Shown here: positions 1 through 39,045 of the stretch, piece after piece
Numbering within the stretch: the stretch's first letter is position 1
Layout: each line of letters begins with the position of its first letter
From: Alphaproteobacteria bacterium
GTDB taxonomy: Bacteria; Pseudomonadota; Alphaproteobacteria; Rs-D84
Assembly: GCA_031549365.1 (NCBI GenBank)
Contig: JAVBPX010000013.1
Location: forward strand, 1 to 39,045
DNA: 39,045 bases
Reading direction: 5' to 3'
Made by a program: the position numbers and the translations under genes
The notes under the pieces: model-generated
What the model was told of the DNA's origin: nothing
Databases searched by the model: none
What the model saw: the letters and a program-made list of their open reading frames with translations, nothing else

Positions 1-135
1 CATATGTTTTATTATCTCTCCCCGTTGGGGCGAGATGGGTAGTGTTTTTATTTTCTCCCGCACCACTCAACCACGACAAATAATTGTCGGGTTTTAATTG
101 CAATGATCCGTCGGCACGTTGTTTCGCCGAGATAA
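1..135 (+). repeat. Dispersed ~135-bp repeat, copy 1 (partner at 38910-39044)
   Basis: CATATGTTTTATTATCTCTCCCC...TTTCGCCGAGATAA recurs at the window end with 3 mismatches (positions 25, 26, 113). Confidence 0.95.
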
Positions 136-189
136 AGATTGGTGCGGAGTTGTGGTTTCGAGGGATGACAAATAATAAGTAGAAAAAAC

Positions 190-218
190 TTGCAATTGGG
201 CGATTCGTGGTATACAAT
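190..218 (+). promoter_or_regulatory. Putative sigma70 promoter for rimP-nusA-infB
   Basis: TTGCAA-17 nt-TACAAT upstream of rimP. Confidence 0.45.
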
Positions 219-240
219 TGCTTTGTTCTTGAGATTTTTG

Positions 241-270
241 GGAGCGGGTCTGAAAAGATCCGCTTCTTTC
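241..270 (+). promoter_or_regulatory. rimP leader hairpin (attenuator/terminator-like)
   Basis: GGAGCGGGTCT-GAAA-AGATCCGCTTC followed by TTTC; a leader hairpin ahead of rimP is known in bacteria. Confidence 0.5.
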
Positions 271-446
271 ATAGGGTTTTAAGGATGGGTGGAATCAGAG
301 CGATAGGTTTAAATGTAGAAAGATTATGAAATATCTGTTTGCGCTGTCGTTGTGTTTCTATGGGATGGTAAAGGAAAACAAGAGTTCCGATCCGTTGGCC
401 GTATTTTATGGTGACGGGATTTAAGATGATAGAAGAGGAAAGTAGT

Positions 447-941
447 ATGGTGTTGGTTGAAAAGTTAGAAGAATTATTTAATCCCATTTTGAAAGATATG
501 GGAGTTGGATTGGTATCAGTTAATATGTTGCCGGGCGAAGTTGGCACGGAGTGCCAAATTTTGATTGAGAATTTGGATGCATCGCCTGTGTCCGTTGATT
601 TGTGTTCGAAGGTGTCGCGTACATTATCTGCGTTTTTGGATGTAAACGACGTGTTCCCGCACAAGTATAATTTGGTTGTATCGTCGGCTGGTATTGATCG
701 GCCATTGGTAAAGGTGGATGATTACAAAAAGTTTAAGGGAGAGGATGTTATCATTCAAACCCGTCAGGTAGTTAATGGGTTGAAAAAACATTTTGGAAAA
801 TTAGATGGAATCGATGAAAAGACAAATGAAGTAATTTTAGTCGATGACAAAAAACAAGTTTTAAAAATTAAATACGATTTAATTTCAAAAGCGAATTTAG
901 ATCGTGTTTCAAAAATATTTAACAAACAAAAAGCGAAGTAA
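447..941 (+). CDS. rimP: Ribosome maturation factor RimP
   Basis: VDLCSKVSRTLSAFLDV, YNLVVSSAGIDRPL motif; first gene before nusA; start moved to ATG 447 after GAGGA (track start 408). Confidence 0.95.
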   Translation: MVLVEKLEELFNPILKDMGVGLVSVNMLPGEVGTECQILIENLDASPVSVDLCSKVSRTLSAFLDVNDVFPHKYNLVVSSAGIDRPLVKVDDYKKFKGEDVIIQTRQVVNGLKKHFGKLDGIDEKTNEVILVDDKKQVLKIKYDLISKANLDRVSKIFNKQKAK

Positions 942-953
942 AAGGAGTTGAAA

Positions 954-2534
954 ATGGTTTTTGTTGCAATGCCTCGTCAGGATTTGTTGGTTGCTGTGGA
1001 TGCTTTGGCCGCCGAGAAAAACATCGAACGCGATGTTGTTTTTGAAAGTTTAGAAGCTGCGATTAAAAAAATCGCAAAGACAAAATATGGGGAAGGCTTG
1101 GATATTGATGTCAAGATTGATCGCAAAAATGGCGCGATTCATATTAAACGTTTATTTCAAGTTATTGATCCAAAAATGGTTGGTGTTGTTATTGAAGCCG
1201 ATGAATTTGGTAAAGGTGGATTTGAATATAATGAACAAACCATGTTGACCCCAGAGCAAGCAAAAAAATATGTTGCAAATGCACAAATCGGAGATGTGGT
1301 TGAAGATCCTTTGCCAGAACCAGAATTTGGCCGTATGGCTTTCCAACAAGCAAAGCAAATTATGTCAAGTCGTGTTCGTGATGCTGAACGTGGGCATCAG
1401 TTCGAAGAATTTAAAGATTCGATTGGCGATATTGTTCATGGAACCGTTAAACGTATTGAATTTGGAAATGTATTTGTTGATATTCAAGGCAAAGCCGAAG
1501 GGTATGTTCGTCGCAACGAATTAATCCCAAGAGAAAGAATGCAGCCAGGAGATCGTGTTCGTGCATTGGTTTTGGATGTTACGCGCACAAATTCCGGCCC
1601 GCAAATATTTTTGACCAGAACGCATCCATTATTCATGGAAAAATTATTTATGCAGGAAGTGCCAGAAATTTACGAAGGTATTATTAAAATTAAATCTGTT
1701 GCGCGTGCGCCAGGTTCACATGCAAAAGTTGCCGTATGGACGGATGATCCATCCGTTGATCCTGTTGGTATGACAGTTGGTATGAAGGGTACACGTATTC
1801 AGCCAGTTATTAACGAATGCCAAGGCGAAAAGATTGATGTTGTATTATTCAGCGAGGATCCAGCGGTTTATGTTGTTAATGCAATTGCGCCAGCCAAAGT
1901 TGCAAAGATTATTTTGGACGAAGATACACATACTGCCCAGGTTGTTGTTAACGAAGATCAACAATCTTTGGCGATTGGACGTCGCGGACAGAATGTTCGT
2001 TTGGCCGCACAATTAACTGGATGGAATATTGATATTTTATCAGAAGCAGAAGAACAAGAACGTCGTCAGCGCGAGACCAAAGAAAAATCTGCATTGTTTA
2101 TGAAGGGATTGGATGTTGATGAAATGATAGCACAGTTGTTGATTGCAGAAGGATTTAGATCTGTGGAAGAAGTTGCTTTTGTTCCATTGCATGAATTGGA
2201 AACAATTGATGGATTTGATGCGGATATTGCAGCCGAATTGCAACAACGTGCAAAAGATTTCTTGGCACGCGAGGAAAAAGAATTTTCCGATGCCGCGGGT
2301 GCTTTGAAGATGGCAGATGATTTGTTGAATTTCAAATTATTAAAACGTCCAACATTATTAAAATTGGGTCATGCCGGTATTCGTACGCTATGTGATTTTG
2401 CCGATTTGGCAACCGATGAATTGGTTGAAATTTTAGGCGAAGATGAAATCACAGAAGTTATGGCCGGACGTTTGATTATGAAAGCACGTAAAGAATGTTA
2501 CGGGACAGAAGAAGTAATCGAGGACGCTGAATAA
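954..2534 (+). CDS. nusA: Transcription termination/antitermination factor NusA
   Basis: N domain, S1 (GDIVHGTVKRIEFG), KH (ARAPGSHAKVAV, SLAIGRRGQNVRLAAQLTGW), acidic C-terminal repeats; ATG 954 lies 6 nt after AAGGAG. Confidence 0.98.
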   Translation: MVFVAMPRQDLLVAVDALAAEKNIERDVVFESLEAAIKKIAKTKYGEGLDIDVKIDRKNGAIHIKRLFQVIDPKMVGVVIEADEFGKGGFEYNEQTMLTPEQAKKYVANAQIGDVVEDPLPEPEFGRMAFQQAKQIMSSRVRDAERGHQFEEFKDSIGDIVHGTVKRIEFGNVFVDIQGKAEGYVRRNELIPRERMQPGDRVRALVLDVTRTNSGPQIFLTRTHPLFMEKLFMQEVPEIYEGIIKIKSVARAPGSHAKVAVWTDDPSVDPVGMTVGMKGTRIQPVINECQGEKIDVVLFSEDPAVYVVNAIAPAKVAKIILDEDTHTAQVVVNEDQQSLAIGRRGQNVRLAAQLTGWNIDILSEAEEQERRQRETKEKSALFMKGLDVDEMIAQLLIAEGFRSVEEVAFVPLHELETIDGFDADIAAELQQRAKDFLAREEKEFSDAAGALKMADDLLNFKLLKRPTLLKLGHAGIRTLCDFADLATDELVEILGEDEITEVMAGRLIMKARKECYGTEEVIEDAE

Positions 2535-2737
2535 TGACAAGATCTGATAACACGATTGAAAAATTAGTAAAACAAAATCCAAATATAATTAATGATTTGG
2601 ATGAGGCCGTGATGTTATTGAATGCATTTAGTCAGATAATGTCTGGAAAAGTGGATGCTGGGTTTTTTAATCGTGTTTCTGGATCTGTGGAAAAAGTTAC
2701 AAGTGTGTTGAAAAACATCAAAGAAAGCGCCAGGTAA
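2534..2737 (+). CDS. Small hypothetical protein (67 aa) between nusA and infB
   Basis: TAATG coupling to the nusA stop; fills the gap; no family recognised. Confidence 0.65.
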   Translation: MTRSDNTIEKLVKQNPNIINDLDEAVMLLNAFSQIMSGKVDAGFFNRVSGSVEKVTSVLKNIKESAR

Positions 2738-2755
2738 AAATTAAGAGGAAAAAAT

Positions 2756-5125
2756 ATGACTGAGAGAAAAACATTAACTTTGGGAAAAAGCGTTAAAGTC
2801 GATTCTGTGCAATCGGCCAAGGGTGATGCTATTTTCGTTGAAAGACGTCGTAAGGTTTTATTGCCAGGCGAACAAGAATTACAAGAGCCGATAAAAAAAG
2901 CCCCTATTAATCCGCAAGAGGAAAAATTGCAGGCTGTGTTACAGGCCGCGCGCGAAAAAGAATTAGAACGTGCCAAGCAGGTTGCCGAAGAAGAAGCATT
3001 GCGTGCAAAGAGAGATGCCGAAGTTGCTGCGGAACAAGCCGAATATCAAGAAGTTCAAGAGCAATTAAAGCAGAGAGAAATTGCCAAAGAAGAAGCTGAG
3101 ACGGATGATCGTGGAGCATTGAATCATAAACCAATAGTGGCGAAAGCACATGGGGTGGTTGATGATGAAGCCGATGTCAAAAAAGACAAGAAAAAAGGGC
3201 ATAGGTCCGGTGGTTTTGATGCGTCCGGTCGTATTACAATTCGAGATATCGTTGTTAGCGATTCTGATGAAGATGAAGAAATTGCGGTTCGTGGACAACA
3301 TAGACGTCGTAGTGAGGCGGCAGCAAAACGTTTCCGTGAAAAACAAAGACAGGCTTTTCAGCCAACAGAAAAAGTTGTGCGCGAAGTTTTATTGGGCGAC
3401 ACAATTGTTGTTAAAGATTTGGCGAATATGATGGCCGAAAAAGTGGGCGTCGTTATTAAAAAATTAATGGATATGGGCGTTATGGTTTCCATGAATCAGT
3501 CAATTGATGCGGATACTGCGGAATTGATTGCGGGTGAATTTGGTGCCCCGGTTAAGCGTGTTGTTGAAATGCCATATCAAAATTTATTAGAAATTAAACC
3601 AAATTCAGAAAACATGGTGTCTAGGCCTCCGGTCGTTACTGTTATGGGGCATGTGGATCATGGAAAAACTTCGTTATTGGATGCATTGCGTTCTGCTAAT
3701 GTTGTTGCGGGTGAGGCTGGGGGAATTACTCAGCATATTGCTGCGTATGAAGTGGTTGCAAAAAATGGAAAATCGATTACGTTTTTAGATACGCCTGGAC
3801 ATGAAACCTTTTCTGCGATGCGTGCACGTGGCGCACAGATGACAGATATTGTTGTTTTGGTTGTTGCTGCGAATGATTCAATTATGCCGCAGACAATTGA
3901 AGCGATCCATCATATCAAAGCCGCCGGTGTGCCAGTTATTATTGCGATTAATAAAATTGATTTGCCAGAAGCAAATCCGAACAAGGTTAAAACCGATTTA
4001 TTACAGCATGAAATTCAAGTCGAAGATATGGGCGGAGATGTTTTGTCTGTGGATATTTCTGCGACCAAAAAAATTAATTTGGATAAATTAGAAGAATTGA
4101 TTTTATTACAGGCCGAAATGATGGATTTAAAAGCCGATCCGGATATGCCTGCGGCTGCCCAGGTTGTTGAAGCAAAAATGGAAAAAGGATTGGGCGCAAC
4201 GGCAACAATTTTAATGCGTCAGGGAACATTATCAATTGGTGATGTGTTTGTATCCGGTATGACTCATGGACGTGTTCGTGCGATTATTAATTCGAAAAAT
4301 GAGCGTGTAAAATCAATTAAACCAGGTCAGCCAGGTGTTATTTTAGGATTGGATGCTTTGCCTTTGGCTGGGGATGACTTTATCGCATTGCAAAATGATG
4401 CCCAGGCACGGGAAGTTGCAGAATATCGTGCGCACAAAGCAAAAGAAAAAGAAAATATTGCAAAAAAATCCACTTTGGAACAGTTGTTCGCAAAGGCAAA
4501 ATCAAGCGACAAGATTGTTGTGCCTGTGATTTTAAAAGCTGATGTTCAGGGGTCCGTTGAAGCGTTGCGTGATATGATTAAAAAAGTTGGATCAGAAAAA
4601 GCCAATGTTAATTTGTTGTCTGCGAGTGTTGGTGCAATTTCCGAGGGAGATATTCGTTTGGCAAGTGCTTCGAACGCTATTATTATTGCTTTTAATGTTC
4701 GTGCCGATGCCGCGGTGAAAGAAATGGCGCGTGCCGCAGGAGTGGATATTCGTTATCATTCTGTTGTTTACCACATCACAGATGAATTGAATGATATTTT
4801 GACCGGAAAATTAGAGCCAGAGCGCAAAGAAACATTTATTGGGTATGCTGACGTATTGGCTATATTCACTGTTGGAAAAGGCGTCAAAGTTGCCGGCTGT
4901 CGAGTTACAGAGGGTGTTATTCGTCGCGATGCAAACGTTCGTTTATTGCGAGATAATGTTGTTATTTACGATGGTAAAATCGGCGTATTAAAACGTGAAA
5001 AAAACGAAGTCAAAGAAGTATCTGTGGGTACTGAATTTGGTATGTCGTTTGACAAGTATAATGATTTGCACGAGGGTGATAAGGTGGAATGTTATACTGT
5101 TGAAAGTGTTAAGGCCACACTGTAA
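2756..5125 (+). CDS. infB: Translation initiation factor IF-2
   Basis: [32 protein letters not shown] GTPase motifs; IF-2 C-terminal domains. Confidence 0.99.
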
Positions 5126-5253
5126 AATCGCGTGAAAACCGGCGATTAAAAACAAGTTCCATAAAATTTTAAACACTTATGTACGTTCATGTACACCGCG
5201 TGTCTAAAATTTTATGGAATTCTTTATACTCATCCGATTTTGACGCGATTTTT
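5123..5253 (+). repeat. Long palindromic element, copy A (starts on the infB TAA)
   Basis: AAAATCGCG-TGA...TGA-CGCGATTTT outer stem; TTCCATAAAATTTTA/TAAAATTTTATGGAA inner stem; apical CTTATGTAC..TGTACACCGCG. Confidence 0.9.
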
Positions 5254-5339
5254 GGCGTTTGTTTTTTAAGATCGGTTTTATTTGTTGGGATTTTTAATTT
5301 GGGCTTTACATTTTTATGCTTTTTGTGGATGATGTTTGT

Positions 5340-5897
5340 ATGAAATATTTTTTGATTTTAGTTTCTATGTTTTTAGTTGGTTGTGGCGGAATTATGGAAG
5401 GGCCAAGGACAACCGATATAAAAGTTATCAATTTATCAAATTATGAAATGAATGTAGTTGGGTATTTTCAAGACGACAAGGGCGAAAAGAATAGGATTGA
5501 GGTTTTTGAAAAAGCCGATGAAATAGTTGGGCAAAGGTTTGAATTTATTGAGGACGGCGGGTTTAAAAATTATTATAAGTATGATTTGGGTGAGGTTTAT
5601 GAATCCCATGATAATGGTGGTTGGGGTGGATGTGCTTTTTTTGTAATTCCGCCGTTGGGGTGTTGGCCGAATTACTGGTTTTGGGATTACAATAAATTAT
5701 TTTTAGTTATTAATTTTAAAGATCAGTATGGCAATATTTGTCGAACAGTTGTGTCAGATTCAAATCGGTCGGATATCAAAATATCGTCAGGAGATGTTTC
5801 AAAAATTGATAGAAAAAAGTGGCAAGATGATATTTTTGAGCGTAAAGTGGAAATTGTTATATCAGATGATTTTAAATGTTTAGACCGAGGTGGATAA
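5340..5897 (+). CDS. Hypothetical lipoprotein
   Basis: MKYFLILVSMFLVGC lipobox signal; start moved to ATG 5340. Confidence 0.75.
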   Translation: MKYFLILVSMFLVGCGGIMEGPRTTDIKVINLSNYEMNVVGYFQDDKGEKNRIEVFEKADEIVGQRFEFIEDGGFKNYYKYDLGEVYESHDNGGWGGCAFFVIPPLGCWPNYWFWDYNKLFLVINFKDQYGNICRTVVSDSNRSDIKISSGDVSKIDRKKWQDDIFERKVEIVISDDFKCLDRGG

Positions 5898-5898
5898 T

Positions 5899-6414
5899 AT
5901 GAGTGTGGAAATTGAACGTAAATTTTTAGTTAAAAATGATTCCTGGAAAGGACAGGCAATGGGAGTTTTATATCGCCAGGGATATTTAGCCAAGAAAGGA
6001 TGTACTGTTCGTGTGAGGGTGCATGGAGATAGCGCGAAATTAACGATAAAAGGTGCGCGAGTTGGATTGAGCCGGTCGGAATTTGAATATGCAATTCCGC
6101 GTGCTGATGCCGAGGCTATGTTATCTGAATTTGCAGATGGAAAAATTATCGAAAAAATCAGATATAAAATTCCATATGGTGATTTAGTGTTGGAAGTTGA
6201 TGAATTTTTGGGCGAAAATTTAGGATTGGTTATGGTCGAGGTTGAATTGCCGAACGAAGATTTTGAATTTGAAAAACCGGATTGGTTTGGTATGGAAGTT
6301 TCAGGGGACGATAAATATTACAATTCAAATTTGGTTAAAAAACCGTATTCAAAATGGAAAAAGATTGATGGGCGTGTTGTTAAAAATTTATTGGGTAAAG
6401 TTCGAGGTGGTTAA
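5899..6414 (+). CDS. CYTH-domain protein (triphosphate tunnel metalloenzyme)
   Basis: EIERKFLV, YRQGYL, VRVR, LTIKG, EFEY, EVDEF, EVEL motifs; SD GAGGTGG before ATG 5899. Confidence 0.93.
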   Translation: MSVEIERKFLVKNDSWKGQAMGVLYRQGYLAKKGCTVRVRVHGDSAKLTIKGARVGLSRSEFEYAIPRADAEAMLSEFADGKIIEKIRYKIPYGDLVLEVDEFLGENLGLVMVEVELPNEDFEFEKPDWFGMEVSGDDKYYNSNLVKKPYSKWKKIDGRVVKNLLGKVRGG

Positions 6415-7161
6415 GTGGTTCGATTTTCCAAGATTAATTTAGATAAAGATTTGTTTTTTAGGTTGGAAAAACAGATTTTTGATATGGAATTGGACTGTGA
6501 TTGCGATACGTTTGGTGTGGTTAAAAGGCGTTTAATTAATCGCGAGGTTTTGACGCCAGATCAATTTTTTTATCAGGCGGTCTATGTCGTTTTGGCCGGG
6601 GGATTTTCCCAAAAAACGGCCAAGCGTAAGCATGCCGAGATTATGGAATGTTTTGGGATTGAAAATGGTTTGTCAGACGTGGGTGAAAAAAATTGCAATA
6701 ATTGCCACGGGGTCGTGACCCCTCGCAATGACAAAACGAGAAACGTTGCGGGGCCGGGGTTTGATGATTTAATTAAAATTTTTGGAAATGTGAACAAGGT
6801 TAATGCCATATTAAAATTATGGAATGGTCGTGAAAAATTTTGTTCAGAATATTATAAATTAATGGATATTAAAGCACGTTTGGATTATTTGTCGGGATTG
6901 CCGCACATTGGTAAAATTACTGCGAATCATTTGGCCAGAAATTTGGGTGAAAATGTCGTTAAATACGATATTTGGATTCAGCGTTTGGGTGTTCGAGTTT
7001 TTGGAGGCGCCGATGATATGAATTTGGTTGGTTTTCCATTGAATGATAAAATTAAAAAATATGCGGATATGGTTTTTGAAAAATTGGAAAAAGATACCAA
7101 GTATCCGAAGGGATATATTGATTTGATATTGTGGAAGGCCAGCCAGGAAAAGATCATTTGA
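6415..7161 (+). CDS. HhH-superfamily DNA glycosylase/lyase-like protein
   Basis: HhH motif LSGLPHIGKITANHL followed by KYDIW Asp; terminal IDLILW; contains an in-frame REP-like hairpin. Confidence 0.7.
   Translation: MVRFSKINLDKDLFFRLEKQIFDMELDCDCDTFGVVKRRLINREVLTPDQFFYQAVYVVLAGGFSQKTAKRKHAEIMECFGIENGLSDVGEKNCNNCHGVVTPRNDKTRNVAGPGFDDLIKIFGNVNKVNAILKLWNGREKFCSEYYKLMDIKARLDYLSGLPHIGKITANHLARNLGENVVKYDIWIQRLGVRVFGGADDMNLVGFPLNDKIKKYADMVFEKLEKDTKYPKGYIDLILWKASQEKII
6692..6733 (+). repeat. REP-like hairpin (ATTGC..GCAATGAC family) inside a CDS
   Basis: ATTGCCACGGGGTCGTGACCCCTCGCAATGACA matches intergenic copies at 22705, 26609 and 37321. Confidence 0.85.
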
Positions 7162-7288
7162 AAATCAATGAAAAGCGCAGCATTTGGCTGCGTTGTTCAT
7201 TTTGTGCCGCGGCACGTACCATATGTACGCTGGCGCGCGGTCAAAAAATTTCAAAACACAACCAACTACTACGCTTTGATTGATTTTT
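7159..7288 (+). repeat. Long palindromic element, copy B (divergent subtype; starts on the TGA stop)
   Basis: AAAATCAA-TGA-AAAGCG...CGCTT-TGA-TTGATTTT outer stem; apical CACGTACCATATGTACGCTG. Confidence 0.8.
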
Positions 7289-7310
7289 ATGTTTTGGTAA
7301 ATAAGGTGGG

Positions 7311-8504
7311 TTATTTTATTTTGGGTTGGATTTTATAGACAAAGTAGGCTGGGATGATTCCAAATATGCCTGCAACAATCCAGACAGACGCCAGAGAGCC
7401 CGTTAAGTATATTGCCAATGATGCAAACAGTGGAGTAATAATTTTGGCGACGTAGCTGGATGTTTTGAATATTCCAAAAAAACGAGATTGTTCGGGTTTT
7501 GTTGTAATGTCGAAAAATGGGATTTCTTTGATTGGTTCGACGCAGGCGTTTGAAAATTGCCAGATGATAAAGAAGCCCAGCAATGTAAATCCGGTTGATG
7601 CGGATGCCAAGAATGCGAACACGGTATATGTTAAATATCCCAAGATTAAATAGCGTTTGGCGCCGTGTTTGGTTGCCAAGGATGCAATCCATGGTTCAAT
7701 TAAAATAAATGGAATAATTCCGAGAGAGAGTACGATACCGACTGTTTCCTTGCTGAATCCGGCCGAGATAATGGCGAGGGGGACGTAAAGACTGCGAAGA
7801 GAGGCAATGGCGTAAAATCCATAATTGGCCATATAGGCGTGGCGCATATTAGAGCGACGGAAAAATAAAATTAAATTCCGAATTATGCGACGGATTGTGG
7901 TTGGAACCCTTGGTGGACGGACGTTTTTTTCGGCTGCCACCAGTTTTTGATTGAAAAAATATGCCATACAAATTATCAAAATTCCGCACATCAGCAAAAA
8001 TGGTGCGCGCATATTATCCATTTTGGTTGCAACGTACATCGCAATAACAGGCGCGATTAATGAGCCAATATTATACAGCATGTAATAGCGTCCGGACAGT
8101 TTTGACAGAGTGCCCCGTTTTGCAAAATCTGCCAGGAATAGTGATGTGCAGATGCTGAATGTAACCCAGCCGAATTCTCGGACTATGTCCAATACAACGA
8201 ACGATCGGGTGGCGATTGGAAAATACATACAGAATGTTGTTATGATAATTGTCGACATTGCAATGACAACAATTTTTGGTTTGGATAGCAGGCGGAAAAC
8301 TTCGCCACTGAACAATGTGTACAGCATTACCATAAAGGCGAAGAATGAGCTGTATAGGCCGACCAGGGACGCCGAACCGAATACTTCGAATAATACCAGT
8401 GAATATACTGTTGAAAAGATTGATGAAGCCAGGCCGTAAAAGAAACCAATGTTGGCAAAGGTGTTGCCGGAGGTTTTTGCGCTCATCGATACGTATTTGT
8501 CCAT
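7311..8504 (-). CDS. MFS transporter
   Basis: 397 aa, about 12 hydrophobic segments in two halves; LATKHGAKR loop motif. Confidence 0.85.
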   Translation of the reverse strand: MDKYVSMSAKTSGNTFANIGFFYGLASSIFSTVYSLVLFEVFGSASLVGLYSSFFAFMVMLYTLFSGEVFRLLSKPKIVVIAMSTIIITTFCMYFPIATRSFVVLDIVREFGWVTFSICTSLFLADFAKRGTLSKLSGRYYMLYNIGSLIAPVIAMYVATKMDNMRAPFLLMCGILIICMAYFFNQKLVAAEKNVRPPRVPTTIRRIIRNLILFFRRSNMRHAYMANYGFYAIASLRSLYVPLAIISAGFSKETVGIVLSLGIIPFILIEPWIASLATKHGAKRYLILGYLTYTVFAFLASASTGFTLLGFFIIWQFSNACVEPIKEIPFFDITTKPEQSRFFGIFKTSSYVAKIITPLFASLAIYLTGSLASVWIVAGIFGIIPAYFVYKIQPKIK

Positions 8505-8542
8505 TTTGAATCTCGTTTTGTATGCTGTTTGTTGTCGCGCGC

Positions 8543-8571
8543 ATTATATCATAAAATTGGCTTTGGTTCAA
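8543..8571 (-). promoter_or_regulatory. Putative sigma70 promoter for the MFS gene
   Basis: Minus strand TTGAAC-17 nt-TATAAT with extended TGn -10. Confidence 0.6.
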
Positions 8572-8610
8572 GGTTTGTGGATTGCCCCTGGCGAGGCTTA
8601 ATTTCAATTC

Positions 8611-8642
8611 TTGTCGCGGAGTTATGATTCCGAGGGATGACA
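8611..8642 (+). repeat. REP-like element (..CGAGGGATGACA family)
   Basis: Shares its 3' end and partial stem with 124-170, 26571-26594 and 38723-38772. Confidence 0.65.
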
Positions 8643-8718
8643 TATAAAAAAACCCTGCATTGCAGAGTTTAGTTGATGAAATTTCCGATATCGCCATTGG
8701 CGATAGGGGGCAATAGTA

Positions 8719-9417
8719 TTAGTGGATGAGGCAGGCGAGTGCGGCGCCAGCGTTTTTAATTAAAAACCAAGTCATGCGGTGGTCTGTCATATAAATTGCG
8801 ATCATGAACAAAGACATGCTGCCGATTACGATTTGAGTGTTTAAGATTTTACCCTTCATGCAATAGACAACAATGTTATAGATTAAAAACAGTACATAGC
8901 CGTCAACAAGTGCCGAGATAATCCATAAAGAGGTGCAATTAAATGCCAATGTGTTTAAGCACAAGATTGCTGGGTACATGAAAAATACGGAACCCAATCC
9001 CTTGACAGCGATTTCAAAGTCGCGTTCGCCACCGGTGATTTCAGAAATTAGCATAATTAATCCAGATAGCAAGAACAGTACAACAACTGCCAAGATTGGT
9101 GTTACGATGAATTTTGCAAAAACGGTTGCCATGGTGATTGCATGCCCGCCCAATAATTGCAACAACAATACCAATGCGCCGCCGATTAGGCCGTAGATGA
9201 ATGCTTTGATCATTGGAGCTTCGAAACTGCCGTCTGCGACAATCGATGAGAAATAGCGTTTTGGATTTACCAAGATCATGGCAATGTGTTGAAGCCAGCT
9301 GGTTATGCCGTGCTTTTTAATTGTTTTGCCCGTTTTTTTTGCGGTGGTTTGAATTTTTTCGATTTCAGATTTCAAAGCTGATTGCTTTTTTTCGACTTGT
9401 TTTGTTTGTTTTGCCAT
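8719..9417 (-). CDS. Yip1-family membrane protein
   Basis: ILVNPKRYFSSI motif followed by about 5-6 TM segments; start MAKQ at 9417 after GGAG. Confidence 0.8.
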   Translation of the reverse strand: MAKQTKQVEKKQSALKSEIEKIQTTAKKTGKTIKKHGITSWLQHIAMILVNPKRYFSSIVADGSFEAPMIKAFIYGLIGGALVLLLQLLGGHAITMATVFAKFIVTPILAVVVLFLLSGLIMLISEITGGERDFEIAVKGLGSVFFMYPAILCLNTLAFNCTSLWIISALVDGYVLFLIYNIVVYCMKGKILNTQIVIGSMSLFMIAIYMTDHRMTWFLIKNAGAALACLIH

Positions 9418-9493
9418 GTTAATCTCCATCTTGTCAAGTGCATTATAGACAATGGTGCGTGGAAAATCCATCGAAAAATTAGGATTCTGTGAT

Positions 9494-10861
9494 ATGTTCA
9501 AAATTGCAATTTTAGGCAGGCCAAATGTTGGAAAATCAACATTATTTAATCAATTGACTCGTCGTCGTGATGCAATTGTTCACGATCGTCCGGGTGTTAC
9601 GAGAGATATTATTATTGGACAGATTGATTGGGGTGGCGTTGAAGCCGAGATTTTAGATACTGCCGGGATTGATTTAAAGATGTCTGGGGATGCGGTTGAA
9701 AAGGCCATGGCGGATCAATCCCTGTATGCTTTGAAGTTGGCGGATGCCGTGTTATTCATTGTTGATGGGCGCCATGGAGTTCATCCGGATGATGTTGCTT
9801 TGGCCAGGATGATTCAAAAATCGGGCAAGCCTGTGTTGTTGGTTATGAATAAAGCTGAATCCAAAAAGGGGACTGAATTTCAATATGATTTTTATAGATT
9901 GGGATTGGGGGATCCGAAACCATTATCTGCCGAACATCGGACGGGATTAGAGCATATTTTTGATTGGTTAAAAACAATGACTTGTAAAAAAAACGAAGAT
10001 GGTATTGATTGCGAAGAGGGTGCGGATAAACCACAACCTTCACGCCCAGTTCGTTTATCAATTGTTGGCCAGCCGAATGTTGGAAAATCAACTTTGATTA
10101 ACAGTATTGTTGGAGAAAATCGTGTGTTGGTTCATGATATGCCTGGGATTACACGTGATACTGTTTTGGTGCCATTTGTGTGGGCCGGTCGTAAGTTGGT
10201 TTTAACAGATACAGCAGGAGTCAGAAAAAAAGCAAAAGTTACGGATGATGTTGAAACAATTTCATCAATCAAAGCATTAAAAGCAATCGAGCAATCGGAT
10301 GTTATTGTTTTGGTTTTAGATGCAACATTAGGATTGGAAAAACAGGATTTAACCCTGGCCGCACGTGTTGCCGAAGAAGGAAGAATTTTAATAGTCGCAT
10401 TAAATAAATGGGATTTAATTAGTTCCGAAGAGCAGGAAGATTTATTATTCAAGTTAAAGAATGAATTTTCAAATTCATTCCATCAGATTATTAAACCAAC
10501 GATTTTGCCAATCAGTGCTATGAAAGGTACGGGTGTCAAAAGTTTAATGAAACGGGTATTCACATTATGGGATTTAACAGATAAACATCATGCGACCAGT
10601 GCGATTAATAGGGCTGTTGAAAAATTAATGGCTGCGACGCCTCCGCCTTTGTCGAAAATGAAAAAGCCGATGAAGGTTAAATTTGCGGCGCAAACAGAAC
10701 AGCGGCCAACCACAGTTACATTAAACGTAAGTGGCGCCACAGAGTTCCCAGAATCATACGAACGTTATTTGCGTAATGGATTGGCTAAAAAATTTGGCTG
10801 GGAGAATTTGGTGGTGCGTATACGCTATAAAAAATCGGAAAATCCGTACGAAAATAATTGA
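9494..10861 (+). CDS. der: Ribosome biogenesis GTPase Der (EngA)
   Basis: Two G domains (GRPNVGKS/DTAG/NKAE; GQPNVGKS/DTAG/NKWD) and a C-terminal SYERYL..L domain; start ATG 9494. Confidence 0.98.
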   Translation: MFKIAILGRPNVGKSTLFNQLTRRRDAIVHDRPGVTRDIIIGQIDWGGVEAEILDTAGIDLKMSGDAVEKAMADQSLYALKLADAVLFIVDGRHGVHPDDVALARMIQKSGKPVLLVMNKAESKKGTEFQYDFYRLGLGDPKPLSAEHRTGLEHIFDWLKTMTCKKNEDGIDCEEGADKPQPSRPVRLSIVGQPNVGKSTLINSIVGENRVLVHDMPGITRDTVLVPFVWAGRKLVLTDTAGVRKKAKVTDDVETISSIKALKAIEQSDVIVLVLDATLGLEKQDLTLAARVAEEGRILIVALNKWDLISSEEQEDLLFKLKNEFSNSFHQIIKPTILPISAMKGTGVKSLMKRVFTLWDLTDKHHATSAINRAVEKLMAATPPPLSKMKKPMKVKFAAQTEQRPTTVTLNVSGATEFPESYERYLRNGLAKKFGWENLVVRIRYKKSENPYENN

Positions 10862-10924
10862 AAATGGGCAATTAAAAACAAGTTCCCTAAATTTTTATAC
10901 TCTGCGCGTTTTGAATTATTTTCG
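10849..10924 (+). repeat. Long palindromic element, copy C (internally deleted; overlaps the last der codons)
   Basis: CGAAAATAAT-TGA...TGA-ATTATTTTCG outer stem; AAAACAAG and TTATACTC retained, apical arm missing. Confidence 0.8.
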
Positions 10925-10962
10925 CGATTTAGTAAATTTCTGGGGGTTGGACGATGTACGTG

Positions 10963-11169
10963 TTAACGACTGTGGGTTTTATATTTTGAGATATGGGTGT
11001 TAATGTTTTTTAAAGTGCTATTAATTAATTCAATCAATTTATCCAAAAATGTTTTATTCATAAAACGCAAACGTTCCATCGCCATTGCGCGGTTCAATTT
11101 TTGCGCACTGTATTGTTTTTCAGTCAGAGTCATTTGTTTTTCACTGTATTTATTCATGATAATCACCAT
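10963..11169 (-). CDS. Small hypothetical protein
   Basis: Starts 4 nt after the DedA stop; helical and basic; start could be the Met at 11157. Confidence 0.5.
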   Translation of the reverse strand: MVIIMNKYSEKQMTLTEKQYSAQKLNRAMAMERLRFMNKTFLDKLIELINSTLKNINTHISKYKTHSR

Positions 11170-11173
11170 TTAT

Positions 11174-11746
11174 TTAAATTAGTGTTAATGCAACAACGCC
11201 AAGCAACATTAAAAGTATTGCCCCAATTGTTAGTGTCCAGAAGTGTTTCATGATCATGTCTTTGGCGGAGGCCTGATATTTCCATAAAAAATAGCCGACA
11301 ATCGCAAAACGCATTGAACGAAATATTCCAGACATGCCGATAAAAAGCCAAGCGTTTATTCCCAAAAAGCCAGCCGCCAAAGCGACCAATTTATATGGTA
11401 CTGGTGTAAACGCAGATATTAAAATAACCAAAAATCCGTATGTCGTAAATAATTGTCGAGCGTGTTCGAATTTTTCAGGATTGCTGAATGTTTCAATCAG
11501 ATATACCCCGACAGAATCAAACATATACATGCCGATAAAGTAAGTAATTATACCGCCAATCAGTGATCCCAAGGACGTCAGTGCAATCACCCACCAAACG
11601 TTTTTGCGGTTGGATATTATAGGAGGAGTCATGAATACTTCGGGTGGGATAAATAAAAATACCGATTCACAGACTGTCAAAAAAAATACCGCGAAAAGTG
11701 CGATTGGTTTGTCTGCTTGTTTGAATAACCATGTTTGTAACTTCAT
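11174..11746 (-). CDS. DedA/YqaA (VTT-domain) membrane protein
   Basis: ESVFLFIPPEV, GSLIGGIITYFIG, FTPVPYKLVALAAG, RSMRF motifs. Confidence 0.92.
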   Translation of the reverse strand: MKLQTWLFKQADKPIALFAVFFLTVCESVFLFIPPEVFMTPPIISNRKNVWWVIALTSLGSLIGGIITYFIGMYMFDSVGVYLIETFSNPEKFEHARQLFTTYGFLVILISAFTPVPYKLVALAAGFLGINAWLFIGMSGIFRSMRFAIVGYFLWKYQASAKDMIMKHFWTLTIGAILLMLLGVVALTLI

Positions 11747-11888
11747 GGGCGACAGTGTAGCGGGTTTTTAAACAAATTGCAAGTGTAGTATAAAAATGTT
11801 GATTTAGGGTGGCGATTAGTGTAGGGTGATCATAGTTAATTTGGATATTAAATAACAAAGGGTCGCGTTGCGACAAGTTTATTAGATT

Positions 11889-11914
11889 GGATTTCAGCCG
11901 ATGCTGGAATGACA
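11889..11914 (+). repeat. REP-like hairpin (GGATTTCAGC..GCTGGAATGACA)
   Basis: 25 of 26 nt identical to 37388-37413. Confidence 0.85.
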
Positions 11915-11935
11915 TAATAGATAAGGGGAAGGATT

Positions 11936-12454
11936 ATGAAAGTTTCGGTTTTATTTAAAAGATTTTTATTGCCATTATTTGGTTTGGTTTTGGCCGACCA
12001 ATTAGTCAAAGGAATTTTATTATTTTTGATTACACAGCGTGTGCCGTTGGTGGCGGACGCTTTTCAAATTGCCCCATTTCCCGTGATGTTTGGATCGTTT
12101 ACTGAATTTTTTAATTTGGTGTTTACTTGGAATCCTGGGACCAGTTTTTCATTGTTTAGATCTATTGGTTTATCGCATCAATTGGGAATTATTGTTATGG
12201 TTTCTATGGTTATTGGGTTTTTGGGTTATCATTTATTATTTCGGGCGAAATCAAAGTTCGAATATACGGCGTTGTTATTAATTGTTGGCGGCGCGCTGGG
12301 TAATTTAATTGATCGTATTCGTTTTGGTGCCGTTATTGATTTTATGGATTTTCACGTTGGAAATTGGCATTTTCCTGCGTTTAATGTGGCCGATGCCTTT
12401 ATCACGATTGGTGTCATGATTTATTTGTATGGTTTATTTCGTAAAAAAATATAA
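11936..12454 (+). CDS. lspA: Lipoprotein signal peptidase II
   Basis: [37 protein letters not shown] motifs. Confidence 0.97.
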
Positions 12455-12465
12455 AAGGAAGTATT

Positions 12466-14073
12466 ATGGTTAAAGTATTGGAAAAATCAGGTGCGGCGAC
12501 TCCGCAAAAGTCGGTTATTAATTGGGGCCCATTTTGGTGGTTTTTGTTGTTCTTTTCATTGACTTGGTTAATTTATGGAACTTTTTTTCAGACCAAGCCT
12601 GTTGCCGAAGAAGTTCAAAAAAATGTCGAGATGTCGATGGATTTATCAAATGTTGCACGGGTTAATTTAGAGAGCTCGGTGGATGCAATTACAGTTCAAG
12701 GATTACGTGTTAGCGATGTTGCTTTGAAACATTATTTTGAAAATCAGGGTGAAAATGAGCCTATTAAATTATTGGCAGGAGAAAAAGATTTTGTCGAGGT
12801 TGGGTTTTTATCATCGAACACAAATGTGCCAGAAGTTACAACAAAGTGGAATGTTGTTGCGAAATCGTCCAACAGTATCGAAATGAAATATGTAAATTCA
12901 GCAGGGGTTCAATTTACACGTTTTGTTACGGTTGGGGAAAATTATGTAGTATCAATTCGTGATGTGGTTTCAAACAGATCCAAGGCCGATATTGCTGTGT
13001 TGCCGTATGCCCGTGTTGTTCGATTTGCTGATTCAAAAGATGGCGCAAAGTTGGCGGTTAGTCAGGGCGGAATTGCGAATGTTGATTCAAGTATTGAACG
13101 TGAAAGTTGGTCCAGAATTGTTAAAAAACCACGCGTTTTTGAAGGCGCAGCAGGATTCGTTGGGTTTACAGATCAATATTGGCAGACAATTGTTTCAGTC
13201 GATTCGTTGGGCCAAACAATTCGTATGAAACAACGCAATGACGAATTATTCCAAGCAGATGTTCAGGCCGAAGCTGTTGTTATTAAAGCGGGCGAAACAC
13301 GTGAATTGAGTGCCAATGTTTTTGCCGGACCAAAATCGCAAAAGATTTTAAAAGAAGCTGCGACCGTTATGGCTGGTGTTGATATGACCATGGATTATGG
13401 TTGGTTTTTCTTTCTGTCGCGACCATTTTTATGGGCAATGACTGCGTTAAATACTTTGGTTGGAAATTATGGAATTGCGATCATTATTTTGACTCTGATT
13501 TTGCGTATTTTAATGTATCCACTGACTAAAAAATCATATAAATCAATGGCCGCTATGAAACAATTACAGCCAGAGATGAAGCGTATTCAAGAAAAATATG
13601 CAAATGATAAAATGCGTATGCAGCAAGAAATGATGTTGTTATATCAACGTACAAAAATTTCTCCGATGGGCGGATGTTTGCCGATGTTGTTACAGATCCC
13701 AATATTTTTTGCGTTATATAAAGCTTTGGTGATTTCTGTTGATATGAGGCACGCAGGTTTTTTATGGATGCCGGATTTGTCAGTGGCTGATCCAACAAGC
13801 ATAGTTAATTTGTTTGGATTATTACCATTTGCCATTCCAGCATGGATGCCTGCGTTGGGGTTGTTGCCAATATTGATGGGTATTACAATGTGGTGGCAAC
13901 AAAAAATGCAAAGCGGTAATTTGGGCGATTCCCCAATGCCAGGTATGTGGATCATGAAATGGTTGCCGGTGATATTTGTATTTTTCTTTGCCGGATTGCC
14001 AGCGGGATTAGTGTTGTATTGGACGGTATCGAATTTGTTGGTTATATTACAACTGAAGTTCTTTAACAAATAA
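12466..14073 (+). CDS. yidC: Membrane protein insertase YidC
   Basis: Periplasmic domain, DYGW, NYGIAII, GGCLPMLLQIPIFFALY, PAGLVLYW motifs. Confidence 0.98.
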   Translation: MVKVLEKSGAATPQKSVINWGPFWWFLLFFSLTWLIYGTFFQTKPVAEEVQKNVEMSMDLSNVARVNLESSVDAITVQGLRVSDVALKHYFENQGENEPIKLLAGEKDFVEVGFLSSNTNVPEVTTKWNVVAKSSNSIEMKYVNSAGVQFTRFVTVGENYVVSIRDVVSNRSKADIAVLPYARVVRFADSKDGAKLAVSQGGIANVDSSIERESWSRIVKKPRVFEGAAGFVGFTDQYWQTIVSVDSLGQTIRMKQRNDELFQADVQAEAVVIKAGETRELSANVFAGPKSQKILKEAATVMAGVDMTMDYGWFFFLSRPFLWAMTALNTLVGNYGIAIIILTLILRILMYPLTKKSYKSMAAMKQLQPEMKRIQEKYANDKMRMQQEMMLLYQRTKISPMGGCLPMLLQIPIFFALYKALVISVDMRHAGFLWMPDLSVADPTSIVNLFGLLPFAIPAWMPALGLLPILMGITMWWQQKMQSGNLGDSPMPGMWIMKWLPVIFVFFFAGLPAGLVLYWTVSNLLVILQLKFFNK

Positions 14074-14201
14074 AAACCATTGAAAACGCATCACTTTTAA
14101 ACAAGTTTACCGTTTTTCAGAACCCTTATGTATGTTTGTATACACCCCGGGTCCTGAAAAACGGTAAATTCTTTATAATTAATACATTTTGAATGGTTTT
14201 A
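14071..14201 (+). repeat. Long palindromic element, copy D (starts on the yidC TAA)
   Basis: AAAACCAT-TGA...TGA-ATGGTTTT; inner TTTACCGTTTTTCAG/CTGAAAAACGGTAAA; apical CCTTATGTATG..TATACACCCCGG. Confidence 0.9.
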
Positions 14202-14520
14202 ATAATCGCGTGAAACCGACCCCGGAATGAATTAATTTTTGAATGGTAATGATAAAAATTTATGAATTCCCGGTCGTTACCGACGGGCAAGCGGTGCAAG
14301 CGTTAATTCAGATTTGACATAGTCGAAAATGCGCCCTTGGGATCAACGAGCCCATCCAATCATAGATTGAGGGTTCTATTACATAAGACAAAACATTTGG
14401 TTGATAGAATATACAAAGAGTCTGTTATGGAAAAAGAGGCCCAGCATATTGGAGAGTTTGTAAAGAGAGAGGTTCCGATTATTATTAAATCCCGTTTGGA
14501 TGAGGGGCGTTTAAAATAAT

Positions 14521-15711
14521 TTAGTGGCCGGTGGCAGACAATTGAACGTCACGATAAATATATGTGTTTTCAACAAGGCCCAAGCCGAACATTAGAGCGA
14601 GTAGTGATGATCCGCCAAAGCTCATTAATGGTAATGGTACGCCGACCGTTGGTAATAAGCCCATAACCATTGCGGTGTTAATAAAATAATACGTAAAGAA
14701 GTTTATGCCGACGCCGAAGGTCAGCAATTGACCAAATCGGTTACGTGTGGTTTTTGCAATCCAAAATATTACAGATATGATTGCTGTATATATCATCAGT
14801 AGAAAAAAGCCGCCGATGAAACCCAATTCTTCGCCCAGCATCGTGAAGATAAAATCAGTTTGTTTTTCGGGTAAAAAATTTAAGTGGGATTGGGATCCGT
14901 TTAAATATCCTTTGCCCTTCCATCCGCCAGAGCCGAGGGCGATTTTAGCCTGATTTATCTGATACCCGCCGCCACGAATGTCGCGCGATGGATCGATAAA
15001 TGTCATCACGCGTTCGCGTTGATAATCATGCAGGCCATATGACCAAGCGATTGGGGCGATTACCAAAACAGATGCGATTGCAATCATAATCCATTTGCGT
15101 GGAAAGCCCGCGATGAAAAACATCCCGCCGCCGACCATCATTAGTGTTATAGCTGTGCCCAAGTCCGGTTGTTTTAAAACAAGCACGAACGGCATCAGTA
15201 CGATTAAAATTGGAACAATCATTTTTTTTGGTTGGGTCATTTCATGTGCTGTCATCCAGGAAAAATAACGGGCGAGTGCCAAAATAACAGCGATTTTAAT
15301 AAATTCAGACGGCTGGATTGCGAAAAAACCCAGGTTCAACCAACGTTGGGCGCCCATGCCAGTATGGCCGATAAAGCTGACCAGGATTACCAATATAAAT
15401 ATAACAGCATAGATTCCGTATGCAGATTTTATCCAGGTTTTAATGTTCCCAAGCGCCGTTGCAAAGAAAACCACGAGTGCGAATAAAATTTTAAACAATT
15501 GTGATTTTGCCCATGGATCCCATGATCCAAATGTGTACAGGCATTCCGATTGGTCAGGGCATGGTTTATAGCCTGCGGAATATAGGATAATCAGGCTGAG
15601 CGATAATATTACTGCAATCATTGCAAATAGGGGCCAGTTCATGCGGGACAGGCGTTCCGAAAACGACATGTTTTCAGCGCGAGAAACACGTGATGATGTT
15701 TTTTTAATCAT
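14521..15711 (-). CDS. rodA: Rod shape-determining protein RodA (SEDS)
   Basis: GAQRW, QPSEFIK, QPDLGT, PEKQTDFIF, GVPLPLMSFGGSS; downstream of PBP2. Confidence 0.97.
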   Translation of the reverse strand: MIKKTSSRVSRAENMSFSERLSRMNWPLFAMIAVILSLSLIILYSAGYKPCPDQSECLYTFGSWDPWAKSQLFKILFALVVFFATALGNIKTWIKSAYGIYAVIFILVILVSFIGHTGMGAQRWLNLGFFAIQPSEFIKIAVILALARYFSWMTAHEMTQPKKMIVPILIVLMPFVLVLKQPDLGTAITLMMVGGGMFFIAGFPRKWIMIAIASVLVIAPIAWSYGLHDYQRERVMTFIDPSRDIRGGGYQINQAKIALGSGGWKGKGYLNGSQSHLNFLPEKQTDFIFTMLGEELGFIGGFFLLMIYTAIISVIFWIAKTTRNRFGQLLTFGVGINFFTYYFINTAMVMGLLPTVGVPLPLMSFGGSSLLALMFGLGLVENTYIYRDVQLSATGH

Positions 15712-17527
15712 TTGGCATAACCTTTAGAGTTTCGCGCATAATTGATGCAGCTACGTGGCCTGCGATGGATCCGGAATTTCCGTGTTCCAATAAAACAGAT
15801 ATGGCATAGCGTGGATTTTCAGTTGGCGCATATCCAACAAACATAGCGTGGTTGCGCAAGTGGTATGGAAGGGATGCGGATGAGCGGACGCCTGTGGCGC
15901 GTTCCTCGGTCGTGATTCTGCGAACCTGGGAGGTGCCGGTTTTGCCGCCCATTTTTTGACCATTCACATTAATCGCTGATAGTGATGCGGTCCCGTCCGT
16001 AGTGGTTACGCGGTTAAGACCGTGCATTACTGCGTCGATATGTTTTTGCGAAATTCCAATTGATGGAAATTCGTTTCTGGATGTTGAATCCATCATTAAT
16101 GTTGGCATTATTTCGCGGCCGGATACGGCGCGGGCGGTCATTATAGCCAGTTGTAAAGGGGTTGATAGGACGAAACCCTGACCAATTCCGGTTAAAATTG
16201 TATCTGCGTGCCTCCAGGTTTGGCCGACGTTTTTTTCCTTCCACCGTTTGTCCGGCAATAAACCAGGGTGTTCGCCAAGTAAATCTTCCAATAATGTTTG
16301 CCCCATACCCAAGCGTTTGGCCATGTTGCGGATTGCGTCAATTCCAACGCGGAGAGCAACTTGGTAAAAATAGACGTCGCAAGAATGCGCAAGTGCGTCG
16401 GATAGGTTTTGCCAACCGTGGCCATCCTTTTCCCAGCAATGGTATCGGTGTGTTCCATAGTTCCAGCCGCCGTCGCAGTATATTTTTTCGGTCGGAGTTA
16501 TGGCGCCAGTTTCAAGGGCCGCCAAGGCAACCACGATTTTGAAGGTGGAACCGGGAGGGTAGGCCCCCTCGATACATTTGTTCAAAAATGGTTTATATGG
16601 GTTGTTTTGTAATTCAGTCAAATGCGATTCTGAATTTTCGCCCTGAAATAATTGTGGATTAAATGATGGCGTCGAAGTCATGGCAAGTATTCCGCCAGTT
16701 TTAATATCAATTACAACAGATGCGCCGGATGTATGTGGTTCAAGTGCGCGTTCCATTTGTTTTTGAATAGCAGAATTTATGGTCAGTTTTAAGTCTGTGC
16801 CGCGTATGGCGGGCATGGCGTCTGAGGAGAAATCCTCGATCACGCGGCCAAGGGCGTCAACCATGAAAACATTGCGGCCAGCGGTGCCGCGCAATAACGG
16901 ATCATAGCGACGTTCGATGCCGTATTTCCCAGTTTTAAAATACGGAGCCTCCATCATGGAATCAAATCTTTTTTTTATATCAGATTCCGATACGTCCCCA
17001 ACGTATCCAATTGCGTGTGATGCAAAGTTGCCGTTTGGATACATTCGTGTAAAACCCTGTTCAACGTGCAGGCCGGGTAATTGTTCGCGAAGACTTTGCA
17101 GTTCGGCCATTTGTTCCCAGGTTAAATTTTCGCGGACGAGAGTTGGAACAAATGAACGTTGTTTTTCGATTTTTTCGTTTATGCGTTTTAATTCTCGAGC
17201 GTTTAATTTTAATTCGCGAGTTAAGCGGTCGATTACGTTCGAAACATTGCCGTTTTGGTCGGTTGTTTCCTTGGGTATAATATAAACGCGGTATGTGGGT
17301 TTATTTGTTACAATAATTTCATTATTCATATCCAACATTTTGCCGCGTTCTGGTAATATTGGTTGGATGCGTAAATAATTATTATCAGATAGTTTTTTAT
17401 AATGTTTATGACTGAACACTTGTAATTGAACCATCCGCATGACCAAGATTGATGTCATGATAAGTCCGCCAGATATTAACAGTACAGAACGACGATCAAA
17501 AATAGCGGATAGTTCGCGATCAATCAT
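15704..17527 (-). CDS. mrdA: Penicillin-binding protein 2
   Basis: STFK, SCD and KTG transpeptidase motifs; PERG dimerisation domain; between mreD and rodA. Confidence 0.97.
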   Translation of the reverse strand: MIDRELSAIFDRRSVLLISGGLIMTSILVMRMVQLQVFSHKHYKKLSDNNYLRIQPILPERGKMLDMNNEIIVTNKPTYRVYIIPKETTDQNGNVSNVIDRLTRELKLNARELKRINEKIEKQRSFVPTLVRENLTWEQMAELQSLREQLPGLHVEQGFTRMYPNGNFASHAIGYVGDVSESDIKKRFDSMMEAPYFKTGKYGIERRYDPLLRGTAGRNVFMVDALGRVIEDFSSDAMPAIRGTDLKLTINSAIQKQMERALEPHTSGASVVIDIKTGGILAMTSTPSFNPQLFQGENSESHLTELQNNPYKPFLNKCIEGAYPPGSTFKIVVALAALETGAITPTEKIYCDGGWNYGTHRYHCWEKDGHGWQNLSDALAHSCDVYFYQVALRVGIDAIRNMAKRLGMGQTLLEDLLGEHPGLLPDKRWKEKNVGQTWRHADTILTGIGQGFVLSTPLQLAIMTARAVSGREIMPTLMMDSTSRNEFPSIGISQKHIDAVMHGLNRVTTTDGTASLSAINVNGQKMGGKTGTSQVRRITTEERATGVRSSASLPYHLRNHAMFVGYAPTENPRYAISVLLEHGNSGSIAGHVAASIMRETLKVMPND

Positions 17528-18012
17528 TTACGCCCCCAAGACATCAATTTGTTAAATATCAGCGATAGCGGGTAATATAAACAGCATGTTAAAATTATTG
17601 TCCAGATCAACATAGTTAATGAAATCAATGCACCAGATGCAATTGATGAAATGGCGCCCATTATAATTAATGCGCACGACATAATGCATGAAAAGAAAAA
17701 CCAAGAATTCATTTTTTGTTGGGTTAAATTAAATATGTTTTGGATTCCCAAAACGCCATAAATTAACAGAAATAAAAATGTGTGCATTAGTAGAGTATCG
17801 TTTGTGTAGTCCAATAACAAAAACATTAAAAAGGCAATTGAAAATGGTAATTTATTTGGATAATAAATAATGAAAAAGAATGCGGGAATTACCATTAATA
17901 TGCCGCCTGGGTTCCAGATTGGGTGCGACAAATTCCAAAATATTAAAAGCAACGCGGTTGGTAAAATCGCATGGAATGCATTTGTGAACCAGGTTGGTGT
18001 TTTTAATTTCAT
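17524..18012 (-). CDS. mreD: MreD-like membrane protein
   Basis: 162 aa, about 5 TM; position between mreC and mrdA; divergent sequence. Confidence 0.7.
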   Translation of the reverse strand: MKLKTPTWFTNAFHAILPTALLLIFWNLSHPIWNPGGILMVIPAFFFIIYYPNKLPFSIAFLMFLLLDYTNDTLLMHTFLFLLIYGVLGIQNIFNLTQQKMNSWFFFSCIMSCALIIMGAISSIASGALISLTMLIWTIILTCCLYYPLSLIFNKLMSWGRK

Positions 18013-18908
18013 TAATTGTCCCCAGGTGCAAATTTTTTCGTTATATTTTTGTAATTTTCGGCATAGTCGAATAATAAAACCTGGACTGATGTAAGTGAAG
18101 ACACCGGGGCGTATAATTTTATGGATGCTGTATTGTTTGCAAATACCGAGCCAATGTATCCAACTGGAATGTTTTCTGGGAACGTATCCCGGATGCCAGA
18201 TGTCATGATTGGTGTTCCAGAATCCGGTCGAAATGATGGGTCCGAGAATAATTCAAACAAAGGTTTTGATGTATTATTTCCGCGGATAAATCCGTAAACG
18301 TTTGTGCCTGGGACACGGACTGGGACCGAGGAGGTTATATCAGTTATGCTTTTTATTTGAGAATAATTATCTGTTGTTTGGATTACTGTGCCAACCAATT
18401 CACCAGATGCAGATAATACAATCATCCCTGGTTTTACCCCGTGTGCGGAACCTGTATTAATCATGAAATTATGGTGTAGAGAGCTTTTGTTATTATGGAT
18501 GATTTCGGCCCAGACCAATTTGTGTTTAGAGCCCGATACCATTTTTAATTGGGTGCGTAATTTTTCGTTTTCCGCAGTCAGGATTTGGTTTTGGTGCTCG
18601 GTAGATAATTTTTCGTCCAACATTTTACGTAATTCAACGTTTTCAGATGATGCCCGGTTTAAGTCCCCGATGTGTGATACAAAATTAATTGATGCACGAA
18701 AAGGCCAAGAAATTGCGTTTGCAACAGGTGTTGCAACGGCAACCAGAGGACGTTGGATTGCGGATAAAACGTGATAGTCTGGTTTTTCCAATAAAATATA
18801 TAAAAAAAACATTGGGATCATGCCAACAATAAATGCGCGTTTTAAAAAACGTAATGTGCCCTGAATTTGGGCCAAAAATCCGCCAGTTTTTTTGTTTGAT
18901 GCCTTCAT
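18012..18908 (-). CDS. mreC: Rod shape-determining protein MreC
   Basis: TM, coiled coil (ENEKLR), INTGSAHGVKPGMIV, TSG..FP..IPVG; start MKAS at 18908. Confidence 0.92.
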   Translation of the reverse strand: MKASNKKTGGFLAQIQGTLRFLKRAFIVGMIPMFFLYILLEKPDYHVLSAIQRPLVAVATPVANAISWPFRASINFVSHIGDLNRASSENVELRKMLDEKLSTEHQNQILTAENEKLRTQLKMVSGSKHKLVWAEIIHNNKSSLHHNFMINTGSAHGVKPGMIVLSASGELVGTVIQTTDNYSQIKSITDITSSVPVRVPGTNVYGFIRGNNTSKPLFELFSDPSFRPDSGTPIMTSGIRDTFPENIPVGYIGSVFANNTASIKLYAPVSSLTSVQVLLFDYAENYKNITKKFAPGDN

Positions 18909-19041
18909 CGAAAATCCCCAAGGTTTGTGCCGTTGTGTTATACCAATGTTTTTAGTAAAATGCAATTGCTTTTCTTTTTAGTTGATTTTTACTTTTTTAT
19001 AGGTTATAAATTGGAAACTTGTGAAATAAAAGGGGTTCATT

Positions 19042-19173
19042 ATGAAAATTTTAAGTTCTTTGAAAGGTTGGAAAAAACGCGGAAAATTGAAACAAATTCG
19101 CCGTGGAAAACAGGTTTTGTTGATTGATCCGGCTAATCCAAAATTCAAAGCCAAGCAAGGCCAGAAAAAATAA
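19042..19173 (+). CDS. rpmJ: 50S ribosomal protein bL36 (Cys-free type); absent from the ORF track
   Basis: Hand translation MKILSSLKGWKKRGKLKQIRRGKQVLLIDPANPKFKAKQGQKK; SD AGGGG. Confidence 0.92.
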   Translation: MKILSSLKGWKKRGKLKQIRRGKQVLLIDPANPKFKAKQGQKK

Positions 19174-19301
19174 AATCGCGTGAAAACGGGCGATTAAAAA
19201 CAAGTCCCCCAAATTTTTAGACACTTGTGTATTTCTGTATATACCGCGTGCCTAAAAATTTGGGGGATTCTTTATACTCATCCAGTTTTGACGCGATTTT
19301 A
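19171..19301 (+). repeat. Long palindromic element, copy E (starts on the rpmJ TAA)
   Basis: TAAAATCGCG-TGA...TGA-CGCGATTTTA; inner TCCCCCAAATTTTTAG/CTAAAAATTTGGGGGA; closest to copy A. Confidence 0.92.
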
Positions 19302-19405
19302 GAGTTTAAAATAAAGAGTATTGGGCTGCGTTTTTAAATTTATTTTTTCGGGTTTGATTTTTTATCTTTTTTTGGTACAGTGTCTTTTAACAAAAGGGTG
19401 AATTT

Positions 19406-20032
19406 ATGAAAAAAGTTTTGGTTTTATTATGTGGGTTGTTAATGGCGGGATGTGTTTCCAGTTATCAGACCCCATCACGCGATGTTTGGGATTCTTTGTT
19501 GCGCGGGGCGAGCTTTGGCATGATGTCGGAAACTGCCAAGGAAGCAAAAAAACCAATGTTTTTAGATAATGGTGGAACCGCGTTGAAGCAGGGCGAATCG
19601 CATTTATATATGATTCAGTTGGAAAAAGAATTGGCCGATACTTTGCGTAAACCGGGGACCACGGTTCAACGTGTTGGGCCAGATGTTTTGGTTGTTATGA
19701 TAAGGGATGTTTTCATGGATCCAAATGCGCCGGATTTTTCAGACCAGGGTACCGAGGAATTACAAAAATTGTCTGCGATTTTGAAAAAGCAAAATAAAAC
19801 ATTTATCGAAATTACAGGATACACCGATAATTTAGGTCAAATGGATGCGAATCAAGCAGTTTCGTTTGATATGGCAAAGCGCGTTGCAATATTTTTTGCC
19901 AAGCATGAAATAAGGCCGGTTCGTTTATTTGTCCAAGGTCGAGGCAGCACCCGACCAATTGCTGATAATGCGACGGAAGTTGGGAGGCGGATGAATAGGC
20001 GGATAGAGATTCGGATTTCCCCCGTTTTATAA
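19406..20032 (+). CDS. OmpA-family outer-membrane lipoprotein (YiaD-like)
   Basis: LMAGC lipobox; IEITGYTD, GRGSTRPIADN, GRRMNRRIEI OmpA_C motifs. Confidence 0.9.
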   Translation: MKKVLVLLCGLLMAGCVSSYQTPSRDVWDSLLRGASFGMMSETAKEAKKPMFLDNGGTALKQGESHLYMIQLEKELADTLRKPGTTVQRVGPDVLVVMIRDVFMDPNAPDFSDQGTEELQKLSAILKKQNKTFIEITGYTDNLGQMDANQAVSFDMAKRVAIFFAKHEIRPVRLFVQGRGSTRPIADNATEVGRRMNRRIEIRISPVL

Positions 20033-20160
20033 ATTTGCATGATAATGCGCGACTGAAAACAAGTTTATCGTTTTTCAAAACCCTTATGTATGTTTATATA
20101 CACTGCGGGCCTTGAAAAACGATAAATTTTTTACATTCATCACATTCTGACGCAAATTTT
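20030..20160 (+). repeat. Long palindromic element, copy F (starts on the OmpA gene TAA)
   Basis: AAATTTGC..TGA...TGA..GCAAATTT; inner TTTATCGTTTTTCAA/TTGAAAAACGATAAA; apical CCTTATGTATG..TATACACTGCGG. Confidence 0.9.
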
Positions 20161-20273
20161 GGTTTTTTAATGATATTTTGAATGTTTTTTGTGGTTAGGT
20201 ATTTCATTTAAAAATTCTGTGATTTTACTGTTTTTGGCTTGGTTTTTTTCATTAATAATGCTAGGATTATTTC

Positions 20274-20867
20274 ATGTCACAGCAAATACAAAAATTAATT
20301 CAGGTGTTTTCAAAATTGCCCGGATTGGGTAATCGTTCGGCCAGGCGAATCGTGTTGGCTATGTTGCAGGATAAGAGCGGAAACACAGACCGTTTAATCA
20401 ATATGTTGGGCGAAACGGTTCGCGCGGTGAAGCCTTGCCCAAATTGCGGTTGTTTGAGCGATCAAAAATTATGCGAATATTGTTCAAATCCAAGTCGGCA
20501 AAATCATCAATTATGTGTTGTGCGCGATTTATCCGATATTTGGGTTTTGGAAAAGGCCAGTGTGTTTCAAGGACGCTATCATGTTATTGGTGGTTTGTTA
20601 TCCGCGTTGGATGGTGTTAGTCCCGAGGATTTAAATTTATCAAATTTAGCGTCCAGGATTGAAAAAGAAGATATCAAAGATATTACTTTGGCACTGCCAA
20701 ATACGATCGAGGGTAAGACCACTGCGCATTATATTGCTGCCTTGTTGTCCGGGCATTCGGTTAATTTTTACGAGCCAGCCCAGGGTGTGCCGATTGGCGG
20801 GGATTTGGATTATTTGGACGAGGGGACATTATCAATCGCATTTGAAACCAGGAAAAAAGTTGTATGA
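20274..20867 (+). CDS. recR: Recombination mediator RecR
   Basis: LPGLGNRSARR HhH, C4 zinc finger, YHVIGGLLSALDG, Toprim, GVPIGGDLDYLD. Confidence 0.98.
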   Translation: MSQQIQKLIQVFSKLPGLGNRSARRIVLAMLQDKSGNTDRLINMLGETVRAVKPCPNCGCLSDQKLCEYCSNPSRQNHQLCVVRDLSDIWVLEKASVFQGRYHVIGGLLSALDGVSPEDLNLSNLASRIEKEDIKDITLALPNTIEGKTTAHYIAALLSGHSVNFYEPAQGVPIGGDLDYLDEGTLSIAFETRKKVV

Positions 20868-21703
20868 GCAAGGTTCAAAATTTACCACCTGTATCCGAAA
20901 TGATGACACAGTATTCTGTGTTTACAAAAAAGTCGTTGGGGCAGCATTTTTTATTCGATTTAAATATCACAAACAAGATTGCAAAGAGTATTCCAAATAT
21001 TTCCGATATGCATATTATTGAAATTGGGCCGGGACCTGGTGGATTGACCAGATCGTTATTAATGGCGGGCGCACGGCATGTTACGGTGGTTGAAAAAGAC
21101 GATACAATGTTGCCGTTATTAAATGCAATCCGGGATGCTTCGGATGGGCGGATGGATATTGTTATTGCGGATGCGTTAAAAGTTGGTTCAGAATTTTACA
21201 AAAATATACCAGGGCCGCGCGCAGTGTGCTCGAATTTGCCATACAATGTTGGGACTGAATTATTGGTGCAATGGTTGCATCATATTTTGGATTTTGATTC
21301 ATTGACTCTGATGTTTCAAAAGGAAGTTGCGGAACGGATTGTTGCGAATGTTGGTGATAATGCCTATGGCCGTTTGGCGATTTTGTCAGATGTTGTGGCA
21401 GAGTCAGAAAAATTATTTGATGTGGATCCGAAGTGTTTTACCCCGCCTCCAAAAGTGATGTCCAGCATTGTTCAGGTCAAACCAAAGGCGGATCCGTTGA
21501 ATGCGAATGATTTAGCAAAATTGGAAAAATTAACTGCGACATTATTTCAAAACAGGCGCAAGATGATACGTGGTTCATTAAAAAAATATCATGGTGCAGA
21601 AGATGCGATTAAGTCGGTTGGTTTGTCAGGGACCGAGAGGCCCGAGGAGTTGGGGTCGGCGATGATGGTTGAGTTGGCCAAAGTGTTGAAAACCAACGCT
21701 TGA
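20864..21703 (+). CDS. rsmA: 16S rRNA dimethyladenosine transferase RsmA/KsgA
   Basis: KKSLGQHFL, EIGPGPGGLT, NLPYN, MFQKEVAERI, PPPKVMS. Confidence 0.98.
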   Translation: MSKVQNLPPVSEMMTQYSVFTKKSLGQHFLFDLNITNKIAKSIPNISDMHIIEIGPGPGGLTRSLLMAGARHVTVVEKDDTMLPLLNAIRDASDGRMDIVIADALKVGSEFYKNIPGPRAVCSNLPYNVGTELLVQWLHHILDFDSLTLMFQKEVAERIVANVGDNAYGRLAILSDVVAESEKLFDVDPKCFTPPPKVMSSIVQVKPKADPLNANDLAKLEKLTATLFQNRRKMIRGSLKKYHGAEDAIKSVGLSGTERPEELGSAMMVELAKVLKTNA

Positions 21704-21804
21704 AAACAAGTTTTTTAAATTTTAGAACCTTATGTACGTTTATGTACACCGCGGCTCTAAAATTTAAAAAATTCTTACCAATCATTTGATTTTGAACGCT
21801 TTGG
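21678..21804 (+). repeat. Long palindromic element, copy G (overlaps the last rsmA codons and stop)
   Basis: CCAAAGTGT-TGA...TGA-ACGCTTTGG; inner TTTTTTAAATTTTAGA/TCTAAAATTTAAAAAA; apical CCTTATGTAC..TGTACACCGCGG. Confidence 0.88.
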
Positions 21805-21920
21805 GTATAACAATTTAAATTGTATGTTTGTTATTTGTTTCTGTTTTTTATCCCGGTGATTGCCGGGGCATTTTATTTTGTGATGCAAAATAAAATGGGG
21901 GAATTAATTTTTATATTGTT

Positions 21921-22038
21921 GAGATTGTTGCGCTTCGCTTGCAATGACATTTGTGTTGCGTTGTAATGGTTTGTTTTAGTGGATCCTCTGGCTGCGTTTC
22001 CTCCTTTGTTAAAACTATGGTGGACAGGCAGAATGACA
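21921..22038 (+). repeat. Pair of REP-like hairpins ending ATGACA
   Basis: GAGATTG..GCAATGACA (21921-21949) and TGGATCC..GGTGGACAGGCAGAATGACA (21980-22038, homologous to 26745-26803). Confidence 0.75.
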
Positions 22039-22070
22039 TTTAATTGCAGCGTTTCGCCAAAGTAGGTTTA

Positions 22071-22412
22071 TTAGCGGGTGGATTCAGTTTGGGATTTGAT
22101 GGCAGGCTTTTTCGAATCGGCATCAAAAAATTTGCTAGAGATTAGAAGTGCGGCGATTCCAATTATAAATACAATGCAAACTGTGTCGGAAATGATTTCG
22201 TATTTTTTTTCGACGCGTTTAAGGTTGTGTTTTTTTTCGGAATAGGGTTCGGATTTTTGTCCCGATTTTTTTGTTACGACAGTACTGTTTTCATTGCGGA
22301 TAAATGCGCGTTCTGCGTGGGCCGATTGGCGCGCGGCCAAGTGTTGATCATGTTTAAGAAGTGCCACGGTTGAATCTTTTAGGTTTTTTGGTAATTCAGC
22401 AAATGTTTTCAT
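22071..22412 (-). CDS. Hypothetical protein with a single C-proximal TM segment
   Basis: ATG start MKTFAEL at 22412 (the track start lies in a repeat); TM VCIVFIIGIAALLI; no family recognised. Confidence 0.65.
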   Translation of the reverse strand: MKTFAELPKNLKDSTVALLKHDQHLAARQSAHAERAFIRNENSTVVTKKSGQKSEPYSEKKHNLKRVEKKYEIISDTVCIVFIIGIAALLISSKFFDADSKKPAIKSQTESTR

Positions 22413-22448
22413 GGTTGTTCGATTTGGTTTTTGATTGTGGTTCTGTTG

Positions 22449-22746
22449 GAAAATTTTTGTCACGGAAAAATCATTTATGATTTTTCAAAATTTTCATAGG
22501 TTGGGATTAAGGTTGGCATGGATTTAATTTATTTTTGTTTTTGGTTATCTGGTTTTATTGTGATTGTTCGTAAAATTGCTGTTGTAATTGTTTTTATTAC
22601 TGGATCCTCTCGGCTGTGCCTCAGGATGACCAAGGATTAAGGTTTGTTTTGATTTTATTTAAGTTATGAAATGTTTTCATGGTTGTTCGATTTGGTTTTG
22701 TTTAATTGCAATGATTGCCACGGAGCCTTGGCTCATCGCAATGACA
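22449..22746 (+). repeat. Mosaic repeat cluster
   Basis: TGTCACG hairpin 22449-22495, TGGATCC..CAGGATGAC 22601-22630, 31-bp duplication 22669-22699, ATTGC..GCAATGACA 22705-22746. Confidence 0.8.
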
Positions 22747-22757
22747 AATAAAAAACA

Positions 22758-23042
22758 TTAGGGGAGTTTTTTCGATATTTGGCGGAGGCGTTGGAGTAAT
22801 TTTTCCAGGCCCGCTTCGATATCACCATTTGGAGTGGATGGAGCGCGTGATTGCAATTCGTCGGCCAGTACGATACAGACAGTTGCAAGCAGGGTTTTTT
22901 CGTCCAATGGGCCGATGGCGTTTAAAATCGCCCGAGCCTTGGCATCCACGATTTTTGAGAGTTGGTGGAGGCGTTCTTCTTGGCCGTCTTCGCAGCCGAG
23001 GGCGTATTTTTGGTTTACTATGTCGAGGGTGACGATACTCAT
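22758..23042 (-). CDS. zapA: Cell division protein ZapA
   Basis: VTLDIVNQKYALGCEDGQEERL...LLATVCIVLADEL. Confidence 0.92.
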   Translation of the reverse strand: MSIVTLDIVNQKYALGCEDGQEERLHQLSKIVDAKARAILNAIGPLDEKTLLATVCIVLADELQSRAPSTPNGDIEAGLEKLLQRLRQISKKLP

Positions 23043-23260
23043 TTTACTGCCTTTAATTTTTTTAAGATTGCAACGGATTCATCGATATAGTCAATTGCGC
23101 GGTCGCGGGCGGATTTTAGGGCCTCGCACTGTTGTGTTAGGATGGCAACTTCTAAATCCGTCTGTTTTTGCATGCCGTTTTGGGTGTCGCGTAGGCGCAA
23201 AATCCCGTTTTCAATGTTGTCAAGTTCGTTATAAATTTGGTCAAGTATTGTTGTGTTCAT
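23039..23260 (-). CDS. Short coiled-coil protein upstream of zapA (ZapB/ZauP-like)
   Basis: 73 aa heptad pattern; ATGA overlap with zapA. Confidence 0.65.
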   Translation of the reverse strand: MNTTILDQIYNELDNIENGILRLRDTQNGMQKQTDLEVAILTQQCEALKSARDRAIDYIDESVAILKKLKAVK

Positions 23261-23361
23261 TTGTAAATAGTCCTTGAAATTTCATCGTTATATGTATAGA
23301 GTTTAATGGATTTCAAAATAATGTCAAATGGATATATTTTGAGGTTGGTGTTTAGTTCTGA

Positions 23362-23494
23362 GGAGAACATTTTGTCACGGAAAATTTGGTAAACAAATTT
23401 TCGAAATGTTCTTTTGGTTTGAATTAAGACTGGTGTGGAATAAATTAATTTAATTGCAAAGATTGCCACGGTGTCGTGATGCCCGAGCAATAAC
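23362..23494 (+). repeat. TGTCACG-bulge hairpin plus a degenerate ATTGC REP-like hairpin
   Basis: 23362-23415 identical to 37136-37189; 23453-23494 resembles 6692-6733. Confidence 0.9.
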
Positions 23495-23515
23495 AATGAT
23501 AAAAAAGGATTTAGG

Positions 23516-24232
23516 ATGAGGCCGAGTGCAAGACAAAACAATCAATTGAGAAAGGTTAGTTTCGAGGTTAATGTTAATCGGTATGCCGAGGGATCGTGTT
23601 TAATTAAAATGGGAAATACCCATGTTTTATGTACTGCGTCCATTGAAAACGGGCGTCCGACTTGGAAACGTCAACAGGGTTTAGGCGGCGGTTGGGTTAC
23701 AGCCGATTATGCGATGTTGCCGCGCGCAACGCATGTTCGACGCGGTCGCGATTCGAACAAGACCGATTTTCGTGCCGTTGAGATCAAAAGATTAGTTGGG
23801 CGCGCATTACGTTCGGTTGTTGATTTGGATGTTTTGGGCGAACGTCAGATATTTATTGATTGCGATGTTTTACAGGCCGATGGTGGAACGCGTTGTGCGT
23901 CCATTACTGGCGGATTTGTTGCGATGTATTTGGCGTGTGAAAAGTTGGTTAAATGTGGTGAAATGCGCAAAAATCCAATAACACATTTTTTGGCTGCAAT
24001 TTCTGTTGGCGTTCACAATGGCAATGTCGTTATCGATTTGGATTACGATGAAGATTGCCATGCGGAAGTTGATGCAAATTTCGTTGTAGCAGACGGAGGT
24101 GCATTGGTTGAAGTGCAGGCTACGGGTGAATCAAAACCCTTTACAGGGGAACAAATGGATGCTATGCTGAAATTGGCAAAAGACGGCGTGGCCGCGTTAA
24201 TTAATTTACAAAAACAAGTAGTAGAAGGATAA
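23516..24232 (+). CDS. rph: Ribonuclease PH
   Basis: MRPSAR..QLR, AEGSC, GWVTADYAMLP, DCDVLQADGGTRCASITG, EVQATGE. Confidence 0.98.
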   Translation: MRPSARQNNQLRKVSFEVNVNRYAEGSCLIKMGNTHVLCTASIENGRPTWKRQQGLGGGWVTADYAMLPRATHVRRGRDSNKTDFRAVEIKRLVGRALRSVVDLDVLGERQIFIDCDVLQADGGTRCASITGGFVAMYLACEKLVKCGEMRKNPITHFLAAISVGVHNGNVVIDLDYDEDCHAEVDANFVVADGGALVEVQATGESKPFTGEQMDAMLKLAKDGVAALINLQKQVVEG

Positions 24233-24236
24233 AATC

Positions 24237-24917
24237 ATGGCAAACGATAAAAAAGTTAAAAAAAGCATTGCTGAACACCAAGAAGATGCGTTGTATCGTG
24301 AAATTTGGGAAGAAGTTCATGCCCAAAAAACGTATGATTTTGTTAAAAAACATGCGAAATTATTAATTGGTTTGGCGGCATTCATTTTATTGTTGGCCAT
24401 TGGAAATCAATTGTTAAATCATTATAAAACTGAAAATGCGAAAAAAGATGCGTTGGCTTTTGAATCTGCAATGGTTACTGTGGCCGATCGTCAGGCTGAT
24501 TCCGCGCAGATTATGTTGAAAAAATTGGGGAATAAATCATCGTCTGGGATGGGTGATATTGCAATGTATCAATCCGCCATGTTGTATTTGGAAAAAGGGC
24601 AAAAAGATGCCGCAATGGATCAGTTGCAAAAATTAGCAAAACATGGAAATACACGTGATTTTACGCATTTGGCGACAATTCGTTTGGCGTTATTAAAAGC
24701 TGATTCGATGAGCGGTTCCGCGCTAGAAAAATTTTTATCGCCGACGCTGTCGCGCAGATCGCCTTTTTATTATACATCAATGATGTTGGTTTCGGCAAAG
24801 TATGTGTCAGAAGATAACAATGTTAAGGCCGAAGCTTGGTTGAAAAAAATTGTTAATGATGACGATGCCCCGAAAATTATTTCTGCGCATGCGGAAACAA
24901 TGTTGGCCGGAATGTAA
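24237..24917 (+). CDS. YfgM-like TPR membrane-anchored protein
   Basis: REIWEEV N-terminus, one TM, TPR-like helices; directly upstream of bamB. Confidence 0.8.
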   Translation: MANDKKVKKSIAEHQEDALYREIWEEVHAQKTYDFVKKHAKLLIGLAAFILLLAIGNQLLNHYKTENAKKDALAFESAMVTVADRQADSAQIMLKKLGNKSSSGMGDIAMYQSAMLYLEKGQKDAAMDQLQKLAKHGNTRDFTHLATIRLALLKADSMSGSALEKFLSPTLSRRSPFYYTSMMLVSAKYVSEDNNVKAEAWLKKIVNDDDAPKIISAHAETMLAGM

Positions 24918-24940
24918 TTAAATTTATTTGGAGAGGGTTG

Positions 24941-26230
24941 ATGAAAAAAATTGCTTTGGCTTTGGTTGCAGGATTTTGGTTGGTTGGGTGTTCATCCCCA
25001 GATCCAATTTTGCCCGGAGTGCGTGAACCCGTATTCCAAGAAAGCGTTGTTCAAATTGACAGCAAAACAATTGAAAATTTTCCGCCAAAGACTGATACAA
25101 AAATTGTTCGGTTTCCAAATAATACCGCGCATTATGCTGTTTCAGTTATTACAAAAAAAACATTGCCAAAGTTTGAGCGCGATTGGTTTAGATCAATTGG
25201 TTCAGGATTTAACAGCAAGTCGAATCATATAAGTCAGCCTGTGGTTGGGAATGGTATTTTTGTTACTTCGGATTCCATTGGGAATGTGCGTGTTTGGGAT
25301 TTAAATACAGGGGTTAGATTGTGGGAACATCATGAAAGAACCAAAGCGTTTGCACCAGGGGCTCGCGTCCAATTGTTTAATGATGTTTTGATTGAAACAA
25401 AAAATGATGGCGAAATAATTGCCTTTGATTTAGAAGCTGGGAAAGTTTTGTGGGAAAAAAATGTAAAGGTTCCATTACATGGTCCGTTATCAGAAGAGCA
25501 AAATGGTTATACGTACACCGTATCCGAAGGAAACGAATTATATCAGATCAATATTAAAAATGGCGATGTCAAAAAAGTATTTTCAGGATTCCCAACAACG
25601 TCCAAGGTTATTGGGACTGCCGGCGTTGCTGTTGATAAACATTTAATTTATTTGGGTTTGTCGACTGGCGAAGTTTTATGTTTTAACACATCCACAAATC
25701 AAACAGAATGGGTTCGCGGAGTTTATCGTTCAAACATTATTACGGGCGGATATCCATTAACAGATATTTTGGGCAATGTTGTTTCCGATTCCAGTTCTGT
25801 TTATGCGACTGGGTTGGGTGGCGAATTGGCTTGTTTAAACAAGGCGACTGGGCAAAAGCAATGGACTGTTCCGATTGCGTCCGCGCAAGCAATGTGGGTG
25901 ATGGAAAATATTGCATGGGCAGTTTCAACAAACCAAGATTTATATGCAATTGATTTGAAAAAGGGTGGGATTGTTTATATGACACCATTATCCGATGGTG
26001 AAGATTCAATTATGTTTTATACCCCGATTTTGATTTCAAATAATGGACAATATCAATTGTGGGTTTTTGATAATCATGGGTCGGTTACAATTGTTGATGC
26101 GCGTGATGGCAAGATTTTAGGGCGTCGCGAATTGACCAGTTCCAAGTTGGCCACGGCGCCGGTTGTTGCAGACGGGAAAGTAGAGGTAGTTACAGAGTCA
26201 GGTACATGGATGCAGTTTTCAATTGAGTAA
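24941..26230 (+). CDS. bamB: PQQ-like beta-propeller lipoprotein, BamB-like
   Basis: LVGC lipobox, LPGVRE motif, repeated DL.TG..LW blades; yfgM neighbour. Confidence 0.8.
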   Translation: MKKIALALVAGFWLVGCSSPDPILPGVREPVFQESVVQIDSKTIENFPPKTDTKIVRFPNNTAHYAVSVITKKTLPKFERDWFRSIGSGFNSKSNHISQPVVGNGIFVTSDSIGNVRVWDLNTGVRLWEHHERTKAFAPGARVQLFNDVLIETKNDGEIIAFDLEAGKVLWEKNVKVPLHGPLSEEQNGYTYTVSEGNELYQINIKNGDVKKVFSGFPTTSKVIGTAGVAVDKHLIYLGLSTGEVLCFNTSTNQTEWVRGVYRSNIITGGYPLTDILGNVVSDSSSVYATGLGGELACLNKATGQKQWTVPIASAQAMWVMENIAWAVSTNQDLYAIDLKKGGIVYMTPLSDGEDSIMFYTPILISNNGQYQLWVFDNHGSVTIVDARDGKILGRRELTSSKLATAPVVADGKVEVVTESGTWMQFSIE

Positions 26231-26352
26231 AATCAATGAAAACGGCCATCTAGGACGTTTTCTTGTTCAAAATCCTCGGTTTCGTATGTTAATATACGCG
26301 CCATCGGATTTTGAAAAACAAAACTCCTATATGACTCGTTTTGATTGATTTT
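26228..26352 (+). repeat. Long palindromic element, copy H (subtype of B; starts on the bamB TAA)
   Basis: AAAATCAA-TGA-AAACG...CGTTT-TGA-TTGATTTT; inner TTCAAAATCC/GGATTTTGAA; apical CGTATG..TATACGCG. Confidence 0.82.
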
Positions 26353-26476
26353 CGGATGGTGTGAGAACAGCGACTGGAAACAAGTTTTTAAATTTTTCGA
26401 CCCTTATGTACCACTATGTATACCGCGGGTCAAAAAATAAAAGAACCCACCCAATCATCGCATTTTGAAATGATCG
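26353..26476 (+). repeat. Long palindromic element, copy I (tandem, degenerate outer stem)
   Basis: GCGACTGGAAACAAG, apical GACCCTTATGTACCACTATGTATACCGCGGGTC, CAATCATCGCATTTTGA. Confidence 0.85.
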
Positions 26477-26570
26477 AATGTGTAGTAGAGTTTTTGAAAA
26501 CACAATGCAACCATGCAATCAAAGATTGCTGTTGCTGATGAGGACCCAGAAAACAATTATTAATCGTTTT

Positions 26571-26803
26571 CTGAATCCGTCCCGAGGGATGACAATAATT
26601 TTCTTAATATTGCAATGATTGCCACGGAGCTATAGATCCTCGCAATGACATAGACAATAAAAAGTTGCTGGCGCAACCATTTTTATTAATGGATATCCGC
26701 CTGTGCGGGTATGACCATTATTCGTTATCGCCAAGTTTTATTACTGGATCCTTTCGGCTATGCTTCCACCTTTTTTAAAACTGTGGTGGACAGGCAGGAT
26801 GAC
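26571..26803 (+). repeat. Cluster of four REP-like hairpins ending ATGAC
   Basis: 26571-26594, 26609-26650, 26690-26715 and 26745-26803. Confidence 0.8.
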
Positions 26804-26865
26804 CGATGATTGAGGTTTGTTGCTAGCCCACTTAGGGGTAAGGGAATTTTAATAAGTGCAATTTT

Positions 26866-28167
26866 TTATTTATCTGATTTTTTCTTGATAGCAGAGGTGT
26901 ATAGTTTTTTTGCCGTTTCATTTAAATCTTTCCAGCCGGATTTTATATTTTTATCGATTAGTTTTGCGTATTCGCGGTTTATTGCTCCGCCTAATTTTTC
27001 GCTGAACTTTTCGGCGTTGCGAATCATGTATAATGTTAACAGGCCGCACAGAAATACCGTCATAAATGATGTGTCGTTCATTGATGGTGTAATGTTGCGC
27101 AAATCGCCCGTTGTGTTAAATGCACCCTGCATAAGCGCATAGGACATTCCAGCGATTACGGACAGGATGCAGAAGTAAAATAATGCTTTGACCAGGGTTT
27201 CAATTAATTTAGATATGTCGCCAGTTGCAAACATGCCGGTAACTGTTTGGAATACCGTTTTAACAATTGGATTTTTAACGGATGTGTCGCCGCCGCCAAA
27301 GCAGGTTTTGATGGCCACGAATGGTAGGAAGAAAAGGGTTAACATTAAGTCTGCGATTACAGATAGGACCGAAATTGCGAAATTAAATGCGTTGATGATA
27401 AATACAATCACAAACATTATGCCAGTGATTACCATTAATCCAGAGGTGCCAAAGCCGTATTTCATCCAATAAAATCCAGTTGATATGCATTGATAGAAAA
27501 ATGTTGAAATTCGGGCAGGCATGCACAGCATATTGGCCGTAGTTTCGTTTGATAAAAATGGTTCGACCGTTGTTAATGGGTCCGATGCAACGTATGCGCG
27601 GATGGCGTCACAAGTATGCAGAGTATCAACGCCCACAGTTGTTGTTAGGATTAAATCAGATATATATGTGCCGAGCGATATAATTGGGCCCGCAAAAAAC
27701 ATGAAAATTTGGGCCGGATTAGATTGAAGTATTGCGATCCAGATTACGACGATTATGGATTTTTTTACTATGCTTTCTGCGAATTTTTTTGTGTCGGATC
27801 CAGATTCTATTAATGCGTAAGATTCAAGTGCAATCCACCAGGCAAGCAGTGTTATCAAAAACCAAGTAATGATATTCATAAATATTGGGTACAGCATTTG
27901 TGCAACATAGGTCATCGAATCAATGGTTAATTTTGCAATTTTTGTTTCGATTGGAATTGCGCCTGGTGTCATGAAATCCGTGTTCGGCACATCGTTTTGT
28001 AATTTTGTTACGACCAATCCACGTATCGCGTTGCCCAGGGGCAGGTTCGTTGCGTTATAATTAATTGGTTGTTCAACAGGCGGGATTGGTGATGTATTAA
28101 TTGGATCATCTGCGAACACAATGGTTGGCATCAAAAACATAACAAAAATCAGTATCAATTTTTTCAT
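26866..28167 (-). CDS. VirB6/TrbL-like polytopic membrane protein, paralog 5
   Basis: Signal peptide, GPIISLG, MLC motif, hydrophobic core ..LFFLPFVAI..F; basic amphipathic tail. Confidence 0.6.
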   Translation of the reverse strand: MKKLILIFVMFLMPTIVFADDPINTSPIPPVEQPINYNATNLPLGNAIRGLVVTKLQNDVPNTDFMTPGAIPIETKIAKLTIDSMTYVAQMLYPIFMNIITWFLITLLAWWIALESYALIESGSDTKKFAESIVKKSIIVVIWIAILQSNPAQIFMFFAGPIISLGTYISDLILTTTVGVDTLHTCDAIRAYVASDPLTTVEPFLSNETTANMLCMPARISTFFYQCISTGFYWMKYGFGTSGLMVITGIMFVIVFIINAFNFAISVLSVIADLMLTLFFLPFVAIKTCFGGGDTSVKNPIVKTVFQTVTGMFATGDISKLIETLVKALFYFCILSVIAGMSYALMQGAFNTTGDLRNITPSMNDTSFMTVFLCGLLTLYMIRNAEKFSEKLGGAINREYAKLIDKNIKSGWKDLNETAKKLYTSAIKKKSDK

Positions 28168-29648
28168 TATTTGCCGCCCGATGGTTTTGGCTTGATTAAA
28201 ATGCCTGGTAATTTTTGGATGTTTTTAAATCCAGTTTTAAACAACGATTCAACGTTTTGACCGAATTTAAAGAAATCCATATTGCCGCCAGCCAAGAATG
28301 TTTTATCAATTTTTTCGCGCAACAATGCGTGATAGAAAATAAATAAACCAATCATCATCCAGAAAAATTCAAATGAATTATTCAAGAAATCAAAGTATTC
28401 AGGAGTTTGGGACTTTTTCGTCATGAAGCATTGTTTGAATTTTGTTTTATCCGGAGTGCCGTCCGAGGTGCGGGCATATTGTTCACAGTCAGAGAATATT
28501 TTTGCGATTTGTGGGCGAGCCATGAGTTCGGATGCATCAGTTGCCGATAAATTTAGACCGATTTCAGGTGGAAATAGTGCGGTGTATCCATCAACTGGGC
28601 CCGGAAAGAATTTGTCCGATGCAAATAAAACCATGACATATATTATTGTGATTTTTAATGTTACGCCCACCATTTTTACCATCGATTTGGCAAGCGTGCC
28701 AATGGCGTTTGGGCCTACCCCTTCGAACAGTTTATATTTAAATGCGTAGCTGGCGATTATTAATGGCAAGAATACAACCAGTATTGCGAGTGAGAATATT
28801 ATGTTCATTATATCAAATACGATTTCAAAACCGATAAACAAAAACATTAGCACCAAGGCAATGCCCATTATCCAGTGCAGCATGTGATTATCAAACCAAC
28901 CGAAATTCATTAGGGCAAAGCCGCCAGATGCGCCCGCCAACATGATCGTATTAACATTTCCAATTGTGCATAAAAATGGGTCCATGATTGATTTTGAAAC
29001 CAGTGTTGCGTTACTGTCCACACCGCGGGCCGCCCAATCTGGTAAATTTAATTCAGATGGATTTGAGTGTGATGTGCAATATTTTCCATCTATGTTTGTA
29101 ACCGACATAGCAACAGAATTACCAACTGATAAAATGGGTGTTACGGTTAATGATGAAATTGTTGTCATCATGGATGATCCAGAAAATCCAAGTACTCCCA
29201 AAAAACCACCGACTAGTAATAGACGGATTCCCTGGGATTGAATGGGCTCCCAGTATTTTGCAAAATCGATTTTACGTTCGCCCGCGTCCAGTTTGGTGGT
29301 TTGGTCTGCGGAGTCTTTTAATGTTTTATATGTGTGAAACAGGATGAATATTGCCATGCCAAATACCAGTAAAATCCATGTGTGGCGAATCAATGTGTCG
29401 TATATTGCAAATGCGGCACCTGTTATTAAATATAACAATGTTTCGATATAGGGGCACAGCAGGCAAGATGTTGAATTTACCGAGCAGGTTCCATTTTCGC
29501 AGGCCCCGATTGCGTTCATAAATTGATCCAGGGATACATAAGTCAATGAAGATCCATTTATTGAATCGTACAAATACCAAAAGCCTAGGCCAATGACGCC
29601 GATCCATAGCAATAAACGAATTAATAAAATGATCCAGTTTGCTTTCAT
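28167..29648 (-). CDS. VirB6/TrbL-like polytopic membrane protein, paralog 4
   Basis: CLLC, TPILSVG, FLCTI, ..VVFLPLIIASYAF core. Confidence 0.6.
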   Translation of the reverse strand: MKANWIILLIRLLLWIGVIGLGFWYLYDSINGSSLTYVSLDQFMNAIGACENGTCSVNSTSCLLCPYIETLLYLITGAAFAIYDTLIRHTWILLVFGMAIFILFHTYKTLKDSADQTTKLDAGERKIDFAKYWEPIQSQGIRLLLVGGFLGVLGFSGSSMMTTISSLTVTPILSVGNSVAMSVTNIDGKYCTSHSNPSELNLPDWAARGVDSNATLVSKSIMDPFLCTIGNVNTIMLAGASGGFALMNFGWFDNHMLHWIMGIALVLMFLFIGFEIVFDIMNIIFSLAILVVFLPLIIASYAFKYKLFEGVGPNAIGTLAKSMVKMVGVTLKITIIYVMVLFASDKFFPGPVDGYTALFPPEIGLNLSATDASELMARPQIAKIFSDCEQYARTSDGTPDKTKFKQCFMTKKSQTPEYFDFLNNSFEFFWMMIGLFIFYHALLREKIDKTFLAGGNMDFFKFGQNVESLFKTGFKNIQKLPGILIKPKPSGGK

Positions 29649-30889
29649 TGTTTTTTATCCTCTTTCTTTTTGAAGGATTTGATGAATTTCTTTGTCGTAT
29701 TCGTTATGTCGCCTGCCAATTTTTCAAGATTTGTATTTACGTTATCGCCGTGAGTGGTTGAAGGCTTGACACTGAATGCGTCCGTTATCATCGATTGGAC
29801 GCGAGGGATTTCGCGCATGATAAATTCAATTACAAATGCCAATGTTATAATGCCCAGTAGAGCGTTTGTTGCAAGAGGTGATCGCAAGGCCAATTCTGCC
29901 GATGAATAATCGCCGGACAAAATATATTGCATCATTGGGTTGCCAGCAGGGTTTGATGATCCGGACAAAAAGTATGCCATGATTGTCATTGATACGATGT
30001 ATGTAATCATTACGGCGAACAAGGTTGTGATTGCGTTTATTACGTCGCTGAAAAAGCTGGCGGTTGTAGATCCCAAACCTTTGACAACGCCCGATGATTC
30101 CGAATTTTGAAACACATATCCAACAAGCATTAATGGAAAGAAAAATGCAAACATCGTAAGAGCAACAATTACGTCCACAAAGTGCCAGCAGAATTTTATA
30201 AACAGTTTAAAGAAAAACCAGATGATGATTAATCCTAGTAAAAATATTAACGTGTGTTCCAATAATCCAGGTAAGTTTATAACGTCTGACCAGGTGAAGG
30301 CAGATGATATCGCCGCAAATCCAAACATGATAAATGATTGAAAAACGGTTGTTGATGTTTTCATTAAGCGGATTATCCCATCGCGTAATTCGGGATTGTA
30401 GAAATGTTCGGAATTTTTATCGATTGGCATTGGTTCGTATTTTACACGGGCGTCCACAAATTCAGGGGTTGTTTGAAGCACTGCGTCCGCATACATTATT
30501 GTTACATTGGTTATAGGTTCGAAGGTTGCGCGGGTTACCAATTTTGGAAAGGCGACGCCCATGCCAAGTAGTGCCGAAATTACAGCGGCGTTAATTAATG
30601 TTGGTAATAATTTTTTTTGGTATTCTCCGACATCTTTGACGGTTTTCATGTTTTTGATAATTATGTACAAAACATAAAATGCGAGGCCGAATGCCATGAT
30701 GATTAATCCCAAATACGCCATTTTATCATAAAGGGCAGCGGCTGTTTTAGATACGATTTGGAATAGCAAATCAAATACGGGACAACCCCAACATTGGATT
30801 GTTTTTTGTGTCGCGGATTCAAAAATACCAGCAGCATAAGTTGGTGCCGACAACAATATCATGAAAAGGTAGAGGATCAATTTTTTCAT
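29645..30889 (-). CDS. VirB6/TrbL-like polytopic membrane protein, paralog 3
   Basis: Signal peptide, CWGC, EPITNV, ..AFFFPLMLVGYVF core. Confidence 0.6.
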   Translation of the reverse strand: MKKLILYLFMILLSAPTYAAGIFESATQKTIQCWGCPVFDLLFQIVSKTAAALYDKMAYLGLIIMAFGLAFYVLYIIIKNMKTVKDVGEYQKKLLPTLINAAVISALLGMGVAFPKLVTRATFEPITNVTIMYADAVLQTTPEFVDARVKYEPMPIDKNSEHFYNPELRDGIIRLMKTSTTVFQSFIMFGFAAISSAFTWSDVINLPGLLEHTLIFLLGLIIIWFFFKLFIKFCWHFVDVIVALTMFAFFFPLMLVGYVFQNSESSGVVKGLGSTTASFFSDVINAITTLFAVMITYIVSMTIMAYFLSGSSNPAGNPMMQYILSGDYSSAELALRSPLATNALLGIITLAFVIEFIMREIPRVQSMITDAFSVKPSTTHGDNVNTNLEKLAGDITNTTKKFIKSFKKKEDKKQ

Positions 30890-32007
30890 TTTGCCCCCCC
30901 TGGTTTTTTCATGAAGTTTTTTGCCAGGCCAGCAACGTTTTTGCCAAATGTTGTTATGGTGCCGGTTGCTGATTTATAAATGCTTTGATCAGATTCGCCG
31001 CCGTATGAGGCAATTTTCTTTTGAGTTAAGTCAAAGATTTCATACATCACCATGAATGTTAATATGGCAGACAGCCAGGTAAATTCATGTGCCCCGAATC
31101 CAGATACCAAATCGTTTGATGTTATTTGGCGGAGCCTTTCCATTTCTGTGGGGCCGAATAGTGCACGAACCAATTGGATGTTTATGATAATTACAAACGC
31201 AGACATAATCATCGTTAATATCAGTTTTCGGAGGGCTGAAATTATATCCGAAAATACGGGTAAAAAGTTTGCCCAATCGTCGTTGCCAGGCTTTATAACA
31301 TAAACAACAATTTTAAATGGGTATAAAATTAGTGCCATTCCAAAATGAAATATTGCTGTGATAAACATTAAAGACATAAATAAATTGGATGAGAAAAATG
31401 CCAGCACCAGGGCGAGGCCGGTTAAGACCTGGAGAAATTTTAAAGTTATGGCGCCATTGATTGCAAGCTCAACGCCGGATTTTATGATTTCATTGTTTTT
31501 TTTGGAAATTTCCTGTAGAGGCGCGGTTAGATAATAGCGCGAGGATTCTGAATAGTAATCTGTGTCTGAATGCGCAGTTGCCGGAGTATAACGCTGTAAT
31601 GTGAAGTCGTGTTCATTGCCAAGGATGTGTGATGTATATATTGCCCCAAATTGTAAAAATGGATCAATTCCGTATTGGATGATGTATTTTGGGTTTAATG
31701 GTAAAAGCAATGATATTGCGATTACCCCGCGCATGATTGGTTTTAAAATGTTTTCCGCCAGTTTAAATGGGTCTGGTTTGTCAGATTGGATTATAAAATC
31801 CGAGTTTAATTTTAATGCTGATAAAAATTGTTTTGGGATAAATTGTTTTACGATGTATACAGTCAGGCTGAACAGTAAAAAGATATAGATTAGTGTTGGA
31901 ATAATTGGACGAAAATATTGATATGTTCCGATTGCCACGTGTGTAAACGCGTCCAATACCATTGGGACAAGAGGTGCCAGTGAAAGATCAATTAACGGTG
32001 TGGACAT
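30886..32007 (-). CDS. VirB6/TrbL-like polytopic membrane protein, paralog 2
   Basis: DPFLQFG, ..LILYPFKIVVYV core; no CxxC. Confidence 0.55.
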   Translation of the reverse strand: MSTPLIDLSLAPLVPMVLDAFTHVAIGTYQYFRPIIPTLIYIFLLFSLTVYIVKQFIPKQFLSALKLNSDFIIQSDKPDPFKLAENILKPIMRGVIAISLLLPLNPKYIIQYGIDPFLQFGAIYTSHILGNEHDFTLQRYTPATAHSDTDYYSESSRYYLTAPLQEISKKNNEIIKSGVELAINGAITLKFLQVLTGLALVLAFFSSNLFMSLMFITAIFHFGMALILYPFKIVVYVIKPGNDDWANFLPVFSDIISALRKLILTMIMSAFVIIINIQLVRALFGPTEMERLRQITSNDLVSGFGAHEFTWLSAILTFMVMYEIFDLTQKKIASYGGESDQSIYKSATGTITTFGKNVAGLAKNFMKKPGGAK

Positions 32008-33326
32008 TATTCTTTTTTATCCTGTGGCTTTTTGCGGTAGAGTTTAATCATGTTTTTAATATTATCGTTGGCGGTTTTCATGTTTTGTTTTGCTTTTTCA
32101 TAATATTCTTTTGGTATGCCAACGGTTTTAAATAATTCGTTTACCAGTGTTGGAATTGATGTCATAAACATGGTTAGAAAAATTCCGATGAAAATCATCA
32201 TCATGATTGAATTGTTTTCAAGTGCGACACCGTTCATGAAAATTTCAGGGTCATTATTTTGAAATGCGGTTGCAATTATGTTGGCGCGAGGATTATTTGG
32301 AGAAAATAGTGCGTTCAAGAAAAATAGAGAAAAAGTTGTGAATATCCCAACAACTGCGATGCCGGCGGTGTTTTTAATTAATTTGTCGATGATTGTTTGG
32401 ATGTCCGATTCTTTGACTGGGAAAACGGGGTTCTTTTGGAACAGCCAGCCAAGAAGCAGCAAGGGCAATAGTAAAAAATCCATGGCAAGTTCAACAATGA
32501 TTTTTAAAAAATATAATGGCACAGGGAATGTTGCAAAAACGTACAAAAGCACGATTAATAATCCAATCAGGAAAAATCCAATGTTTGGAAATACGGGGAC
32601 GCCCATAATTTGATACATGTGTGTTGAATTAAATGCCGAGTTTAGCAAGGTCCAGCCAACGGTCATGCCTGTCCCTGTTAGACGATGGAACATTGCAATT
32701 TGACATACCAGATTGTGGCGGAGTGATGGAGAAAAACTTTCCGTTTTGGCGTTTGGAGATGGGTCGTTTGCAGCAGTTGTTATTAAACAAGTTTCAAATG
32801 CGTTCGCGTGTTCGGAAGGTGAAAATTGCCGATCCATAATCCGGCCGTATGAAAGGCCGATTGAAAATATTGGTTCGATAAATGTTCCGGTTATTATTCG
32901 AGGTAGTGGAATATACAGGAGGGCGATGACAAATGTTGCGCGAATAAAATGGGTGCCGTATTGGCCGGCAAGTGTCCAGGGCGAATCTGGGACGCTGAAT
33001 TTTGCGAGGTAGTGCGATAAAATTCCCCATGCAATCCAGATCGCTGTTATTAAAACAATGGATAAGAATATTATATCTGCAAGCGATGAGTAGGTCGCTG
33101 AAATTATATCGGATAGCCCAGATATAATGCCGCCAAACAAATTGCACGACCAACAGGATGAGAAAAAATCAAATGCGGATAACATATCGACAGGTGTGTT
33201 TGAACGATAGATTGAATACCCTGCGATTCCAACGGCCCCAACAATCAAGCCCACGACAACAGGAGCGACCGCCATTGCCGAGAATGGAATAAATGTCAGT
33301 AATAATGCGGACCAGATGCGTTTCAT
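32007..33326 (-). CDS. VirB6/TrbL-like polytopic membrane protein, paralog 1
   Basis: Signal peptide, CWSC, EPIFSIG, LVCQI, ..FLLLPLLLLGWLF core. Confidence 0.6.
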   Translation of the reverse strand: MKRIWSALLLTFIPFSAMAVAPVVVGLIVGAVGIAGYSIYRSNTPVDMLSAFDFFSSCWSCNLFGGIISGLSDIISATYSSLADIIFLSIVLITAIWIAWGILSHYLAKFSVPDSPWTLAGQYGTHFIRATFVIALLYIPLPRIITGTFIEPIFSIGLSYGRIMDRQFSPSEHANAFETCLITTAANDPSPNAKTESFSPSLRHNLVCQIAMFHRLTGTGMTVGWTLLNSAFNSTHMYQIMGVPVFPNIGFFLIGLLIVLLYVFATFPVPLYFLKIIVELAMDFLLLPLLLLGWLFQKNPVFPVKESDIQTIIDKLIKNTAGIAVVGIFTTFSLFFLNALFSPNNPRANIIATAFQNNDPEIFMNGVALENNSIMMMIFIGIFLTMFMTSIPTLVNELFKTVGIPKEYYEKAKQNMKTANDNIKNMIKLYRKKPQDKKE

Positions 33327-33673
33327 TTTTTCGGTTTGGGTTTAGATCCCTTGCGCGAATGTGTCGTAGGGATGACAGCGGTGGTTTTATTTTTTGTTGG
33401 CTTTTTGTATAAATCGGATTTTTTATAGATAAACCAAGGACAGCCAATAATTAAAAATATCGACGTGCCGAATAAAATCCAGCGGCCGCCCATTGCGCAA
33501 ATTGTAAGAGTTGCGATGATAAATAAAATCAGGGCGATGGATTCCAGCGTGTTTTCACGTGTGAAGTTTAATAGGCGTGGTTTTTTGTTTGATTGCAAAG
33601 ATTGCAACGGAGTCGTGACCCCCAGCAATGAGGATTCATTATTTTTCTTGGTTTTGTCGATGTTTTTTGGCAT
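33323..33673 (-). CDS. Small two-TM basic protein leading the paralog operon
   Basis: ATGA overlap with paralog 1; start MPKNID at 33673 after GGGGG; two hydrophobic segments. Confidence 0.65.
   Translation of the reverse strand: MPKNIDKTKKNNESSLLGVTTPLQSLQSNKKPRLLNFTRENTLESIALILFIIATLTICAMGGRWILFGTSIFLIIGCPWFIYKKSDLYKKPTKNKTTAVIPTTHSRKGSKPKPKK
33592..33632 (+). repeat. Degenerate REP-like hairpin inside a CDS (antisense to the gene)
   Basis: 34 of 41 nt identical to 6692-6732. Confidence 0.8.
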
Positions 33674-33844
33674 TTTTCCCCCATTCATTCGCATTATAGA
33701 AGTTTCGTACATTTTGGGCAATTGTTTTTTTATAAAATTTCGACGTGAATACTTGAAAAATTGCCGTTTTTGTGTTATATTGTGTTATCAAGGTTGGTTG
33801 GTTATTTTGGGCCAGCGTTGATAGACCAATCAGGAGGCCGTGAG

Positions 33845-36127
33845 TTGGCAAAGTATGATGCTTTTTTAGAGAATTATTTTCAGCAGATGCACGCAGATCA
33901 GGGTGGAACATCTGGGCAGTTTTCCGTATTATCAAAGGGGCATAAAAAAAAGGCAAATGGCAAAGATTTAGAAAAATTTTATAATGCTGCGTTTTTAGGC
34001 CGGATTGTTGAAGATATTAAGCGTTTTTCAAAATTACAAGATTTTCCGGCAGGAACATTGAACCCACAGCAATTGGCAGCAAAGCTAGATGCGGAATGGT
34101 TGAATAATGAGGATAAGTATATTGAACAATTTATTGTTCCGATGGCCGAAGTTTCTGGGATATTTTCTGATTTAAAAGCAACAGATCCAAGAGATGGGTC
34201 GAAAGAAAAAACAAAAATTGAAAATGCCAGGGATGCTATTAATGGATTAAGGGATTCTTTTGTCGCGAGTTGGCCTGTGCCAACGCCGGATCAGGCGGCC
34301 ATAATTGCAAATTTGGATACAATAGTTGCAGGATTGAACGGATCATTGGCAAGTCCCACTTTGTCAAGCGTTCCGCCGGTTTTAAATGCAACAGATTTGG
34401 CCGATATACAGCAGGAATTTAATAATTTTTTAGTATTAGGTAAAGATAAAACAAAACCGTTTTTTGATCGAATTAAAAATATGTATTCGGTCGCGGGTAT
34501 TGCGGATGATGACGATAGAGTTTTATATATTAAAGAAATTTTAGGAAATTTTGGAAAAATTGAAAGCCCGCTGCCAACGGGAGGTGAATTAAAAAATTAT
34601 TTGGATGGCTTGAAGGCTGTTGGAAAAAATAAAGGTGTTACAGATCAAATTTTAAATGCAATTGATATTGATCAAAATGGTTTAGGTCCCGATGGTTTAG
34701 AGGAGTTATATAAGGATTTTTGGGCTGCCTTTGAATCAATGCGTTCGGATAAGGATTTGCCAAGTAAAGAAAAAGAGAAAGCATTTTTTGATAAGTACAA
34801 AGGATTGTTTCCAGAAAAAACCGTTGATGACGAGACAAAAAATGGGCAAGCTGATATTTTGACTTATTTGAGAGATCCTGATATTAAAAGATATTTTCAG
34901 TCTGATTGGAATTGGAAAAATTCATATGAAAAAGTTATTTCAGCATTGGAAAAAGGAAAAATAAATTCTGTTTCAGAAGAACTTAAGGAGTTATTGGATG
35001 TCGCGGATAGTATGGGTTTCGCAACTCCGTTCCCATTTGCGTCGTTCCCAGGCTTAACCGCACCAAATATAGAAAGGTTTATTGCAGAAAAATTGGATGT
35101 TAAAGATAATCCGGACCCATTAAAAATTGATAAATTTAAAAAAGAATATTCGGCAGTATTTAAGGATATTTATGATACGAAAGATGTTGCGGAATATTTA
35201 AATGGTATAGATTCAACACGTGGTATTGTTAGAAATATGAATTTTGCAAAAAGCAAAATTAAGTGGGATGAGGTTCCTACGAAAATTGAAGATTACGAAG
35301 GTAAGTGGAAAAAACGTAAAAAGAAAATAAATGAAAAATTAAATGAAACAATATTAAAGCCTTTTTCAAGACATAAAAATCATATTTATAAATCAAAATC
35401 TGCGGAAAGTATAGTTAATGCGTTATGGAAAAAAGGCATTAATCCGAGTAAGGGATTGGGAGCCTGGTTAGAGAAAAAAGACGATATAAAGAAATCTGTT
35501 GATTCTGCGCATCATGGGCATTTTGATAAGTTAGTAAAGTTTTTAGAAACACTAAAAAGCGATGCAAAAGATTTATTTGAAAATGGTTTATCCGATCCAA
35601 ATAAAATGAATGCGATTGCTGCCGAAGTTATTAATCAGGCTGTTGATGGAAAATTAAAAAAAGATGAAGCACAGGCAATTTTGGAATCAATTGCAGTTAT
35701 GAGATATAGTTTGTTTACAAGTGATAGGCGTGAAGAATTTAGGAAGGGTTTAAAGGATTCAAATATTATTGCGAATTTGCCATTTTTGCAGGGACATGAG
35801 GGTACCAAAATTTTCGGAAAAGTTGTTGATAGAGGATTGAAATTATCATTATCCATGATGTTTGAGGCCGGAGTTTTTGGCAAAAACGTTATTAACAGAA
35901 TTAAATCCAAGAAATTAAAAGAAGGCAAAAAGAGAGTTGATGCCAAGACAAAAGAATTGGATAAATTGCAAAAAACAAACCCAACAAAGGCAGAAGAGGG
36001 TAAAAAATTGCAAAATGAATTATGGGCATTTTGGAAAAATGCTATGTCTTATGAAACTTATGATTTTAATGTGTTACAAAAGCATTCTGAGATTCAAAAG
36101 GCGTTTTATGCGAGCAATGGATTATGA
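33845..36127 (+). CDS. Large Lys-rich helical hypothetical protein (760 aa)
   Basis: Long open frame; TTG 33845 lies 7 nt after AGGAGG; no signal peptide, TM or recognised domain. Confidence 0.85.
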   Translation: MAKYDAFLENYFQQMHADQGGTSGQFSVLSKGHKKKANGKDLEKFYNAAFLGRIVEDIKRFSKLQDFPAGTLNPQQLAAKLDAEWLNNEDKYIEQFIVPMAEVSGIFSDLKATDPRDGSKEKTKIENARDAINGLRDSFVASWPVPTPDQAAIIANLDTIVAGLNGSLASPTLSSVPPVLNATDLADIQQEFNNFLVLGKDKTKPFFDRIKNMYSVAGIADDDDRVLYIKEILGNFGKIESPLPTGGELKNYLDGLKAVGKNKGVTDQILNAIDIDQNGLGPDGLEELYKDFWAAFESMRSDKDLPSKEKEKAFFDKYKGLFPEKTVDDETKNGQADILTYLRDPDIKRYFQSDWNWKNSYEKVISALEKGKINSVSEELKELLDVADSMGFATPFPFASFPGLTAPNIERFIAEKLDVKDNPDPLKIDKFKKEYSAVFKDIYDTKDVAEYLNGIDSTRGIVRNMNFAKSKIKWDEVPTKIEDYEGKWKKRKKKINEKLNETILKPFSRHKNHIYKSKSAESIVNALWKKGINPSKGLGAWLEKKDDIKKSVDSAHHGHFDKLVKFLETLKSDAKDLFENGLSDPNKMNAIAAEVINQAVDGKLKKDEAQAILESIAVMRYSLFTSDRREEFRKGLKDSNIIANLPFLQGHEGTKIFGKVVDRGLKLSLSMMFEAGVFGKNVINRIKSKKLKEGKKRVDAKTKELDKLQKTNPTKAEEGKKLQNELWAFWKNAMSYETYDFNVLQKHSEIQKAFYASNGL

Positions 36128-36146
36128 TCTTTGCAATGATAATAAT

Positions 36147-36758
36147 TTAAGATAGTTGTTTGAGGGATAGGGGGAGGAGTTTTTCGACAGGCATGTCCCC
36201 ATTTTCGGTCAGAATTTTAATTACTGTGTCATATGCAGCGGCACGTTTATAGCCCAGAGATTCCAATGCGTTTATTGCGTCCATTGCGGATGCAGAGAGT
36301 CCCGTTTGTTGTGATGTGTCGGATGTCATTCCGATTTTATCCGGTGTTGCCAGGGTCATGGATTTAATTTTTGATTTTAATTCGGTGACAATTCTTTCGG
36401 CGAGCTTTGGACCAACGCCCGATACGGATGTAAACATTGTTTTATCGCCCGAATGCAGCGCGTTTAAAATTTGATTTGGTTGTAATGTAGACAATATTGC
36501 CAGGCCCATTTTTGCGCCTACGCCCTGGACTGTTGTTAATGTATTAAACCAGGTTTGTTCGGCGGCGGTTGCAAAACCGTACAGGTGGATGTGATCTTCG
36601 CGCACGTGGGTTTCAATCCATAATGTTAAATTATCGCCAGTGTTTACACGTGTGGTTGTGGATGTCGGCACGAATACGTTATAGCCAACGCCGTTTACCA
36701 TCAATATTATGGATGATTCGTTTATTGTGTCCACGATGCCGATTAATTTTCCGATCAT
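36147..36758 (-). CDS. ruvA: Holliday junction branch migration protein RuvA
   Basis: MIGKLIG, VNGVGY, HVRED..LYGF, VQGVGAK, GVGPKLAERIVTELK, ALESLGY. Confidence 0.98.
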   Translation of the reverse strand: MIGKLIGIVDTINESSIILMVNGVGYNVFVPTSTTTRVNTGDNLTLWIETHVREDHIHLYGFATAAEQTWFNTLTTVQGVGAKMGLAILSTLQPNQILNALHSGDKTMFTSVSGVGPKLAERIVTELKSKIKSMTLATPDKIGMTSDTSQQTGLSASAMDAINALESLGYKRAAAYDTVIKILTENGDMPVEKLLPLSLKQLS

Positions 36759-36784
36759 TTTGTTTTTCCGTTTTTTTCGTTTTA

Positions 36785-36851
36785 CCCCTCACCACAAAAC
36801 ATAACGATTATAAATCGCTTGTTTTGTTGCCTCTCCCGCAGGGGGCGAGGC
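36785..36851 (+). repeat. CCCCTC-hairpin-CTCTCCC..GGGGCGAG two-hairpin element
   Basis: Same architecture as 38878-38945 with a different, still paired middle stem. Confidence 0.75.
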
Positions 36852-37135
36852 GATAAAAGTATTCATTACAATTGGATTATGGGATATTTTTAAGAGTGGG
36901 TCAAGTGATCGATTAAGGATGGTTTGTTTATGATTCTGGTTATTAGGGGCAATATTTTGGACAACGCCCCTGCCAATCATAGATTGGATGGGCTATTCCA
37001 TAAAAACAAATGTTATTAACATTTGTTTATTATTCCACGCAAAATCGTAAACGATTTTTTAATTTGCCCGTATGTGGATTAATGCCGGTGTGGAATTTAT
37101 TATAGAGGTGGGTTTGGTTGTGATTCTGGTTCTGT

Positions 37136-37413
37136 GGAGAACATTTTGTCACGGAAAATTTGGTAAACAAATTTTCGAAATGTTCTTTTTGGGAGGATTA
37201 AATTTGGTGTGGAATTAATTATTTGGCGGTTGTTATTATGGTTATTGGGAAGGCGTTGTGTCACGGGAATTTGCGGATGCAAATTCCGCAACGCCTTTGA
37301 TTTTGTGATTAAGTCCGGTGTTGCAATGATTGCTGCGCCACTTTGTGGCTCGCAATGACAATTATTTTTAAGGAATTAAATTAGACGGGATTTCAGCCGG
37401 TGCTGGAATGACA
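37136..37413 (+). repeat. Mosaic repeat cluster between ruvA and yebC
   Basis: TGTCACG hairpins 37138-37186 and 37250-37297; ATGAC hairpins 37321-37360 and 37388-37413. Confidence 0.85.
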
Positions 37414-37491
37414 TTGGGCGGTTTTTGGTTGATTTTTGGCGTTTTATTGTGTAATATTTTTGAGCAATATTAAAAAATAAGAGGATTTATT

Positions 37492-38211
37492 ATGGCTGGA
37501 CATTCAAAGTGGCATAATATTATGCACAGAAAAGGGGCGCAGGACAGAATTCGCGCCGGGTTGTTTACAAAATTGGCCAGGGAAATTACCATGGCTGCCA
37601 AAGTTGGTGATCCAAATCCTGAAAATAATCCAAGGTTGCGTTTGGCAATTTTTAATGCGCGTAAAGAATCCATGCCGAATGATAATATTAAACGGGCAAT
37701 TGATCGCGCGACAGCCGCCGGTGGTGAAAATTACGAAGCCGTTCGTTACGAGGGGTATGGTCCGGGGGCGGTGCCTGTTATTGTTGAGGCTTTGACCGAT
37801 AATCCGCGTCGCACAGTTCCAGAAGTTCGTGCTATATTCACCAAGGCTGGGGGAAATTTGGGAGAAAATGGATCGGTTTCGTATATGTTTAGCAGAATCG
37901 GTTTGATAGTTTATTCATTAAGTGTTGCGCCAGAAGACGTTATTTTCGAAGAAATTTTATCCGCTGGGGCCGAGGATTTAGAAGTATCAGATGATGGTTA
38001 TACCATTACAACAAATCCAGATAATTTCGCCCAGGTTCAACAGGCGTTACAGAATAAATTTGGTGAAGCCGAGCAAGCAAAGTTGACATGGGTCGCAAAT
38101 GCGCCTGTCGAAGTTTCAGGCGAAGTTGCCGAAAAATTAGAAAAATTTATGGATGCAATGGACGATAATGACGACGTTCAGAATGTATTCGTTGGGGCAA
38201 ATTTTGCATGA
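37492..38211 (+). CDS. yebC: YebC/PmpR family protein
   Basis: MAGHSKW..I.HRKG, NPRLRLA, YEGYGPG, LTDN..RT, DNDDVQNV. Confidence 0.97.
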   Translation: MAGHSKWHNIMHRKGAQDRIRAGLFTKLAREITMAAKVGDPNPENNPRLRLAIFNARKESMPNDNIKRAIDRATAAGGENYEAVRYEGYGPGAVPVIVEALTDNPRRTVPEVRAIFTKAGGNLGENGSVSYMFSRIGLIVYSLSVAPEDVIFEEILSAGAEDLEVSDDGYTITTNPDNFAQVQQALQNKFGEAEQAKLTWVANAPVEVSGEVAEKLEKFMDAMDDNDDVQNVFVGANFA

Positions 38212-38684
38212 GCGTAAAAATACGTCGAGTTTTCGGGATTGATCCTGGGTTGATTCATACAGGATGGGCCGTGATTGATGTCGAAGGGTCGCGACGCGTT
38301 TATGTTGCTAGCGGTGTGATTTTACCAAAAGCAAAAGACGAATTATCAAATCGTTTATTGGTTATTTTTAATAGCGTGCGTGAATTAATTCGACAATATG
38401 CTCCGGATGAAGTTGCGATTGAATATACTTTCGTTAATAAAAATCCAACGACAACATTAATTTTGGGACATGCCAGGGCGGCCGGGATGTTGGCCGCCGC
38501 TGTGGAGGGTAAGCCCGTGTTTGAGTATGAGCCGAATTTAATTAAAAAAACAATTGTTGGGTATGGGCATGCGGACAAAGATCAAGTATTGCGTATGATT
38601 AATTTATTGTTGCCAAAGGCGTTGCCCAAGACGGCGGATGAGGCAGATGCCATAGCAATCGCCTTGACGAGAGCCGCATTTTAA
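38208..38684 (+). CDS. ruvC: Holliday junction resolvase RuvC
   Basis: GIDPG..TGW, VAIE..F, LGHARA, GYGHADKDQV, DEADAIAIAL. Confidence 0.97.
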   Translation: MSVKIRRVFGIDPGLIHTGWAVIDVEGSRRVYVASGVILPKAKDELSNRLLVIFNSVRELIRQYAPDEVAIEYTFVNKNPTTTLILGHARAAGMLAAAVEGKPVFEYEPNLIKKTIVGYGHADKDQVLRMINLLLPKALPKTADEADAIAIALTRAAF

Positions 38685-38722
38685 AACATTTGAAAATGTG
38701 CCCTTGGGCGTATTGCTCGTTT

Positions 38723-39044
38723 TTTCGCCGAGATAAAGATTGTCGCAGGGACGTGATTCCCGAGGGATGACAATAAAAAATTGCTGTTGCAACGTTTGTT
38801 TTACTGGATTCTTTCGGCAAAGCCTCAGGATGACCAGGGGTTTGGGAGGATTTTAATTGTGGTTATTGTTTTTATTTCCCCCTCTCTATAAAACATGATG
38901 ATCGAAGATCATATGTTTTATTATCTCTCCCCGGAGGGGCGAGATGGGTAGTGTTTTTATTTTCTCCCGCACCACTCAACCACGACAAATAATTGTCGGG
39001 TTTTAATTGCAATGATCCGTCTGCACGTTGTTTCGCCGAGATAA
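38723..39044 (+). repeat. Mosaic repeat cluster including copy 2 of the 135-bp repeat
   Basis: 38723-38772 resembles 124-170; 38777-38839 resembles 22572-22637; 38878-38945 resembles 36785-36851; 38910-39044 matches 1-135. Confidence 0.9.
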
Positions 39045-39045
39045 T

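Follow-up and report, generated by a model that had tools for sequence, protein, structure and literature searches.

A structured repeat anchored at stop codons, a probable small palindromic element of a Rickettsiales-like alphaproteobacterium

Small palindromic repeats and stable mRNA structures have been described at the 3' ends of bacterial genes. In the available excerpts of the respective sources, the termini of GTAG-type REP sequences frequently provide flanking ORFs with their TAG stop (PMC3733652), and the elements QMITE1 and QMITE2 reach 1-50 bp into the 3' ends of genes, to which they contribute stop codons (PMC5896051). According to the accessible part of another study, stable structures located directly after stop codons (ribosome termination structures) are widespread, occur preferentially at terminal genes and shield translation from re-initiation (PMC7518266). 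Furthermore, Correia and ERIC hairpins change what becomes of an mRNA when they lie in its 3' UTR, as excerpted in PMC10969869, and Correia/NEMIS elements are, in the portions available, often co-transcribed with neighbouring genes and contain a central protein-binding region (PMC2229807, PMC10969869).

The element considered here lies on a whole contig of 39,045 bp (the window) from an uncultured Rickettsiales-like alphaproteobacterium, whose host proteins group with those named 'MAG Rickettsiales / Alphaproteobacteria bacterium'. The window holds one element family with nine copies, all on the plus strand, and these nine copies on a single contig constitute the entire sample. Six copies are canonical (A, D, E, F, G and I), two belong to a diverged subfamily (B and H) and one is internally deleted (C). 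A covariance model, R1, was built from the six canonical copies and applied, unfiltered, to the entire window; in the list below, the R1 scores of the six best copies are partly circular because the same six built the model.

Copy A, canonical: 5123..5253, plus strand, 131 nt, R1 146.2 bits; starts on the TAA stop of infB (offset 0); left TGA 5133, right TGA 5241, core 105 nt.
Copy B, variant subfamily: 7159..7289, plus strand, 131 nt, R1 29.1 bits (E 5e-4); on the TGA stop of a 248-aa gene (offset 0); left TGA 7169, right TGA 7277 (position set by eye).
Copy C, internally deleted: 10849..10924, plus strand, 76 nt, core 50 nt, R1 42.5 bits; der runs 10 nt inside and ends at the left TGA 10859-10861 (offset 10).
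Copy D, canonical: 14071..14202, plus strand, 132 nt, R1 129.4 bits; starts on the TAA stop of yidC (offset 0).
Possible decayed tandem remnant after D: 14203..14282, no strand assigned; weak, left out of the copy count.
Copy E, canonical: 19171..19301, plus strand, 131 nt, R1 139 bits; on the TAA stop of a 43-aa ORF (offset 0), presumably rpmJ (bL36).
Copy F, canonical: 20030..20160, plus strand, 131 nt, R1 135.7 bits; on the TAA stop of an OmpA-family lipoprotein gene (offset 0).
Copy G, canonical: 21677..21805, plus strand, 129 nt, R1 128.9 bits; rsmA runs 24 nt inside and ends at the internal TGA 21701-21703 (offset 24).
Copy H, variant subfamily: 26227..26351, plus strand, 125 nt, R1 40 bits; bamB TAA at 26228-26230 (offset 1 from the R1 start, 0 from the start first described).
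Copy I, canonical, most decayed: 26352..26478, plus strand, 127 nt, R1 93.7 bits; abuts H, no stop codon.

All nine copies claimed by a preliminary description of this DNA were recovered in place, both by inspection of the sequence and by the R1 scan, in which minus-strand matches were only weaker mirror images of the same nine loci and the best unrelated match in the window reached 16.8 bits (E 0.22). Their assignment to a single family holds in that all of them score with R1, with the qualification that B and H are a diverged subfamily and C is a shortened copy. Pairwise identity is 63-85% among the canonical copies, 63-79% between these and B or H, and 76% between B and H. The fixed length of 131 bp reported earlier applies to A, E and F, and also to B, whereas D measures 132 nt. 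Copy I directly adjoins H and touches no stop codon, as expected of the tandem ninth copy first described. The remnant after D resembles the 5' end of A and E over its first 14 nt and continues as a separate hairpin; its R1 score, obtained at 14211-14282 of the minus strand, is no more than 16.8 bits (E 0.22).

The stop codon of a plus-strand gene is touched by eight of the nine copies, in agreement with the initial claim. Copies A, B, D, E and F start exactly on its first base, as does H by the coordinate of the preliminary description, and the remaining two are entered by their genes for 10 nt (der) and 24 nt (rsmA). The probability of at least six exact starts among eight is 3e-14 under random placement and 1e-6 when sites are limited to stop-like triplets in non-coding or 3'-terminal space; placement relative to stop codons within the window is therefore non-random at P 1e-6 or lower.

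The host proteins are intact and not truncated by the copies. The C-terminus of IF-2 (...KATL) coincides with that of all 29 homologs listed, and the 248-aa protein next to copy B, a homolog of which one source names 8-oxoguanine DNA glycosylase, shares its final alignment column with the two homologs closest to it. Der has the C-terminus NPYENN, where its closest representative (P0241) has NPYEN, and RsmA ends in ...ELAKVL plus KTNA, where the homologs P0124-P0128 have ...ELAS(V/A)L at equal distance from the conserved GTER.EEL motif. In addition, the C-terminal domain model of YidC is matched up to residue 534 of 535, the YiaD-family model up to residue 204 of 208 in the OmpA-family lipoprotein of copy F, and the BamB model up to residue 426 of 430; curated models stop 1-9 residues short of the C-terminus in IF-2, Der, YidC, the OmpA-like protein, RsmA and BamB.

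The host genes belong to the core set and sit in conserved operons (rimP-nusA-infB, der, yidC and rsmA, for example). Such hosts speak against the copies being integron-type attC sites that close gene cassettes, for which structure over sequence, the position after ORFs, the single orientation and one better-folding strand could be cited. The attC sites, at about 60-140 bp, are also similar in size to the element. This identity is further contradicted by the R''/R' box consensus, which occurs in 0/9 copies on either strand, and by the lack of an integrase gene in the window, and it is considered extremely improbable.

In full copies, a core of about 105 nt, near-constant in length (101-106 nt) across all eight, is bracketed by an invariant TGA on each side; outside these lie two arms of 8-10 nt that vary between copies and are complementary to each other. 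The TGA had been described as a G-G mismatch within the outer stem, and was found instead to be a 3-nt direct repeat present at both junctions in 9/9 copies (the right TGA of B by eye). Likewise, the conserved segments taken to be unpaired are mostly A·C appositions, which the complementary strand pairs through G·U. The claim that stems differ between copies and yet stay paired is well founded: among the six canonical copies only, paired cells amount to 93.7% against 75.5 +/- 1.7% in shuffles, and both-sided changes are found in 27/46 pairs against 14 +/- 2.3. Neither covariation value was matched by any of 500 shuffles, and slid controls gave 5-11 such pairs.

The sense strand folds with z values of -5.7 to -9.5 in five of the six canonical copies (copy A: -46.3 kcal/mol, z -9.5) and of -8.4 in H. 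In copy I, z is only -1.65 and the outer arms pair poorly; the outer stem is degenerate only in this unanchored copy, and C has retained a perfect one (10/10 pairs) despite its internal deletion. The stem is followed by 3-5 T at the 3' ends of the copies. As ssDNA, both strands fold (z -5 to -9), and the complementary strand is more stable than the mRNA-sense strand in eight of the nine copies, reaching -58.5 kcal/mol in copy A; the top strand carries 40 A·C appositions against 19 G·T.

These properties bear on a host cis-regulatory RNA motif of the 3' UTR that is selected gene by gene, recognised by a protein or RNase, and non-mobile. Strong covariation together with the conserved AAACAAGT (7/7 canonical-type copies) and apical motif (6/6 full canonical copies), the strict stop-codon register and the G·U at the inner-stem base in 5/6 copies are consistent with such a motif, and post-stop structures are general in bacterial genes in the excerpted account (PMC7518266). 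Any purely sense-RNA reading is weakened, however, by the better fold of the complementary strand, and identities of 76-85% behind unrelated genes point to copying rather than convergence, as do the tandem pair, the shortened copy and the mosaic modules. Minus-strand genes are without copies, and no Rfam family matches. This explanation is considered improbable.

Copies are carried by 8/19 plus-strand genes and 0/16 minus-strand genes (Fisher 0.003), and the plus strand is G-rich throughout the window; copies are oriented with the DNA strand in addition to the gene. The other repeats of the window are equally one-sided, with intergenic ATGAC found 16 times and GTCAT once.

Conservation is lowest at the termini of the element: identity is 41% in the arms and 75-78% in the inner modules. 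Copies A and E are alike in arms and flanking modules (10/10, 23/24, 22/24 and 9/9) and in only 15/23 positions of the apex, whereas D and F are alike in the inner stem (18/20) and apex (20/23) and in only 4/10 and 2/9 positions of the arms. The apex of A matches that of G in 22/23 positions, and B and H have 8-nt arms in common. From copy to copy, the modules have discordant histories, a pattern that repeats exchanging parts would produce. In both C and G, the 3' arm is complementary to native coding sequence, the 5' arm of G, which codes for the last native RsmA residues, being native and that of C partly so. Since the termini are least conserved and the 5' arm is host coding in these two copies, the inserted unit may be smaller than the 131 bp of the preliminary description. 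No target-site duplication outside the arms is consistent among the nine copies.

A smaller unit could mean that only the core of about 105 nt was mobile and was inserted strand-specifically beside a TGA in the loop of a host gene-end palindrome, either as ssDNA (HUH/Y1, IS200/IS605-PATE-like) or by a site-specific recombinase. The arms would then be host DNA, the TGAs would represent the target plus the element end or a duplicated crossover core, and stop registration would arise because host hairpins begin at the stop codon. The TGA direct repeat, the near-constant core, the native 5' arms with 3' arms pairing at 9-10 of 10 positions, the unpaired arms of copy I away from a gene end, and the likeness of D and F in the interior and not in the arms all agree with this scheme. 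So do the confinement of all nine copies to the G-rich strand, the one-sidedness of the other repeats, which points to a strand-linked process, and the folding of both strands as ssDNA. Nevertheless, identical arms in A and E behind unrelated genes, the arms common to B and H, and a third A/E-like left end after D indicate that, in at least these cases, arms were inherited with the element. Furthermore, unoccupied TGA-centred palindromes do not exceed chance (5 against 1.9 +/- 1.3 in shuffles), with none at a gene end; the hypothetical empty sites would be weak AT-rich hairpins (-3.3 to -11.4 kcal/mol); and no transposase, integrase or Y1 gene lies within the 39,045-bp window. Mobility of the core alone is regarded as rather unlikely.

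The explanation favoured, with modest confidence, is a new non-autonomous family of small palindromic repeats of the MITE/RPE/Correia class that serves as a gene-end hairpin. Its repeat nature is supported by the unrelated host genes, the tandem pair H/I, the deleted copy C and the mosaic modules. By copying at the DNA level, the element would have reached the 3' ends of unrelated genes, in a single orientation on the G-rich, presumably leading, strand, with the A-rich left end abutting or supplying the stop codon or, in two copies, with an internal TGA providing it. Starting as it does at the stop, the element would make up the first ~130 nt of the transcribed 3' UTR, where a long hairpin with 3-5 U behind it is predicted to form. 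Retained copies would act as gene-end structures, with insulation against translation re-initiation, termination or 3'-end protection as possible roles; such use would explain why the outer stem is kept in stop-flush copies and lost in the one unanchored copy.

Several observations count against this favoured explanation. Its variable termini are the opposite of what a classical MITE shows, the better antisense folding and A·C excess are not predicted by a sense-RNA function, and the absence of copies from all 16 minus-strand genes is not predicted by a pure gene-end function. The 3' arms of C and G that complement native coding sequence are unexplained by insertion of a ready-made 131-bp unit, and the lack of an enzyme gene in the window, the lack of a consistent target duplication, the small number of copies and the result of the genome scan described below weigh in the same direction. 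The interpretation first proposed, a protein-recognised 3'-UTR RNA or an enzyme-inserted ssDNA hairpin, was right in that the family is real, structure prevails over sequence, copies are tied to stops and no described family matches; the strand-linked orientation, better antisense fold and variable termini alter that picture.

Beyond the window, Rfam gave no gathering-level match for the element. The only Rfam match at E up to 1, a plant miRNA, is spurious, its 36.5 bits lying below the gathering score of 117. No match was found in the plasmids searched, and a pattern scan of 185,579 species genomes returned only 13 single matches in unrelated taxa and no family match; R1 gave an E of 1 or less for only one of these 13. 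The only outside match that does not look like chance, element L007 of Alysiella crassa, has a similar apical motif and 21.5 bits, a score inflated because L007 had been selected by the pattern used for the scan. We take L007 to be Correia-like.

On the best reading, the element's class is that of RPE, Correia/NEMIS, ERIC, QMITE2 and REP, with RPE compared by description only. In the excerpts available, RPE and Wolbachia palindromic elements are likewise 100-150-bp multicopy palindromes of Rickettsiales-type alphaproteobacteria and can touch coding sequence (PMC3767692, PMC10969869). The available descriptions nonetheless set the element apart from RPE: RPE-1 to RPE-3 lie in frame within ORFs, as 0/9 copies do here, the ATGAC motif of RPE-4, -6 and -7 is lacking in 8/9 copies, and stop-codon anchoring does not feature in these descriptions. 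Other repeat families in the window match the RPE description better than the nine-copy element does.

Correia/NEMIS elements of Neisseria, of about 105-155 bp, similarly form an end-to-end long hairpin in the accessible portions of the sources (PMC2229807, PMC10969869). They differ in that their terminal inverted repeats are conserved and a TA duplication is present, where the present termini are most variable and a TA duplication is not consistent, and in occurring in both orientations, mostly upstream of genes, rather than in one orientation at gene 3' ends. REP/BIME sequences with RAYT, as excerpted, share the location downstream of unidirectional or convergent genes, termini that often give the flanking ORF's stop, and G·T pairs in stems (PMC3733652). 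At 20-40 bp they are much shorter than the ~130 nt found here; the GTAG tag occurs in 0/9 copies, the window has no RAYT gene, and just 3/9 copies have a CGTC tag, top-strand GACG, close to their 3' end.

QMITE2 of Coxiella burnetii, as partially documented, spans 150-190 bp, lies mainly in 3' UTRs with a 1-10 bp gene-end overlap, and has flanking repeats of 7-11 nt that vary between copies like the present arms (PMC5896051). Those repeats are direct, whereas the arms here are inverted; QMITE2 has the GTAG motif, which no copy here contains, and only a minority of QMITE copies touch stops, in both orientations. Ribosome termination structures, in the excerpted text, are also stable mRNA structures starting a few nt from the stop (PMC7518266), but they are neither a sequence family nor repeats. 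SPRITE is described, in the part available, as a repeat with a terminator-like hairpin (PMC10969869), a role that is only predicted for the copies here from their stem and 3-5 T. Altogether, with its exact anchoring at stop codons, the element may be seen as a stricter counterpart of the small mobile palindromes described in Rickettsia, Neisseria and Coxiella.

The nine-copy element family proved to be real, as the preliminary description had proposed: all nine stretches align, and R1, a covariance model trained on the six best copies (A, D, E, F, G and I), finds them again in a search of the whole window with filters off. On the + strand, the six model-building copies scored 94–146 bits, and the copies outside the training of the model were recovered at 42.5 (C), 40 (H) and 29.1 bits (B, E 5e-4). 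Matches on the minus strand were weaker mirror images at the same loci, and the top unrelated match reached 16.8 bits. The copies measure 125–132 nt, except for the internally deleted copy C. Relative to shuffles, the sense-strand RNA fold lies at z -5.7 to -9.5 in A, D, E, F, G and H, is moderate in B (z -3.8), and is not significant in the deleted C and the decayed I (z about -1.6). The covarying stems likewise held up, with double-sided changes in 27 of the 46 consensus pairs of the six canonical copies, a number never matched by shuffles; this control is limited, as the six copies are relatives of one another and themselves supplied the structure. In these copies, 93.7% of paired cells are complementary, compared with 75.5 +/- 1.7% with partners shuffled; the observed pairing, double changes and covariation score were each reached by 0 of 500 shuffles, and sliding the partners by 1–3 columns lowers the double-change pairs to 5–11.

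Every copy (9/9) follows the order arm, TGA, core, TGA, arm', and the arms form 8–10 base pairs in all copies but I. The cores are as follows.

Core lengths of the nine copies, all on the + strand
Copy A (host infB): core of 105 nt
Copy B (host gene of 248 aa): core of 105 nt; right TGA at 7277, placed by eye
Copy C (host der): core of 50 nt
Copy D (host yidC): core of 106 nt
Copy E (host rpmJ): core of 105 nt
Copy F (host OmpA-like gene): core of 105 nt
Copy G (host rsmA): core of 103 nt
Copy H (host bamB): core of 102 nt
Copy I (tandem after H): core of 101 nt

The G-G mismatch attributed earlier to the outer stem arises from a directly repeated trinucleotide, in which G faces G with T-A and A-T paired around it. 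The two TGAs may represent a crossover core, a 3-bp duplication of the target, a feature of the structure itself, or a target together with a right end that matches it. Mean pairwise identity is 41% in the arms, 57% in the inner stem, 68–75% in the modules joining arm to inner stem and 78% in the apex, so the ends are the least conserved part of the element, and the two hypervariable modules (arms and inner stem) are the two perfectly paired ones. Similarity among copies is discordant between modules. For instance, A and E have nearly identical arms and flanking modules, with each inner arm matching at 15/20 positions and the apex at only 15/23; D and F show the reverse pattern, with interiors alike and arms unlike; and A and G agree at 22/23 apical positions and only 2/10 arm positions. 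The modules therefore have different histories, as would be expected of recombining or converting repeats and not of independently evolving regulatory sites. Other arrangements were also considered. B and H do not represent an inverted canonical interior, the same orientation aligning better, and a search downstream of C for its rearranged remainder yielded just weak local alignments (scores 24–38). Right after D, the stretch 14203–14282 begins with 14 nt like the A/E left end, followed by a separate hairpin (R1 16.8 bits), and may be a decayed second tandem copy.

The anchoring to stop codons was confirmed. In A, B, D, E and F, element and stop codon begin at the same base, and H starts flush with the bamB stop by the coordinate of the preliminary description. 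The der gene enters C by 10 nt and ends at the left TGA of the element, rsmA enters G by 24 nt and ends at an internal TGA, and copy I, a tandem copy, has no stop codon of its own. All eight stop-touching copies (8/8) are in strict stop-codon register, six flush and two internal. With insertions placed at random, in both orientations, throughout non-coding DNA and the terminal 27 nt of genes, the probability of at least six exact registrations in eight is 3e-14, and it is 1e-6 if the available sites are restricted to the TAA, TGA and TAG triplets found there (n=587, with 35 real stops). In the literature searched, no repeat family with strict stop-codon registration is described. Judged from their alignments, the host proteins are intact: the IF-2 C-terminus (...KATL) coincides with the ends of 29 of 29 homologs examined (30 of the 120 listed), the 248-aa host protein shares its final alignment column with its two closest homologs, the remaining five in the alignment extending 2–3 residues further, and curated models extend to within 1–9 residues of the C-terminus in six hosts.

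The two internal registrations bear directly on the origin of the arms. RsmA ends ...GTERPEELGSAMMVELAKVLKTNA, and in a gap-free alignment its homologs P0124–P0128 end ...GTER.EELSPTKFAELAS(V/A)L and P0123 one residue later (6 of 49 homologs examined). The 5' arm of copy G consists of the RsmA codons A-K-V-L, with which the 3' arm pairs at 9/10 positions, one of them G·T. Similarly, Der ends ...NPYENN and its closest representative ...NPYEN; the 5' arm of copy C holds the Der codons Y-E-N-N, and its 3' arm pairs at 10/10 positions. Taken together, the alignments and the pairing indicate that in C and G the downstream arm complements native coding sequence, which the insertion of a ready-made 131-bp palindrome does not predict. 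Three explanations of these arms remain: host hairpins that received an inserted core; a 3' arm rebuilt from the 5' flank, e.g., by intra-strand template switching, a process that perfects quasi-palindromes; and selection restoring the stem. The first corresponds to the main rival to the family reading developed below, namely that only the core is mobile and enters, strand-specifically, a TGA offered by a host gene-end hairpin. Host-derived arms would account for the codon complementarity in C and G, yet A and E have identical arms behind infB and rpmJ, and B and H share arms behind two other genes. In addition, unoccupied TGA-centred palindromes occur in the window at chance level (5 against 1.9 +/- 1.3, with 0 at gene ends), and any hairpin formed at the hypothetical empty sites would be weak (-3.3 to -11.4 kcal/mol); we consider this rival rather unlikely. 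A bolder proposal is a target-reading hairpin installer, in which the core of ~105 nt would enter by the TGA on one strand and the outer stem would take its sequence from the final ~10 nt of the host gene, or be corrected to match them, so that each copy would clamp its own stop region. It is a long shot. If true, it would represent a way of inserting or converting sequence that has not been described among bacterial repeats, and a mobile source of structures that insulate translation termination.

The orientation of the copies follows the DNA strand as well as the gene. All nine (9/9) lie on the + strand; a copy is carried by 8 of 19 + strand genes and 0 of 16 minus-strand genes (Fisher 0.003), and, among genes ending a transcription unit with room downstream, by 8/11 and 0/8, respectively (Fisher 0.002). 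In the five convergent intergenic regions that bear a copy, it is flush with the + strand gene in 5/5. Other repeats of the window are equally one-sided. These are short repeat families ending in ATGAC(A/C), located as follows.

Short repeats of the ATGAC(A/C)-ending families
139–178
6692–6740
8601–8650
11881–11915
21990–22046
22590–22661
22705–22754
23453–23501
26609–26657
26736–26812
33592–33640
37380–37414
38794–38865

Between genes, the + strand reads ATGAC 16 times and its complement GTCAT once, neighbourhoods of minus-strand genes included, so these repeats are strictly one-sided. Since both the copies and the other repeats are one-sided, orientation is tied to the DNA strand, presumably through replication. 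Element position is in turn linked to the stop of the co-oriented gene, and strand and gene constraints both act. GC skew was positive in 25 of 25 sliding 3-kb windows (+0.07 to +0.36), and the + strand is therefore taken as the leading-strand sequence, replication direction being read from skew. The skew is unusually strong, and positive even over minus-strand operons.

The two strands also differ in how they fold. The conserved segments, described earlier as unpaired, are paired in the complementary strand, which forms a near-unbroken antisense hairpin. The antisense strand folds better in 8/9 copies (for example, -58.5 vs -46.3 kcal/mol in A, -58.2 vs -43.2 in D and -59.8 vs -43.6 in B), and DNA parameters give the same antisense advantage in A and D, and none in G. 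The union of both folds comprises 420 Watson-Crick appositions, 19 top-strand G·T and 40 top-strand A·C, and several of those that are not Watson-Crick are common to most canonical copies, e.g., C·A at element positions 21/110 and G·T at 34/98. As a C-to-T bias on the G-rich strand predicts the opposite excess, the A·C asymmetry belongs to the family. G·U polarity was rejected as a proof that the structure forms in the sense RNA, the opposite polarity prevailing (40 vs 19). The fold asymmetry speaks against simple selection of structure in mRNA; it fits a palindrome that was already imperfect in the founder copy, a folded form of the bottom strand, or the survival of copies with a weaker hairpin on the lagging-strand template.

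The window is a complete contig of 39,045 nt with a G+C content of 39.5%. The nearest IF-2 homologs share 72–80% identity across the C-terminal 390 residues and include entries named "MAG: Alphaproteobacteria bacterium" and "Rickettsiales bacterium"; the best relatives of RsmA and Der are no closer than 56% and 52%, respectively. We conclude that the organism is an alphaproteobacterium that is uncultured and poorly sampled. NCBIfam (35 ORFs) and Pfam (18 ORFs) served to name the genes, which include the following.

Genes and gene groups of the window named by NCBIfam and Pfam
rimP-nusA-infB
der
lspA-yidC
mreC/mrdA/rodA
OmpA-family lipoprotein
recR-rsmA
rph
bamB
ruvA
yebC-ruvC

The ORF at 19042–19173 we take to be bL36 (rpmJ). 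Between 26866 and 36127 lie six consecutive minus-strand ORFs (132–493 aa) and a divergent 788-aa ORF, without an NCBIfam or Pfam match. Further repeats accompany these genes. A ~110-nt family (23339–23450 and 37113–37224, also 22424–22469; 89% identity over 96 nt) lies upstream of rph and yebC. The window ends carry 135-nt direct repeats (1–135 and 38910–39044) of 98% identity, each followed by an ATGAC-type repeat; they probably mark an assembly break at a repeat, and the inexact end overlap does not demonstrate circularity. Furthermore, the 248-aa protein (6415–7161), a homolog of which is named thermostable 8-oxoguanine DNA glycosylase in one source, contains an in-frame insertion of ~30 residues near 6655–6750 that is missing in 7/7 aligned homologs (216–229 aa) and coincides with the ATGAC-type repeat at 6692–6740. 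This insertion looks like an RPE-style protein-coding palindrome. The ATGAC motif is reported as typical of RPE-4, -6 and -7 (PMC3767692).

On balance, we lean towards reading the element as a non-autonomous member of the RPE/Correia/QMITE/REP class of palindromic repeats, one that has spread to gene ends on a single strand; the sample comprises nine copies from a single contig. Bacteria commonly carry small palindromic repeats; to our knowledge, how they move and why they cluster at gene ends is mostly unknown. Several precedents are reported: the stop codon is often provided by the terminus of a REP (PMC3733652), and QMITEs overlap the 3' ends of genes and supply stops (PMC5896051). Stem-loops in intergenic DNA are described as clustering within 50 nt past stops (PMC1590033), and stable structures starting a few nt from the stop as widespread and insulating against re-initiation (PMC7518266). 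Repeats in 3'-UTRs are also reported to alter mRNA fate via RNase III or RNase E (PMC10969869, PMC2229807). In the present family, the 3' arms end in 3–5 T in 9/9 copies, these T's pairing with the run of A at the 5' end, and in all copies but A and E the base of the stem is rich in A and T. The outer stem is kept in every gene-touching copy, the truncated C included, and is lost only in the unanchored I. Together, the stop-flush start, the 3' T's and the outer stem kept at genes hint at selection for a gene-end hairpin. A terminator consensus scan left the elements uncalled, save for internal or flanking mini-hairpins at 7174–7194 and 5242–5259. A promoter consensus scan found scattered, non-homologous matches in A, C and D and no promoter common to the copies, with 50 promoter-type sites overall compared with 62 in shuffles, and inspection by eye for IHF and CcrM sites gave nothing consistent. 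The stems are kept by paired changes as the ends vary, and two copies pair with the last codons of their hosts; possible mechanisms include a strand-specific ssDNA transposase, a recombinase, and templated palindrome correction. The question touched here is whether reduced, AT-rich genomes with few classical terminators recruit mobile hairpins to insulate translation or transcription.

Comparison with described families places the element near several of them. Rfam holds no match at gathering score (0), the sole match at E up to 1 being MIR837 over copy D (36.5 bits against a gathering score of 117). Among 72,556 plasmids, blastn of A and B returned only chance matches of 32–47 nt (E 0.1–0.3). 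The likeness to RPE lies in multicopy hairpin palindromes of the 100–150-bp class in a Rickettsiales-type host. Unlike RPE-1 to -3, which lie in frame in ORFs, 0/9 copies lie within an ORF, the overlaps being solely with 3' ends, and the ATGAC motif of RPE-4, -6 and -7 is present in 1/9 copies; the family is set apart from RPE by description, not by consensus sequence. A scan of 185,579 species genomes for the left motif plus the apical motif gave 13 single matches at chance level in unrelated taxa, with no Rickettsia genome among these full-pattern matches. R1 supports only one of the 13 pattern-selected loci, and weakly: L007, in Alysiella crassa (21.5 bits, E 0.026), a locus chosen by the pattern itself. 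It is a hairpin of ~105 nt (1954–2062, minus strand) with terminal inverted repeats and TA flanks, which looks Correia-like, and it has the AAACAAGT motif and the apical motif in common with the window family. Having been picked by the search pattern, L007 is a lead and not evidence. Correia/NEMIS elements have conserved terminal inverted repeats, whereas the arms of the window family, at their low identity, are its least conserved module; nor do the flanks show a consistent TA, the Correia target duplication, or any other direct repeat beyond the arms. REP/BIME palindromes are 20–40 bp long, compared with 131 nt for the window elements; of the REP tags, GTAG is found in 0/9 copies and GACG (the CGTC tag) near the 3' end in 3/9. 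No RAYT/Y1, transposase or integrase gene was found among the 35 ORFs searched with NCBIfam and the 18 searched with Pfam over the 39 kb. Integron attC sites carry the boxes R'' (RYYYAAC) and R' (GTTRRRY) at their two ends; 0/9 copies contain them on either strand, and a cassette array was rejected in view of hosts such as infB, der, yidC, rpmJ, rsmA and bamB in conserved contexts, in a window that lacks an integrase. IS200/IS605-derived (PATE-like) elements are uniformly oriented with respect to the replication strand, and 9/9 copies lie on the positive-skew + strand; PATE-like elements also insert 3' of a fixed short target, which they do not duplicate, and have a related right end, comparable to the TGA at both core junctions in 9/9 copies, which fits PATE-like insertion and equally a 3-bp duplication or a structural mismatch. 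Altogether, the kind of repeat is known, and what sets this family apart is its strict stop register (8/8), its conserved interior with variable ends, and arms that can be host codons.

Follow-up and report, generated by a model that had tools for sequence, protein, structure and literature searches.

Canonical VirB6 is encoded by a single gene inside the virB operon, is about 300–340 aa long, and forms a homo-pentamer topped by VirB5. The structural account in PMC9259494 places VirB6 at the base of the stalk, as a pentamer of seven long helices. In Rickettsiales, according to PMC8035066 and 10.1101/2025.08.29.673095, virB6 occurs as four or five divergent tandem paralogs, with their role given as unknown. 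These rvhB6 arrays, with five members in Rickettsia and four in Ehrlichia and Wolbachia, are preceded by virB3-virB4, have no link to a conjugative element as far as they are described, and lie in genomes in which other T4SS genes are found elsewhere.

Here we describe an array of five large genes, hitherto annotated as hypothetical, within a 39,045-nucleotide stretch of DNA (the window) from a gut alphaproteobacterium that is uncultured, has a reduced genome, depends on a partner, and branches outside the order Rs-D84 as sampled (Ca. Enterousia and relatives). Like the rvhB6 arrays of those accounts, it is a tandem run of highly divergent, paralogous VirB6-type genes that is chromosomal, lies outside any conjugative element, and belongs to an alphaproteobacterium with a reduced genome, and its other T4SS genes may likewise be scattered. 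Unlike them, it is not preceded by virB3-virB4, either in the window or in 80 relatives; the window proteins escape Pfam TrbL, their families carry invariant CxxC and Cys-pair motifs, and the host belongs to Rs-D84 or its vicinity rather than to Rickettsiales proper. With moderate confidence in the reading as a whole, we interpret the five genes as ancient, co-inherited paralogs that form a very divergent and compact branch of VirB6/TrbL, and the array as probably encoding the stalk base, in the inner membrane, of a T4SS that is scattered, rvh-like, chromosomal, and non-conjugative.

A six-gene operon flanked by housekeeping genes

The minus strand of the window carries six overlapping genes at 26866–33721, one coding for a small orphan membrane protein (g0) and five coding for polytopic paralogs of 373–493 aa (gA to gE; Table 1). 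The junctions from g0 to gE are, in order, ATGA, TAATG, ATGA, ATGA, and TAATG, the g0 stop codon overlapping the gA start codon in the first; the open reading frame coordinates and a check of each junction thus agree with the six genes and ATGA/TAATG overlaps of the initial annotation, and all five paralog genes are translationally coupled in one operon. Housekeeping genes lie on both sides, with RNase PH, a YfgM-like gene, and BamB on one flank, and RuvA, YebC, and RuvC on the other; upstream of the array there is only the orphan g0 and then a divergent 788-aa orphan. The GC content of the array (0.38–0.41) is the same as that of the remaining window. Hydropathy of g0, which the initial annotation began at ATG 33673, indicates a two-helix hydrophobic hairpin (residues 56–100) with Lys-rich segments at both ends. 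It matches nothing in Pfam or NCBIfam, a search of the 80 related loci at E ≤ 0.01 finds no homolog, and its best protein-atlas score is 0.83, which is below the lead threshold.

Table 1. Genes and putative signals of the array, in order of transcription
Feature	Coordinates	Strand	Length	Description	Cysteines and conserved residues
Promoter-like site	33721–33693			Favours ATG 33673 as g0 start; such sites not above chance in region	
g0	33323..33721	-	132 aa from TTG 33721 or 116 aa from ATG 33673	Small orphan membrane protein	
gA	32007..33326	-	439 aa	VirB6-like paralog; signal-like N-terminus, Lys-rich C-terminal helix	CWSC (C58, C61); loop Cys pair C180/C208; invariant P152, G224, G255, P288
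gB	30886..32007	-	373 aa	VirB6-like paralog; most divergent of the five	
gC	29645..30889	-	414 aa	VirB6-like paralog; signal-like N-terminus	CWGC (C33, C36); invariant transmembrane C234
gD	28167..29648	-	493 aa	VirB6-like paralog	CLLC (C62, C65); loop Cys pair C191/C227; second invariant pair C388/C407 within extra insert
gE	26866..28167	-	433 aa	VirB6-like paralog; signal-like N-terminus; final gene of array	Loop Cys pair C186/C215
Terminator-like hairpin	26678–26663			~190 bases downstream of gE; such sites not above chance in region	

The five large proteins are paralogs with invariant motifs

Pairwise blastp comparisons among the five large proteins give 19–25% identity, with best E-values between 3e-10 and 1e-3 in eight pairs; the two weakest pairs are gB-gC (0.024) and gB-gD (0.93). 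Alignment of family profiles with hhalign gives probabilities of 85–99% over 232–368 columns in nine of the ten pairs, gB-gD being the sole pair that is not significant, and on these sequence comparisons the five are true paralogs. Two motifs that the initial annotation saw as shared, one P-I/F-x-x-x-G-like and the other a Pro-kinked hydrophobic core, coincide exactly with invariant columns. No exception is seen at P152 (within EPIFSIG and the equivalent motifs), at P288 (within LLLPL and its equivalents), or at G224 and G255, either across the five window paralogs or in 55/55 sequences from the five families in 11 genomes. The Lys-rich C-terminal tails that it reported are readable in the translations, and hydropathy and the helices of the gA and gB models give six to seven hydrophobic helices, with a helical loop at the centre and a basic tail at the C-terminus.

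Both of the cysteine motifs reported earlier, each in three window paralogs, were also borne out. CxxC is present in gA, gC, and gD, at a helix N-terminus in each of the three families, and every ortholog retains it (81/81, 79/79, and 78/78, respectively); gB and gE have none. The additional loop Cys pair is found in gA, gD, and gE of the window and is invariant in four families, being present in 81/81 members of the gA family, 77–78 of 78 for gD, 75/75 for gE, and 80/81 for gB. Window gB has no cysteines at all, and it lacks both this pair and an N-terminal segment found in its orthologs. Because 80 of 81 gB family members have both loop cysteines whereas the window protein has lost the two jointly, we suggest that the loop pair forms a disulfide, which would lie in the periplasm.

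One-to-one retention of the five paralogs

Relatives of the array proteins were confined to gut Alphaproteobacteria with reduced genomes, of the order Rs-D84 (Ca. Enterousia). The window and 74 of the 80 fetched loci each have exactly five superfamily members, one ortholog of each; the remaining six loci are cut by a contig end, and all five members are present in 74/74 uncut loci. The tree has five clades, each with 100% bootstrap support, with the window protein basal in each and congruent subtrees, and at the level of sequence it demonstrates one-to-one orthology of the five genes across genomes. In relatives, gA is transcribed divergently from gB-gE, and in one of them (L010) the array also lies among housekeeping genes.

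Where canonical VirB6 uses five identical copies, the five different subunits may come together, one of each, in a pentameric ring, and by analogy with VirB6 such a hetero-pentamer is possible; the initial annotation had suggested a hetero-oligomeric inner-membrane channel, which might be redox- or metal-linked. An arrangement in which there is no obligate hetero-pentamer, with each paralog forming its own homo-pentamer or subsets being swapped by condition or substrate, seems to us doubtful. It is an option raised for the Rickettsia paralogs in PMC8035066, VirB6 homologs are generally predicted to be homo-pentamers in the account of PMC12857230, and the divergent orientation of gA in relatives permits separate control; however, the five genes are translationally coupled in the single window operon, and their one-to-one retention in every complete locus with congruent subtrees is predicted by obligate co-assembly, and is harder to explain by redundant alternatives in genomes smaller than 1 Mb.

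Kinship with VirB6/TrbL

AlphaFold2 models of gA (pLDDT 82.7, pTM 0.77) and gB (pLDDT 72.5) were built from separate alignments, the two proteins being ~20% identical, and were searched with Foldseek against 350,542 PDB chains. The best structural match of both is TrwI/VirB6 of plasmid R388 (PDB 7o3v, 8rt9, 8rtd), which, with a probability of 1.00, occupies ranks 1 to 4 for gA (E 7e-3 to 6e-2, TM-score by target 0.48–0.60) and ranks 1, 2, and 6 for gB (E 8.5e-3 to 5.8e-2, TM-score by target 0.49–0.62). No E-value is as low as 1e-3 and the TM-scores normalised by query are 0.33–0.47, such that the solved VirB6 fold, with seven long helices of which five are hydrophobic, is matched by the two predicted models with modest scores. 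In common with TrwI and with VirB6 of the Agrobacterium Ti plasmid (PF04610), the array proteins are predicted to be helical, polytopic proteins of the inner membrane with some of their helical structure in the periplasm; unlike canonical VirB6, they are encoded by five different genes with no VirB5 seen, and each has about 100–150 extra residues.

Sequence similarity between the array and canonical VirB6 is detectable through intermediates only. A profile of the five families (A3, 55 members) retrieves 1682 representatives at E ≤ 1e-3, and 44 of the 150 listed matches, picked as long and lower-ranked ones, were scanned with Pfam. Ten of the 44 match TrbL, always at profile positions from about 74–94 to 183–212; two of the ten, at 35.7 and 27.8 bits, clear the curated threshold of 25.9. 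TrbL is the only family that recurs among the 44. A profile built from nine of these ten (A7) aligns both to A3 (probability 99.96%, E 5e-39, 348 columns) and to an Agrobacterium-type VirB6 profile (probability 87%, E 3.7e-6, 71 columns), the latter alignment placing a common LPL...F motif on the GPL..GY.F of VirB6, and with it the conserved Pro-kinked helix on the invariant Gly-Pro-Leu; the best PDB sequence match of A7 is TrwI (E 2.7e-4). The superfamily elsewhere includes long forms of 600–1300 aa, and a search with A3 among proteins of 908–2590 aa found no members, which is weak evidence.

Comparison of protein-language-model features gives, for gA, CtnDOT_TraJ (0.90, 192/256 features in common) and TrbL as the nearest named atlas clusters, and one TraJ-type cluster carries both PF07863 and PF04610. 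The array proteins resemble TraJ of Bacteroides conjugative transposons (PF07863) in these features (0.90–0.88), but PF07863 was not matched in any Pfam scan, and the array is chromosomal, alphaproteobacterial, and outside a mobile element, whereas TraJ belongs to conjugative elements of Bacteroidota. Because the fold models, the TrbL-matching distant members, the A7 bridge, and the atlas features converge, membership of the five large proteins in the VirB6/TrbL superfamily, as proposed in the initial annotation, is supported by predicted fold and transitive profiles, with no direct Pfam TrbL match in the window proteins.

Direct profile searches with members of the five families gave no match to TrbL at the cut-off. 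Neither Pfam TrbL nor the NCBIfam T4SS models match any of the window paralogs even at E ≤ 1, none of 35 gA-family members matches Pfam TrbL, and among the 55 A3 members the one match, in the gD ortholog of locus L001 (E 6e-4), has 20.1 bits and is below the cut-off of 25.9. Unrelated membrane families give sporadic sub-threshold matches that are equal or stronger: one gC ortholog matches EI24/CysZ at E 7e-7, a family seen in 3/55 A3 members at E ≤ 10, and FAM70 is seen in 6/55. Profile-profile comparison of A3, of profile A2, or of any single family with Agrobacterium VirB6 is not significant (probability ≤1.6%), and searches of PDB sequences with A2 and A3 did not find TrwI.

These negative comparisons, Foldseek E-values of only about 1e-2, and the invariance of CxxC at a helix N-terminus in three families would all suit a lineage-specific polytopic family, either a transporter or a CxxC thiol-redox membrane enzyme, with an all-helical fold merely resembling that of VirB6, and helical membrane proteins do yield spurious weak matches, as the EI24 example illustrates. 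We nonetheless regard this explanation as very improbable, with four independent routes (the two models, the TrbL matches, the A7 bridge, and the atlas) agreeing on one family, and the matched region always being the same conserved Pro-kinked helix pair; moreover, CxxC catalysis cannot be the shared function because gB and gE lack the motif.

Other T4SS genes

The array was initially described as an orphan with housekeeping flanks and no recognisable ATPase, VirB8-10, pilin, or relaxase. A phmmer search with Agrobacterium queries of the window and of the 80 related loci with 10 kb flanks (1.6 Mb) found no relatives of VirB2-B5, VirB8-B11, or VirB4, and the 39-kb window has no other T4SS gene; the description therefore holds for the window and these loci, except that a VirD4 gene lies within 10 kb of the array in two of the 80 (L071 and L064) and in none of the other 78. 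In L071, a 747-aa VirD4/TraG-type coupling protein (PF02534, 178 bits) is encoded between rpsO and an rRNA methyltransferase gene, and a VirD4/TraG-type coupling protein gene is likewise present in L064. Because VirD4 occurs among housekeeping genes in these two loci, T4SS parts exist elsewhere in at least some of the related genomes, dispersed as they are in Rickettsiales.

The scarcity of other T4SS genes, in the window and within 10 kb of the array in 78/80 related loci, and the housekeeping surroundings in the window and L010 would also be expected if the T4SS had been lost in genome reduction, and the five-paralog ring kept as a stand-alone VirB6-derived membrane complex with a different function, for instance as a conduit or contact site through which metabolites are taken up from a partner cell. 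We consider this unlikely: a VirD4-type coupling protein is retained in at least two relatives, and, to our knowledge, no VirB6 relative functions without VirB4. The setting does lend it some appeal, with Rs-D84 genomes described in PMC12306168 as smaller than 1 Mb and without standard transporters, and with uptake of metabolites from partner cells through unknown membrane proteins proposed there; however, scattered T4SS genes are normal in Rickettsiales according to PMC8035066 and 10.1101/2025.08.29.673095.

A proposed inner-membrane platform

In the T4SS reading that we favour, the five proteins would build an inner-membrane platform or protochannel, with the remaining T4SS genes scattered around the genome. 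The signal-like N-termini and positive-inside C-terminal tails would put the CxxC motifs on the periplasmic side, together with the central helical loop, and the kink at P288 would be the counterpart of the invariant Gly-Pro of canonical VirB6. The ring may take its substrates from VirD4/VirB4-type ATPases encoded elsewhere. The number of paralogs in the array, five, equals the five-fold ring that VirB6 forms in solved machines, a pentameric state described in PMC9259494.

An array of five divergent paralogs

The array consists of six minus-strand ORFs whose junctions are ATGA or TAATG overlaps, as the initial annotation had described and the ORF coordinates confirm: a small first ORF, g0, and five large genes, gA to gE (see table). 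The five large proteins are 19-25% identical in pairwise blastp comparisons, with best E values of 3e-10 to 1e-3 for eight of the pairs, 0.024 for gB-gC, and 0.93 for gB-gD. When profiles built from orthologs are compared, nine of the ten pairs align at 85-99% probability over 232-368 columns, with only gB-gD not significant, and these two comparisons together bear out the earlier view that the five genes are paralogs. Promoter-like sites (32, against 29.5 in shuffled sequences) and terminator-like sites (10, against 8.7) are not above chance, so the operon limits are taken from the gene overlaps alone. Arrival by horizontal transfer or on a mobile element was rejected: the array has the composition of the surrounding DNA, with GC content matching its flanks, it lies among housekeeping genes, and there is neither a tRNA gene nor an Rfam match.

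The first ORF, g0, has no family match, no homolog in 80 related loci, and a best atlas score of 0.83. We considered it as a VirB2- or VirB3-like protein for its two-helix hairpin and its position; nothing supports either assignment.

Features of the window and of related loci (L-numbers)
Feature	Location	Strand	Length	Remarks
Array of six ORFs	26866-33721	minus
g0		minus	132 aa from TTG, or 116 aa from ATG at 33673
gA		minus	439 aa
gB		minus	373 aa
gC		minus	414 aa
gD		minus	493 aa
gE		minus	433 aa
Interval between BamB and the end of gE	26231-26865		635 bases	no listed ORF of at least 60 aa; no Rfam family matched
Two-way hairpin in this interval	26663-26678
YfgM-like TPR protein	24237-24917	plus		between RNase PH and BamB
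Orphan ORF divergent from g0	33761-36127	plus	788 aa	Lys/Glu/Asp-rich; nothing T4SS-like among PDB sequences
ORF	5316-5897			nothing T4SS-like in Pfam (E<=1)
ORF	6415-7161			nothing T4SS-like in Pfam (E<=1) or among PDB sequences
ORF	8719-9501			nothing T4SS-like in Pfam (E<=1) or among PDB sequences
ORF	17524-18012			nothing T4SS-like in Pfam (E<=1)
ORF	22071-22463			nothing T4SS-like in Pfam (E<=1)
ORF	22834-23277			nothing T4SS-like in Pfam (E<=1)
Soluble ORF after gA in relatives	L010:11350-11868	plus	172 aa	equivalent position in 79 of 80 loci
gB-gA interval, termite-gut MAG	L002:6301-9974		3.7 kb
VirD4/TraG-type coupling protein	L071:17343-19586	minus	747 aa	PF02534, 178 bits
VirD4/TraG-type coupling protein	L064:17340-19583	minus	747 aa	PF02534, 178 bits

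Two neighbors of the array deserve mention. The YfgM-like protein also matches DUF2659 (E 5.9e-7; 29.8 bits, with a cut-off of 27.7), which we take to be a Rickettsia family, and this match fits a Rickettsiales-like ancestry of the organism. The orphan ORF divergent from g0 may really begin at an internal ATG. It matches no Pfam or NCBIfam family, has no relative among PDB sequences, and lacks homologs in all 80 loci; that it codes for a secreted or surface protein is an unsupported possibility.

Remote relationship to VirB6/TrbL

None of the window proteins matches a Pfam or NCBIfam T4SS model. Pfam TrbL matches none of 35 gA orthologs and just one of 55 members of the five families, below cut-off, and chance-like matches to unrelated membrane families are as weak or stronger (one gC ortholog, for instance, matches EI24 at E 7e-7). 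Compared directly with a profile of Agrobacterium-type VirB6, neither the five-family profile (A3), nor a second profile (A2), nor any single family gives a significant alignment, and searches of PDB sequences with A2 and A3 return no VirB6 match.

Structure and distant relatives point to VirB6. We modeled gA (pLDDT 82.7) and gB (pLDDT 72.5) with AlphaFold2 from separate alignments and ran the Foldseek comparison that the initial annotation had proposed; TrwI, the VirB6 of the R388 T4SS, ranks first for both models among 350,542 PDB chains, with probability 1.00 and TM-scores by target of 0.48-0.62, at E values of only 7e-3 to 6e-2. A full HMMER search with A3 finds 1682 representatives at E<=1e-3, and among the 150 matches listed we scanned 44, the long and lower-ranked ones, against Pfam. 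TrbL is the only recurrent family among these 44: ten match it, all over one region of its profile, and two of the ten score above the curated cut-off. A bridging profile (A7), built from nine of the ten, matches the superfamily of the window proteins at E 5e-39 and the profile of Agrobacterium VirB6 with 87% probability (E 3.7e-6), and its best match among PDB sequences is TrwI (E 2.7e-4). In the bridging alignment, the Pro-kinked core described earlier falls on the invariant Gly-Pro-Leu of VirB6, and the nearest named atlas clusters by language-model features are Bacteroides TraJ and TrbL. The earlier designation 'VirB6/TrbL-like' is thus upheld by fold, bridging profiles, distant members, and language-model features, but not by a direct Pfam TrbL match; we regard gA-gE as very probably remote members of the VirB6/TrbL superfamily that lie beyond the reach of the curated profiles.

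Some superfamily members are long, at 600-1300 aa. One of these (P0379, 1305 aa) has an N-terminal M23 peptidase domain and a VirB6-like part, joining a cell-wall hydrolase to a channel protein; another (P0301) has a GTPase domain at its end, perhaps a gene-calling fusion. An A3 search among proteins of 908-2590 aa found none, which is weak evidence.

Conservation among Rs-D84 relatives

Proteins related to gA, at 35-47% identity, were found only in uncultured Alphaproteobacteria recorded as Rickettsiales bacterium, Alphaproteobacteria bacterium, or Candidatus Enterousia; none has a Pfam domain or a name beyond 'hypothetical protein', the name also given to every source-named superfamily member that we encountered. 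Scanning a single genome per species gave 303 loci, 80 of which were fetched. Each of the 80 has one ortholog per paralog as far as the contig extends, and exactly five superfamily members are present in the window and in 74 of the loci, the remaining six ending at a contig edge. In a maximum-likelihood tree of 55 sequences, from the window and ten of the 80 loci, the paralogs form five clades with 100% support each and similar subtrees, and the window protein is basal in each. The five duplications are therefore older than the divergence between this organism and the sampled Rs-D84 genomes, and all five genes have been retained since.

Gene order is less uniform. Every one of the 80 relatives has gA transcribed away from gB-gE, and in most the gap between the divergent genes is no more than about 70 bases; the window gA runs in the same direction as gB and overlaps it, behind g0. 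With the window lineage branching first within each of the paralog clades, either order may be the ancestral one. The soluble ORF that follows gA in relatives is strongly conserved between loci (E 1e-51 to 1e-117), with no Pfam match and no counterpart within the window, and may be either a lineage-specific gA partner or an unrelated conserved gene. In the termite-gut MAG the interval between gB and gA includes, upstream of gB, an HTH (Xre-type) ORF of 100 aa; upstream of gA and co-directional with it are two ORFs of 450 and 345 aa without family. Seven records (L003, L026, L028, L039, L041, L043, and L080) are titled 'uncultured Muribaculaceae bacterium' (Bacteroidota); their five paralogs nest in alphaproteobacterial clades, and judging from this placement the labels are probably wrong.

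Invariant residues and cysteines

Four residues (P152, G224, G255, and P288 in gA numbering) are identical in 55/55 sequences spanning the five families and 11 genomes, and the motifs picked out by eye in the initial annotation turn out to be invariant columns of the family. The CxxC that it reported in three of the five paralogs belongs to gA, gC, and gD, and is invariant among their orthologs (81/81, 79/79, and 78/78 family members, respectively). A pair of cysteines in the central loop is invariant in the gA, gD, and gE families and present in 80/81 members of the gB family; both are absent from the window gB, a joint loss of the kind expected if the two formed a disulfide with each other. 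The window gB is also about 35-55 residues shorter N-terminally than its orthologs, which start with a signal-like segment, and has the longest branch of the five paralogs. Catalytic thiol-redox chemistry through CxxC was set aside as a shared function, since gB and gE have no CxxC.

Other type IV secretion genes

Agrobacterium VirB2, B3, B4, B5, B6, B8, B9, B10, B11, and VirD4 (pTiC58) served as phmmer queries against 8401 ORFs, drawn from the window and from the 80 loci. Neither the window nor the 10 kb on either side of the array in those loci yielded a relative of VirB2-B5 or VirB8-B11, and the earlier statement that the array stands among housekeeping genes with no recognizable ATPase, VirB8-10, pilin, or relaxase holds within the window by both phmmer and Pfam. 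VirD4 is the only query with matches, in two of the 80 loci, both from Enterousia, where its gene sits between rpsO and an rRNA methyltransferase gene in a neighborhood of mutS, truB, and rRNA-modification genes. Its coupling-protein domain spans residues 441-694, and the first 440 residues have no family. A lone VirD4 gene among housekeeping genes resembles the scattered rvh (Rickettsiales vir homolog) systems of Rickettsiales. In another relative (L010), the array neighbors are uvrD, a PBP1a-type gene, mraY, ftsW, and murG.

A possible one-of-each ring

The stalk base of the R388 machine is described as a VirB6 pentamer topped by a VirB5 pentamer, each VirB6 subunit having seven long helices, five of them hydrophobic (PMC9259494), and VirB6 homologs are reported to be generally predicted as pentameric (PMC12857230). 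Since there are five genes every time, each present once, and they are translationally coupled in this array, a one-of-each inner-membrane ring is the simplest reading. One subunit each of gA-gE would form a ring at the inner membrane, fed by ATPases presumably encoded elsewhere in the genome; the topology, deduced from the signal-like N-termini of gA, gC, and gE, hydropathy, and the basic C-terminal helices, would put both the CxxC and the loop with the Cys pair on the periplasmic side, where they would form structural or redox-sensitive disulfides. More speculatively, and with considerable doubt on our part, the five paralogs might occupy five distinct positions of an obligate hetero-pentameric VirB6 ring, duplication having made a homo-oligomeric stalk base asymmetric, such that the CxxC subunits (A, C, and D) and disulfide-locked loops would give the periplasmic dome a position-specific chemistry. 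A one-of-each VirB6 ring does not appear in the literature examined on Rickettsiales VirB6 pentamers or on VirB6 paralogs and the stalk.

Comparison with rickettsial VirB6 arrays and significance

The closest known system is the rvhB6 array of Rickettsiales, the VirB6 genes of the rvh T4SS, which we compared through published descriptions. Tandem, very divergent VirB6 paralogs are reported there, five in Rickettsia and four in Ehrlichia and Wolbachia, and their integration into the machine is described as unexplained (PMC8035066, 10.1101/2025.08.29.673095). Whereas the rickettsial paralogs are 600-1400 aa long, the five window proteins are compact and free of extensions; the array is also detached from virB3-virB4, and it differs in having no Pfam match, in its invariant cysteine motifs, and in its host, a gut-dwelling, reduced-genome bacterium of a different lineage.

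Bacteria of the GTDB order Rs-D84, including Ca. Enterousia, are described as widespread in animal and human guts, with genomes of <1 Mb that lack most biosynthesis and standard transporters, and as probably dependent on partners; the main text of that description does not contain the word 'secretion', and by its account nothing is known of how these bacteria contact or exploit partner cells (PMC12306168). The array is the first component of a secretion or contact apparatus to be recognized in the lineage, and its assignment annotates a large family of 'hypothetical' proteins that goes unseen by Pfam. The finding is real, and it provides a tractable system for the open question of VirB6 multiplication, which has been called a mystery in Rickettsiales (10.1101/2025.08.29.673095): strict one-to-one conservation and short length make these proteins easier than the rickettsial ones for testing whether each paralog takes its own position in a VirB6 pentamer. 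If the hetero-pentamer is true, the array offers a structural explanation of VirB6 multiplication in Rickettsia-like bacteria, so far unexplained, and could form the functional core of a contact-dependent conduit in sub-1-Mb gut bacteria that live off their partners.
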